DNA of 64,000 nucleotides from Isurus oxyrinchus (Eukaryota). The translations under genes were made by a program, and so were the position numbers. The number at the start of each line of letters is the position of its first letter. Positions within the stretch are counted from its first letter, which is position 1. The stretch is from contig JANJGN010000009.1 in the NCBI GenBank assembly GCA_026770705.1, positions 67,208,001 to 67,272,000 of the forward strand, read 5' to 3'. The notes under the pieces were generated by a model, which had not been told where the DNA came from, ran no database searches, and was given only the letters and a program-made list of their open reading frames with translations. This document shows, piece by piece, positions 1 to 64,000 of this stretch.

Positions 1-2316
1 GAAACCAGGGAGTGGAAGCGGGTTTGGGTTGAGATGAGGAATGATAAAGGCAAGAAGTCACTTGTGGGAGCAGTGTACAGGCCCCCTAATGGTAACCACA
101 CGGTGGGACAAAGTATAAAAGAAGAGGTAACGGGAGCTTGTCAGAAAGGTCTGGCAATAATCATGGAGGATTTTAATCCACATATAGACTGGAAAAATCA
201 GATGGAGAAAGAAAACATCGATCAGGAGTTCATTGAATGTTTTCAGGATAGTTCCTTAGAACAGCACATTCTGGAGCCAATGAGAGAGCAGGCTATACTA
301 GACCTGGTATTGAGCAATGAAATAGGATGAATTGATAACCTAATAGTGAAGGCACCCTGGATAGCAGCAATCATAATGTGATTGAATTTTACATTCATTT
401 TGAAGGACAGACGAGCGCATCCAAGACTGGTATTTTAAACTTAAATAAGAGTAATTATGAGGGCATGAAAGTGGAGCTAGCTAAAGTGAACTGGCAAATT
501 AGGTTAAGGGATAGTTCAACAGTGGTTCAGTGGCAGACAGTTAAAGGGATATTTCAAAATACACAGATAGACACATTCCAATGAGAAAGGAAAATTCCAA
601 GGTGAGGGCCCACCTTGATTAACTAAAAAAGTTAAAGACAGTATCAAACTTAAGGAAAAAGCATGTAATGGTGCAAAGACAAGTGGCAGTCCAGAAGATT
701 GGAAAGAATATAAAGAACAGCAATGAGTGACAAAAAGATTAATAAGGAGGGAAAAGTTAGAGTACAAGAGAAAGCTAGCTAGTAATATAAAGATGTATAG
801 TAAGAGTTTCTATATATACTTAAATAAGAAAAGACTTAACAAAATGAGTGTTGATCCTATAGAAAGTGCATCTGGGGAATTGATAATGGAGAGTAGGGAG
901 ATGGCAGATGAATTAAACAGGTATTTTGCTTCCACCTTCACTATAGAGGACACAAGTAACATCCCAGAAATAGCTATAAATCAGGAATTGGAAAGGAGGG
1001 AGGAACCCGGGAAAGTTACAATCACCAGGGAAGTGGTATTGAGCAAATTGTTGAGGCTGCAGGCTGACAAATCTCCAGGTCCGGATGGACTTCACCCTCA
1101 GGTCTTGAAAGAAGTGGCTAGTTGACGTATTGGCTTTAATTTTCCAAAATTCTCTGGTTTCAAGGAAGATTCGATTAGCTTGAAAAATAGCAAATATAAC
1201 TCCTTTATTCAAAAAGAGAGGGAGGCAGAATGCAGGAAACTACAGGCAAGTTAGCCTAACATTTGTCATACAGAAAATTTTAGAAGCTATGGTTAAAGAT
1301 GCTATGGCAGGGCACCTAAAATGGCAATCAGATGGAGTCAACATAATTTTGTAAAAGGGAAATGTTTAACTAATTTATTTGAATTCTTTGAAGAAGTCAC
1401 ATGTGCTGTGGATAAAGGGGAACTGGTGGATGTACTGTACTTAGATTTCCAGAAGGCATTTGATAAAGTGCCACATAAAAGGTTATTGCAGAAAATAAAA
1501 CCTTATGGTGTAGGGGATAACATATTGGCATGGATAGAAGATTGGCTAGCTCACAGGAAGCAGAGAGTTAGCATAAATGTGTCTTTTTCTGGTTGGCAGG
1601 TGTGAAAAGTCGTGTGCCACAGCGATCAGTGCTAGGGCCTTAACCTTTTACAATTTATATAAATGACTTGGATGATAGGACCAAAGGTTGCTAAATTTGC
1701 TGACAACACAAAGATAGATAGAGTAAATTGTGAAGAGGACATAAGGAGGCTACAAAGTGACATAGATAAGTTAAGTGAATGGGAAAAGATCTGACAAATG
1801 GAGTATAATGTGAACAAAATGTGAAGTTGTCCATTTTTTTCTGGAAGAATAAAAAAAGCTTATTATCTAAATGGTGAGAAATTGCAGAGCTCTGAGATTG
1901 AGAGGGATCTGGGTGTCCTAGTGCATGAATCACAAAAGGCTAGTGTGCAGGTAATTAGGAAAGCTAATAGAATGTTATCGTTTATTGTGAGGGGAGCTGA
2001 ATACAAAAGTAGGGAGTCTTTGTTTCAGTCGTACAGGACACTGGTGAGACCACATATGGAGTATTGTGTACAGTATTGGTCTCTTTATTTGAGGAAAGAT
2101 GTAAATGCGTTAGAAGCAGTTCAGAGAAGGTTTATTGGACTAATACCAGGAATGAGCAGGTTGTCTTGTGAGGAAAGGTTGGACAGATTAGGCTTGCATC
2201 CACTGGAATTTAGAAGAGTAAGAGGTGACTTGATTGCAACTTTTAAGATCTTGAGGGGCCTTGACAGAGTGGATGTGGAGAGGATGTTTGCTCTTGTGGG
2301 AGAATCTGAAACTAGG
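1..2316 (+). mobile_element. Degraded CR1 LINE, ORF2 (APE endonuclease + reverse transcriptase), cut by the window start
   Basis: Colinear ORF pieces with CR1 motifs VGAVYRPP, AILDLVL, KSPGPDGLHP, YLDFQKAFDKVPH and LVRPHMEYCVQYW, broken by stops and frameshifts. Confidence 0.95.
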
Positions 2317-2708
2317 AGCCCTTGGCGGGTTGGCTCGGCGGGGGCGGGCAGTCGGGAAGCCAACCGCCGCCTGTGATCGGCACTGCACCACGATTTAATG
2401 CTGGTGGGCCTTAGCTCACTGAGCACTGTCTGTGTGGGGTGGGAGGGTGGCAGGGAGTGCAAGCCAGCCGAGCACAAACTTCGCGCATGTGTGCGAGTGA
2501 GCGCTGCATAATCTCCCTGAGGCAGCTCCCTGAGGCACGGAGCTGCCTCAGGGAGATGAAGAGATATTAAAGAAAAAAAAGAAAAATGTAATAAAACATG
2601 TCCCCTCATGTGACTCTGTCACATGAGCAGAGACTCGTTATTAATGAAAAATTAAAGTTTTTATTTTATTTTTATTTTCTTTTGGAAACCTCATCTCACC
2701 CATGGATG
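2317..2708 (-). mobile_element. Partial Harbinger-type MITE
   Basis: Carries the family hairpins ctccctgaggc..gcctcagggaga, catgtgac..gtcacatg and gaaacctcatc seen in the copies at 27907 and 44555. Confidence 0.8.
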
Positions 2709-2780
2709 CTAGTGTTCCCATGCACCTGATGTCCTTGTCCTTTTAGGTGGTAGATGTCATGGGTTTGGAAAGTGTGTCGA
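2709..2780 (-). mobile_element. Short fragment of the 3' region of the LINE family at 7499-10702
   Basis: Reverse complement matches about 10390-10460 (tccaaaccc..ctagaaggacaagggca..ggaacac). Confidence 0.75.
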
Positions 2781-3272
2781 CCTGCTTAACAGGCATTCCA
2801 CTAAATTAACTTCTAAAACTTGGACTAATTTTACGATGGTCTTTGTCAAGAAGTTCTGCAGGGCAACTACCTGGAACAATCTTTATATTTTTACCAATTG
2901 CTGTTATCTGGATTTATCAACTGAGGCTGATCTTCAGTTTGACTAATTGAGTCTGTTCAAAGGTAGTTTATCACAACTGAAGTTGACTTCTTTCCTCTTC
3001 ATGAATGCCTGTGATGCATGAACAATGAAAAAATGAAGAGTTAAAAATATTACCTAATTTGGAAGCTGTTTTTAATTGTTCAAATCAAAACATCTTCCAA
3101 GCTGACACAATCCTGTCCTTTGATTCCCTTCAATGTCTCTCAGTACCCATTCCATGCATTGTTCCTCTCCTCACTGTATACTCTGAGAACAAATGTCCAA
3201 GGAGGGCATATTTGCATAACATTGGGAAGTAATCAAATCCCTGGAATGGTAGATGTCAAATGTCTTTAACAG

Positions 3273-3367
3273 CATATGTCCCTCCTGGTTTTCCTGGTGA
3301 CGACTGAGTTCACTCACGCAGTGTACGACCACTGCTTCGATTCAAAGAATATAGAAAATCCAGGCAG
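3273..3367 (+). CDS. Putative exon of an unidentified host gene (HMSLLVFLVTTEFTHAVYDHCFDSKNIENPG)
   Basis: tctttaacag| acceptor and cag|gtaggt donor, only one open frame, non-repetitive sequence; no homology recognised. Confidence 0.3.
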
Positions 3368-4414
3368 GTAGGTGATCACAACATCCTGCTGAGGTGAAGA
3401 TATCAGTTTATGCTGTTAACCACCAAATGAAGAGCTTGATGCAGGAATTTTTACGTTGCAAGAGACAAGTACATTTATTTGGCAACAATAGGCCTGAAAA
3501 GAGGATTGTTGTCAACTTAACACGTAGAAAACTTTATTTAAAATTTTGGAAATGTTACTCAGTATATTGCAATGGTGAATAGTACTGTAGTTTGCTGTTC
3601 AGTATTTAATAGTAATAGTGCTGAAAGAGCCTAAGGGAACAATCCAGACTACATGTACAGCTCACCACTGTGAAAACAGACTCTCAGAATCAATGTCCAA
3701 AATATTAATGAAGCTTAGAAATAGATGACAGGACTGCAAGAAAACAGATGTTGCAAATGTAATGAATGGATAACTGTCTATATATCTTCCTTCAGCTGGG
3801 TTTGCTTGCAGAATTTAGCTAATCTAATCTGTGGAACATGTACTAATGTTTGTGTTATTGAGGATCTTCTGGGCATTGTATAATGATTGTAGTGTACTGA
3901 AGAGACCAGCAATTATTTTGTGGCTGTCTGTTTTCACATGTCGTAAATCAGGCCTAATACCACTTTGAACAGTTTTTGATGAATCACGAGTTCATGGTAC
4001 ACTTAAAGTAGTTAATGCAATATTAAACTGACTGTTGATTCATCTCAAGCCCCAGATGTGATTCGGCAGTCAAAGATGCCTAATTTATCAGTTTGACTGT
4101 GTATATTGACAACATGAACATGTCTGTATTTTGATTTCTATTTGGTGCACAATTTATTTGCCGGTTAGAAATTAACTCCCTACCTTTTGTACAACATTTA
4201 ATGGCATATAGCTCTTTTCGATGCATTTTGCTAAGATGTTTGAGGCCGTGAGATTATATTTGGATTTTCAGCTTCCTCCTGATATTATTTATGATCTGTT
4301 TATTACAAGGCATTGTTTTTGTCCCAAAATTCATTGTCTTCCTTTTCATAAACTTATCTATTGGAAAATCCATTTCGGTGGCTTTAAAGTTTTTCTGTCC
4401 AGATATTATGACAA

Positions 4415-5500
4415 ACAGAAAAAAGGGGCATATGACAGGCTGCAGGGGTTGGTGAGGTGGGGTAGTGATTTATAATATTAGTCAAAGAAACAATCACAGC
4501 TGCGAAGTGGGATGATATTTTAGAAGGAATACCAACCGAGGCCATATAGGTTGAATTTAAGGACAACAAAAGAACAATCACTGTACTGGGAGTATACTAC
4601 TTGAAAGGGTGATAGGGGCAGAAATGTTCATCACTTTAAAAAACACACTTGGATATGCACTGCTGTAACCTACAGAAACATAGGCCAAGAACTGGAAGGT
4701 GGATTAGGCTGAATAGCTCTTTCTCTGATGGTGCAGACACAGTGGGCCATGTAGCCTCCTTCTGTGCCATTAGTCTTTCTATGTTTTTTCTGTCAGCTTG
4801 AAAATATAAAGGAGATTAGGCTGAATATAAGAAGTTCAGATGAAAAGTGAGAAAGGAAATAAGAGGGACAAAAAGGGGGATACAAGAATAGATTAGCGGC
4901 CAACATAAAAGTGAATACAAAGGTCAAATTTAGGGATATTAACAGGAAAAGAACTGTCAGAGAAGAAGTGGGATTGATTAAGGACCAAAATTGAGATCTA
5001 TTAGTGAAGGCAGAAGGCAAGGCTGAAGTACTAGATAAGTGCTTTTTGCCAAATTTATGGTAAATGAAGAGGTTTGCAGGATACTGGGTGAGATAAAAAT
5101 AGATAAAGAGATATATGAAGGCAGTAGCATTTTAAGTGATTGAGTCATCCAGTTCTAGATGGGATGCATCCTAGGTTACTGGGGGAAGTAAGGGTAGAAA
5201 TTGTGGAGATGCTGGCCACAATCTTTTAATCCTCCCTAGTCATGCAAGGACTGTTGGATTGGTCATTTCAGTTTAACATCAATGATGGGAAGCTTTTAGA
5301 AACAATAACCTGGAAGAAATGAATGGCTACTTTGTCAAGCACAAACTATTAAAGGAAAGCCAGCAGACCTTTTTAAGGACAATTGTTGAGATTTTTGATG
5401 ACCCAACAGAGAAGGTGGATGAGGGTAGTGCAGGTGGTGTTGTGTATTTGGACTTTAACAAGATATTTTGATAAAGTAACACATATTAGGCTTGTTAGGG
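4415..5500 (+). mobile_element. Heavily deleted CR1 LINE fragments
   Basis: Remnants of CR1 endonuclease, 3' UTR and RT (gatgggatgcatcctagg = DGMHPR; gtgtatttggacttt = VYLDF). Confidence 0.75.
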
Positions 5501-5699
5501 ATAGTAATTATACCTTTAATTGTAATCAGGTGGTGGGTATTAACTAGGGATTCACTTGATTTATACTCAGAAGAGTATAACTGAAATATGCACCTCTTTC
5601 TGTGAAGAAAAGCATATGAAATGTGTAACTATTAGGTTCCAGTTCTATTACTCACTGTCCGGCTTTCTGGAGTAGAATATCCCTTTTGTCTCAAGGGCT

Positions 5700-6420
5700 T
5701 CAATTTTACAAATACCACCTACTCCAACCAGCCAATGCATAAATGTCCATAGCCATGGTCACCTTCACAGCCACTGGCAATGCCATCCTTGCTCATTCTG
5801 AGGTGGCAGTTGTGGCAGCATCCAGTGGCAGATTTCCGTGAGGACATCCTTATTTAAGTGGAGATGTCAGACAAATTGCTCCTCGCTAAGCTTCAGGCAG
5901 GAGAAATTCTCCCTGAATATTCCAAGTGGACATGGCTCCTTCTGCTCCCTCCTCCTTCTCCCTTTTCCAACAGCTTATCATGCTTTGTGGCATCTCTGCA
6001 TATTCTCCCTTCCATGCAATGGGACAACGATGGGCACTGCACCCATTACTGGGGGCAAGTAGTCTGCGCAACCCTTTTGACGTCAGGACAAAGTTCTCCA
6101 ATATCTGTCATACCACTTCCTGTTGCCTTCAGCAACTTTAAACAACTCTAGAAACTATTAACCATTTATACCATTTAATTGCAGCAAGCTAGTAGAAAGC
6201 AATCTATATCCTGAAAATAATTGATGTCACTAGTTAGTGCAGCTTCCTGCTGCTGAATGCACATTCAGCTGTGCATGATTTCAAGAAGACATTAACTCGC
6301 TCTTTGAGCTCCAAAATGGCAGCACTGGCATCATTATATGCAGGTTAATATCTTTATCTATTTCAGTGAATGGTCTATGCATGGGTGCCATTTTGGAAAG
6401 AAAACCACACTCTTGCCACT
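5700..6420 (-). mobile_element. Degenerate Harbinger transposase remnant
   Basis: Reverse complement of about 5745-5785 reads ALPVAVKVTMA, matching HPLPVAMKVIV in the transposase at about 16500. Confidence 0.55.
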
Positions 6421-7160
6421 AGAAAACAAAGTTTCCCATTCATATTTCGCTCATAAAACAATGTGGAAGTATAAGTTACATCCTTGGTCATTAATAAGGA
6501 TGAATATTATGATCTAATGGTAAGTGCAATTGAGAAAGGCTTCCCATATTTTGTGAGCCCAGCTTTGTTCATTGGTTAAATAAGCTTTCTGCACTTTGGA
6601 TGCCTTGGGCTAGCACCATAACTGGTGTGGAGGGCACAATGAAGAGAAGTTGTAGCCATTAAAAGCTGAAGCTCCAAGTAAAACAATTACACCCACTTAA
6701 CGGAAAATGATTGCATGGGTCCACGTGGACTTACATAGTGTTTAAAGTTATAATGAGGGTTGAATTGGATGGCTCGTACTATTCTCCATGCTCAAGCCTA
6801 CAATTTATGCTCCCATCAAGGGAAGCTCTGTGCCAGATGCAAATCTTCGCAAAATTGGCCATATTATAGGCTGCCTTTCATTTTGACCTTGATCATGTAA
6901 ATGCAATGCACACAGCAGATAGATTGTTGACTTAATTAATGTCTGTTTCATATCCTGGCACTTATTTTGGTTCCAGAAAAATAATGAGGTTATTAGGTTC
7001 TACTAGCCTGGGAAGTTAAAATATACAATACATTCATCACTTACAGCAGTTAAGCAGTTGCAACATTCAAATTGAGTCCGTGATATCTGGATACTCTGAC
7101 CCCTACTAACATTTGCTTCAGACATGGACCCAGGTTTTTGAAATGACAACAAAACATTCA

Positions 7161-7287
7161 GGATGGGATTGACCAGCCCCTTCCACTGGCGAGATCTTCC
7201 AGTCCCGCCGAAGTCAATGGAAATTTAAATGGCTTGCCACATCTGCCACGAGGGAGCCTGATGCAGTGGGGCCGGAAAACCCCAACC
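7161..7287. mobile_element. Short (~127 bp) MITE
   Basis: Imperfect TIRs ggatgggatt../..gaaaaccccaacc flanked by TCA on both sides; resembles 36049-36178. Confidence 0.65.
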
Positions 7288-7498
7288 TCAGCGTTCACTC
7301 CTCTGAAACTAACACCAGCTTCTCGAATCTGCACATAAAAAATTAAACTTGGAGATCCAGAGGTTGTTGTCAGTGATTGTACATGTCTTCAGGCAGTGCG
7401 CTGTTGGGGTTCCACAGCACCGTACCCTGCCAGAAGATAATCAATAGAAAATTATTGAACTGATGAGAATTTTTAATCGTCTTCTTATTATTCTTTGA

Positions 7499-10400
7499 GG
7501 GGAGGTGGTGGCACAGTGGTAATGTCACTGGACTAGTAATGCAGAGGCCCAGGTAACGCTCTGGGAACATGGGTTCAAACACCACCATAGCAGCTGGTGG
7601 AATTTAAAAATTCAATCAATATATCTGGAATTAAAAGCTAGTGTCAGTAATAGTAACCATGAAGCCATTGCCATCAAAATCTATCTGGTTCACTAATGCC
7701 CCTTCAGGGAAGGAAATCTGTTGTCCTTATGTGGTCTGGCCTACATGTGACTCCAGGTCTACAGCAATGTGATTGGCTCCCTCTGAAATGGCCTAGCAAG
7801 CTGCTCAGTTGTATCAAGCTACTAAGCCTAAAATGAATGAAACCAGACAGACCATTGGGCATCGGAAGTGGCAATGTCAAACCCAGCCTTGTCAACCCCA
7901 GTCCTCCTGACTAACATCTGGAGGCTTGTGCCAAAACTGGGAGAGCTGTCCCACAGACTAGTCAAGCAACTGTATGATATTGTCATACTCATGGAATCAT
8001 ACCTTACAGACAATGTCCCAGACACCATTATCATCATCATTTGGTATGCCTTGTCCCACTGGCAGGACAGACAGATCCATCAGAGGTGGTAAAACAGTGG
8101 TCAGGGCAGAGATTACCTGGGAGTCCTCAACGTTGATTCCAGACCCCATTAGGTTTCATGGCATCAGGTCAAACCATGGGCATGGAAACCTCCTTCTGAT
8201 TACCACCTAACGCCACCCCCTCACCCCCTCAGCAGATGAATCAATACTCCTCCATGTTGAACACCAAATGGAAGAAGCACTGAGGTTAGAAAGGGCACAA
8301 AATGTACTCTGGGTGGAAGATTTCAATGTCCATCACTAACAATGATTCGGTAGCAGCTATTGACCAAGCTGACTGAGTCCTAACTGCTAGACTTGGTCTG
8401 CAGCAGATGGTGAGGGAACCAAAAAAGGGAAAAAAACTACTTGACCTTCTCCTCACCAATCTGCCTGTCACAGATGCATCTGTCCATGACAGTATCAGTA
8501 GGAGTGACCACCACACAGTCCTTGTGGAGACAAAGTCCTCACATCACAATGAGGATACCCTCCGCTCTATTGAGTGGCATAACACCATGCTAAATGGGTT
8601 AGATTTCAAATAATCCAGCAACTCAAAACCGGTCATCCATCAGGCACTGTGGGCCATCAGCAGCAGGATTGTATTTAACCACAATCTGTAACCTCATGGC
8701 TTGATATATCCCTCAGTTTATCATTTCCATCGAGCTGGGGGATCAATCTGGTTCAATGAAGATTGCAGGAGGCCACACCAGGAACAGCACCAGGCAAACC
8801 TAAAAATAAGATGTCAGCCTGGTGAAGCCACAACATAGGACTACTCACATGCCAAACAGCAAAAGCAGCATGCAATAGGCCAAGCTAACAATCCCACAAT
8901 CAATGAATCAGACGTAAGCTCAGCAGTCCTGCCACATCTAGTCATGAATGATGGTGGACAATTAAATAACTAACAGAAGGAGGAAGCTCCATAAATGTCC
9001 CCAACCTCAATGATGTGGGGGCCCAGCACATCAGAGCCAAAGAAAAGGCTGAAGCATATGCAACCATCTTCAGCCAGAAGTGTCGAGTTGATGATCCATC
9101 TCGGGCTCTTCCTGAGGTCCCCAGCATCACAATTGCCAGCTAGTTTGATTTAGTCCATGTGATTTCAAGAAACGGCTGAAGGCACTGGATACGGCAAAGG
9201 CTACGGGCACTGACAACATTCCAGCAATACTACTGAAGACTTGAGTTCCAGAAATAGCTGTGCCCCTAGCCAAGCTGTTCCAGTACAGCCAGAACATTGC
9301 ATCTACCTGGCAATGTGGAAAATTGCCCAGGTATGACCTGTACACAAAAAGCAGGACAAATCCAACCCAGCTTTTTACCAACCCAATAGGCTAATCTCTA
9401 TCAGCAGCAAAGTGATGGAAGGTGTTATTGCCAGTACTATCACTGGCACTTACAGAGCAATACCAATTTCACTGATACTCCATTTATGTTCCATCCGAGG
9501 TACTCCGCTCCTGACCTCATTACATCCTTGATCTAAATATGGACAAAAGAACTGAACTTGGGAGATGACAGTGACTTCCCTTGACATCAAGGAAGCATTT
9601 GACTAAGTGTGAGATCATGGAACCCAAGCAAAATTGAAGTCAATGGGAACCAGTGGGAAAGCTCTCCACTGGTTAGAATTATACTTAGCTAGAGGAAGAT
9701 GGTTATGGTTGCTTGTGGTCAATCATCTTAGTAACAGGACATCACTGCAGGAGTTCCTAAGAGTAGTGTCCTAGGCCCAAACATCTTCAGCTGCTTCAAA
9801 ACTGATCTTTCTTCCATCATAAGGTCTGAAGTGGGGATATTTACTGCTGACTACAGAATGTTCAGCACCATTTGCGACTCCTCAGATATGGAAGCAGTTT
9901 TTGTCCATGCTCATCAAGACCTGGACAACATTCAGGCTTGGGCTGATTGGTGACAAATAACATTCGATCCACACAGATGCCAAGCAATGACCATCTCCAA
10001 CAAGAGAGAATCTAACCACCTCCCCTTGACATTCAATGGCATACTATCAACATCCTGGAGGTTACCATTGACCAGGAACTGAACTGGGCCAGCCACGTTA
10101 ATACTGTGGCTACAAGAGCAGGTCAGAGGATAGGAATTCTGTAGACAGTAACTCCCCTCCTAACTCCTCAAAGCTTATCCACCATCTACAAGGCACAAAT
10201 CAGGAGCATGATGGAATATTCCCCATTTGCCTGGATGACTGCCACTCCAACAACACTCAAGAAGCTTGACACCATTCAGGAGAAAGCAGCCTGCTTGATT
10301 GGCACCCCACCAACAAACATTCACTCCCTTCACCACCAATGAACAGTGGCAGCAGTGTGTACCACCTACAGATGTACTGCAGCATCTTTCGACAGCATCT

Positions 10401-10702
10401 TCCAAACCCACAATCTCTACTATCTAGAAGGACAAGGGCAGTAGATGTATAGGAACACCACCACCTGCAAGTTCCTCTCCAAGCCGTAAACCATCTTGAC
10501 TTGGAATTATATCACCATTCCTTCAATGTCACTGGGTCAAAATCCTGGAACTCCATCTCCAACAGTGCTATGGGTGTACCTATACCATATGGAGTGCAGC
10601 AGTTTAAGAAAGTGGCTCACCACCACCTTCTCAAGGGAAATTAGGGATAGGAAATAAATACTGACCTAGCCATTGATGCCTACATCCTGTGAACAAAAAA
10701 AA
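7499..10702 (+). mobile_element. Near full-length degraded LINE (CR1/L2 group, single APE-RT ORF) with a tRNA-like SINE head as its 5' end
   Basis: A-box tggcacagtgg at 7509 and B-box-like gttcaaacac at 7573; APE start LLTNIWRLVPKLGEL..DIVILMESYL; RT motifs LDIKEAFD and GVPKSSVLGP; C-terminal YKAQIRSMMEYSP; A-rich tail. Confidence 0.88.
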
Positions 10703-10718
10703 GTAAGTTCTTAGCCTC

Positions 10719-13700
10719 TAAGATAAAAGCAAAAAAACTGCGGATGCTTGAAATCCAAAATAAAAATAAAAATACCTGGAAAATCTCAGCAGGTCTGACA
10801 GCATCTGCGGAGAGGAATACAGTTAACGTTTCGAGTCCGTATGACTCTTCAACAGAACTAAAGAAAAATAGAAAAGAGGTGAAATATAAGCTGGTTTAAG
10901 GGGGGGTGGGACAGGTAGTGCTGGATAGAGAGCCAGTGATAGGTGGAGATAGCCAAAAGATGTCATAGACAAAAGGACAAAGAGGTGTTGAACGTGGTGA
11001 TATTATCTCAGGAATGTGCTAATAGGTGACATTAAGGGTAGAAAGCAGGACGAGCAAGGTACAGATAGCCCTAGTGGGGGTGGGGTGGGGGAAGGGATGA
11101 ATAATATGCTAAAAGGTAGAGATAAAACAATGGATGGAAGTACATTTAAAAATAATGAAAAAAGGTGGGGAAAGAAAAATCTGTATAAATTATTGGAAAA
11201 AAGGGGGGTCGGAAAGTGGATGGGGATGGAGGAGAGAGTTCATGATCTACAATTATTGTACTCAATATTCAGTACAGAAAGCTGTAAAGTGCCTAGTCGG
11301 AAGATGAGGCGCAGTTCCTCCAGTTTGCATTAAGCTTCACTGGAACAATACAGCAGGCCAAGGACAGACATGTGGACGTGAGAGCAGGGTGGAGTGTTGA
11401 AATGGCAAGCAACAGGGAGGTCTTGGTCATGCTTGTGTACAGACCGAAGGTGTTCCGCAAAGCGGTCACCCAGTCTGCATTTGGCCTCTCCAACCTAGAG
11501 GAAACCACATTGGGAGCAGCGAATGCAGTAGACTAAATTGAGGGAAGTGCAAGTGAAATGCTGCTTCACTTGAAAGGAGTGTTTGGGCCCTTGGACGGTG
11601 AGGAGAGGGGAAGTAAAGGGGCAGGTGTTGCACCTTCTGTGGTTGCATGAGAAGGTGCCGTGGGAGGGGGTTGAGGTGTAGGGGGTGATGGAGGGGTGGA
11701 CCAGGGTTTCTCAGAGAGAACAATCCTTGCTGAATGCTGCCAGGGTTGCAAAGGGAAGATGTGTTTGGTGGTGGCATTATGCTGGAGTTGGCAGAAATGG
11801 CGGAGGATGATCCTTTGAATGCGGAGGCTGGTGGGGTGATAAGTGAGGACAAGGGGGACCATATAATGGTTCTGGGAGGGAGAAGAAGGCGTGAGGGCAA
11901 ATGCGCAGGAAATGGGCTGGATACGGTTGAGGGCCCTGTCAACCACTGTGGGTGGAAAACCTTGGTTAAGGAAGAAGGAAGCCATGTCAGAGGAACTGTT
12001 TTTGAAAGTGGCATCATCAGAACAGATGTGACGGAGGCGAAGGAACTGAGAGAATGGGATGGAGTCCTTACAGGAAGTGGGGTGTGAGGAGCTGTAGTCG
12101 AGGTAGCTGTGGGAGTTGGTAGGCTTGTAATGGATATTGGTGGACAGTCTATCACCAGAAATTGAGATAGCGAGGTCAAGGAAGGAAAGGGAAGTGTCAG
12201 AGATGGACCATGTGAAAATGTTGGAGGAGTGGGAAATTGGAAGCGAAATTAATAAATTTTTCCAGGTCCAGAGGAGAGCATGAAGCAGCACCGAAGCAAT
12301 CATCGATGTACCGGAGAAAGAGTTGAGTGAAGCTGTCAGAGTAGGACTGGAACAGGGAATGTTCCACATACCCAGTGACAGGCATGACTGGGGCCCATGC
12401 GAGTTCCCATAGCCACACCGTTTGTTTGGAGGAAGTGAGATAAGTTTAAGGAGAAATTGTTCAGTGAAAGATCAAGTTCAGCCAGACAGAGGAAAGTAGT
12501 TGTGGATGGGGATTGTTCGGGTCTCTGTTTGAGGAAGAAGCGGAGAGCCCTCAGACCATCCTGGTGGGGGATGGAAGTGTAGAGGGATTGGATGTCCATG
12601 GTGAAGAGGATGGGGCCAGGGAACTGGAAATTGTTGGTATGATGTAGGGTGTCAGAGGAATCATGGGTGTAGGTGGGAAGGGACTGGACAAAGGGAGAGA
12701 GAATGGAGTCAGGATGGCAAGAAATAAGTTCCATGGGGCAGGAACAGGCTGACACGATCGGTCTGCCAGGACAGTCCTGTTTGTGGATTTTGGGTAGGAG
12801 GTAGAAGTGGGCTGTCTGAGGTTGGGAGACTGTGAGATTGGAAGCTGTGGAAGGAAGATCTCCAGAAGAGATGAGGTCAGTAACAGTCCTGGAAACAATG
12901 GCTTGATGTTCAGTGGTGGGGTCATGGTCCGGGGGAGGTAGGAGGAAGTGTCTGTAAGTTGACGCCCAGCCTCTGTGAGGTAGAGGTCAGTGCGCCAGAC
13001 AACAACAGCACTACCCTTGTCAGCAGGTTGGATGAAAATGTCAGAGTTGGACCTGAGAGAACGGAATGCAGTAAGTTCAGAGAGAGACAGGTTAGAGTGG
13101 GTGAGAGGAGCAGAGAAATTGAGACGACTGATGTTATGCTGACAGTTCTCAATGAAAAGATCGAACGAAGATAAGAATCCAGAGGGAGGGGTCCAGATGG
13201 AGGGAGAATATTGGAGGTGGGTAAAAGGATCCGTTGAACGGGGAAAGGACTCCTGCCCAAAGAAGTGAGCACGGAGACGAAGGCGGCAGAAGAAGAGTTC
13301 AGCATCGTGCCGAGCCCGAAATTCATTGAGATGAGGGCGCAAGGGTATGAAACTAACTCCTTTGCTGAGCAGTGAACATTCAGCATTGGAGAGGGAAAGG
13401 TCAGGGGGTATAGTGAATACACAGCTGGGGCTGGGATTGGAAGACGGGATGGGGATAGAGGGCCAGGTAGGGGTGGAGGGTCCTGGATAGGCGTTGGTGT
13501 CAATGAGTTGTTGGAGCTTCCGTTCCTTTGCACCTGAAAGAAAGAGACACAGTTACTTGTTGAGGCGTCGGATGAGATGAAGAATAAAATGAAACTGGGG
13601 GCACGGACATCTTAGAAATAGGGTGCGGCGGTGCTGCTGGAGGGAGAGGCCGAGTGTGTTCATATGGCGGTGCATGACACTGAGTGTAGATCTCAGGATG

Positions 13701-14442
13701 CAACGAGAACAGCAGTCCGAGGAGCATTGTATGGCCCGGAGATACCTGTAATCCTGGGTGGGTTCAAAACTTGAGGGATGGAACTTCAGTTGAAATCCAC
13801 ATGGGATAAGTCGGAGACGGAGACAGCCACCAAGGAAGGAAATATGGCTGTGAAAGCGGGTTTTATTAAATACTTTGTCAAACACCAGGAGAGAAATGGA
13901 AAGCAATGAAGGTGAACAGGGCAAAAGAGAGAAACGGAAATCCTGTCGGAGAGAAGAGCAATATTCTTCAAGGTAGGCATTCCTTGAAGAGAAGTGGCAA
14001 TCATTTAAACACTAAGGTAAAAGCAAAAAACTGCAGATGCTGGAAATCCAAAATAAAAATAAAAATGCCTGGAAAAACTCAGCATAATCTCCACCTTTTA
14101 GCCTATATCGATCCCTTTCCCCACCCCAACCCCACTAAGGCTATCTGTACCTTGCTCATCCTGCTTTCTGCCCTTAATGTCACCTATTAGCACATTCCTT
14201 AGATAATATCACCACCTTCAACACCTCTTTGTCCTTTTGTCTATGACATCTTTTGGAAATCTCCACCTATCACTGGCCCTCTATCCAGCTCTTCCTATTC
14301 CACCACCCCCCACCCCACCCCCTTAACCAGCTTATATTTCACCTCTTTTCTATTTTTCCTTAGTTCTATTGAAGAATCATAAGGACTCGAAGCATTAACT
14401 GTGTTTCTCTCCGAAGATGCTTTCAGACCTGCTGAGTTTTTC
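10719..14442 (-). mobile_element. Full-length Penelope-like element (RT + GIY-YIG), frameshifted, with an inverted pseudo-LTR at 14086-14442
   Basis: Minus-strand pieces MDIQSLYTSIP, GVAMGTRMGP, FLRYIDDCF, HYKPTNSHSYLDY; 15-bp TSD taagttcttagcctc at 10704-10718 and 14443-14457. Confidence 0.95.
10820..10860 (-). ncRNA. Minimal type I hammerhead ribozyme motif in Penelope pseudo-LTR (variant core CUGUUGA)
   Basis: Minus strand TAGTT-CTGTTGA-A-GAGTC-atacg-GACTC-GAAA-CGTT-AACTG: stem I, core, stem II, GAAA and palindromic AACGTT. Confidence 0.6.
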
Positions 14443-16243
14443 TAAGTTCTTAGCCTCATTGTATAAACCCTGAAAAAATTTGCACTTGGTTGAATGAGGC
14501 AAAACTGAGTTTTTAATGGTACACTAAGTTTGTAATTATTGCTGACCAGCATTATTGGTCCTGAAAGAATAATTTTTTATTTGTTGAATGTCAAATTTCT
14601 CCATGACACTCAGAAATTCCACATTTGTAAAATTATTATTTTTAGAGTTTGTCTGAGATTTTAGCTTTTACATTGATCCCATGTGTTTTCTATTTATTTA
14701 TTTCACTAGCTGTAAAATTTAAAATTAAGTGAGAAGTGATTCAGTGGTTTTTATGTCTTGGTTTTTTGCCTGCGAAAATGCTTATATGTGATTGGCTGGT
14801 TATCCTGCTTAATGACATCATTGCTGCTGGATGCTTGGCGATTCCCTTGACTTGGCACCAGATTTCAAGTAATGCTGAAAAGGAAATATCCACATTACAA
14901 AGATCGCTCACCCTTTGTGAGCAGCTTTTTTCAACGGCAATGGTAAATAACATTGTTTCACGACTGACAAGAAAATCCAACTCATTGACCATAAGGTTCA
15001 TTTCAAAATTGATTTTGGTTATTTCAAATGTGTCGCTTTCAATGTTACCTGTTTATTGTAAACAAAGGAATTTTTTTTAAAAAACTAAAAAGAACAGGGT
15101 GTCATAACAATAAAGGTCAATTGAAGATAACTAAAGTGAGCACCACAAGTCAAATGTTTTCTTCAGTCTCATCTACTTTCAGTCATAAATGGAGTAGGGG
15201 TAAATCCATGGCCATTACCTTAGTATGTGGGACAGGTAGTGTGGGGAATGAAGACATAGGGTGGAATTTTCCATGCCCGCTGGTGTTGGGCATGATCAAT
15301 GGCTTGAGCAGACAGTACTGCACAACAGCGTGAAACCAGTTCATGATTGTCTGCTCAGCCCACCAATGGCAGGCCTCATTTCCCTCCATCAGACATCAGG
15401 AACCTCATTGTAATACATCATCATATAATTATCAGGCCAGCTCACTAGAATTGTTTCCATCCCCCGCCCCAGTGGATCATCCATCCACATCAGTGGGAAA
15501 GCATGCCGACATGTTTCACAAAAGTACATAAAAGGCGTGCACTTTGAGGAGAACTTGGAGGTGAGTACACAGGGTCGCCTGTTGGACTTCAAGCTTGAGG
15601 GGTGTGGGTTGGGATTAAGGTCAGCCTTGCTGTTGAGGTGACTCGTGGCGGGGGAGGGGTCAGGACAGCTGTTAAGGGCAGCCCTGCTGTTCAATATAGC
15701 ATTCGGGGTGGGGAGTCGGTGGGTGAACGAAGTGGCCACACATTTGGAAAACCTGTAAAAAGTAACCATTCCTCTGCAAATGAGGCAATTCAGGCACAGC
15801 TACATTGATATGATTGAGATTGGTCTTCTTGCTTATCTGCCCACTCAAGCAACAAAGAGGCATCAAAGTGCCACCAAGTGCTCCAGAGGTCCCCCCGGCC
15901 CCACCCGGCACAGACTGCAAATTCATGAGCATTTTGGTGGACAGCAGAACAGTTGGACTGCACACATTGTACAAGCTCCTCGCTAAAGCTGGCCATGTAG
16001 CAGTCACTGCTGAAGGGCTCAGAGCCCCTTGCAATGTCAGCACCCCAATTTGGACCAGTCTCCCCCAGGATTCAACCTAAAAGGGCAGCCATGCAGCACA
16101 CTAATCTCTGGCCATCCAAGTGGTGGCCAGCACTCTCCGGAAAGCATTAAGGGGCCGTCACATGTAACAGGACAGGTTCTTAGTGCACCCATGCTAACCA
16201 CGTGTCTCTCTCTTTCATCCTGCAGGAAGAGTACATCAGGATC

Positions 16244-17424
16244 ATGGAGCCTGGTGAACGAGCTGTATGCCTGATGGTCTACGGAGTGCAAAGGCAGCAG
16301 AGGAGAAGGCAACTGAGGCTGCTGGCTACACAGAGACAGGAGCAGCAACCTCAGGAATTGGGGCTCCTGCAGAACCTAGTGACACTCAGGGTCTATAGAC
16401 ACCGCCTGTCATTCCTGCAGTTGACCGAGAACAAGTATCGCCGAAGACTGGGCACATCTGCCAGTTACAGCAGGATTTGGTGCCATGGGGACATGGAGGG
16501 CATCCACTGCCAGTGGCCATGAAAGTGATAGTGGTGCTCAATTTCTATGACAGTGGCTCCTTTCAGCACTTCACAGGTGACCTCTGTGGGATATCACAAG
16601 CCTCCAGCTACAAATGCACCCATGAGGTCATGGATGCCATCTTTGCAAGGGCACACAACTTTGTGCATTTTGCCTGAGACCAGGACAGCCAGAATGCAAA
16701 AGCGATTGGATTTGCCCAGGTTTCGGGTTCCCCACAAGTGCAGGGTGCGATTAACTGCACTCGTGTGGCATTCAAATCTCCATCGCAAAACACGGTGAAC
16801 TACATCAACCGCAAAGGGTTCCATTTGCTGAATGTGCAGCTGGTGTGCGACCACCATAAGCGCATCCTGCTGGTGTGGGCACGGTTTCCAAGGAGTGCGC
16901 ACGACACCTACATCCTCAGTTGGTCACAGATCCCTGGAGTCTTCCAGTGTCCACAGAAGCTGCAAGGTTGGCTCCTTGGGGACAAGGGCTACCCACAGAG
17001 GCCGTGGCTGATGACACTTGTGCAGCAGCCTCAGACTGCTGCAGAGCAACGGTATAACGAGGCTCATGCTGCAGCTCTCAACTTGGTGGAGCACACCATC
17101 GGGATGCTGAAGATTAGGTTCTTGTGCCTGGACTGGTCTGCTGGAACCCTGAAATACAGTCCGCAGAGGGTGTCAGGCATTGTCATCGTTTGCTGCGTGC
17201 TTTTCAACATGGCACTCCAACAGGGAGATGAGCTGACTGAGGAGGAGTCAGAGGAGCTGCACATCTCCTCTGATGAGGAGGATACTGATGGGGCTGAGGG
17301 TGAGGACGTCATCGGAAGCAATGATGATGGGGATGAGGCCCTCGCAATGGCTAGACGAGGCAGACATGCTTGGAAGGCCCTCATAGCTGCTAGAATTTTG
17401 GAGGTTGATGATGACATGCAGTGA
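16244..17424 (+). pseudogene. Harbinger (HARBI1-like, DDE) transposase pseudogene
   Basis: Motifs GAINCT (first catalytic D changed to N), YINRKGFH, LLGDKGYP, VEHTIGMLKIRF and an acidic tail; in-frame TGA at 16675 and a frameshift near 16460. Confidence 0.9.
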
Positions 17425-18149
17425 AGTGACCCCAAGGTTTGTCACATCACATCTGTGAATGTTTGACTACAGTGTAGCTTATGGCAGCATGAATACCCTC
17501 TGTGAGAATGCTCCTGTCATGGAGACACAGTGGAGGCCCTAATAGTCACTCAATTACAGGAAGATGATGATGACATGCAGTAAGGACACTCCATAAATCT
17601 TCACATAACCCCTGAAAATGTCTGACTCCTGTCGGGCCGAGGACAGCTCACTTGCACTCTGTGATCAGGGTAATATCATAGAGACGCTGCCAAGAAACTT
17701 TATAAGCATCTGATCCATTGTCTGCCTTTAACACCTGAGCCCTTCAGGAGCTGGAGCACAGCATCACTGGTCACAGATGCTGACGAGATGGGGGCCACCC
17801 CAACATAAAGGTGCTAAGAGCTCACAGAGAGAATGAGAGAACTCTGTGATGCCTGCCCCCTACATTCTGGCAGCAATAACAAGCACCACCAAGGTGCAGG
17901 CATCAGTAATATGTCCAGGGATTGTAAGGCCGGACCATCACTTTGATCTGAAGGCTGCACAAAGCACAGAGAAGAAGCACTGGGCTGAGACACCTGCCTT
18001 TATCTTGTGCAGAAAGCTTTCACATCTGAGTGACAAGAACACTGCTCATCAGAACAAGGAGTCATAGGCACGGAGACATCCTTGGGAGTCAATTGTCAAT
18101 AGTAAACAGAACATACAAATGATTATCACCCATGCCCAGGCTATGTAAC

Positions 18150-19385
18150 TTTCCTTTAACTTTCCTAACCCACCCTTTTGGTGCTCCCCAGACATCCACA
18201 GCAGAGGTGGAGGCAGCCTGCTGACTGCAATGCCCTGTCTGTGACGGCCGAGACTTGGACACCTGGCCTGCTTTTGGGGCCCTGCTCTGTGACAGTGGCA
18301 TCCTTCTTGGCCAGTGGAGCTGGAGCTGCTGAGATCACAGGAAGTGGGGATTCAGATGGACCGGACACTCTCTGAGTCACCTGGATGGATGGGCCTGGAG
18401 TGTCACCTGCTGATCCTCCTCCCTATGGGGGCCCCAGCTAACTCCTTGTGGAGCAGGATAGCTGGAATGAGATCGGGCTGCACAGCACCCCTTATGCGTA
18501 CACGCTGTTGGAGGTCAACTATGGCATCAGCGATGGAGTTGAGCCCGCAAAGCAGAGCAGGAGCAAAGTCCTGGACCAAGGTCTCCATTGCAGCCACCTT
18601 CCTACAAGTCTTGACCTTGGTGAGTTGGCATGCTGGCGCTATCACCTCAGCCTGAAGGCAGGTGGACTCCTCCATCGTGCCTTGCAATTTGAGGAGTGCA
18701 GCAGACATCCTTTCCTGATATTCCTGAACTTGTCTCTGCAGCTCCAGCAACTGTGACATGACTGAGTCCAGAAGCTCATCATCTGACTCGGACTCAGCAA
18801 AGTTCTGGCCTCCAACAGTCCTCCGAGTGCCAGAAACCTGGAAAGTCCCTGTCGCTGCTATGGATCAGATGGTGCAATGTGCTCACCAGATTGTGATTCC
18901 GAGGCTACTCTAAAGCTAGATCCCACGGAGGTGTGTGTTTCTGTGCTGGTGGAGGGTGTGGGTGAGCGCTGTGTGACAGGACTTCAGCGAGGGTGCCTTC
19001 AGATTCCTCTTCAGAGGTTTCTTCGGGGCTTGATTGGAGGCCCTGGGTCATGGACTCCACGACTGTTTGGCAGATCTGCCAAAGCAATAATTAGTGCATG
19101 GAAGTGGCCTAGGAAACAGGACACATCACTCACAGCATGGTTGTCTGATGGATGTTGTACTGCTGGACCCTCACTTGGTAGAGCACCATCGACCTCACTG
19201 TCAGCACAGATCCTTGCTGGCCACAGTCTCCCAAGCCGGGTTAGCACAGTTGCTGCCTGTCCTGTGGCCAGAGCGGGGGTAGAGGACATCCCGGAGGGCC
19301 TCCACGGCATCCAAAAGGTGCTTGAGGGACGGCATCTCTGAACATGGGGGCTGCAGTCTCCTTCAGTTTCAGGGCTATGTCTTCA
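18150..19385 (-). pseudogene. Harbinger Myb/SANT-like DNA-binding protein pseudogene
   Basis: Minus strand MKNIALKLKETAAPMFRD..LKHLLDAVEALRDVLYP..PAWETVA (frameshifted); acceptor ttgctttggcag near 19080; coiled-coil-like MSQLLELQRQVQEYQERM. Confidence 0.75.
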
Positions 19386-19883
19386 TGCAGCATTGCTGGT
19401 CTGGAAGCACTGAGATGTGAGCTTGAGGCTGGACTTTAAATATGGCGCCCGGCATGATGCAGCGGTGTGGTGATGGCAGGCGGGCAAATTAGAGCACAGC
19501 ATGTTTCCTAGGAGTGCATAAATAATGTGGCAGGTGTGGAATGATACGGCGTGAAAACCCGCCATCGCAGCCAGCGGTTAAAATGTCATTTTACCTGCCC
19601 GCTATGGCACTTAGTGCAAATCTGGGAAAATTCCGCCCATATTCTCCAGTGATGCAGAAACATCCCATAGAGGATTCACAAACTGCCCTTTAGGATTAGC
19701 TTTGGATTACAGAATTTTTGGACCCAGGGTTCCCATCACAACTGGTCAAATATTACTAAAATTATGTTGACTGAAGTTACTGGTTTACGTTAAATAGAAA
19801 AATTAGGCAATGAATCCCATGTGAGCCGAGTTTCAACCAAAATGCAATGAGTGACTTGTGGAAGCAGACAAAATACCACAGAA

Positions 19884-20030
19884 AGAAAACAAAAGCCAAA
19901 ATACTGTCTATGCTGGAAATCAGAAATGAAAACAGAAAATGCTGGAAATACTCAGCAGGTCTGGCAACATCTGTGGAGACAGAAACAGAGTTAATGTTTC
20001 AAGCCAAGGATCTTTCTTCAGTTTTGAACA
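19884..20030 (-). mobile_element. Short non-coding Penelope pseudo-LTR derivative with a degenerate hammerhead
   Basis: Matches the PLE 3' end (gctggaaa.actcagcaggtctggca.catctg); minus strand CTGAAGA..GAAACATTAACT at 19989-20025. Confidence 0.75.
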
Positions 20031-21009
20031 ATGGTCCTTGACCATGGAATGAATATAGATTGATAACTGAACCAGCTTCACCAAATTCCAATTACACTCT
20101 AGCATAAACAATTTTCTCATCTAAGGTTACTTTTCAGTTTGTCAGTAGCTGTCAGTTTTAATCATCTGTAAAACTTCATTGATTGGATTTCATGTATAAT
20201 GTGCTAGGGTAGCCGTATACATGTCTGCATTTATTATATGTGCATGCAGGCTGATGCTGGTAACTCAACATTTGAGGAAGTGAGTATAAAGATATACTGT
20301 ATCTTCTGCCACCGCAAGATGGCCACGAAAGATGGGCACCAATACACATCTGCGCATGTGCACTTGTCCATGACAATGACATTATTGACTGGAGGCACAG
20401 GGCTAGCAAAACCTGTCTTTAAAAAAAATCTGAGATAGGAGAGATGGGAGTATTAAAACAATCAGAGAAACTTTGTTTTTCCTTCCTGATTATATAAGCA
20501 AAGAGTTTTTAAAAAAGCCCTGAATGGAGTGGGTTGTATATATAATTGCTGTGATAAGCCTGTCGGAAATCGAGAGTAAAGCAGTACACATGCCTAGTTC
20601 CTGGCTTACATTTAACTTTCTGCGTCAAGTTTTGTTTTTGGAAACTTCTGTTAAATGCGTGCATTTTTTTTATTTTGGAAAGTCGGTTTAACTTCTTTTT
20701 GGTTTTGATTCTGATCTCCATCGCTGAAAATGACATCATGGAGCACAATGCAAATTGACCTAGGATTCATTTGAGTTAATTGAAGGTTGACTCACTCTCC
20801 AGCCAGTTAATAAATTGGTCAGTGGGATTGACAAATCTTCACCTGCACATTCCCCAGTTTAGCACAGACTGGCACGAAATTGGATCTCACTCTGAGAGGC
20901 CATAAAACTTGGTTTTTATAGTTGGACTTAAAATACTTGAGCAAACCAAAGCTAAGCAAATCCTTGGATTTAGAAGACATTTCATTGCAAATCAAAATCC
21001 ATTATTCAA

Positions 21010-21240
21010 AGCGTCTACATCACTCATGATTTGGAAAATTGTGGTCAGTATTTGGCATTCTACCTTCAGAAGGGATGATTTAAAGAGCGTTCAGAAGGAG
21101 GAGTATGGAAGATGCTTCTGGAACTCAGGGTTCTGAGTTATGAGAGAGCAGTCACAGTGAGAAATTTGTTTTCATGGGGGGAAAGGTTCAAGGGGGAGCT
21201 TAATTCAGGTCTTCAAAGTGCTCAGCAGCATAGATTGTGA
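21010..21240 (+). mobile_element. Degraded CR1 RT C-terminal fragment
   Basis: gatttggaaaattgtggtcagtatttgg..gagcgttcagaagg resembles the CR1 LEYCVQFW..LE.VQRR region. Confidence 0.55.
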
Positions 21241-21249
21241 TGAACAATG

Positions 21250-21810
21250 TCAGAAGTGCGCCTGCTAACAATTAAAAGGACAATTAAGTCCATTAATGGC
21301 ATAGTTGTCTCCAATTTTTCGTCGCCCATCCAAGCTTATGGTTAGCAGACGAGTGAATTGGCCAGGCAGCCTTTACATTTTTCATGAAACCTCATCCAAC
21401 GGCAGGAAAAGGTTCCCGTTATGAAATAAAATAAAAATAAAAACCTATGGACAGCAATTTTATCATCTATATTTTCAGGTGCCTGATTGTGATGCTCGGA
21501 CATTTTTTTTCTGCTTTTTAAAATTTTATTGGAACATTTTCAGGTCTGCAGCTCCCTAAGGCAGCTCTCTGCCTTCAGGGAGCTTTCTCTAAGCGTTCGC
21601 CCACACCCATGCTGAAGTCAGCGCCTGGCCTCCTCCTGCCCCCACCCCAACAGCACTGAGCTTTTCAGCACATGCTTCACACTGGCTGGCCATTAATTGA
21701 CCAGCCAGTGTGGAATCGCAGTTGAGGGCCGATTGCAGTTGGCGGTCTGTTTCCCAGCCAATCCCAGGCTCGCCGATTGTGCCCGCCCTTCAAGTTAAAA
21801 GTTCAAGCCC
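21250..21810 (+). mobile_element. Partial Harbinger-type MITE
   Basis: catgaaacctcatcc and ctccctaaggcag..gccttcagggag hairpins; TIR-like end aaagttcaagccc. Confidence 0.7.
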
Positions 21811-22598
21811 TGGTGTTCCAGAAGACATTGAGGTCATACTGAGTGATTATTTCATATCAAAGTATTAATTTATTTGTATGCAATTCCTTTGACCACTGTT
21901 TCAATAAAGGCCTTAATCTGGTCATCTTAAAATTCTAGCACTACGATACATCAATATTCCAGAGTACAGTGTCAGTCAAAGTGAGTTTTATAGCTTGCCT
22001 CATTACACGTGCATTTTTTTACAATTCTGAAATAAGGTGAAAATAAATGAATTTGTATGAAAATATGAAAACATTAATCTGCAGAAAGCTAAGTAACATT
22101 TATTTCAAAATTTGGTCAAAAGCAAACATCTAGCATAAATTCAGGAACTGAACAGTAAGTTACTTTGTTAAGTTAAATTATCTATTAAAACAAAGGAAAT
22201 AAATCAACATAGTTATAAAGGCAGAAGACATATAAATATCTCTTAATTAAAGTATAGTGAGCGCAAAGCATTATCTCACCATGTGTTTTAGGAAGTATGG
22301 GACTTCATTAAGGAAATGAGAAATATTGAAATCATGTACATCTGTAGTTTGGCTTCAATAATTTATGTGTATCATTAACGGAACATTTTATTCCCACCCA
22401 TGACACTGCATAGAAGGAAAGAAAGCATCTTCAATTAATGTCTCACTGCATATTTAATACAAAGTACTGCCAATAAAATAAATTGTCAGCAACACAGTGA
22501 ATTTGTGGCTGTATTTAATGTGTATTATAATTATGGAGAGATATTTAGAGTAGATTCAACATGGATTGAACTATGAAATATTCTGCTCTTCCAACCAG

Positions 22599-22651
22599 AA
22601 ATCCTCTGAGTAACAACAGTAAGGACAGTTTGATTAGAAAATTTCAGAGAG
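22599..22651 (+). CDS. Putative 53-nt exon (NPLSNNSKDSLIRKFQR)
   Basis: ttctgctcttccaaccag| acceptor, gag|gtatgt donor, open in phase 2 to 1, non-repetitive sequence. Confidence 0.35.
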
Positions 22652-23302
22652 GTATGTGAAAATTGTAATTTTAAATTTGACATAAGAGCATTTTCTTTCA
22701 CCTGCAGGGATAGCAGGAAACTTCTTATATGATCAAGCATCACAGAAACTTAGAAGTACTGTCACCATTTATGTTCTAAGTCACATTATGTGCTCTGCAT
22801 AAAATGTTTATTGATGACTTAAGTTCTATGTCCCACGATTACAAAAGTAAACTTACACGGTAATTAGGCTTGAGATTGCGATAGTGATCCAAATGCAATT
22901 TGTTTTTAAAAGATGATTTGCTAAATGTAAATAAAAAGTTTTTAAAGCATTTTAAAGTGTTTGTAATAACAGGCATTCATCCTTTACTAAGCTGTCATTT
23001 TCCTTTTCTATCCTCTCTTATCCTTAAAATCTCCTTTAGTTTTTTTCTGCCTTTTGTACGATAAGAGCAGGAATAGGCCATTCTGCCTATCAAGCTTATT
23101 TTGTCATTCAAGTAGACCATAGATTGTCTGTAGCTTAACTCCTTTTACCTACCAGGTTTTCTTCTCAGTTCAAGCACTTGAATCACTTTTTTTCTTCCCC
23201 CTCATCTCTTTAACCATAAAATTTTAATTTTTTGTGATCATTTTCCAGTTTCATTTGTTTTCTCTGCTTTTTTTAAGCTGTGTTTTCTCATGTTGTGTAA
23301 AA

Positions 23303-24170
23303 TGGATCAGATTTTGTGTTAATAATGGTGAGGCTGTTAGTGCTCAACATTATTGCTGGGTAAAATGGTCAGCAACTTTTGGCATTCATACGTATGCAAA
23401 TGAATATGGAAATCAGAAGCTGCTATCAGTGATACCATGATCCTCCACAGAGTAGACTGTCACAGTCTGCATTGATGGAATCTGAACAGAGATCACAGTG
23501 ATGATATGAATTTAAGCTAATTACTGACTGTTCTGACTCTAAAGACAAATGAAAAGGTTGGATCTTGTACAAGCAAGAGTATTTGATATTTGAATGGTGT
23601 AATAAGTGATAATTATTGCCGAACAGCCTCTTTGGCCCTGAAAAATTAATTTTTCAAGTGTGGAGTCTCATCACCTCAGAAGAAAATTTGTGTTGCAAAT
23701 TATTTAAAAAATAAAAATTTAATTGGTTTATATAAGAACATAGCATAAGTAATAGGAGCAGGAGAAGGCCATTTGGCCTCACAAATCTGCTCTGCCATGC
23801 TATAAGACCATGGCTGACCTGATATAGTTTTTTCTGTTTTATGTCTTTTCCTTCATCACATGTGCATGCTCCCATATTTCACTTCCTGCACAATTATTTA
23901 AATATAATTTATATTTACTGTTTACTTTTACTTCCCGCTTTGCAGTGTGTGTGAGAACCGAGGAGGATTCTTCAATCTGATTGGGTGAAGAACCTCTCTG
24001 CTCATCGCCTGTTTCTCAGAGCCACCAATCCCCTCTAGAGGGCACTACATTCAAACAGATGCCAAAGAATGGAAGTCTCAGCTAACAAGCCTGCTAAATA
24101 TCTGTAGGTAACTGTCCACAAGGTTAATGGCAAAATGTGTTTCTTTGCAACTCATAGTAAATTCCAGGCT
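23303..24170 (+). mobile_element. Old non-autonomous repeat related to 7290/26805, interrupted by a CR1 3' end at about 23730-23825
   Basis: Shared motifs aatcagaagctgctatcagtga, ttggccctgaaaaattaatttt and tctgattgg; TIR-like end gtaaattccaggc. Confidence 0.5.
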
Positions 24171-24229
24171 ATTAATAAATTTTTGTTTTGAAATAAATTT
24201 TACACAATCTAAACCTTCTTAGATAAGCC

Positions 24230-25745
24230 TACAGCTTCCCTCTGTGCCTCTCTTGGCATCTCCTGAGATTCATCAAGGCCCTGATTGCTGCTTCTTTAGG
24301 AGCTGCAACTCCAATTGCTCCATCCTACTGTCTCACTGACCTTCTTGACCAATGGACCCGCTGGGAGCTAATCCTGCCAGTCTCCTTCCCATCCAACTCA
24401 GTCTCCTTCCCTGACTCATCCCATTCACTTGTGAACAAAACCCTTGTCATCCAAAAGCTTATTGTGGATGATAACATCAATGACATCCAGGTCTTGACGG
24501 AAAGCTGGCTGAGGGATCATGACACTTCACCCTAAATGAAGTCTCTCCACCTGGCCACACTTTTCACCACTTGCCCCATCCAGACTGTCATGGTGGCTAT
24601 GTGGCTCTAATCACCAAATCACACTTTGATCTGTCCCTCTATTGCTCTGGTACTTGTTCATGCTTTGAGCATTTCACTCTTTCTGCCCTTCCCCACGCTC
24701 ATTTAAAATCCTAGGCTTTGACCACCAACCCAAGTAACCTTAAAAATTTTCTCACTGAGATATCTTCACTGCTTCCCTCCCATGCCCTTGATTATTTCAA
24801 TCTCTATCTCAATTCATTTTGCTCTTTCCTTTGAGTTCACTGCCCGCTATTCTCCCTTAATCCTGCCCTCCATTAAACTCCCCAATCCATATTATAGCCA
24901 CCCTCTTGACCTTGCTATCTCACATTACCTTGTTATTCACATCATGTCAATCACAGCTAAAATGATCTCTGATCACTTTCTTGTATCACTTTCTGTCCAG
25001 ATTCCATCCTGACTTACCAAGCCTAATTTCCACTGTCTGCCCTGGGAAAAAACTATCCCCTAATTTATTTGTAACTGCATTTTTAAAATCCCAACTCTCT
25101 AACCTCTGGCCCTCCATTCTCCATGACATTTCAGCCGCTACAGATTTGCTCAACTGCACTCCACCCTTGTCCTAGTCTCCATCAAAGCCATTATTCTCTC
25201 TCATCCTGACCATTTCCTTGGGTATGGCCCTCATTTCTGCTCCCTTAAGTCCAAGGGATGCAGACTTCCATGGATATGGTGAACTACTGATTTAGCCATT
25301 CACCGCTAGATCTGGCTGGATGCCATAAAGTTCAGTTAGCTCCTGCTCTCATCTGTCAAAATTGCTCACTATTCTCATATCATCCTGGAATGCAAAGATA
25401 ATTACTGGTTCTTTTCTTTGCTGCAAAGTATCTTCTTACACCCGTCCCTGTATCTTTTATCCTCACCTGCAACAAGTATAAGGAGCTTCAGAACTTGTTA
25501 ATCACTAAGATTGAAACCATCTGATCAGCTGCCTCTGCCTTGCTTTTCCCTTGCTTTTGCCGGCCCACTAGACCAAATTTCTTCTAAGGTTCCCCCACAC
25601 CCCAGCCCTGAGCTTGTTTCTTTCTCTAGTTTCTCTTCTTTCTACCCTCATGCCTACTCCAAGTTCACCTTCACCAAAATGGTCACTTCCTACTCCCTTG
25701 ATCCAGTTCCTATTAAACTGATGGCTAACCAACTTCGCCTCCTGA
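24230..25745 (+). mobile_element. Degraded L2 LINE (endonuclease to start of RT)
   Basis: C-rich strand; SLVNK..LTESWL-like endonuclease start and SYSLDPVPIKL resembling the L2 motif xSLDPIPT. Confidence 0.75.
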
Positions 25746-26475
25746 TCCTCTCTGAGCGACAGATGAAGCAAGCCGTTTCACGCTGCTACTACACAGTGGC
25801 TGCATGAGTGGTATTTTCCACTAACAGGATGCTACCATCAATCCAAAAAGACATTCTGCCTAGCACACAGTTAAGCAATGTTGTGTGTGAATTTCAATGG
25901 CAATGCAAGGCCAGATATGTAGACCATATGTCCTAACGATTCACTGACAGTATCAAATGGCTTGTTCCTTTGGTTGTTCACAATAAGCGGAGTATAGACT
26001 GTACTCAACAGGCCTGCTCTTGCAAATTCCAAAACAAAATGTCTACTATTAGATATGATTGTACAATTGGGTAGAACTTGCTGACCAAATCTGAGTGTGC
26101 TAATAGCTACAGTAACAACGAATTTAAGATAATCAACTGAACTCATAACACGGCTCATTTACACTTGCTAGAAATGTATACTCAAAATTCATACATAGGG
26201 ATCCGTTCTCTGCAAACAAAAGGAATATATTCAAGCTTTGCAGCTTTATTGAATTACCCGGGAGGTTGGGGAGCCTGTTGTTCCATATTGCTTTCTCCAT
26301 GGCAATGCCTTGGCCAATCAGAGTCATCTTGCCAACTAAACTGCACTCTTCTCTCCTGTGGTAAAAATTGTTGTGATCATTTGAAATTTGGCTTTCTTGA
26401 ATTTGCCCATATGAGTGCAAGATGAAAAGTTTTGGCAACATGTCTCTCTTTTCAGCAACATTCAAGATATGGAAG

Positions 26476-26655
26476 CATATGGTTATGTTACTGGACTAGT
26501 AATCCAGAGGCCTGGGCTAATGATCCGTGGCTATAGTTTAAATCCCATCATGGCAACTAGAGAATTTAAGCTCAATTAATTAAATAAATTCGTAATGAAA
26601 AGCTAGTATCAATAATCGTGACCATAAAACTACTAGATTGTTGTAAAGCCCTGTC
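26476..26655 (+). mobile_element. tRNA-derived SINE head, same as the 5' end of the LINE at 7499
   Basis: actggactagtaatccagaggcc..gtttaaatccc..aaaagctagt aligns with 7520-7690. Confidence 0.75.
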
Positions 26656-27202
26656 TGATAACAGGGTGGGGGGGAGTGCTGGGGGGGCAGACAGGAAATT
26701 GGAATTGAGGCCTTGATCAAATTAACCATGATCTTCTTGAATGATGGAGCAGGCTCAAGGGACAGAGTTATCTGCTGCTGTTCCTATTTCTTATGTTCTT
26801 AAATCATTACTCCTCTGAAACGACAGCAACTTCTGGAGTTCACACATGAACAGCGAGACATGGAAATGCAGAGGTTGTTGTCAGTGATTCTATGTGTCTA
26901 CCAAAGGTATACTGTTGAGGTGCCTCCCTGCATCATGCAATCAGTTGAAAATTATTGAACTGTTGAGAGCTCCAGCTCTTGGTTCATTACAAAAACACCC
27001 GAAAAAGTTGCACATTGCTGAAAGAAGTGTAACTGGGTTTTTAGCATCATATTAAGTTCATAATTACTGCTAAACAGTCTCGCTGGCCTTAAAAAACTAA
27101 TTTTATATTTGTTGCCTGGCAAATTACTCCATAAGGATCGGTATTTCCATAAAGTTTAGAAATATTTTTCAGGTTTCTTTATGATATTTTATCTTCTACA
27201 TT

Positions 27203-27901
27203 GGGCAGGATTTTCCGGTCAGCGAGCGGGGGGGCGGGGCCAGCTCGCCAATGCGTAAAATTATGCACGGTGATGTCAAGTGGACTCCCGAAGTCACTGC
27301 TCCCCATTTAAATTTTCAAGTAGGCAGGGGCACAGCAAAATCAGCTGAGTGCCCGCCGACCTGTCAATGGCCAATTGAAACCATTGACAGAGTCATTTAA
27401 CTAATTACTGGACCTGCCCGTCCAACCTTAAGGTTGGTGGGCAGGCCATGAGCCCTGGCGGGAATTAGAAAAAGCATGAAACCTCATCCATGGGCAGGAA
27501 GAGGTTTCATGTAGGTTTTTAAAAATTTTATTAAAGTTTTTGTAAAAATTATGGACGTGTCCCAACTCCTGTGACATTGTCACATGAGAGAGACAAGTCA
27601 GGGAATTTTTTTTTCTCTATTTTTAATATTTTTACTGTAGAGCCGATCTCCCTGAGACAGCACTTAGCCTCAAGGAGATATGTGCGCTCTTTCGTGTGCA
27701 TGCGCGAAAGAGTGCACTCTCGATTTAGGGATTCCCCCCCGCCTGCACAGGGAGTGCATAGCATTTCCATGTGGACGTCACACTGGGTGGGCCTTAATTG
27801 GCCCGCCCACGTAAAATGGCGCTGCACCCACCATCGGGGGCCCCAATCGGCAGTGCTGATTGGGGGCACACCTGTACGCACCCTCAATTCAACTTTGCCC
27901 C
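27203..27901 (+). mobile_element. Harbinger-type MITE (~700 bp), right TIR partly deleted
   Basis: Left TIR gggcaggattttcc, family palindromes, flanked by ATT on both sides. Confidence 0.88.
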
Positions 27902-27906
27902 ATTAT

Positions 27907-28601
27907 GGGTAGGATTTTCCCCCCATCGGGGGTGAAGTTGAATTGCAAGCACGCACAGGCGCACCTCCGATCGGCACCCTCAATTGACGGCGCGGTATCA
28001 TTTTACGTGGGTGTGCCAATTAAGGCCCACCCAGTGCGTCATTTGCACAGAAGCGCTATGCACTCTCTGTGTGGGCTGAGAGGGGGAGGGGGCAATCCCT
28101 AAGCCAGGAGTGCGTTCTTTTGCGCATGCGCATGAAAGAGCGCATTCATTTCCCTGAAGCTAAGTGCTGCCTCAGGGAGATCGGCTGAAATATTAAAAAT
28201 AGTAAAAAAAAATTCCTGGCGTCCCCTCATGTGACACTGTCACATGGGTTGGGACATGTCCATAATTTTTACCAATACTTTAATAACATTTTTTAAAACC
28301 TACATGAAACCTCATCCCGCCGGTGGGTGAGGTTTCATGCATTTTCTAATTCCCACTGAGACTCCTGGCCTGCCCGCCAATCTTAAGGTTGGACGGGCAA
28401 TTCCATTAATTAGTTAAACGACTCTGTCAATGGCCTCAATTGGCCATTGACAGGTCAGCGGGCGCACAGCTGATTTTGCTGCACCCCCGCCTACCTGAAA
28501 AGTTAAAGGGGGTGCGGTGATGTCTGGAATTCCCCCCGACATCATTGCGCATCATTTTACACATCGGCCCTGCCCCGCTCGCCGACGAGAAAATCCTGTC
28601 C
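27907..28601 (-). mobile_element. Harbinger-type MITE, inverted relative to its neighbour
   Basis: TIRs gggtaggattttcc / gaaaatcctgtcc, same palindromes in reverse order; flanks TAT and CAT. Confidence 0.88.
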
Positions 28602-29988
28602 CATGTGTACATCCCCATCATCCATTTCACTATGTATAAAAAGAATTAAAACTTCAAGTGATGAGATTTGGTGGTTTTTACTTCCTAGTTTGCTGTCTGA
28701 AAATATTTCAGTGTGATTGGCTGCTGATCTTGTTTGAAGACATCATTGTTACTGGACACCTGGCAATACCCTTGACTTGGCATAAGATTCAGACCGACAT
28801 CTGGAAAAGGGAAATCCACACTACAGAATCACTAGATCTTTGTGAACAGCTTTCTTCAAGATAAATGGTGAGTGCTGACCTTTGAGTGTATGCAAAGAAA
28901 ATTGTAATGTCTTATATTTCTGCAATCTCTGACATATAATGAAGTACAATACAAGATCTTCAGTTTTGCAGGAATTATTTCAGTATTTTGTTTTAATAAA
29001 TCAGATTGAAATTTCAAGTGAGGGCACAAAGAGAGAAAATTCACCATGAGGTGGATAAAATGTCAGCACAACTGTCATGTAACTTGCATATATGTATTGT
29101 TTTATTAATGTTCTGATATAAAGAGGTGTGTAACATAATTATATTCTACTGCCTTTCCAGCTGAATTCACATTGCTGTTGGCTTATTCCTGCTGAGATTG
29201 CAGGATGATCAACCTGCTGGTATTGAGTTTACAATGGGTCATCTGGACAATTAAATTTAATGGAATTTTTATTGCTTAAAATGAAAGAAGGCTATGATCC
29301 TCGAGATAAAAGCAGGATAATATTATCGGGACATTAAGTTCATATTTTATGATAGTAATTAAAAAATTAATATGAGATGAGTTGCAGCAAAAGACATTTT
29401 TTCTCTCGAGTAGCTATAGTAAGAAGGTTGACTCTGTTTTAAAAAATTTTATAAACCAATCTTAATTTGGAGAATATGTATTCAGTTCTTGGAAATGGAA
29501 ATATTGTGAAGTGTCATGACAGAAATGGTAGCATGACACATCCAGGTGATAAAAGGATGGTTTGAGAAACTGGATATAAATATAATTCTTGAAGATTTCT
29601 CAGTAAAGATTATTGCTTGAGGAACAATGAAATGGGATATGTACTACTAGTTATTAAATTATTTGGATAAAGGGGAAAAAGTTATAATAAAAGCTAAAAT
29701 TCCTGAAGATCAAAATAGAAAAAGGAAATCTCGAAAAGCAAGAGTTGAAAAAGGAGACCTGTCATTGCAATATCTTTGTTGCTTAGGCCAGAGGTTCTCA
29801 ATCTTTTTCCTTCTGAGGCCACCCCCCCCCCCCCACCCCACTCTACCCCCCAGCCAATGTTATAAACATTTCACGAACTCCCTGTAATACAAGAATAATC
29901 TGTGGAAAAAGATTCTTACAATTAAATATATGTATTTATTACCTTTTCCACTGACAGTGAACTGAGGTATTGTTTTTGTCCCGTTAGT

Positions 29989-29991
<3 letters not shown>

Positions 29992-30022
<31 letters not shown>
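29992..30022. repeat. (TA)n microsatellite
   Basis: About 15 consecutive TA units. Confidence 0.95.
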
Positions 30023-30025
<3 letters not shown>

Positions 30026-32540
30026 TCAAAACTGAATGGACTATTTTCAGTGAAAGTTGGTACCTAGATAGGTTAAGGCCTGGGAAAAAACTGATTTGTT
30101 TTTGACAAAGATGCGAATTCAGATCTGGATCTTGGAATTTTTTAAAGGATCTTTTAACATTGGGGAATAGGACAAACTGACTTTTAGAATGTTTTGGCTT
30201 GTTTTATTTTGAATGTTGTTAATTATTTTAGAATGTTATGGATTGTCTCAGCTGCTGTGGTGGAATTTTCACAGCTATCAAAATGTGAGCAGAGTTTCCA
30301 GAGTAGGTTGTTGGATATGGATTGGCTTGAAGCCTCATCAGTGAGATAGAAGCTCTTACTTAAAAAGATTTTTTTTTCAGTTTTGCAGTAAGAAAGCATC
30401 AACCACATAGGAAAAAGCCTCAAGGGCAATGTAATCATGATAGCATGGCAAATGCATGGGCTCTACTGAGTCCCTCCTCACTTGTTATTTTTGTTTTGTA
30501 TATCTAATGTGAAACTAAATGGGAACACATTTGGTGCTTGAAAATACAGTGCTGTCATCCATAACCAACCCAAAATAAACCAGCTGGATCAGAGAGCACG
30601 CTGGAAAACAGACCCCCTCACCTGCACAACTGAGTACAAAGCACCCATTGTTTACCTCAGATTTACCTGCCATGCCTTCAGTATTGCTGCCTTACTCTTG
30701 TGAAAGAACATGAATGGTTCAGACAAGCTCCAGTGTGGCCAGTGTTTAACATTTCCGAGGCATCAGTGCAACTACAGTATCTGACATGCTCAATTACTCA
30801 TAGTCCTTGCATCACATCATAGAAAAATGTGCATTCTAGTTGTACAATCTTACTGTCTATCAATGGGAAGGCTAGTCCTTTCAGCCCTTCACTTTTTCTA
30901 TTTAGGCTTCGGGGGATTTTTGCACCCGGCCTGTTTAAATTAGAAACCATTGTAGTGGTACTTTAATTTCAAGCTAAATTTGATTTCACTCTAACCCCAT
31001 TCTCAGTGCATTATTTTTAGTCCTTACTGCCACCAGACACAACAGGAGGGACACTGTTGGTGTTGGATGATGCTGCTTCTCCTCCTAACGCCTTTCACAT
31101 CAGCCTGGGAGGGAGTGGGTATGCAATTGTGAGGAATTGAGGGAGTGAAGTGCAGAGCAGGTCAGCTTCTAGTGTGTGGCTCAGCTTCAGTGGCATGTTG
31201 CAGGTAGAACCCCTAAAGTGACATTGCTGTTGCAGGAAGAAGGGCAGTCTGAATCCAATGAGTGCAGGTTTTGCAAACGGCATGGGGGCGATTTGGGCAG
31301 TGACAGCTCCTTCTCTATAACCTGCACCTCACCCCTAATATGGATCCCTGGAAACTTCTCACAGTGCACGTGGGATTTGTGGACCCATGATTAAGAACTC
31401 TTGTCTTAGGTAACACAGTAGGAAACTGAGGTAACGTATGAAATACCTGAAGTTGAATCAAGAAAACAAACTTCAACTAAGAAATTTTTTAAAGTTTTTA
31501 GTTTTGCTACCAACATTCTGTTTGCTTAAAGTATTGTAGCTATTCCTGAAATACATGACAATTACATCTTTTTGCATAAGCAGTGATTTATATAGTCAAA
31601 TTACCAATACTTTTCTGTGCATTATCAGATGTACAGAAGGGACAAATGATTCATGTTAGAAGTTGACAAATGGCATGAGGATATTTGCACATTAAATTCC
31701 TGCTCCCCCAAAAAAGCTCTTTGAATTTTGTGTATATGTGAGAAGTAATATTCCTTTCCAGGTAATGTTCATTTTCACTTTTCATAGCTGAGAAGCTGGA
31801 GATAATTTCTACTGAGGCCTCAGCCAATGAAGCGAGTACAAAGGAGAGCTGAAGGATGATATGGCCCTTGATTGGTGTCATTCCATAATAATATGAGTGA
31901 CACTAAAATGTCAGCATCCATGGATGTGCATGCAAAGCCACACCATCATTTTCGTGGCACTCCATCTTTGCCAGTTGAATTTACAGCACCATCATGCCGC
32001 ATATAATTGAAGTGATTAAAATTACCAAGGTCAGGCACCTTGCTCTCTAATGCAAAATGTGACTTTTTCTGATCGTGTTGTATCCATCAAATGCACCCTG
32101 AGTATCTTGATATTTTCAGGATCTTATAGTTAATAAGAAGGAGGAAAGCTGCTACTATTTGTATTCTGCTTTGAATTTAATTGGACATGGTGTCTAGTAA
32201 CTCATCAGTATAAGATGACCCCATTAAAATCTTATTCAGTCAGCCGTCATCCCAGATGTTCTCAGTGCATTTTAATAGTAACTGTTTCATGTAGAACAAA
32301 TAATTAAACATAACATCAGCTGGAGGTACTGTTTGCATTCATTAAAATAATGCAACAGCAAAAACTTTAACAGGAAACACAGTAATGAATGATCCTTAAG
32401 CTAAAGCTTACACTTATCCAAATAACTGTTCTGAAGTAGTTTGCATAATTTACAACCAGGACACTGCTACACTCTTAGGCAAATTAAACAGATTTTAGAC
32501 ATGAGAATGCTCTAATAGTCAGGACAATTTGAATGCATTA

Positions 32541-33613
32541 TATTACGCCCAGGTGAGGAGGAGTGAACTGGCTTCCCTTTATTTTCAGCCTCCTCAGTTG
32601 ATTGCAAAAAGGTCTTTTTAAATTTATTTTCCCCGTAGGTGCCTTTTCCGATCCAGATGTATTTATTTGTTAATAAGAAGCCAATAAAACCAGGTTTCCT
32701 TGAGTCAAAGAAAGAGTTACTAAAGCCGAGGAAAAAAAATGACTGATGTGACGATACACATATGAAGATCTCATAAGTAAGAGAAGTTTAAGGCCAAATA
32801 AAAATTAAAGGAATATAGGAGCAAGTCCTTTGCCTATCCTTAAGCCATAGATTATTGAATGTTTTGAAGCCTTTTGAAGTTAGCTGGTTTCCTGGAGTTG
32901 AATTAAAGTCCAGATAACTGCCGTTTTCTAGAGATAAGATTAACTTCAGAGAGAGAAGAGAGAGAGAGAGATTTCTTACTGCTCTCTTTAGAAGTTTTTC
33001 CAGATGACTTCAATGACTCCTCTCTCTGGCTTGACAAAACCAGTTCTTAAACCTCTGTCTGGCTTGACAAAACCAGTTCTTAAACCTTCTGTCTGTATAC
33101 TCCATGAAAGGAATTTGATTGCCTTGTAGTCATTATTGTAGAACAAGTAATCACATTTTTGATCTTTCATCTAAGAAACTTTTGACACATTTCAAGATAG
33201 TAGAAATAAACAGGAGATGTGGTTATTTTGTCCACCACAGGGGTTTTTGGGCGTAATTAGCTGGCTAGCAGTTCCCATTATCTTGACAGAATTACAGTTG
33301 ATGAAAGTCCAGCACTTTACATTTTTAATGCCTTTCTTTCAAGGTTTCCTTTTTGAAATGGATCTTGATACCCCCCAGGTGTGAAATTCCATGCAATATG
33401 TCAGGACAAGGCTACAGTGCAATCCATGTAGGAGCTTTCCAGAAAAGTGGTCAACTTACAATACCAGGAATCAAGTGGTAGCCATCTTTAGTCAGTGTCT
33501 TTTCTTGTATTTTGTTTTTAAAGAACATGCCCACTTTAAATAGTTCAGTTTTTGGTTAGCTGGTGAGGTTATGGGTAGATCTCACTCAGCCACAAGTTCC
33601 TGTCATCTTGACA
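32541..33613 (-). mobile_element. Solo LTR (~1.07 kb) with an internal 33-bp tandem duplication at about 33021-33090
   Basis: Minus-strand start TGTCA, 4-bp TSD ATTA on both sides, ends homologous to 52221 and 56837. Confidence 0.75.
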
Positions 33614-36048
33614 ATTATTGGACTTATTTACAAAGCAATTCCTTGGTGCCGATATCATGTTTTCAATAATGATGAGAAATGAAAAGAGTGCTTTTGGATA
33701 TGCAAATATACTTTGACACTGGCACTACCATAGTCATATCCTAGTGAAGTATAGTGCATAATAAAAGACAGAGAGATCAGCTGTCTGAGAGGAGGGAAAT
33801 GCCAAGAGCAGCAAAGCTACAAAGACTGTGGCAAAAGGAAGGTGAGAGCTCAGTCTGAGAGGTGAGAAGAGTGAGAGCAGCTGCACCACAAGGATTGGGA
33901 AGAGGGTAGGCAAGAACTCCATCCAAGAGTCGAGAAACAGCAAGAGCAGTGGGGCTACAAAAAGCAGCTTCAGCTTCCAGCTCTGAGTTTGAGAGAGAGA
34001 AAAAAATTCAAAACAGAGACCTCACGGGAAAGCTGTAAGTCGATTGGTTGGTGAGTAACTGCTGTTAGGAACTGACTGTAAAGAGCTGGAATTTAGGAAA
34101 ACATAAACTTTTAAATAACCATAAAGTACCTACCTTATAATTAATTTAGAGACACTAGCAGAAGGGAAGTAAGAAACTAATAAGTCCATTATTTATTTTA
34201 TTTTTAACCGATAGCATTTATTGTAAGTGGTGGTGAGAGGAAACATTAATTTAATTCAAAATTAATTAAGAAAATAATTAGTTACATAATTAAGATACAA
34301 TAAAGATGGCAGGGCAGGTGAGGTATTGCAACTGCAGGATGTTGGTGCCCCAGGATGTCAGCGTGACCCAGTGCAAACACAACTGCAGTAAGTGTCTATG
34401 GCTTGAGGAGCTTTGGCTCACAGTCATTGAGCTGGAGACCAAACTGTGGAAACTGTGACACATCAAGGAGGGGGAATGTTATCTGGAAACTTTGCTTCTG
34501 GAGACAATTACACTTCTTAGAATAGGGTCTTCTATTTTTGTCAGTGGTCAGGGGCAGAAGTGTGTGACTGCAAGTTCAGCAGGGGATCAAAAATGTAGAA
34601 GTGGAGAAGCCTCAGCCTTTGCAATTGTCCAACAGGTTCAAGGTGCTTGCAGTCTGTGAGTGGGGACTGCAGGTGGATAAACAAATTGACAATAGCACCA
34701 TGGCACACCAAGCCATTCAAACCAGGGGAGTTATCATGAATATACTGGTGGTAGGGGACAGTATAGGGATGCAGCCAAGAGTGAGAGTCCAGAAGGCTGT
34801 GCTGCCTGCCCACTGCCAGAGTTTGGAACTTGCAGTGGGAGGGGAAGGATTCAGTGGCCATAGTCCATGTTGGTACTATTGACATAGGTAGGACTAGGAA
34901 AGGGGTTCTGCTTAGAGACTATGAGCAGCTAGGGACTAAATTAAAAAGCAGAATATCAAAGGTAATATTCTCTGAATTATTAGCAAATTGGTGTAGGTTA
35001 AATAGACTAGAAATTTAAATTGTGGCTAAAAGAACTGGTGTAGGAAAATTCCCAATTCCTGGGGCACTGGCATTAGAATTAGGGAAAGTGAGAGCTGTTC
35101 CATTGGGATGGGCATCACCTCAACCAATGTCCTGGTGAGTTGTATAACTAGGGCAATAGAGAGGCTTTAAACTAAATAACGGGCATGATGGAAGATATGA
35201 TAAACTAAAGAGAGAGGAGAAGGTAAGAGAGCAGGGTAGCAGTAGGAGAATGATTATCAGAGTGTGGCAGGAAGGGACAGAGTGAGCAAACATAAGAATG
35301 TACCAGTAGTTAAGGCTAGGATTGTGAAAATAATAAGGCAGAATTAAAGGCACTCTGCCTGAATGCACGCAGCATTCCCAGCAGGGTACATGAATTGACA
35401 ACACAAATAGAAATAAACAGGTATGGTCTAATTGCCAATCTGGAGTCATGGCTTCAGGGTGACCAAAGCTGGGAACTGAAAGTTCAAGGGTATTTAGCAT
35501 TTTGGAAGGATAGGCAAAAAGGAAAAGGAGGTGTGGTTGCGCTGTTAATAAAGGATGGGATCAGAGAGCGACGATCTTGTATTGGAAGGTCAAGATGTGG
35601 ATTCAGTTTTGGTGGAGCTAAGAAATAGCAAGAGGCAGCAAACTTTAATAGGAGTTTGGTGTAGGAGTAGGAGTACCAGGACATTTATAGGTCACCAAAT
35701 AGTAATGGTCATATAAGGCAAGGTATAAATCAAGAAATTAGAAGTGCATGTAACAAGGGTAAGTCAGAAATCATGGAGGGGGGGGGGGCTTCATTCTACA
35801 TATAGACTGGATAAACTCAATTATCACTAATGCTGAGGAGGACCAACTCCTGGAATGTATACGTGATGTTTTTCTAGAACTGTATGTTGAGGTACCAACT
35901 AGGGAATGGGCTATTTTGGATGTAGTATTGTACAATGAGAAATGGCTCATTTATAATATCATTGTAAAGGAGCCTTTAGGGAAGAGTGACCATAATATGA
36001 TAGAATTTTATATGAAGCTTGAAAGTGATGTAGTTTAATCCGAAACTA

Positions 36049-36178
36049 GGGCTGGGATTTTCCAACCCCATTGCGGCAGGACCCACCACTGAGGATGTGG
36101 TGGCCCAGGCAAAAGTCCATTGACCTTTGGCAGGAATGGATAATCCTGGCAATGGGCGGGGCTGGAAAACCCTACTCC
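36049..36178. mobile_element. Short MITE inserted in CR1
   Basis: TIRs gggctgggattttcc / ggaaaaccctactcc, TSD CTA; removing it restores gaaactagggtc. Confidence 0.85.
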
Positions 36179-37116
36179 CTAGGGTCTTTAATCTAAACAA
36201 AGGTATGAAGAGCAGTTGTCTGAAGTAGATTGGGGAACAACATTAAAAGGTCTGACAGTAAAAGAGCAACGTCTAGCATTTAAAGAATTAATGCATTGTT
36301 TGCAACAAATTTACATCCTTTTAAATGCAAAAAGCCAGCAGGAAAAGTGATCCAACCATGGCTAACAAGGGAAGTTAAGGATTCTATTGGATCAAAGGAA
36401 GAGGCTTATAAAGTTTCCAAAAAAAAGTAGTAAGTCTGAGGTTTGGGAACATTTTAAAATTCAGCAAAGGAGATCTAAGAAATTGATAAATAAAGAGAAA
36501 ACAGAACATGAAAGAAAATTAGCAGGGAACTTAAGGAAAAGCTTCTACTGGTATGTAAAAAGGAGAAGGTTAGTAGAGACAAATGTGGGCTTATTACAGG
36601 CAAAGAATAGAGCATTTATAATGGATCATAAGGAAATGACAGATAACTAAACAAATACTTTTGTGTCTGTCTTCATTGAGGAAAATACACAAAACATCCC
36701 TGAAATATTGGGGGGCCAAGGGACTAGTGAGATTGAGAACCTATAAGAAATTGGTATTCGTAAAAAAAGTAGTGCTGGAGAAATTAATGGGACTAAAAGT
36801 TTATAAATCCCCTGGACTGATGATCTACATCCCAGATTGTTGAAACAGGTGCCTATAGGGATAGTGGACGCATTGGTGATTACCTTTCAAAATTCCATTG
36901 ATTCTGGAATAGTGCCTACAGATTGGAAGGTAGCAAATGTAACCCCATTATTTAAGAAAGGAGGGAGAGAAAAAACTGCAAATTACAGACCTGTTAGCCT
37001 TACATCAATAATAGAGAAAATGCTACAATCTATTCTAAAGGATGTGATAACTGGGCACTTAGAAAGTAGTGGTGAGATTGGGCAGAGTCAACATGGGTTT
37101 TTGAAAGGGAAACCAT

Positions 37117-37814
37117 GGGCAGAATCTTCTGTTCAGCGTGCAGGGGCGGGTCCCGCACGCCGACACGTAAAATGACACACGGTGACATCAGGCGTGCGTC
37201 CCTACATCATGCATTATTCCGATCCTTAGTTTGGCAGGTGCGCATCGGAGTCGGCTGCGCGCCTGCCGAACTGTCAAAAGCCTGTTAAGGCCATTAATAA
37301 ACTAATTGAAGTCAGGGCTGTCCATCCAACCTTAAGGCTGCCAGGCAGGCAAAGAGCTCAGGCGGCCTTCGCATTTTTCATGAAACCTCATCCATGGGCG
37401 GGATGAGGTTTCATGAAGGATTTATTAAAGAAATAAAAATTTTTATCAAAATTTATGAACATGTCCCAGCTCATGTGACACTGTCACATGAGGGAACATG
37501 AACATGTCTGAGTATTTTTTTCTTCATTTTTTTCAATGTTTCACAATGGGCGAAAGAGCGTAGGCCCTAACTCTCCCTCCTCACCCCCCACCGTTCCAAC
37601 CACCTCACACACCGCACCCCCCCCCCCCCCCCCCCCCCCCACCCCACAACACAGGTGTCGATGAGAGCTTCTGGGTGTGCATTGCATTAGACAGGCCTTA
37701 ATTGGCCCACACATGTAAAAAGGCGGCGCACAGCTGATCACGGGCAGCAATCAGCTCCGCACCCCCCCGTGCCTGCTCCCAACCAGCCCGCCCGACAGGG
37801 AGAAAATTCTCTCC
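37117..37814 (+). mobile_element. Harbinger-type MITE inserted in CR1 RT
   Basis: TIRs gggcagaatcttc / gaaaattctctcc, TSD CAT/CTT; splits CR1 QHGFLKGK from CLT.LLEFLE. Confidence 0.9.
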
Positions 37815-38964
37815 CTTGTTTGACAAGCCTGTTGGAGTTTTTGGAGGATGCCATTAACAGAATAGTAAGGGGTGAAACAGTAGATATGGTGTATTTGGAT
37901 TTTTAGAAGTCTTTCAGTAAGGTCTCACATAGTGAAGTTAATAAACAAATTTGGAGCTCATGGGATTGGGGGAAATATACTCGCATGGATTGAGAATTAG
38001 TTAACTGATAGAAAATAGAGAGTAGGGATAAATGGATCATTCTCAGGTTGGCAGGCTATGACTAGTGGGGTACCGCAAAGATCAGTGCTTAGACCCCAGC
38101 TATTCACAATATATATCAATGACTTTGATGTGGAAACCAAATGTAATATTTCCAACTTTACTAAGGACACAGAACTTGGTGGGAATGTGAATTGTGAAGA
38201 GGATGCAAAATGGCTTCAAGAAGATTTATACAGACTAAGTGAGTGTGGAAGAACATGGCAGATGGAATATACTGTGGAAAAATGTGAAGTTATCCACTTT
38301 GGTAGGAAAAACTGAAATGCGGAGTATTACTTAAACGGGGAGAGATTGAGAAGTGTTGATGTCTGAAGGGTCCTGGTGTTCTTATTCATTAGTCACTGAA
38401 AGCTAACATACAGGTGTAATAAGCAATTAGAAAGGTAAATTGTATGTTAGCCATCACTGCAAGTGGATTTGAGTATAGGAGTAAAGAAGTCTTTTTGCAG
38501 TTGTACAAGGCCTTGGTATGGCCACACCTGGAATATTGTGATGTTTTGGTCTCCTTACCTAAGGAAGGATATACTTGCCATAGTGGGAGTGCAACAAAGA
38601 TTCACCAGACTATTCCCTGGGATGGCAGGATTGTCCGTTAAGAAAACATTGAGGAGACTGGGCTTGTATTCTCTAGAGTTTAGAAGAATGAGAGATGATC
38701 TCATTGAAGTGTACAAAATTCTTTCAAGATTCAGCAGAGTAGATACAGGACGAACGTTTCCCCTGGTAGGGTGGTCTAGAAGCAGGGGACAAAGCCTCAG
38801 AATACGAGGTAAGTCATTTAGGACTGAGATGAGGAGGAATTTCTTCAGTCAGAGCATGATAAATTGCAATCAATGAATTCATTGTGACTCGCAGTTGCAA
38901 TGGCAGGTAAACACTGCCACCAATTTGTTTACAGTGGGGTGCCACACTCAACAATGACAGTTAA

Positions 38965-39085
38965 ATTTGTTTTTGATAGTTTTGCTTAAGGGATAAGTTG
39001 GTCAGAACTCCAAGAGAACCTCCCTGCTCTTCTATGAATAGTGTTATGTAATTTTATACAGCCACTTGAGCAAGTAGATGGGTGT
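38965..39085 (-). mobile_element. Deu-domain SINE fragment
   Basis: Reverse complement resembles 45700-45810 (gaagagcaggga..ttatccctt). Confidence 0.55.
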
Positions 39086-39565
39086 CATGATTATTTATTC
39101 ACTTCATAGTACTTTGTGGAACACACATCTGACAATCATTGTGAAGTAGCCACAGATGATGCTGTGAAGGAGAATACGTAGAGAAAAACAGCATGAACCA
39201 ATTGAATATAGAGTGTAGGGGATTCTAGTGGACATTAGAAAGGGTATAAGTTCTTCTCATTGAGCGCAAATGCAAAATGGACCATCCCAAGTAAGCGGTA
39301 CACTTTATACTCTGCATGATTTTTTTTTGTCCATTATCTTTAATGTAGAAGTAGTGTAAAGCTATTCATTGTTACCTTTTTTGCACCATTGACTTGCTGA
39401 ATTTCTACCCTAAGATTTCAAATATCTTACATAAATTTGCTTGAGGAGTATGACTAATGCAGAATATAAAAATTCAATAAACGAGAAAAGGGATAGAAAG
39501 CTGCAGAATAGAAGAAGTAAATGATAGCAGGTGGCATGTGTTAAAAATGGCACAAATTAATACTT

Positions 39566-41188
39566 TCCAGGACTGTCACTGACCTCATCTCCTCTGGGGA
39601 TCTCCCTCCCACAGCTTCCAACCTGATAGTCGCCCAACCTCGGACAGCCCGCTTCTATCTCCTACCCAAAATCCACAAACAGAACTGCCCCGGTAGACCG
39701 ATCGTCTCAGCTTGCTCCTGCCCCACAGAACTCATCTCTCGTTATCTTGACTCCCTTCTCTCTCCCCTTGTCCAGTCCCTTCCCACCTACATCCGTGATT
39801 CCTCTGACACCTTACGTCACATCAACAATTTCCAGTTCCCTGGCTCCAACCGCTTCCTCTTCACCATGGACGTCCAATCCCTCTACACTTCCATCCCCCA
39901 CCAGGATGGTCTGAGGGCCCTTAGCTTCTTCCTCGAACAGAGGCCCGAACAATCCCCATCCACCACTACTCTCCTCCGTCTGGCTGAACTTGTTCTCACG
40001 TTGAACAATTTCTCCTTCAACTCCTCTCACTTTCTCCAAATAAAAGCTGTGGCTATGGGTACCCGCATGGGCCCCAGCTATGCCTGTCTCTTTATGGGGT
40101 ATGTGGAACATTCCTTGTTGCAGTCCTACTCCGGCCCCCTTCCACAACTTTTTCTCCGGTACATCGATGATTACTTCGGTGCCGCTTCATGCTCTCGTCG
40201 GGACTTGGAAAAATTTATTAATTTTGCTTCCAATCTCCACCCCTCCATCATTTTCACGTGGTCCATCTCTGACACTTCCCTTCCTTTCCTTGACCTCTCT
40301 GTCTCAATCTCTGGTGATAGACTGTCCACCAATATCCATTACAAACCCACCGACTCCCACAGCTACCTCGACTACAGCTCCTCACACCCCGCTTCCTGTA
40401 AGGACTCCATCCCATTCTCCCAGTTCCTTCGCCTTCGTCGCATCTGTTCCGATGATGCTACCTTCAAAAACGGTTCCTCTGACATGTCCTCCTTCTTCCT
40501 TAACCGAGGTTTTCCACCCACAGTCGTTGACAGGGCCCTCAACCGTGTCCGGCCCATCTCCCGCGCATCCGCCCTCACGCCTCCTCCTCCCTCCCAGAAA
40601 CATGATAGGGTCCCCCTTGTCCTGACTTATCACCCCACCAGCCTCCGCATTCAAAGGATCATCCTCCGCCATTACCGCCAACTCCAGCATGATGCCACCA
40701 CCAAACACATCTTCCCTTCACCCCCCTTATCGGCATTCCGTAGGGATCGCTCCCTCCGGGACACCCTGGTCCACTCCTCCATCACCCCCTACTCCTCAAC
40801 CCCCTCCTATGGCACCACCCCATGCCCATGCAAAAGATGTAACACCTGCCCCTTCACTTCCTCTCTCCTCACCGTCCAAGGGCCCAAACATTCCTTTCAA
40901 GTGAAGCAGCATTTCACTTGCATTTCCCCCAACTTAGTCTACTGCATTCGTTGCTCCCAATGTGGCCTCCTCTACACTGGAGAGACCAAACGTAAACTGG
41001 GCGACCGCTTTGCAGAACACCTGCGGTCTGTCCGCAAGAATGATCCAAACCTCCCTGTCGCTTGCCATTTTAACACTCCACCCTGCTCTCTTGCCCACAT
41101 GTCTGTCCTTGGCTTGCTGCATTGTTCCAGTGAAGCCCAACGCAAACTGGAGGAACAACACCTCATCTTCCGACTAGGCACCTTATAG
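39566..41188 (+). CDS. Penelope RT + Cys linker + GIY-YIG endonuclease (5'-truncated, open frame)
   Basis: Frame open from the insertion edge: FYLLPKIHK, GRPIVS, MDVQSLYTSIP, FLRYIDDYF, CPCKRCNTCP, VYCIRCSQCGLLYTGET..RFAEH..VACHF; TAG at 41186 where the copy at 59461 has CAG. Confidence 0.9.
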   Translation, partial: SRTVTDLISSGDLPPTASNLIVAQPRTARFYLLPKIHKQNCPGRPIVSACSCPTELISRYLDSLLSPLVQSLPTYIRDSSDTLRHINNFQFPGSNRFLFTMDVQSLYTSIPHQDGLRALSFFLEQRPEQSPSTTTLLRLAELVLTLNNFSFNSSHFLQIKAVAMGTRMGPSYACLFMGYVEHSLLQSYSGPLPQLFLRYIDDYFGAASCSRRDLEKFINFASNLHPSIIFTWSISDTSLPFLDLSVSISGDRLSTNIHYKPTDSHSYLDYSSSHPASCKDSIPFSQFLRLRRICSDDATFKNGSSDMSSFFLNRGFPPTVVDRALNRVRPISRASALTPPPPSQKHDRVPLVLTYHPTSLRIQRIILRHYRQLQHDATTKHIFPSPPLSAFRRDRSLRDTLVHSSITPYSSTPSYGTTPCPCKRCNTCPFTSSLLTVQGPKHSFQVKQHFTCISPNLVYCIRCSQCGLLYTGETKRKLGDRFAEHLRSVRKNDPNLPVACHFNTPPCSLAHMSVLGLLHCSSEAQRKLEEQHLIFRLGTL

Positions 41189-41616
41189 CCTTCCGGTCTG
41201 AATATTGAGTTCAACAACTTTAGGTCGTGAGCTCCCTCCCCCATCCCCACCCCCTTTCTGTTTCCCCCTTTTTCCCTTTTTTTTCCCTATAAATTATATA
41301 GATTTTTCTTTTCCCACCTATTTCCATTATTTTTAAATATTTTAAAATCTTTTATGCTCCCCCCATCCCCACTAGAGCTGTACCTTGAGTGCCCTACCAT
41401 CCATTCTTAATTAGCACATTCGTTTAGATAATATCACCAACTTTAACTTTAACACCTATGTGTTCTTTTGTACCATTGTCGCTGACATCTTTTGATGATC
41501 TGCTTCTATCACTGCTTGTTTGTCTACACAACCACCTCTCTCTCTCCCTATCTCTCCGCCCCACACACACACCTTAAACTAGCTTATATTTCAACTCTTT
41601 CTTGGACTCGAAATCA

Positions 41617-41655
41617 AGTTCTGTTGAAGGGTCATGAGGACTCAAAACGTCAACT
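41617..41655 (+). ncRNA. Hammerhead motif copy (GAAA mutated to AAAA)
   Basis: AGTT-CTGTTGA-A-GGGTC-atgag-GACTC-AAAA-CGTC-AACT. Confidence 0.45.
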
Positions 41656-43548
41656 CTTTTCTTCTCCGCCGATGCTGCCAGACCTGCTGAGTTTTTCCAG
41701 GTAATTCTGTTTTTGTTTTGGATTTCCAGCATCCGCAGTTTTGTTTTGTTTTTAACAAATTAATACTTAATGCATGATCGAATTAATATTAATGAAGGGA
41801 TTGTGGAAGACATAAGGAACATAGCGATTAACATCAATGAAGTAACCAGTACAACAAATTACCCATACTCAATAGAGCTTCCAGACACTGCAACAATAAT
41901 AGAATCAAATTGAGTATAATAAAATAGCTTTTTATAGGATGAAGTGGGTGAATGCCACACTGAAAAAAAGTTACATTAAATCTTTGAATGAAACTCTTGC
42001 ACATTTAGTTTGGAAATAATTTTCTTCCTTTCGTTATTTTAACTGAAGTTAATTATTATAAAATATTTTCATCAATTTTAAGTATATAGCAAACAGGTTA
42101 ATCCTAAAAATATAATCCATTGCGACCAATCTGAAGTGCTTTAGGCTATGTTAGATCAACTGTTGCTTTCTTCACTGGTTATCACGAGACATACCCAGAA
42201 GAAATATTGGCTTGTAATGGTTGTTCCTGCAAGTCAGAGGAATATTTGTGTTGGAATCTATGATGCTTAAGAGGTCCCTTCAGATTTATTATTCCTTAAA
42301 AGCCTCTCTTGATGTATTTCAGTTTATATGTCTTTCTGTCTAATTTGGCCAGATAGAAACCGGTTGAAGGCGTCTTTGTAATTAAGAGAAACAATGGTGG
42401 CTTGACTATAATAATTAGGTAAACTTTCCTCTTCTCTGCCTGGGCAGTAATTTGATGGGGTGGATTTCTGGACATTCCTAAAACCCATCTGATTTTCATT
42501 CCATTACAGTCCGTGCAGTGGAGATGAAAATCTACGCCAAAATGTTTAAATAGCAGAGGTAATCAAATTAAATTTGTTGGTTCAGGCTTTATTGGTTCAC
42601 AAATATTGTCCATATTTGAATACCGACAATGGCAATACATCTGCTATAGTAACGAGAGATTCAGTTTTCATTGGGCTTTGTTCTAATATATCTCCAAAGG
42701 ATTGTGAATAACATATCTGTAGCTGACTTTATCTTCATCAGTTGGTCTTAGAATTCAAAGCCAACAGAGTAGCTGATCAAGTTGGATCTGGTTGTCTGGT
42801 GAAGTTTTCCTATGCATAGAGTGAGTGACAGTTTTTCGAAGATCAGCGTTATATTGCAAAATAACACACGAGTAGCATTTTTGATATTTGCAGATTAGGA
42901 AAGATTGTAGCTATTTATATTGTTTGTACAGAATATTGTTCGCTTCTCTATTTAAATGTGAAATAAATGTTGTTTTCTAACATGAGCCTCAGGTTGTTAG
43001 GCTACATTTATCTGCCTATTAAAGACAATAAGATCATATGGTGATATATTCCAGGAAGGCATAATGCAGTGACAAGAATTCCTGTTACATTGGCTTAAAT
43101 ATTAGGCAGTTAACGACATATTTTGATTCATTGAAAGTGGCCATTGCTACTGAGCACAAATAATATATCTAGTTTGAAACCTCCAAAAAAGTAACAAGGG
43201 GCTTACTCCATGTAGCTAAGTAAATATTTTATCTTAATAAAGGACTACGGTACACATAACCATTCAGAAAAAATATTAGTATGTTGTCTATATAGTTATT
43301 TCAAGGGCAATCCTTACTGTAAAGAATTTCCACTTCCTAGCACAATTATTTTCAATATGCAACGAGAGATAGCCCTTAAACTCCAAAAGAACTACAACAA
43401 TATCCTACTACCCAATATATCAATTACCATTATCGATGCCAATCTAAATACATAAGGATATGAAATATGCCCAGTAATTTCCTTACCTAACAAAAATTTA
43501 TCTTAGTGTTGAATTTTTCAACTGATCTAACTTGCTCCCTTTGGTTAG

Positions 43549-43592
43549 CATCCCTGTGTTCTAACTTCATTAAGTTGACTTCTTATACTAAG
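43549..43592 (+). CDS. Putative 44-nt exon (SLCSNFIKLTSYTK)
   Basis: ctaac branch point, ttgctccctttggttag| acceptor, consensus aag|gtaagc donor, open in phase 1 to 0. Confidence 0.35.
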
Positions 43593-43670
43593 GTAAGCAC
43601 TATCCTACTCCCGACTTGCTTTTTTATATTCACAGTAAACTTGGATTTATCCCTGACTTGATCGCGATAG

Positions 43671-43929
43671 AGGAATGAAGAGTGTGGCAAGTTTGTGGTT
43701 ATCTACAATTCAGCTGTTACCGATGATCTACGGTGCCCCATCAATGCCCAATTTTTGGCTGCTGATACCTCACTAGTATTTTTTACAGAGCATGGCGGTA
43801 CTGTCACTCTCTACAATGGAGGCTATTTCACTGTGAAGAAAAGGTGTCAACTTCACAAGAACATTGTAGAGCTGATTCCTGCCAATGCCATCATGAACAA
43901 ATATGTTTGCAGCAGGGATATTGGTCAAA
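43671..43929 (+). CDS. Putative coding exon of an unrecognised protein (RNEECGKFVVIYNS..KYVCSRDIGQ)
   Basis: Longest non-TE open frame in the window, in phase with the upstream exon across a 78-nt GT-AG intron; donor gtgagg at 43930; acceptor is weak. Confidence 0.35.
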
Positions 43930-44554
43930 GTGAGGTTAATAGAATAAATCGAATAAATGGAGTCTTGTTTAAGTCCATAATCTATTCAATGGTTTGTATT
44001 CTGGAGCAGTGTTCTTGTTTGCCAGCTATGTCTATGATGAAGATGTGGTTTAGGCCCACAGTGCAATGGCAGAATTTATGATTCTTATCATCCCTTTGGA
44101 CAAATATGTCACCAGAAGTTTCCATATATGGGTTTATATGGGGTTACCTGAGCTTAGTTCATGATTTAATCCATATACAGCTGAGAAACTGAACTAGGTT
44201 TATTGCATGGAAAGGTTTGTATATTGAGGTAGGAAGAATCTTTATTGTTTTGATGTAAATAGTGATGGATGGCAAGATTTGTATATTGACTGTACAGTTT
44301 GACAAAGTTAACTGTTAACTTATCTGTTCATTTTGAAGCACATTTTATGTTGGCTTTATTGCCTAGAGACCTACCAAAGTGGAAAGTCTCACATAAAATT
44401 CAGTAACACAGCAGCCACCAAAACACAGTGCAAAACTGAAAGACATAAAAATCAGTTTGGACGAAGTGACAACTACATGAGTCTGGCTGAAGTCCAATGG
44501 ATGCAGGTAGCACAGAAGATGTTTGTGGTGAGCCCTCTGACTGCCTGTGACCAT

Positions 44555-45215
44555 GGGCAGGATTTTACATGTTGGCAAGTGGGGGCGGGGTCCGCTCGCC
44601 GATGCGTAAAATGACATGTGACATCAGGGGGAACTCCCAACGTCACCACGCTCCATTTAAATTTTCAGGAGGTGGGGTGCAGCAAAATCAGCTGCGCACC
44701 CGCCAACCTGTCAATGGCCAATTGAAGGCATTGACAGGGTCCAAAAGTAACTAAAGGACCTGCCCGTCCAACCTTAAGGTTGGCGGGCAGGCCAAAAGCC
44801 CCGGTGGGAACTAGAAAAAACATGAAACCTCATCCACAGGTGGGATGAGGTTTCATGTAGGCTTTAAAAAATTTTAATAAAGATTTTGTAAAAATTATGG
44901 ACGTGTCCCAACTCATGTGACATTGTCACATGAGGGGACATGTTAGGGAAATTTTATTTTTATCTTTTTATCTTTTTTACATTTACAGCTGATCTCTCTG
45001 AGGCTGCACTTAGCCTCAGGGAGATAAGTGCGCTCTTTAATGCGCACGGGCGAAATAATGCACTCTCGATTTTGGGTTCTCCCCCCACCCCTCCCTCCCC
45101 ACCTTCCCCGGGCCCGCACAGGGAGCGCACAGCATTTCCGTGCGGACATCATGCTGGCTGGGCCTTTACGCACCCGCCCTTCAACTTCCTCCACAATGGG
45201 GGGAAAATTCAGCCC
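44555..45215 (+). mobile_element. Complete Harbinger-type MITE
   Basis: TIRs gggcaggatttt / aaaattcagccc, perfect TSD CAT. Confidence 0.92.
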
Positions 45216-45514
45216 CATGTGTAACTTTCAAGAGCATGGCACTCTATATTTATGTTAATAATTCACATACACATTATAAAATAACCATTAAATCTGGACT
45301 ATGCAATGGTGTCATGTATTGAGGTTATGGTGCCAAAGAATGATGATACCTGGGCTTATTCTTCTGGGCTCCACATAGCCTGGTCATTACTCTAAACTTG
45401 AAGGAACTGTTGTATGTAGTCCATTTTGTTTCTTTTGATAGAACATCGGTGGATGGTTCACGTCAGGGACTGTTGTAAAAATGTTCTGAGTAATGTCAAT
45501 TGAATTGAATTGAA

Positions 45515-45950
45515 GTGTCAGCTTTGCCTTAGGCGCTAGCACTCTTGTCTCTAAGTCAAAAGGTTCTGGGTTTAAGTCTCACTTCAAAACACCTGCACAA
45601 AAATCAAGGCTGACACTCCAGTTCAGTACTAAGGGGGTGCTGCACTGTTTGAAGTGCCACCTGTTAGATGATATGTTAAACAGAGGCACAGTCTTCCCTC
45701 TCAGGTAGATGTAAAAGATCCCATAGATCCCATTTCAAAGAAGAGCAGTGAATTAATCTCCGGTGTCCTGGTCAATATTTATCCCTTAATCAACATTACC
45801 AAAACAGATTATCCAGTCCTTATCAAATTACTATTTGTGGGAGCTTACTGTGTGCAGATTGGCTTCCACATTTCTTTAATTGTAACTGTGGCTATACAAA
45901 AGTATTTAGTTGGTTATAAGTACTTTGAGATGTCTGGTGGTTGTGAATGT
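45515..45950 (+). mobile_element. tRNA-derived Deu-domain SINE (SacSINE1/AmnSINE1-like)
   Basis: tRNA-like head then gtgctgcactg..gttaaacagagg..gtaaaagatccca..gtgtcctggtcaatatttatccc..cagattatc, recognised from recall of the Deu core. Confidence 0.75.
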
Positions 45951-46949
45951 CTTTTATTCTTTTACTGGCGGGTAGAAGGGAACATAACTAATATTTATCT
46001 TAGGAAAGATGGATATCTTGGTGAGATGTGGCATTTGTGGCATATATATTCAGTGCAAAATAGGCCCTTGTTGACCCTGAATGCATCAATCAGATTATTA
46101 ACATCATTTAGATACACATTGATGTATACCTCATCAAACAGCAATATTTTACAACCCTGAAGTAGAGGATGAATAATTTTTTCAGACTTCAACATGCCTT
46201 GGCATTCTGCACTAATACTTTGGGAAGTTGCCAACAGAGGGTTTTTATAATGGTGATGTCTATTGAAGTGTCTTAAAGCAGCCACTGTATAATTTTATCA
46301 AAGTCAGCAAGCAATCTTGTCATATTCTTGACAAACTCCCCTCTTAACATAATGAAGGTATTAAAAACTTTGTAACAAATAGTCCAAGAAGTTAGCTGTT
46401 AACATCTTAAAATGTAGATAATACAGAAATACAGATAGATAATACAGAATTTTCAAATATACTGTTGCTTCCAACGAGCTATGTTATCGAAATCAAATGA
46501 AGGTGTCATTCTCCCTCTGTTTCAACAAAAAAGCCTTGCATGTGTATGTTCAACTAAAGTACTGTGCAAGTCATGCATTAAAGGCATATGCATCAAAATT
46601 AGATTGTGTAGCGTCTGTATTTTCAACGCTGTATGCATCATATCAGGTTCAAATTGGCATGCACGCTTTGTCATATGGGCACACTTCAGTGTGAGCTGTG
46701 CTGGATGTCACTTTGGGCAGGCCACTAGCATGGGCACTGGGAACATGATGAGAAGTAGGCTGATTGTAGTGTCAGTAGCATGTAACTCTGATTTCACTCC
46801 TGCACTGCTATTTTTAAACTCCGTGTTCCAGCTAATGCCCTAACCTCACACAGCTGAACATGCATTCAGAAACAGGTAGGACACTGATTTCTACTCTGCT
46901 CCCCCCTTCTACCAGTGCTATTTAAAAGGATCACCTACTTTCAAGTTAG

Positions 46950-47160
46950 TTGCCTTTGTTACCTCTACCTCTATACACAACTATTCCAACATTCTGCTGA
47001 CCACCCTCCCACATTTTTCCCTCCATAACCTTAATTTCATCCAATACTTTGCTGCTCATGTCTTTAATCACACCAATTCCCATTCGCCCATCACCCCTGT
47101 GCTTCCTGACATACCCTGGTTCCCAGTTAAGCAACTCCTCATTTTAAAATTCAAAGTGCT
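46950..47160 (+). mobile_element. L2 RT C-terminal fragment
   Basis: Encodes PITPVLPDIPWFPVKQLLILK, similar to the L2 motif HITPVL..LHWLPV..RI.FK. Confidence 0.7.
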
Positions 47161-47518
47161 TATCAGTGTCAGTATCTGAGCTGTGTCTGTGAGTATAAGG
47201 ATGAGTGAGGTTGTTACTTCATCATCAGTTGCTTGTTGTCTTCCACTTCTTGCTCCTACATGACTGCCTGACCAAGTTGTAGTTCTTGGGGATTTGAAAG
47301 CAGCAAGGCAAAAGAGTACATTTACCGTGAGGGGAGCATTGGAGAACAAGAGGTGTATCCTTAAACCAGCTTGTAAATCAGAAGAGATTGTGCGGTAATG
47401 AGAAAGTGGATGTGAGAAAGAGGCTTACATATGAGCATACTGTCGCCTTTTATGGTTTCAGACCCATCTCCAGTTATGGCCTCAGTCAGAGCTGCTCCAT
47501 TGATATCCTTCACTAATC

Positions 47519-48547
47519 CGTTATCATTGTTGTGGGTTTTGGATGAGGTTGTCCATGGGGAGGATTTTTGGCTACTGCTGGAGGCAAGGCTATTGATAAA
47601 CTTTACCTTTTATTAAACATTCTACTAACTACGTACAGTATAAGGCTAGAACAAGGCTTCACATAGAACTATCTCTCAGCATACTCTGTTGTCATGTGAT
47701 TGTACATCACTGATGTAGACTGTCTATTTACATGTTTAACATTAACCCTTTGCACTATATCTTCCCCAAGTCACTGACCCTATTAAATACATTATTTACA
47801 TCATCCTACATCTCCCCCAAGTCACTGACCCTGTTAAATACATTACTTGTATCATCCTATATCTCCCTCCGAAGTCTCTGCTTTCTTCCCTGGTTCACAG
47901 AGATAAGCATTGTAGTGGTTTCACCAATCTCCCCAACCTGTTCTCAGCTCTCTCTTAGGATGCATAGGATTCAAGTTTGAGGTGCTGGAAAAGCTCAGCA
48001 GGTCCAGCATGGAGAAGGGTACTGTCCTGTTCCTTGCCGGTCTTCTCTGCTAGCCCCAAAGTACCTAGTAAACCTACAACACCAGTTTTGCTGCTTCTTG
48101 GCTTGATCCTGGCCTTCCAAATGGCTGAAGCATTCAAGTAAAGGTAAGATTTTCTCCATGGTCTTCCTTCACTGTAGCCTTTCTTCAAGTTCTGTTGGTT
48201 GATTTTCCACACTGTCCTTGTCCCACAATTGTTTGTGTTGCTGCTTCTTCCAGTCACTGGGCTCTTTTACTTGGCACTTTTTCCATCGTGTTTTCCACTG
48301 TCACCATTTGTTATTATCAATATGGGTCTTAGATGAAGTTGTCCATGGGGAGAATTTATGAATTTTGCTAGAGGCAAGGCTGTGGTAAGCTTCACATTTA
48401 TTGAACATTCTACTAACTATGTACCGTACAAGGCTAGCACAAGGCTTCATGTAGAAATATCTCTGAACATACTCTGTCTTGTGATCTTACAGAATTGAAA
48501 ATGTAGACGGTCTATTTACATATTTAACATTAACCGTTTACACTACA
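47519..48547 (-). mobile_element. Miniature non-autonomous LTR element (TRIM-like, Gypsy-derived)
   Basis: Direct repeats at 47519-47759 and 48309-48547; minus-strand PBS-like tggtgacagtgg; PPT ggggaaga; flanking actaat duplication; pol tail RLGRLVKPLQCLSL*. Confidence 0.8.
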
Positions 48548-48549
48548 AC

Positions 48550-50460
48550 TAATTCCTCCAAGAGGTTGAGGACATACAGCCATGCCTATTCTTCTACCCC
48601 ATCCCACCCCAACACTTCCCTCCCAGTTAGCTGCAGTTGCCTACAGTTGTGTGCCAATCTGTCCTGCAGAAGAGAAGGAAGTGTGTCAGTGAGTATGGTG
48701 CAATCTGTTTGGGTGATGTGTCTTTCATGGTTGAATAGCATTTTAGGAATATTTCTAAACACTAGCATTTGTTGAGAATTTAATAGGTGTTTCAATAAAA
48801 TGATACATGTGTATGTATTAGTTGCAGTTTTCTCTTTGGTTTTGTATGGATCATAGATAGATAAACATGATAACATCTATACTGCAAATTTTAGCTAGTT
48901 TTATGCATACTATACACTGTGCACTGGTAGTGAAAGCAATATTTCCAGTTGTTGCCCCTTGAAATTAATTATAATCTGTTATTTTTATTCTATATTTGTG
49001 AATTTGAATTATTCATAAACAAGCTCCACTCTGAGCATTTTGCTCTTCTTGGCCTAGTGAGGTCCTTATTTTGGAGCAGAGTAATTGCAACCTACAGCTT
49101 TCACAGCTGCTAAGTCTGCCTCAATCTCTTCCCTCTTTTCACTGTCAGGCGACATTGATTTTTGACTCTAAAGTTCAATATTGAAGATGCTTCTTTTTAA
49201 AGATATATTACCTTCATGTCAAAAGCTTACTTTTGTTGTATGACAATATGTGCAAACTGTAAGATGTGGGCATGAGGTTTGCAACAATGCTAAATGTGTG
49301 AGGGTGGGATGAAATTAGGAATGTAAGATATGAGTCGTGATTGATAGAGTTTGTTGGTAGATGAGTGATGGAGGTGTGGTGCATTGAGAAGTGTTTGATG
49401 TTAATGGTGCATTAAGTGGATGATGAAGAGGCATGCACTGACATTAACCACTGGTGAGAAGTCATTAAGTATTTTTAACAATAATTCTTCCAGATCCCCA
49501 GGAGACAGTGGTGGCATTGACCATGATGGCTATCTGCTCCCACTGCCTTTGCAGTGTCTGGGCTGCAATTTCTTAACCCCGTTTGGTTTAGGGGAAGAGG
49601 GTGCAGGGAAAATGAATGCCTTCCAGATATATTCCCACGTATGGGGAGGTTTCCCAGGGGCAGTTGGGGAACCAGATCAATTGAGATGTTTAAAGTCCCA
49701 AATAGGGTAAACTTTGCAACCTCACCAGCATTTCTCCACCGTCAGTGCAGCCCACCCCACCATCCCCCACCCCGGCCACATGTGATGGCCACCATCTCAA
49801 TTGAGGCAGCCTTCCTCCAACAGATTGGAGGACCATTGGAGCCTGAGGCTCCTTGCTCCAAAGAGCGGGCCACCGACAGGGAAGGCTACATACACAGCCC
49901 AAGCTAATCCTCTGGAGGGGTTATCCTGCTGTTTTGAAGGTAGTTCCATTGTGAGGCACCCTCACAGTTTGCAACCTGCCTCAGCAGCACTCAGCTCTGC
50001 CAATAGGGCTCTCAAAGTTCCAGAGCTGCCAGCCTGTTGATTGGGCCAGCAGCATTGAGAAGCCACCCTCCATCCTTTATAGGACTGCGAACGTGTGTGA
50101 GACCAATTAAGATTGCACTGGTAAGTGCCAGCTTGGGAGCCCCCCAATTGGTCCTGACATCTGTTTCCCAAAACCTGCTATAACATCCAACCATCTGTCA
50201 GGAGGGCCTCCTGGAATCCTGTGGATAGCAGATCTTTCCACTCCTGTCCACCTCCTGCATGAAGGCTGCCAGTGCAGCACCAGAACACCTTGTAGCACGC
50301 TCTCTTCCATTTGAGCCATTATTCTGGGGTCTTTCTGCTTTGACACACTTCCCCAGCAAATTCCAGCACTTGTTGCAGCCATAATACACCTCCCTTTTAA
50401 GAGGTGCAAGCTGGCTTTAAGGAGTACTAATCTCGCATGAACATGGGCCCACTATTGAGC
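48550..50460 (-). mobile_element. Degenerate Harbinger Myb-side remnant, interrupted by a 506-bp duplicated segment and a MITE-like insert (~49560-50190)
   Basis: Minus strand GRERATRCSGAALAAFMQEVDRSGKICYP resembles the N-terminus of the Myb-like gene at about 19350. Confidence 0.55.
48737..49242 (-). repeat. Inverted duplicate of 60986-61487
   Basis: Reverse complement alignment by eye shows about 4 substitutions and one 4-bp indel over ~500 bp. Confidence 0.96.
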
Positions 50461-51639
50461 GCGGAGCCTGGACCAAAATATGATTGCACCAAATGGACAA
50501 TTTTGTCTGCCAAAAGCCGTATTTAGTCCTGTGAATAAATGGGTACTCTCTTCATGAGAAAGATTTGGACAAAGTTTTTATTTTAACATGAACATACAAT
50601 GTTATTTTGTGAGTATTATTATGATCATTTGTACATGAAACACTTCGGTTGAAAATGTTGCAGAAATCTCCTGATTCTAAACCTTTCCCAAAGGTTTGCC
50701 TAGCACTTTCTGATGAAGTTGAGAAACAAATAGTTGTTGAATTTAGATAAACTGAAACTGTATCACCTAAATCCAATCACATTCAGTGCTTTAAAGCCAC
50801 AAAATGGTTGTAGTATTCCATGTTTTGTAACCTACGTTTCTCTTATTTTGTTTCCACACTGTATGTTTCTGCAGAGACAGCATAATGTTGAGAATGCTGT
50901 TGACAAATGATTAGAAATTGATTCTAGTATCATGTTGTTGGTATAGTGCCACTGCTGACAGTGAAGTCAGATACAGTATGCCTTATTTTATTTACACCCA
51001 TTCAATGAATCTCAAATGCATCCTTGATATGCAGAGGCTTCAAGGATAAGCTCCTTGATGGATCGAGATTTATGACCTAAAACCTGGAGACCAATTGCAA
51101 ATCCATTTAAGTGTATAGAGCTGTGCTGATTTTTTAGAGTAAGATGCATTGAAACAGTTTACTTTTCAAAGCTGAGACAAGTGAATCTTACTCCTAATGG
51201 ATGAATCTTGACAGGTTTGGTTATATATCCAAAAATCTGAAGAATCATGATCCAGACAGTCAATGCCAAAAATGGAACTCAAAAATAGGCCTTTTTATAT
51301 AAGCTTATAAGACTGTCGACGAAATACTAATTGAGATTTATGAAATATAGAAAAACGGAAATTCACAAAATTATCAATTGGAAGGATAAGCACATAATAG
51401 TTTATGATCAACTGCACCTCCTTCAAGAATACATTGTTACCCTTGCATAAAACACCATTATAACTCATGCAATAATAGAGCAGTGTTGTGGCCAATAATT
51501 TTCCATGCTCCGGGTTAGCTCTTACTGGGTCATGTAAAGATCAATATCTAATTATATTCAATAAGATTATAAACGATATGCAGCCATTACTTGTAGATTA
51601 AAGAAATGGCACTTGTTTGGTGCCATTTCCAACTTCAGA

Positions 51640-51935
51640 ATGTCTCAAAGCTTTACAACCAGTGAAGTGCTTTGAACTGTAGTAATGTAAGGAAATGCAG
51701 CAGTAAGGCCCCACAAGCAGCAGTGAGGTAAATCATCAGATAATCCATGAAATGTTGGTGGTTGAGAAATAAATATTGGCCAGGACAGGAAAACTCCCTC
51801 GCTCTTCTTCAAATAATGCCATGGGATCATTTATGTGTACCTGAGAGAGCAGGCTGCTTTAACATTTCTTTAGAAAGATAGCTGCTCCAAAAAAGCTTCA
51901 ATCCCATGGTACTGCATTGAGATGCTGATCTAGAA
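51640..51935 (-). mobile_element. Deu-domain SINE, partial
   Basis: Reverse complement matches 45690-45930. Confidence 0.7.
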
Positions 51936-52810
51936 TGTCTTTTTATTTTTAAGGTACAACCAGTCACTACTCATGTTATACTAGCTCCTCTCCTGTAACA
52001 TTTTATCTAGAGTATCTATCATAGCTTAAAGGCAGCAATCAATTTTCTCTTGTACTCCAGAAAAGAAAAATGGCAGAAGCTGGAAGGCGAAGATTGTGAA
52101 TTTTTCTTCTCACTGATAAAAGGGATTAAAGCATTCTCATTCTATGTTTATCTAGCTCAGACCGGCTAGGATGCAACAACAAAAATACCTTGTTTAGCTT
52201 TGCTCTTCTTAAATTGAAGATGTCACAATAATGGGAAATTGTGACTGTGTGATATCAACTGATAATTTTGCCAGCTAACCAAAAACATACTGAATTGTTT
52301 AAAAGGGACTTTTTTTAGATAAGGTAAGAAAAGGCACAGACCAAACATGGCTGCCACAAGTCACCTGATGTCTGGAAATGTAAGTTGACCACGAAGTTAC
52401 TATGTGGATTGCACTGCAGACATGCCCTAACTTTATTGTTCATGGAATGTCACACCTGGGGCTGTCGAGGCCCACTTCAAAAAGGAACTATCAAGATAAT
52501 GAGGAACTGCTAGCTAGCTAGGATATACACCCAGCAGACACTCAAACCCCTGTGGAGGATGAAAGAACCCCATCTCCTGTTGGTTTCTGCTATCTTGAAA
52601 TGTGCTAAACGTTTCTGAGATAGAACATCAAAATGTGATTACTTGTTCCACAAAAATGACTACAGCAGGCATAGTAGTCAAATTGCTTTCGAATATATGG
52701 CAAGCAGGACTTTAGGAATTGGATAAAAACAAAATACTGTAAATCTGATACAGAACCAGAAAATACTGGAAAAACCCAACAGGTTGAATAGCATCTGTGG
52801 AGAAAAAAAG

Positions 52811-52849
52811 TGTTAACATTTCGAGTCCGCATGACTCTTCTTCAGAGCT
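52811..52849 (-). ncRNA. Hammerhead motif with canonical CUGAAGA core
   Basis: Minus strand AGCT-CTGAAGA-A-GAGTC-atgcg-GACTC-GAAA-TGTT-AACA; stem I is degenerate. Confidence 0.5.
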
Positions 52850-55800
52850 TAGGGGAAGGAAAAATGTGATGACATTTACACTGTTTAAGGGGGAGTGGAG
52901 GAGATGAAGTGGGATAGAAGGCCAGTGATAGATGGAGGCAAAGGAGAGATTGACAAAGATGTCATGAACAGAAGGACAAAGGGGTGTTAATGGTAGTGGT
53001 ACAGGCTAAAGGAGGTGCTGATGGTGGCATTAAGACTAGAAAACTGAATGTGGCATTCCTGGAAGAGAAATGGCAGTGAATTAAACACTAAGATAAAATC
53101 AAAATACCGTGGATGCTGGAAATATGAAACAAAAACAGAAAATGCTGGAAAAACTCAGCAGGTCCAACAGCATCGATTGAGAAAAATGGAGTTATAATGT
53201 TTCAAGTCTGTATGATTTTTCTTCAGATCTAAAGAGAAGTAAAAATGTGATGACATTTATACTGTTTAAGGGGGGGTGGAGCAGGTGAAGCTGGATAGAA
53301 GGCCAGCGAAAGTGAAGGCAAAAGAGAGATTGACAAAGATGCCATGAACAAAAGGACAAAGGGGTGTATTAATGGCAGTGGTACAGGCTAAAGGAAGTGC
53401 TGATGGTAGCATTAAGGTAAGAAAGCAGAATGTGCTTTCCTGGACCTCTCCCTCTGGCCTTTTACCTGCTCTTGATCTTTTCATTGAGAACTGTCGGCGT
53501 GACATCGGCCGTCTACCCTCCACCCCTTCCTATCCCTCTGACCCCATCCCATCTTCTAATCCCAGCCCTTGCCATGTATTCACCATACCCTCTGACCTTC
53601 CCCTCTCTGATGCTAAATGTTGAATACTCAGCAAAGGGCTCAGTTTCATACCCTTATGCCCTCACCTCAATGAATTTCGGGCTCAGCACGATGCTGAACT
53701 CTTCTTTCACTGCCTTCGTCTCCTTGCTCACTTCATTGGGCAGCAGTCCTCCCCCCTGTTCAACGGATCCTTTCACCTGCCTCCAGTATTCTCCCTCCAC
53801 CTGGACCACACCCTCTGGCCTCTTATGTGCTCTTGATCTTTTCACTGAGTACTGTCGGCATAACATCAGCTATCTCAATTTCTCGCTCCTCTCACCCACT
53901 CTAACTTGTTTCCTTCTGAACTAACTGCGCTCCATTCTCTCAGGTCCAACCCTGACATTGTCACCAAACCTGCTGACAAGGGTGGTGCTGTTGTTGTCTG
54001 GTGTACTGACCTCTACCTCACAAAGGCTGAGCGTCAACTCGCAGACACTTCCTCCTACCTCCCTTTGTACCATGACCCCACCACAGAAAATCAAGCTATT
54101 GTTTCCAGGCCTGTCACTGACCTCATCTCCTCTGGAGATCTTCCCTCCACAGCTTCCATCCTCATAGTTTCCCAGCCCCGGACAGCCCGCTTCTACTTCC
54201 TCCCCAAAAAACACGAACAGGACTATCCCGGTAGACCGACCGTGTCAGCCTGTTCCTGCCCCACAGACCTCATTTCTTCCTATCTTGACTCAGTTCTCTC
54301 TCCCCTTGTCCAGTCTCTTCCCACCTACATCTGCGACTCCTCTGATACCCTATGTCATATCAATAATTTCCAGTTCCCTGGCCCTGACAGCCTCCTCTTC
54401 ACCATGGACGTCCAATCCCTCTACACCTCCATCCCCCTTCAAGATGGTCTGAGGTCTCTCTGCTTCTTCCTTGAACAGAGGCCCGAACAATCCCCATCCA
54501 CCACCACTCTCCTCCGTTTGGCTGAACTTGTTCTCTCACTGAACAATTTCTCCTTAAACTTGTCTCACTTCCTTCAAATAAAAGGTGTGGCTATGAGTGC
54601 ACACATGGGCCCCAGTTATGCCTGTCTCTTTATGGAGTATGTGGAACATTCCTTTTTCCAGCCCCCCTCCCACAACTCTTTTCTTGATATATTGATGACT
54701 GTTTTGGTGCCGCTTCATGCTCTCGTCTGGACCTGGGAAAATTTATCAATTTAGCTTCCAATTTCCACCTTTCCATTACCTTCATATGGTCTATCTCTGA
54801 CACTTCCCTTCCCTTCCTTGATCTCTCTGTCTCAATTTCTGGTGATAGATTGTCCACCAATATTCATTACAAGCCTACCGACTCCCACAGCTACCTCGAC
54901 TACAACTCCTCACACCCCGCTCCCTGTAAGGACTCCATCCCATTCTCTCAGTTCCTTCGCCTCCGTGGCATTTGTTCTGATGATGCTACTTTCCAAAATG
55001 GCGCTTCTGACATGTCTTCCTTCTTCCTTAACCAAGGTTTCCCACCCACAGTGGTTGACAGGGCCCTCAACTGTGTCTGACCCATCTCCCAGACCTCTGC
55101 CCTCGCACCTTCCACTCCCTCCCAGAACTATGATAGGGTCCCCCTTGTCCTTACTTTTCACCCCACCAGCCTCTGTATTCAAAGGATCATCCTCCACCAT
55201 TTCCGCCAACTCCAGCATGATGCCACCACCAAACACATCTTCCCTTCACCCCCACCCCTCCCCATCGGCATTCCGTAGGGATCATTCCCTCCGGGACACC
55301 CTGGTCCACTCCTCCATTACCCCAACACATCATCCCCCTCCCACAGCACCTTTCTATGCAATCGCAGAAGGTGCAACACCTGCCCCTTTACCTGCTCACC
55401 ATCCAAGGGCCAAAACACTCTTTTCAGGTGAAGCAGCGCTTCACTTGCACCTCCTTCAATTTGACCTACTGTATTCGCTGCTCCCAATGCGATCACCTCT
55501 ACATTAGAGAGACCAAACGCAGACTGGGTGACCGCTTTGCGGAACACCTTTGGTCCGTCCGCAAGCATAACCCAGACCTTCCTGTTGTTTGCCATTTCAA
55601 CACGCCACCCTGCTCTCATGCCCACATATCCATTCTTGGCCTGCTGCATTGTTCCAGTGAAACCCAACATAAACTGAAGGAATAGCACCTCATCTTCTGA
55701 TTAGGCACTTTACAGCCTTCCAGACTTAACATTGAGTTTAACAACTTAAGACCATGAACTCTCTCCTCCATCCTCACCACATTTTTATCCCCTTTTTCAA

Positions 55801-56193
55801 TATTCATTTTTATTTTTATACACATTTTTATTTGTATTTATTTTCATTTTTATTCCTTGTTTTATCCTCACCTTTTATCCTACTTTCGATCTTTTTTCCC
55901 ACCACCATCCCTTCGCCCCACGCCCACAAACACCATCTGTCATTTGCTCATGTTGTTCTTTCCAGAGTGCTTACCCTTGTCCTGCTATTATCACATTCTG
56001 TTTTCTTACCTAAATGCCACCATCAGCACCTCCTTTAGCCAGTACCACTACCATTAACATTCCTTTGTCCTTCTGTTCATGACATCTTTGTCAATCTCTC
56101 CTTTGCCTCCACCTATCACTGGTCTTCTCTCAAGCTTCACCTGCTCCACCCTCCTTAAATAGTATAAATGTCACCACATTTTTACTTGTCTTT

Positions 56194-56232
56194 AGCTCTG
56201 AAGAAGAGTCATATGGACTTGAAATGTTAACT
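56194..56232 (+). ncRNA. Hammerhead motif with canonical CUGAAGA core
   Basis: AGCT-CTGAAGA-A-GAGTC-atatg-GACTT-GAAA-TGTT-AACT. Confidence 0.5.
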
Positions 56233-57261
56233 CTGTTTTTCTCTCCACAGATGCTGTTGGACCTGCTAAGCTTTTCCAGCAGTTTCTGTTTTTCATATTG
56301 GGTTTGCCAAGCAGAAGCAGAGGAACCTGGAGAAGCTGCTATGGAAGAGTAAGCAATTTATTTCTCTGTCTCTCTCTAGGAATAAGCACAACACCTGGTT
56401 TAAGAAATCAGCATACTCAAGACCTACGTGTGAACCGAGATTTTGTAAGAATTGCAATATCTTCGAAATCTACCTGCTCCAAGGAACAAGTTAACTTAAC
56501 TCGGACTACAATGTTTAAAATCTATTCCTCAAAGGTAAGCCAAGGACTTCTAACCATATATTGTTTTGACTTTTATTTGGACTCTAACTTTCCTTACTCC
56601 TAATACCTGTGTATATGTGACGTCTCGGGTTTAGTGACTAATAAACTTGCTCTTTCTTTGACACAAGAAAACCCTCATCAATTGGCTCCTTACTGTTCAC
56701 TGCACAGACAGTAAAAAATATATTTGGATTTGCAATAGGCATCCACAGGGAAAAGACATTTAAAAATCTTTGTTGTGACCAACCGAGGAGAGTGAATAGG
56801 GGGGAACCAGTTCACTCTTCTTCACCTGACCATAACAAAGGAGTTAAATGTTCTCTTAGGCCAGTGTGACCAGCCCAGACTAGTAAATTATACTGGCTGC
56901 TCCAAATATATTTCATGTTTTTAAGTTAGCATTAAGTGAGTGGATGTCATGCATTCTGAACAACTCTAATGGCCTAATGATCTTCCTGGAAATGGCATAC
57001 ATGTAATTCTAGAAACTAACTGACACACCACTGCTACCAAATGAAGTAAATCAACCTGAAAATCTAACAAAATACAGAGCAGGTTTACAAAAGGTTATTT
57101 TTTCTACTAAGGAGTATTACTGACAAGGTAAGAGAAAGAAAGTACAATTAAATTAAAATGTAGAGCAGGAATCAGACAACAGAAATAAGAAGAAAGTGCA
57201 TCCTTATATTCAGCATTATGATAATAATGGAGAAAATATTAATAATGAAGCCTCCTGCTAA

Positions 57262-59210
57262 TTAACAACTACTACCCTCCCTCAACTGATAAATCAGTCC
57301 TCCTCCATGTTAAACAGCACATGGAGGAAGCATAGAGGGTGGTAACGGCACAGAATGTACTCTGGGAAGGGAACTTCAATGTCAGTCACCAAGAGTGGCT
57401 CGGTAGAATGACTACTGTCCAAGCTGGCAAGATTTGAAAGACACATCTGCCAGACACAGCCTGCAGTAGCTGGTGAGAGAACCAACAAAAACGAAAAACT
57501 TACTACGTCTTGTACTCACCTATCTACCTGTTGCTGATGCATCTGTCTGTGATAGCATAGGTAGGAGTGACCATTGCACAGTGCTTGTGAAGACCAGTCC
57601 TATCTTCAAACTGAACATATCCTCCATTGTGTTGTGTGTCACTACCACAATGCTACATGGGATATTTTCAGAAGAAATGGGATAGATCCAACAACTCAAA
57701 ACTGGTCATCTATGAGGCACTGTGGGCCATCAGCAGCAGCAGAATTGTATTCAATCACAACCTGTATTCTCATAGCCCAGCATATCCCTCACTCTACCAT
57801 TAACTTCAAGCCAAAGGATCAACCCTGATTCAATGAAGAGTGTAAGAGGGCATGCCAGGATCAGCACCGGGGCAAACCTAAAAATGAGGTGTCAACCTGA
57901 TGAAGCTACAACAGATGAATCTTACATGCCAAGACAACAGAAACCACTTTCTCATTGTGAACCCTACTGCTTGTCCACCTGGCTTTGATCTCACACAGCG
58001 ACAGTGGGCCCTTTTAAACCATTTCCAGACTTGCCAAGGCCTCTGTGCAGCCACCCAACATCAGTGGGGTATCCAAGACCATCCAAGCCGCTGCTGTGGT
58101 GCAGTCCAAACAATAATTGTCATTGTCAAGGGGTGTCCACTGACTAAACTTGAAAGTGAACCTAAAGAACTCCACCTCGCCACTGACAAGCCTATTGCTT
58201 GGTTCTGACTATGCATACAATAAATAAATAATTAAATAAACCTTCAGGTTGGCACATACAATGGATCACAATATCAACAGTGTTTAGATGAAAATGTCGA
58301 GCTATAATGCAACTAGAAAATTGAGCAGTATAAGCAATAAAAAATGGGTATACTCACATGAGAATGGGTTCCCAGCCACCCAACAATGATAACATATGAT
58401 GGTGCAGGGTGGTGTCCCTCAACAATCATGCCACACAAGTGCCAGGCAATGACCATATCCAACAAGAGAAAATCTAACCATCCCTCCTTCATATTCAACA
58501 GCATTACCGTCACTGAATCACTCACTGTCAACATCCTGGGGGTTACCATTGATCAGAAACTGAACTGGACCAGCTACATAAATACTGTGGCTACAAGAGC
58601 AGATCAGAGGCTGGGAATTGTGTGGAGAGTAACTCACCTCCTGATTCCCTAAAGCCTGTCCACCAGCTATAATGCACAAGTCAGGAGTGTGATGGAATAC
58701 TCTCCACTTGCCTGGATGAGTGCAGCTCCAACAACACTCAAGAAGCTCGACACCATCCAGGACAAAGCAACTCGCTTGATCAGCATCCCATCCACCAACG
58801 TAAACATTCACTGCCTCCACAACTGAGTCATGTACAGTGGCAGCACTGTGTGTACATACAATATGCACCGCAGGAACTCACCAAGGCTCTTTCAACATTG
58901 CCTTCCAAACCCATGATCTCTACCACCTAGAAGGACAAGGGTAGTATATATACAAGGAACACCACAGTCTGCAAGTTCCCCTCCAAGCCTCCAAACTTTC
59001 TGACTTGGAACTCCATCACCATTCCTCTACCATCTCTGAATCAAAATCCTCAAACTCCCCAGCAACACTGTGGGTGTTCCTACACCATATGGACTACAGT
59101 GGTTCAAGTAGATGGCTCACCACTATCTTCTTAAGGGCAATTAGGGATGGGTAATAAATGCTGGCCTAGTCAATAACGCCCATATTCCATGAAAGAATAA
59201 AGAAAAACAA
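57262..59210 (+). mobile_element. Internally deleted second copy of the LINE family at 7499-10702
   Basis: 57262-57930 aligns with about 8200-8860 and 58420-59210 with about 9960-10700. Confidence 0.88.
57933..58240 (+). mobile_element. 3' fragment of a Vingi/Ingi-type LINE
   Basis: PPGFDLTQRQWALLNHFQTCQGLC..QWG..CCGAVQT..CP..IAWF* followed by catacaataaataaataa. Confidence 0.75.
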
Positions 59211-59316
59211 AGATTCTTCTATGCAGGTTTACATATCTTAAAAGTGGCATTAAAAGAAAATCCAGAGAACAGTATAATGTTCATAATAGCAACTAATCAA
59301 AATCATGTTGAAAAGT

Positions 59317-60026
59317 GATAAAAACAAAAAAACTGCAGATGCTGGAAATCCAAAACAAAAACAAAAACAGAATTACCTGGAAAAACTCAGCAGGTCTGGC
59401 AGCATTGGCGGAGAAGAAAAGAAACTGGAGGAACAACACCTCATCTTCCGACTAGGCACTTTACAGCCATCCGGACTGAATATTGAATTCAACAACTTTA
59501 GGTCGTGAGCTCCCTCCCCCATCCCCACCCCCTTTCTGTTTCCCCCTTCCTTTTTTTTCTCCAATAAATTATATAGATTTTCCTTTTCCCACCTATTTCC
59601 ATTATAAAAAGAAATTATTTATTTATTTATTTATTTTTACTTCTTTTATGCTCTCCCCAACCCCACTAGAGCTATACCTTGAGTGCCCTACCATCCATTC
59701 TTAATTAGCACATTCGTTTAGATAATATCACCAACTTTAACTTTAACACCTATGTGTTCTTTTGTATTATTGTTGTTGACATCTTTTGATGATCTGCTTC
59801 TATCACTGCTTGTTTGTCCCTACAACCACACCCCCATTCCACCTCTCTCTCTCTCTCTCCACCCCCCACACACACACCTTAAACCAGCTTATATGTCAAC
59901 TCTTTCTTGGACTCGAACTCAAGTTCTGTCGAAGGGTCATGAGGACTCGAAACGTCAACTCTTTTCTTCTCCGCCGATGCTGCCAGACCTGCTGAGTTTT
60001 TCCAGGTAATTCTGTTTTTGTTTTTG
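59317..60026 (+). mobile_element. Short Penelope insertion: inverted pseudo-LTR end (59317-59422) followed by the 3' end
   Basis: KLEEQHLIFRLGTLQPSGLNIEFNNFRS* and a 3' UTR near-identical to 41145-41720. Confidence 0.92.
59922..59960 (+). ncRNA. Hammerhead motif (variant core CUGUCGA, GUC cleavage triplet)
   Basis: AGTT-CTGTCGA-A-GGGTC-atgag-GACTC-GAAA-C-GTC-AACT. Confidence 0.6.
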
Positions 60027-60383
60027 TAACTACAAAGATAGCCTGCGCTACTACTCTGTTGGTTACAGGAGTTCATGCGATCTTCCTTATAACATCCTTC
60101 TTAAAGGTATAATTCACATTACGTAAAACCATATTTACCACAAGGGGGAAAAAATAACATTGGTTAGAATGGAATATGTAGAGGCTAGGCTTCACCACCA
60201 ACCACCCCCTGCACCGCGCACCCCCCCGCCCCACCCCCCCACCCTCCCACCCCCCACCAGTGAAAAGGTAGAGTAAACAAAAAGAAAGATTGTTCAAAGG
60301 GCTATGCAAATATGCTTCATCTGGTCTGTTGTTTGCTTATGGCAATCTAGACAATTAGCTCCGTATTAGCAGTATTAAATGCA

Positions 60384-60693
60384 CCTATGTGTTCTTTTGT
60401 ACCATTGTCACTGACATCTTTTGATGATCTGCTTCTATCACTGCTTGTTTGTCTACACAAGCACCTCTGTCTCTCTCTCTCTCCGCCCCCCCCCCACACA
60501 CACCTTAAACCAGCTTATATTTCAACTCTTTCTTGGACTCGAAATCAAGTTCTGTCGAAGGGTCATGAGGACTCAAAACGTCAACTCTTTTCTTCTCCGC
60601 CGATGCTGCCAGACCTGCTGAGTTTTTCCAGGTAATTCTGTTTTTGTTTTGGATTTCCAGCATCCGCAGTTTTCTTTGTTTTTATCTCTGTGT
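60384..60693 (+). mobile_element. Solo Penelope pseudo-LTR insertion with hammerhead motif at 60548-60586
   Basis: Near-identical to 41455-41754; 9-bp TSD ttaaatgca at 60375-60383 and 60694-60702. Confidence 0.9.
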
Positions 60694-60985
60694 TTAAATG
60701 CAACCCTGTCAGGGGACACACAGTGACAATAGTAGCAGCAGTTATGCTATCCTACCATATATGACAAGTAGTTGAAACTCCTGAGGAAGTACAATAAATG
60801 ATCAATATATTTGAAAAAAGATAAACTAAAGATTGAAGTAGACTTGTACAGATATTAACATACACTCTCGCAGGCTGTTACATTCTAGGAAAGCATTTGA
60901 TATTTGCACCGCTGTTAGCATGGAGAAGAACTAGACTAAAGCAGACAGTGATTTCACTTTTCAAAGACAATCAATATCTCTAAAC

Positions 60986-61487
60986 CATACAACAAAAGTA
61001 AGCTTTTGACATGAAGGTAATATATCTTTAAAAAGAAGCATCTTCAATATTGAACTTTAGAGTCAAAAATCAATGTCGCCTGACAGTGAAAAGAGGGAAG
61101 AGATTGAGGCAGACTTAGCAGCTGTGAAAGCTGTAGGTTGCAATTACTCTGCTCCAAAATAAGGACCTCACTAGGCCAAGAAGAGCAAAATGCTCAGAGT
61201 GGAGCTTGTTTATGAATAACTCAAATTCACAAATATAGAATAAAAATAACAGATTATAATTAATTTCAAGGGGCAACAACTGGAAATATTGCTTTCACTA
61301 CCAGTGCACAGTGTATAGTATGCATAAAACTAGCTAAAATTTGTAGTATAGATGTTATCATGCTTATCTATCTATGATCCATACAAAACCAAAGAGAAAA
61401 CTGCAACTAATACACATGTATCATTTTATTGAAACACCTATTAAAGTCTCAACAAATGCTAGTGTTTAGAAATATTCCTAAAATGCT
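60986..61487 (+). repeat. Probable donor copy of the inverted duplication
   Basis: Reverse complement of 48737-49242, lying in non-TE AT-rich flanks. Confidence 0.95.
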
Positions 61488-61763
61488 GGGGTTTTTCAGC
61501 ACTTTTGTAATCAGACCTATAATTACAACACTTCACCTATTTTACATCTCTATTTTATAAACCAACAACAATGTTTAAGAATTAATCTAGAATATACCTG
61601 ATAACGTACTGAAGGTTTAACTGAAATTTTTACATGAAAAATTACAACATAACCAAATTTATTAATGTAGATCCTTGCGCCTCCTTTACACAAATGATGC
61701 ATTTACAGATTTTAGTCATTACAACAGCTCGCCTAATGGCTCAATGAGTAAATATATCACTTG

Positions 61764-62319
61764 GGGAAGAATTTTCGGGTCAGTGAGCGGAGGTAGGGCC
61801 TGCTAGCCGACACATGAAGTGACCCGTGGTGACGTCAGGCTGCCTTCCTGACATCACTGTGTATCATTTAGATTTCCTGTTCAGCGAGCACACAGCTGAG
61901 TCGGCCTATTAAGGTCTGTTGAAAACTAATTGAACTAATAAACTGAGCTGTCCGTCCAACCTTAAGGTTGGCAGGCAGGCGAAGAACCCAGGTGGCCTTC
62001 ATATTTTTCATGGAACCTCATACACAGGTGGGATGAGGTTTCATGAAGTGTTTAAAAAGTCAATTAAAATTTTTTTAAAATTCATTAATATGTCCCAACA
62101 CTGTCACATGAGGGGTCATGTTTTAAAAGTTTTTAATTTCTTTATTTAGTTGTTTAAAACTTAAACAGGGAGATTTCTGTGCTCTTTGGTACACATGCCC
62201 CCATGATTTGCCCGCCCATGGAAAATGGCAGTGCAAACCCAACCGGGGCCACCAATTGGGTTCGTGCCCGCTCCCGCCCGCCCCCACACAACCTTCTCGA
62301 TGGGGGGAAAATTCTGACC
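61764..62319 (+). mobile_element. Harbinger-type MITE, internally deleted
   Basis: TIRs gggaagaattttc / gaaaattctgacc, TSD TTG, palindrome ccaaccttaaggttgg. Confidence 0.88.
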
Positions 62320-63019
62320 TTGGTGTGATAACAAAAACATGCATTATTATAGCATCTTTAACATAACAAACTATCCCTAAGCAATTCACAGGAGTATTAT
62401 CAAACAAAATTTGACACCAAGCCACAATAAAGAAATATTAAGACAGATGCTGAAAAGCTTGCCCAGAGAGATCATTCTAAAGGTTCCAGATGTGCATTAA
62501 GATTGCTGAGCTCAAATAAGACAGCAGTAGAATTGCCAAAATTGGGTTCCGCATCTCTTGGCAATAAAGAGGGATTGACTGATTGACACCCTGTAATTCA
62601 TGTAAGAAATTAGGCACCTGTGGATGCATGATGAATCATTTTCTGGTCTGATGAATCACAGCTAGTTGTCCAGGCAAAAGAATGAATATTTGCTGCACCT
62701 GTGCAGCAAACATCTTTGGGAGGAAGGGGAGAAAACTAGAGAAAAATAAAGAGAAAAGACAGGAGATGAAGAGAATTTCTTTTCATTCAGAGAGTTGACA
62801 GGATCTGGAATGCTCTACCTGAAAAAGTGGTGGAAGCTGATACCATAAATATATTTTTTTAAGTTTTGGACAAGTGTTTGAGGATGTGGAACTTGCAGGG
62901 TGTGGGACTAAGCACAACTGCTCTTCCAGAGCAGTGTGCCCAACAGGTCGATGGCTGAAGAGAGTTAGCATGCTTTCTGCTTTTGTGTGCTAGTTTGATT
63001 CATATTATCAGCCCACACA

Positions 63020-64000
63020 GCTGGCTAGCAGCAATGCAAGAAAGAGATCCAACAGTGTAAGTCTCTCCCTGTCACAGCCTCTTCATCAGCAAGCTTTCAG
63101 CTGCGCCTCCTCATGGGGGCACACAGAAACTGGGTCTGTCACAGCCCCAGGTTAAAGCTTCGGAGAAATCTGAATGAGATTTTGCCCCCAGACATGCCAT
63201 GTTGCAGGCCCACAGGCATGTGGATACCCCCAGGCATTTGAACCAAACTCCAGCGAATAGCTCCACTGCCTTGTGGGTGCCTATGAAAATTGAAAGCTAA
63301 GGGAGTAAACCCTCACAAAAAGTCTGCATTGGAGCCCAAAGGTGGACTGATGCCCAAATATGCCATCTTTTCAGCAACACCTGCAACCAAGCCGGTGCCA
63401 AATGTAACACATTCCTTTGAACTCAGCCAGAGAGATTAAGAGGGGGACCCTGATGGTTGGCCAGCCCAGGTACTCCATAAATTTTGCCCAGGTTTGTGAA
63501 CTGAAAAGGTCACCCCAGTTTTGCTGCAGAGCGTTAACACAACATAGGAGACAGCAGTTACGATTAATAAGTCCAATTCTCGATTAGCGCAGAAAATGTT
63601 TGCTGTGGGCTGTCTCCAACAGTGAGAGGGACCATCATGTTCAACTGGTGAACCACCACCCACCTCAAATCAGGCAGCCCCTGGCTGGTAAGATGCTGAT
63701 GCACCATGGTCTATCAGCCTGAATGGGTGATTGGAGCTTAACAACTCTGCTCAACAAGTGGACAGAACCCATTGCACCTGGCAAATGAATGAAGAAAGCA
63801 AAAAGAAAGAAGATGTCAACTCTTTAATTGGCAAGCTGGAACATCAGGACTATGTGCACGCAATTGTCAGACAACTTGCAACTGATTAATAATGCACAGG
63901 ACAGCTGTGATCGACATGGAACTTGACAGGCTGAACATTGACATCACTTCCCTACAAGAAGCCAGGCTTGCCAAGAGCAGGTCATCAAAAGAAAAACATC
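63020..64000 (+). mobile_element. 5' UTR and endonuclease start of an RTE-clade LINE, running off the window
   Basis: LASWNIRTM and TAVIDMELDRLNIDITSLQEARLA are RTE-type APE N-terminal motifs; 5' boundary approximate. Confidence 0.8.

Follow-up and report, generated by a model that had tools for sequence, protein, structure and literature searches.

The window analysed here, a 64,000-nt stretch of the genome of Isurus oxyrinchus, contains nine minimal hammerhead motifs, each in sense orientation within an element end, either a pseudo-LTR (pLTR) or a short end copy (Table 1). In the original prediction, the nine had been placed on the right strands with an error of at most 1 nt, one predicted cut had been put 3ʹ of 59956, and the loop had been said to vary between copies; all of this was confirmed. 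The motifs had also been identified as minimal type I hammerheads in pLTRs of Penelope-like elements (PLEs), rightly in view of the reverse transcriptase (RT) and GIY-YIG matches, the pLTR position and the account of such motifs in PMC4209133. No element in the window carried two intact motifs on one strand.

Table 1. Hammerhead motifs, Penelope-like elements and associated features in the window, in order of position
Feature	Position	Strand	Remarks
PLE	10718..14084	-	Near full-length; RT/GIY-YIG ORF frameshifted; 3ʹ pLTR and tail
Motif	10821..10859	-	Stratum B; intact apart from A6U; predicted cut between 10825 and 10824
TATA-like box	10882..10888	-	29 nt ahead of stem I; putative promoter element
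Feature	14087..14442	+	Includes motif 14362..14400, itself in inverted pLTR
Motif	14362..14400	+	Decayed: G5A, A6U, stem II mismatch, A15.1G, G16.2A
Solo short copy	19877..20025	-	Motif 19989-20025 and tail; old type; A6 core; broken stems
PLE	39564..41754	+	Young, stratum A, 5ʹ-truncated; open frame of 547 aa
TATA-like box	41585..41591	+	32 nt ahead of stem I; putative promoter element
Motif	41617..41655	+	Stratum A; A6U and G12A (CpG site)
Motif	52811..52849	-	Stratum C; lies in inverted pLTR 52722-53063; core canonical, stem I with two mismatches
Motif	53191..53230	-	Decayed, broken stem; stratum C; lies in the second inverted pLTR (53081-53444)
PLE body	53440..56313	+	Broken, stratum C; has 3ʹ pLTR
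Motif	56194..56232	+	Stratum C; canonical core; stem I C.A mismatch
Inverted tail piece	59314..59421	-	Without motif; begins 4 nt beyond predicted cut
Stratum A copy	59422..60027	+	5ʹ-truncated: ORF end, pLTR, tail
Motif	59922..59960	+	Active-family form; intact apart from A6U; predicted cut after 59956
pLTR copy	60382..60700	+	Separate, stratum A; motif 60548-60586 with A6U and G12A

The numbering of hammerhead positions and the spacing between a TATA box and a transcription start are used here as generally known. A profile made from the nine motifs recovered the same nine in the window and no further whole motif, and Rfam gave no match to a hammerhead family there at E ≤ 1. When a strict minimal descriptor with the canonical core CUGANGA was applied, none of the nine motifs passed; with U allowed at position 6, two did (10821-10859 and 59922-59960). 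The structural descriptor gave a mean of 0 matches on 100 shuffles of the window. The core CUGANGA is absent from five of the nine copies. The pairing of stems I and II, which had been predicted for the motifs in general, was found in the two copies that passed with U6; the motifs at 19989 and 53191 have broken stems, and those at 52811 and 56194 have mismatches in stem I. Likewise, the self-complementary stretch proposed to replace stem III is present in the family consensuses and has been lost from most window copies through decay. The nine window copies are mostly dead.

The motif is abundant outside the window. In a sample of 140 evenly spaced 10-kb pieces (1.4 Mb) of the 4.98-Gb genome, 149 motif-covering matches to the profile were found, which extrapolates to ~530,000 motifs per genome. 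Because the same sampled DNA gave no profile match when reversed, these motifs are not due to chance. Descriptor searches of the 1.4 Mb gave 2 matches with the canonical core and 35 with U6 allowed, indicating that canonical descriptors undercount such motifs. The total obtained with our profile stands against the thousands obtained with a descriptor in PMC4209133.

Judged from their sequences, the nine motifs are copies from the end repeat of a single Penelope-like lineage of long standing, with RT and GIY-YIG domains. The element has a single ORF with RT and with GIY-YIG at the C-terminus, a feature of EN+ PLEs; in a 926-aa frame, the RVT_1 match was above its cut-off and the GIY-YIG match (E 9e-4) was below its own. 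The 547-aa frame of the young window element is 98% identical to an intact genomic 926-aa frame. A search of the genome with the young ORF returned 189,224 first-look candidates, and many intact 926-aa frames with 99% identity were found among the 81 that were scored. Some elements form tandem units, in which the motif recurs every ~3.3 kb, and 10 of 29 young loci selected for ORF likeness to the window copy (L082-L110) had an intact frame flanked by two same-strand motifs. Partial tandems forming pLTRs, the inverted 5ʹ pLTR and the tail are all present in the lineage, as is a Zn-finger-like C-x4-C-x2-C linker between RT and EN. The EN+ PLEs Neptune and Nematis (Craig et al. 2021, PMC8557442) are alike in their single ORF, RT, DKG motif, C-x4-C-x2-C linker and C-terminal GIY-YIG, and also in their partial tandems, inverted 5ʹ pLTR and tail of 30-40 bp. 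The Zn-finger-like motif of the RT-EN linker is described as a mark of both groups (PMC8557442).

At the level of the motif, the metazoan PLE hammerheads of PMC4209133 agree with ours in being type I and located in pLTRs, in the absence of stem III with a palindromic 15.2-16.2, and in an extra base after A9 and a U-rich 5ʹ flank; in both cases solo copies predominate and close opposite-strand pairs occur. We also considered a non-LTR retrozyme and rejected it: no head-to-tail array of short non-coding units with a complete motif was found, the short copies were solo or head-to-head, and the only direct motif pair (52811/53191) was made up of decayed pLTRs, both on an element with an ORF.

To order the copies by age, 172 of them (random samples and window) were clustered on the columns 3ʹ of A9, which gave strata A to D. 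Position 6 was U in 53 of the 54 sampled copies of stratum A (divergence 2.8%). Stratum B was mixed, with 13 U, 6 A and 1 G (9%), and A6 was found in 24 of 25 copies of stratum C (1 gap; 13%) and in all 14 of stratum D (19%). All 29 young ORF-bearing loci had U6. Exact matches in the whole genome numbered 84,291 for U6 and 4,317 for A6 with the pattern otherwise equal, a ratio that is inflated by age. A tree of the ORF 3ʹ end, built with the motif excluded and 23 near-identical young copies omitted, was ladder-like, with its root weak and hanging on one long branch; young copies fell within a U6 group and older A6 copies outside it, one young A6 copy being the exception. The A6U change is a derived one that has become fixed in the young, intact-ORF family, and the older strata keep A6. 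The pattern CTGwnGA of the original prediction covers the copies, but its w masks this change.

In the published motifs, A6 is present in all 56 representatives (Fig. S3 of PMC4209133) and was required by the descriptor used there, whereas the dominant family here has U6. Our oldest stratum also differs from that source in having A-U, not G-C, at 10.1-11.1. The motif class, its location in pLTRs and the idea of dimers were known already from PMC4209133 and later work. Our literature search turned up no description of an A6U PLE hammerhead or of this lineage; Lunse et al. or supplements on bioRxiv may bear on novelty.

What A6U does to cleavage may be judged from related variants. Natural or engineered A6C strongly lowered the rate of cleavage in Mg2+, and cleavage was rescued by Mn2+ (PMC3088659, PMC7151607). 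In a pairwise scan, single changes in the CUGA turn gave low activity (PMC9901934). By analogy, the active family probably cleaves weakly or not at all, because its core carries the derived A6U. The natural A6C hammerhead of phage Bcep176 is alike in that position 6 changed and the other core letters were kept (PMC3088659, PMC7151607). It differs in having C, not U, at one phage locus with canonical stems, whereas U6 here is fixed in a family of >80,000 exact copies; moreover, its activity was measured, slow in Mg2+ and better in Mn2+, whereas ours is judged from sequence. No folding cause for U6 was found, as natural A6 and U6 copies all misfolded variously.

The family consensuses contain GAAA, a UH cut triplet and, where stem III would be, a palindromic 15.1-16.1. 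Forty copies were selected for an intact core; 93% of their stem cells were paired, and their covariation was not above shuffles (51 of 500 shuffles reached the score). Two pairs of stem II changed on both sides between stratum D and the younger strata, and one pair later became G.U. Stem I showed no covariation in any stratum. Compensatory changes, which the original prediction had proposed to look for in both stems, were therefore found in stem II only. In stratum C, stem I has a C.A mismatch, and this stratum spread despite such a mismatch within a stem of 4 bp. When five natural copies were folded as monomers, the predicted pairing of stem I was low in four (0.01-0.07) and 0.5 in the fifth. 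In the youngest subfamily, the 3ʹ strand of stem II is repeated upstream, and a permuted hammerhead using this repeat was considered; it was rejected, as sister subfamilies lack the repeat.

After A6U, changes within the motif hit tolerant sites (N7, the loop, H17 and one A-U to G.U), and the spacer 5ʹ of the motif and the tract 3ʹ of it changed more than the motif itself. This pattern may point to continued selection on the fold and counts against the reading that we prefer below. It could be argued instead that the motif is a pure relic without constraint, and A6U a neutral change carried by a successful master copy. Such a relic would fit with covariation not exceeding shuffles, with a single ladder-like master lineage, which leaves few independent changes, and with the conservation of the sequence 3ʹ of the motif. 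However, the two stems and the remaining core letters persisted through all four strata as the spacer beside them turned over, and the two compensatory pairs of stem II also argue against a relic, which we regard as highly improbable.

We then asked where the copies begin and end, counting positions from the predicted cut; the ORF starts with an ATG at +140, 140 nt from the cut. Through an anchor at +23..+58, 89 young copies were collected, 59 from the random samples and 30 as the first on contig C1. Nearly half (44/89) extended upstream beyond the TATA-like box. Among the remaining 45, 30 started at -45..-31 with the mode at -35, where stem I begins, 12 started at -30..-12, 2 beyond +21 and 1 at -48; none started at -11..+21. 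In the random set, 19 of the 28 young copies starting at -44..-12 had an inverted partner immediately upstream. The 3ʹ ends of the 89 copies formed two groups, 46 at +60-74 and 38 at +95-114, a pattern that two internal RT start sites would produce (PMC11167929). Starts in stratum C, which has A6, showed the same peak with more noise (22/55 at -44..-29), and 16 of the 55 lay at -11 or later, mostly in very diverged copies. The TATA-like box lies 32, 29 and 31 nt from stem I in strata A, B and C, respectively. From the DNA, we infer that transcription starts at the motif. RNA-like contigs from four runs span the region; starts, ends and strand are not readable from them.

The cluster of 5ʹ ends at stem I might instead mark a splice acceptor with a conserved AG, or another processing site. 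In strata B, C and D, the edge of stem I is marked by a pyrimidine tract with YAG, and an intron of fly Penelope ends at helix I (PMC4209133). In contrast, the starts are scattered across -44..-31 and not at one base, no common upstream exon was seen in the flanks, and the youngest form has a poor pyrimidine tract; that no GT..AG joint was listed in the RNA-like contigs of the four runs adds weakly to this. We consider a processing site very unlikely as the origin of the cluster.

The predicted cut itself left no excess of copy starts genome-wide. Exact starts at +1 numbered 242 against 205 at the control position -7, small deletions being included in both, and starts in the window around the cut numbered 377 against 636 in the control window. 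At least 83,739 copies underlie the cut-window count, and the cut-window share was ~2% after correction for detection. Within the cut window, 10 of 30 loci began exactly at +1 (nominal p 0.003), which counts against the reading that we prefer below. When 30 exact +1 loci were inspected, 20 joined an inverted partner, at least 6 of these through stem I microhomology; 5-6 were small deletions, and the rest had other flanks. Candidate footprints in stratum D were rejected. There, 4 of 30 loci broke exactly at the cut, and 3 of these breaks were later insertions because the element resumes 0.7-0.8 kb further on. The lack of +1 starts does not show a lack of cleavage, because a cut RNA would be uncapped and may never become a template. 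Cleavage may occur rarely, and the cut RNA may simply escape copying.

The original prediction had proposed self-processing of the RNAs through pairing between two pLTR copies. With A6U fixed, copies starting upstream of the cut and no excess at the cut, this proposal found no support. A related reading is that the motifs are working ribozymes that cut on pLTR pairing, with U6 tolerated or rescued by protein or metal ion. Apart from position 6, the core of the active family is retained, as are the ACGU palindrome and both stems; tandem units give an RNA with two motifs, and a faint class of copies starts at +1. Low dimer activity was measured for minimal motifs (PMC4209133), the anole motif is protein-assisted (PMC11167929), and A6C is rescued by Mn2+. 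Against these points stand the retention of A6 in 56/56 published representatives (PMC4209133), the near equality of starts at the cut and at the control, the spread of stratum C with a mismatched stem I, and the low stem I pairing predicted for most of the folded monomers. We therefore regard working ribozymes as rather unlikely, while giving them real weight.

We favor, with a probability of roughly 0.6, the reading that the active family, carrying A6U, has weak or no cleavage and that its copies derive from uncut RNA beginning at the motif. The TATA-like box 29-32 nt upstream would set the transcription start close to the first base of stem I. The element protein would then initiate reverse transcription internally on the RNA, at two sites of the tail, ~+65 and ~+100, a proposal that agrees with published in vitro work on an anole PLE (PMC11167929). 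Priming at the 5ʹ copy would run off at the RNA start and give motif-plus-tail inserts of 100-150 bp, often head-to-head, and priming at the 3ʹ copy would give long 5ʹ-truncated copies. Cleavage would not be needed for copying, because it would take off the capped start or the tail. The shape of the motif would persist because it is inherited, and probably also because the RNA fold or an overlapping promoter is still used.

Dispensable cleavage agrees with the anole assays, in which ribozyme mutants left insertion unaffected and the substrate was mainly uncut RNA (PMC11167929), and with PLEs without a hammerhead, which spread well (PMC8557442). Two observations from other PLEs count against our favored reading. 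The anole ribozyme cleaved only with protein present (PMC11167929), and by analogy a protein might rescue the weak core here; the promoter of fly Penelope is reported to be TATA-less, which bears on the proposed start site. The anole element, Poseidon PAc (Frangieh et al. 2024, PMC11167929), resembles ours in its two internal RT starts, which define the tail, and in uncut RNA as the chief substrate, with no RNA ends at the cut. It differs in that its ORF starts inside the ribozyme, whereas ours starts downstream, and in that its core is described as canonical; our lineage has the Zn-finger-like linker, and its genomic 5ʹ ends would mark the RNA start.

The hammerhead might also act as a brake that cuts the template. 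This idea arises because the motif sits at the very start of the RNA and just before the tail, where cutting would destroy the template. The lineage would have weakened the brake repeatedly, first through stem I in stratum C and then through A6U in strata B and A, with the fold kept, and A6U would have driven the latest burst. We hold this extension to be doubtful.

Small PLE hammerheads that cleave as dimers (Lunse et al., RNA Biol 14:1499) are alike in their reduced stem III and their association with PLEs; dimer cleavage is reported for them, and the comparison here is with their summary description. Our literature search found nothing on reading the template from copy starts, and A6U variants may be covered by Lunse et al.

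The job of the hammerheads at PLE ends is an open question in the field. The present lineage offers the same motif in two natural forms, A6 and U6, which can be ranked by age and are accompanied by an intact, active ORF, and its tens of thousands of short copies would record where the template RNA starts. Through this lineage, one can test if cleavage promotes or impedes transposition, and if the many solo motifs in animal genomes come from internal priming with run-off, a process shown in vitro. If the hammerhead does act as a brake, this genome would hold a dated natural series on what PLE ribozymes are for.

G12 and the palindrome were the first parts of the hammerhead motif to decay (copies at 41617 and 60548 in stratum A, the youngest age class, and at 52811 and 56194 in stratum C), because positions 11.1-12 and 15.2-16.2 are both CpG sites. 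Among 30 loci of stratum D, the oldest class, four motifs (L261, L272, L273 and L284, each at ~1529) were broken exactly at the predicted cut. The interrupting sequences were other repeats, GG-rich at their start, and the PLE sequence resumed after 0.7-0.8 kb in three of the four loci. A DNA-level target preference at the predicted cut site can mimic a cut footprint (genomic copies starting at the cut).

Downstream of the predicted cut, at about +21 to +53 and well upstream of the main PLE ORF, a conserved ATG opened a short frame in all strata, with 10 codons in the young family. A pyrimidine tract and CAG immediately preceded this ATG in the older strata, and a site resembling a splice donor by sequence was found at +50 in strata A and B.

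Other repeats were also present in the window. The element carrying a DDE_Tnp_4 frame is bounded on either side by short terminal inverted repeats, shows what looks like a duplication of 3 bp, and is likely a PIF/Harbinger-type DNA transposon. The 506-bp repeat pair is another young element. Two fragments, 66% alike, look to us like RT ends of CR1-type LINEs; the Pfam search of the window gave no match for either.

In the youngest subfamily, the 3' strand of stem II, followed by GAA, was repeated directly upstream of the motif, and sister subfamilies lacked this second strand. Young PLE units also occurred head to tail on two genome contigs, two or three per array with a period of about 3.33 kb, and these arrays are candidate source copies.

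Coordinates of the features (window positions unless a contig is named)
Feature	Position	Detail
Extra stem II 3' strand + GAA	59902-59921, 41597-41616, 60528-60547	
Short frame	59977-60009	
Candidate PIF/Harbinger-type transposon	15259-19638	DDE_Tnp_4 frame 16678-17424
506-bp repeat pair	48737-49242, 60986-61487	opposite orientation, 98% identical
CR1-like fragments	1436-2376, 37890-38706	
Head-to-tail young PLE units	C6:32495269 and 32498596	
Head-to-tail young PLE units	C2:236819907-236828193
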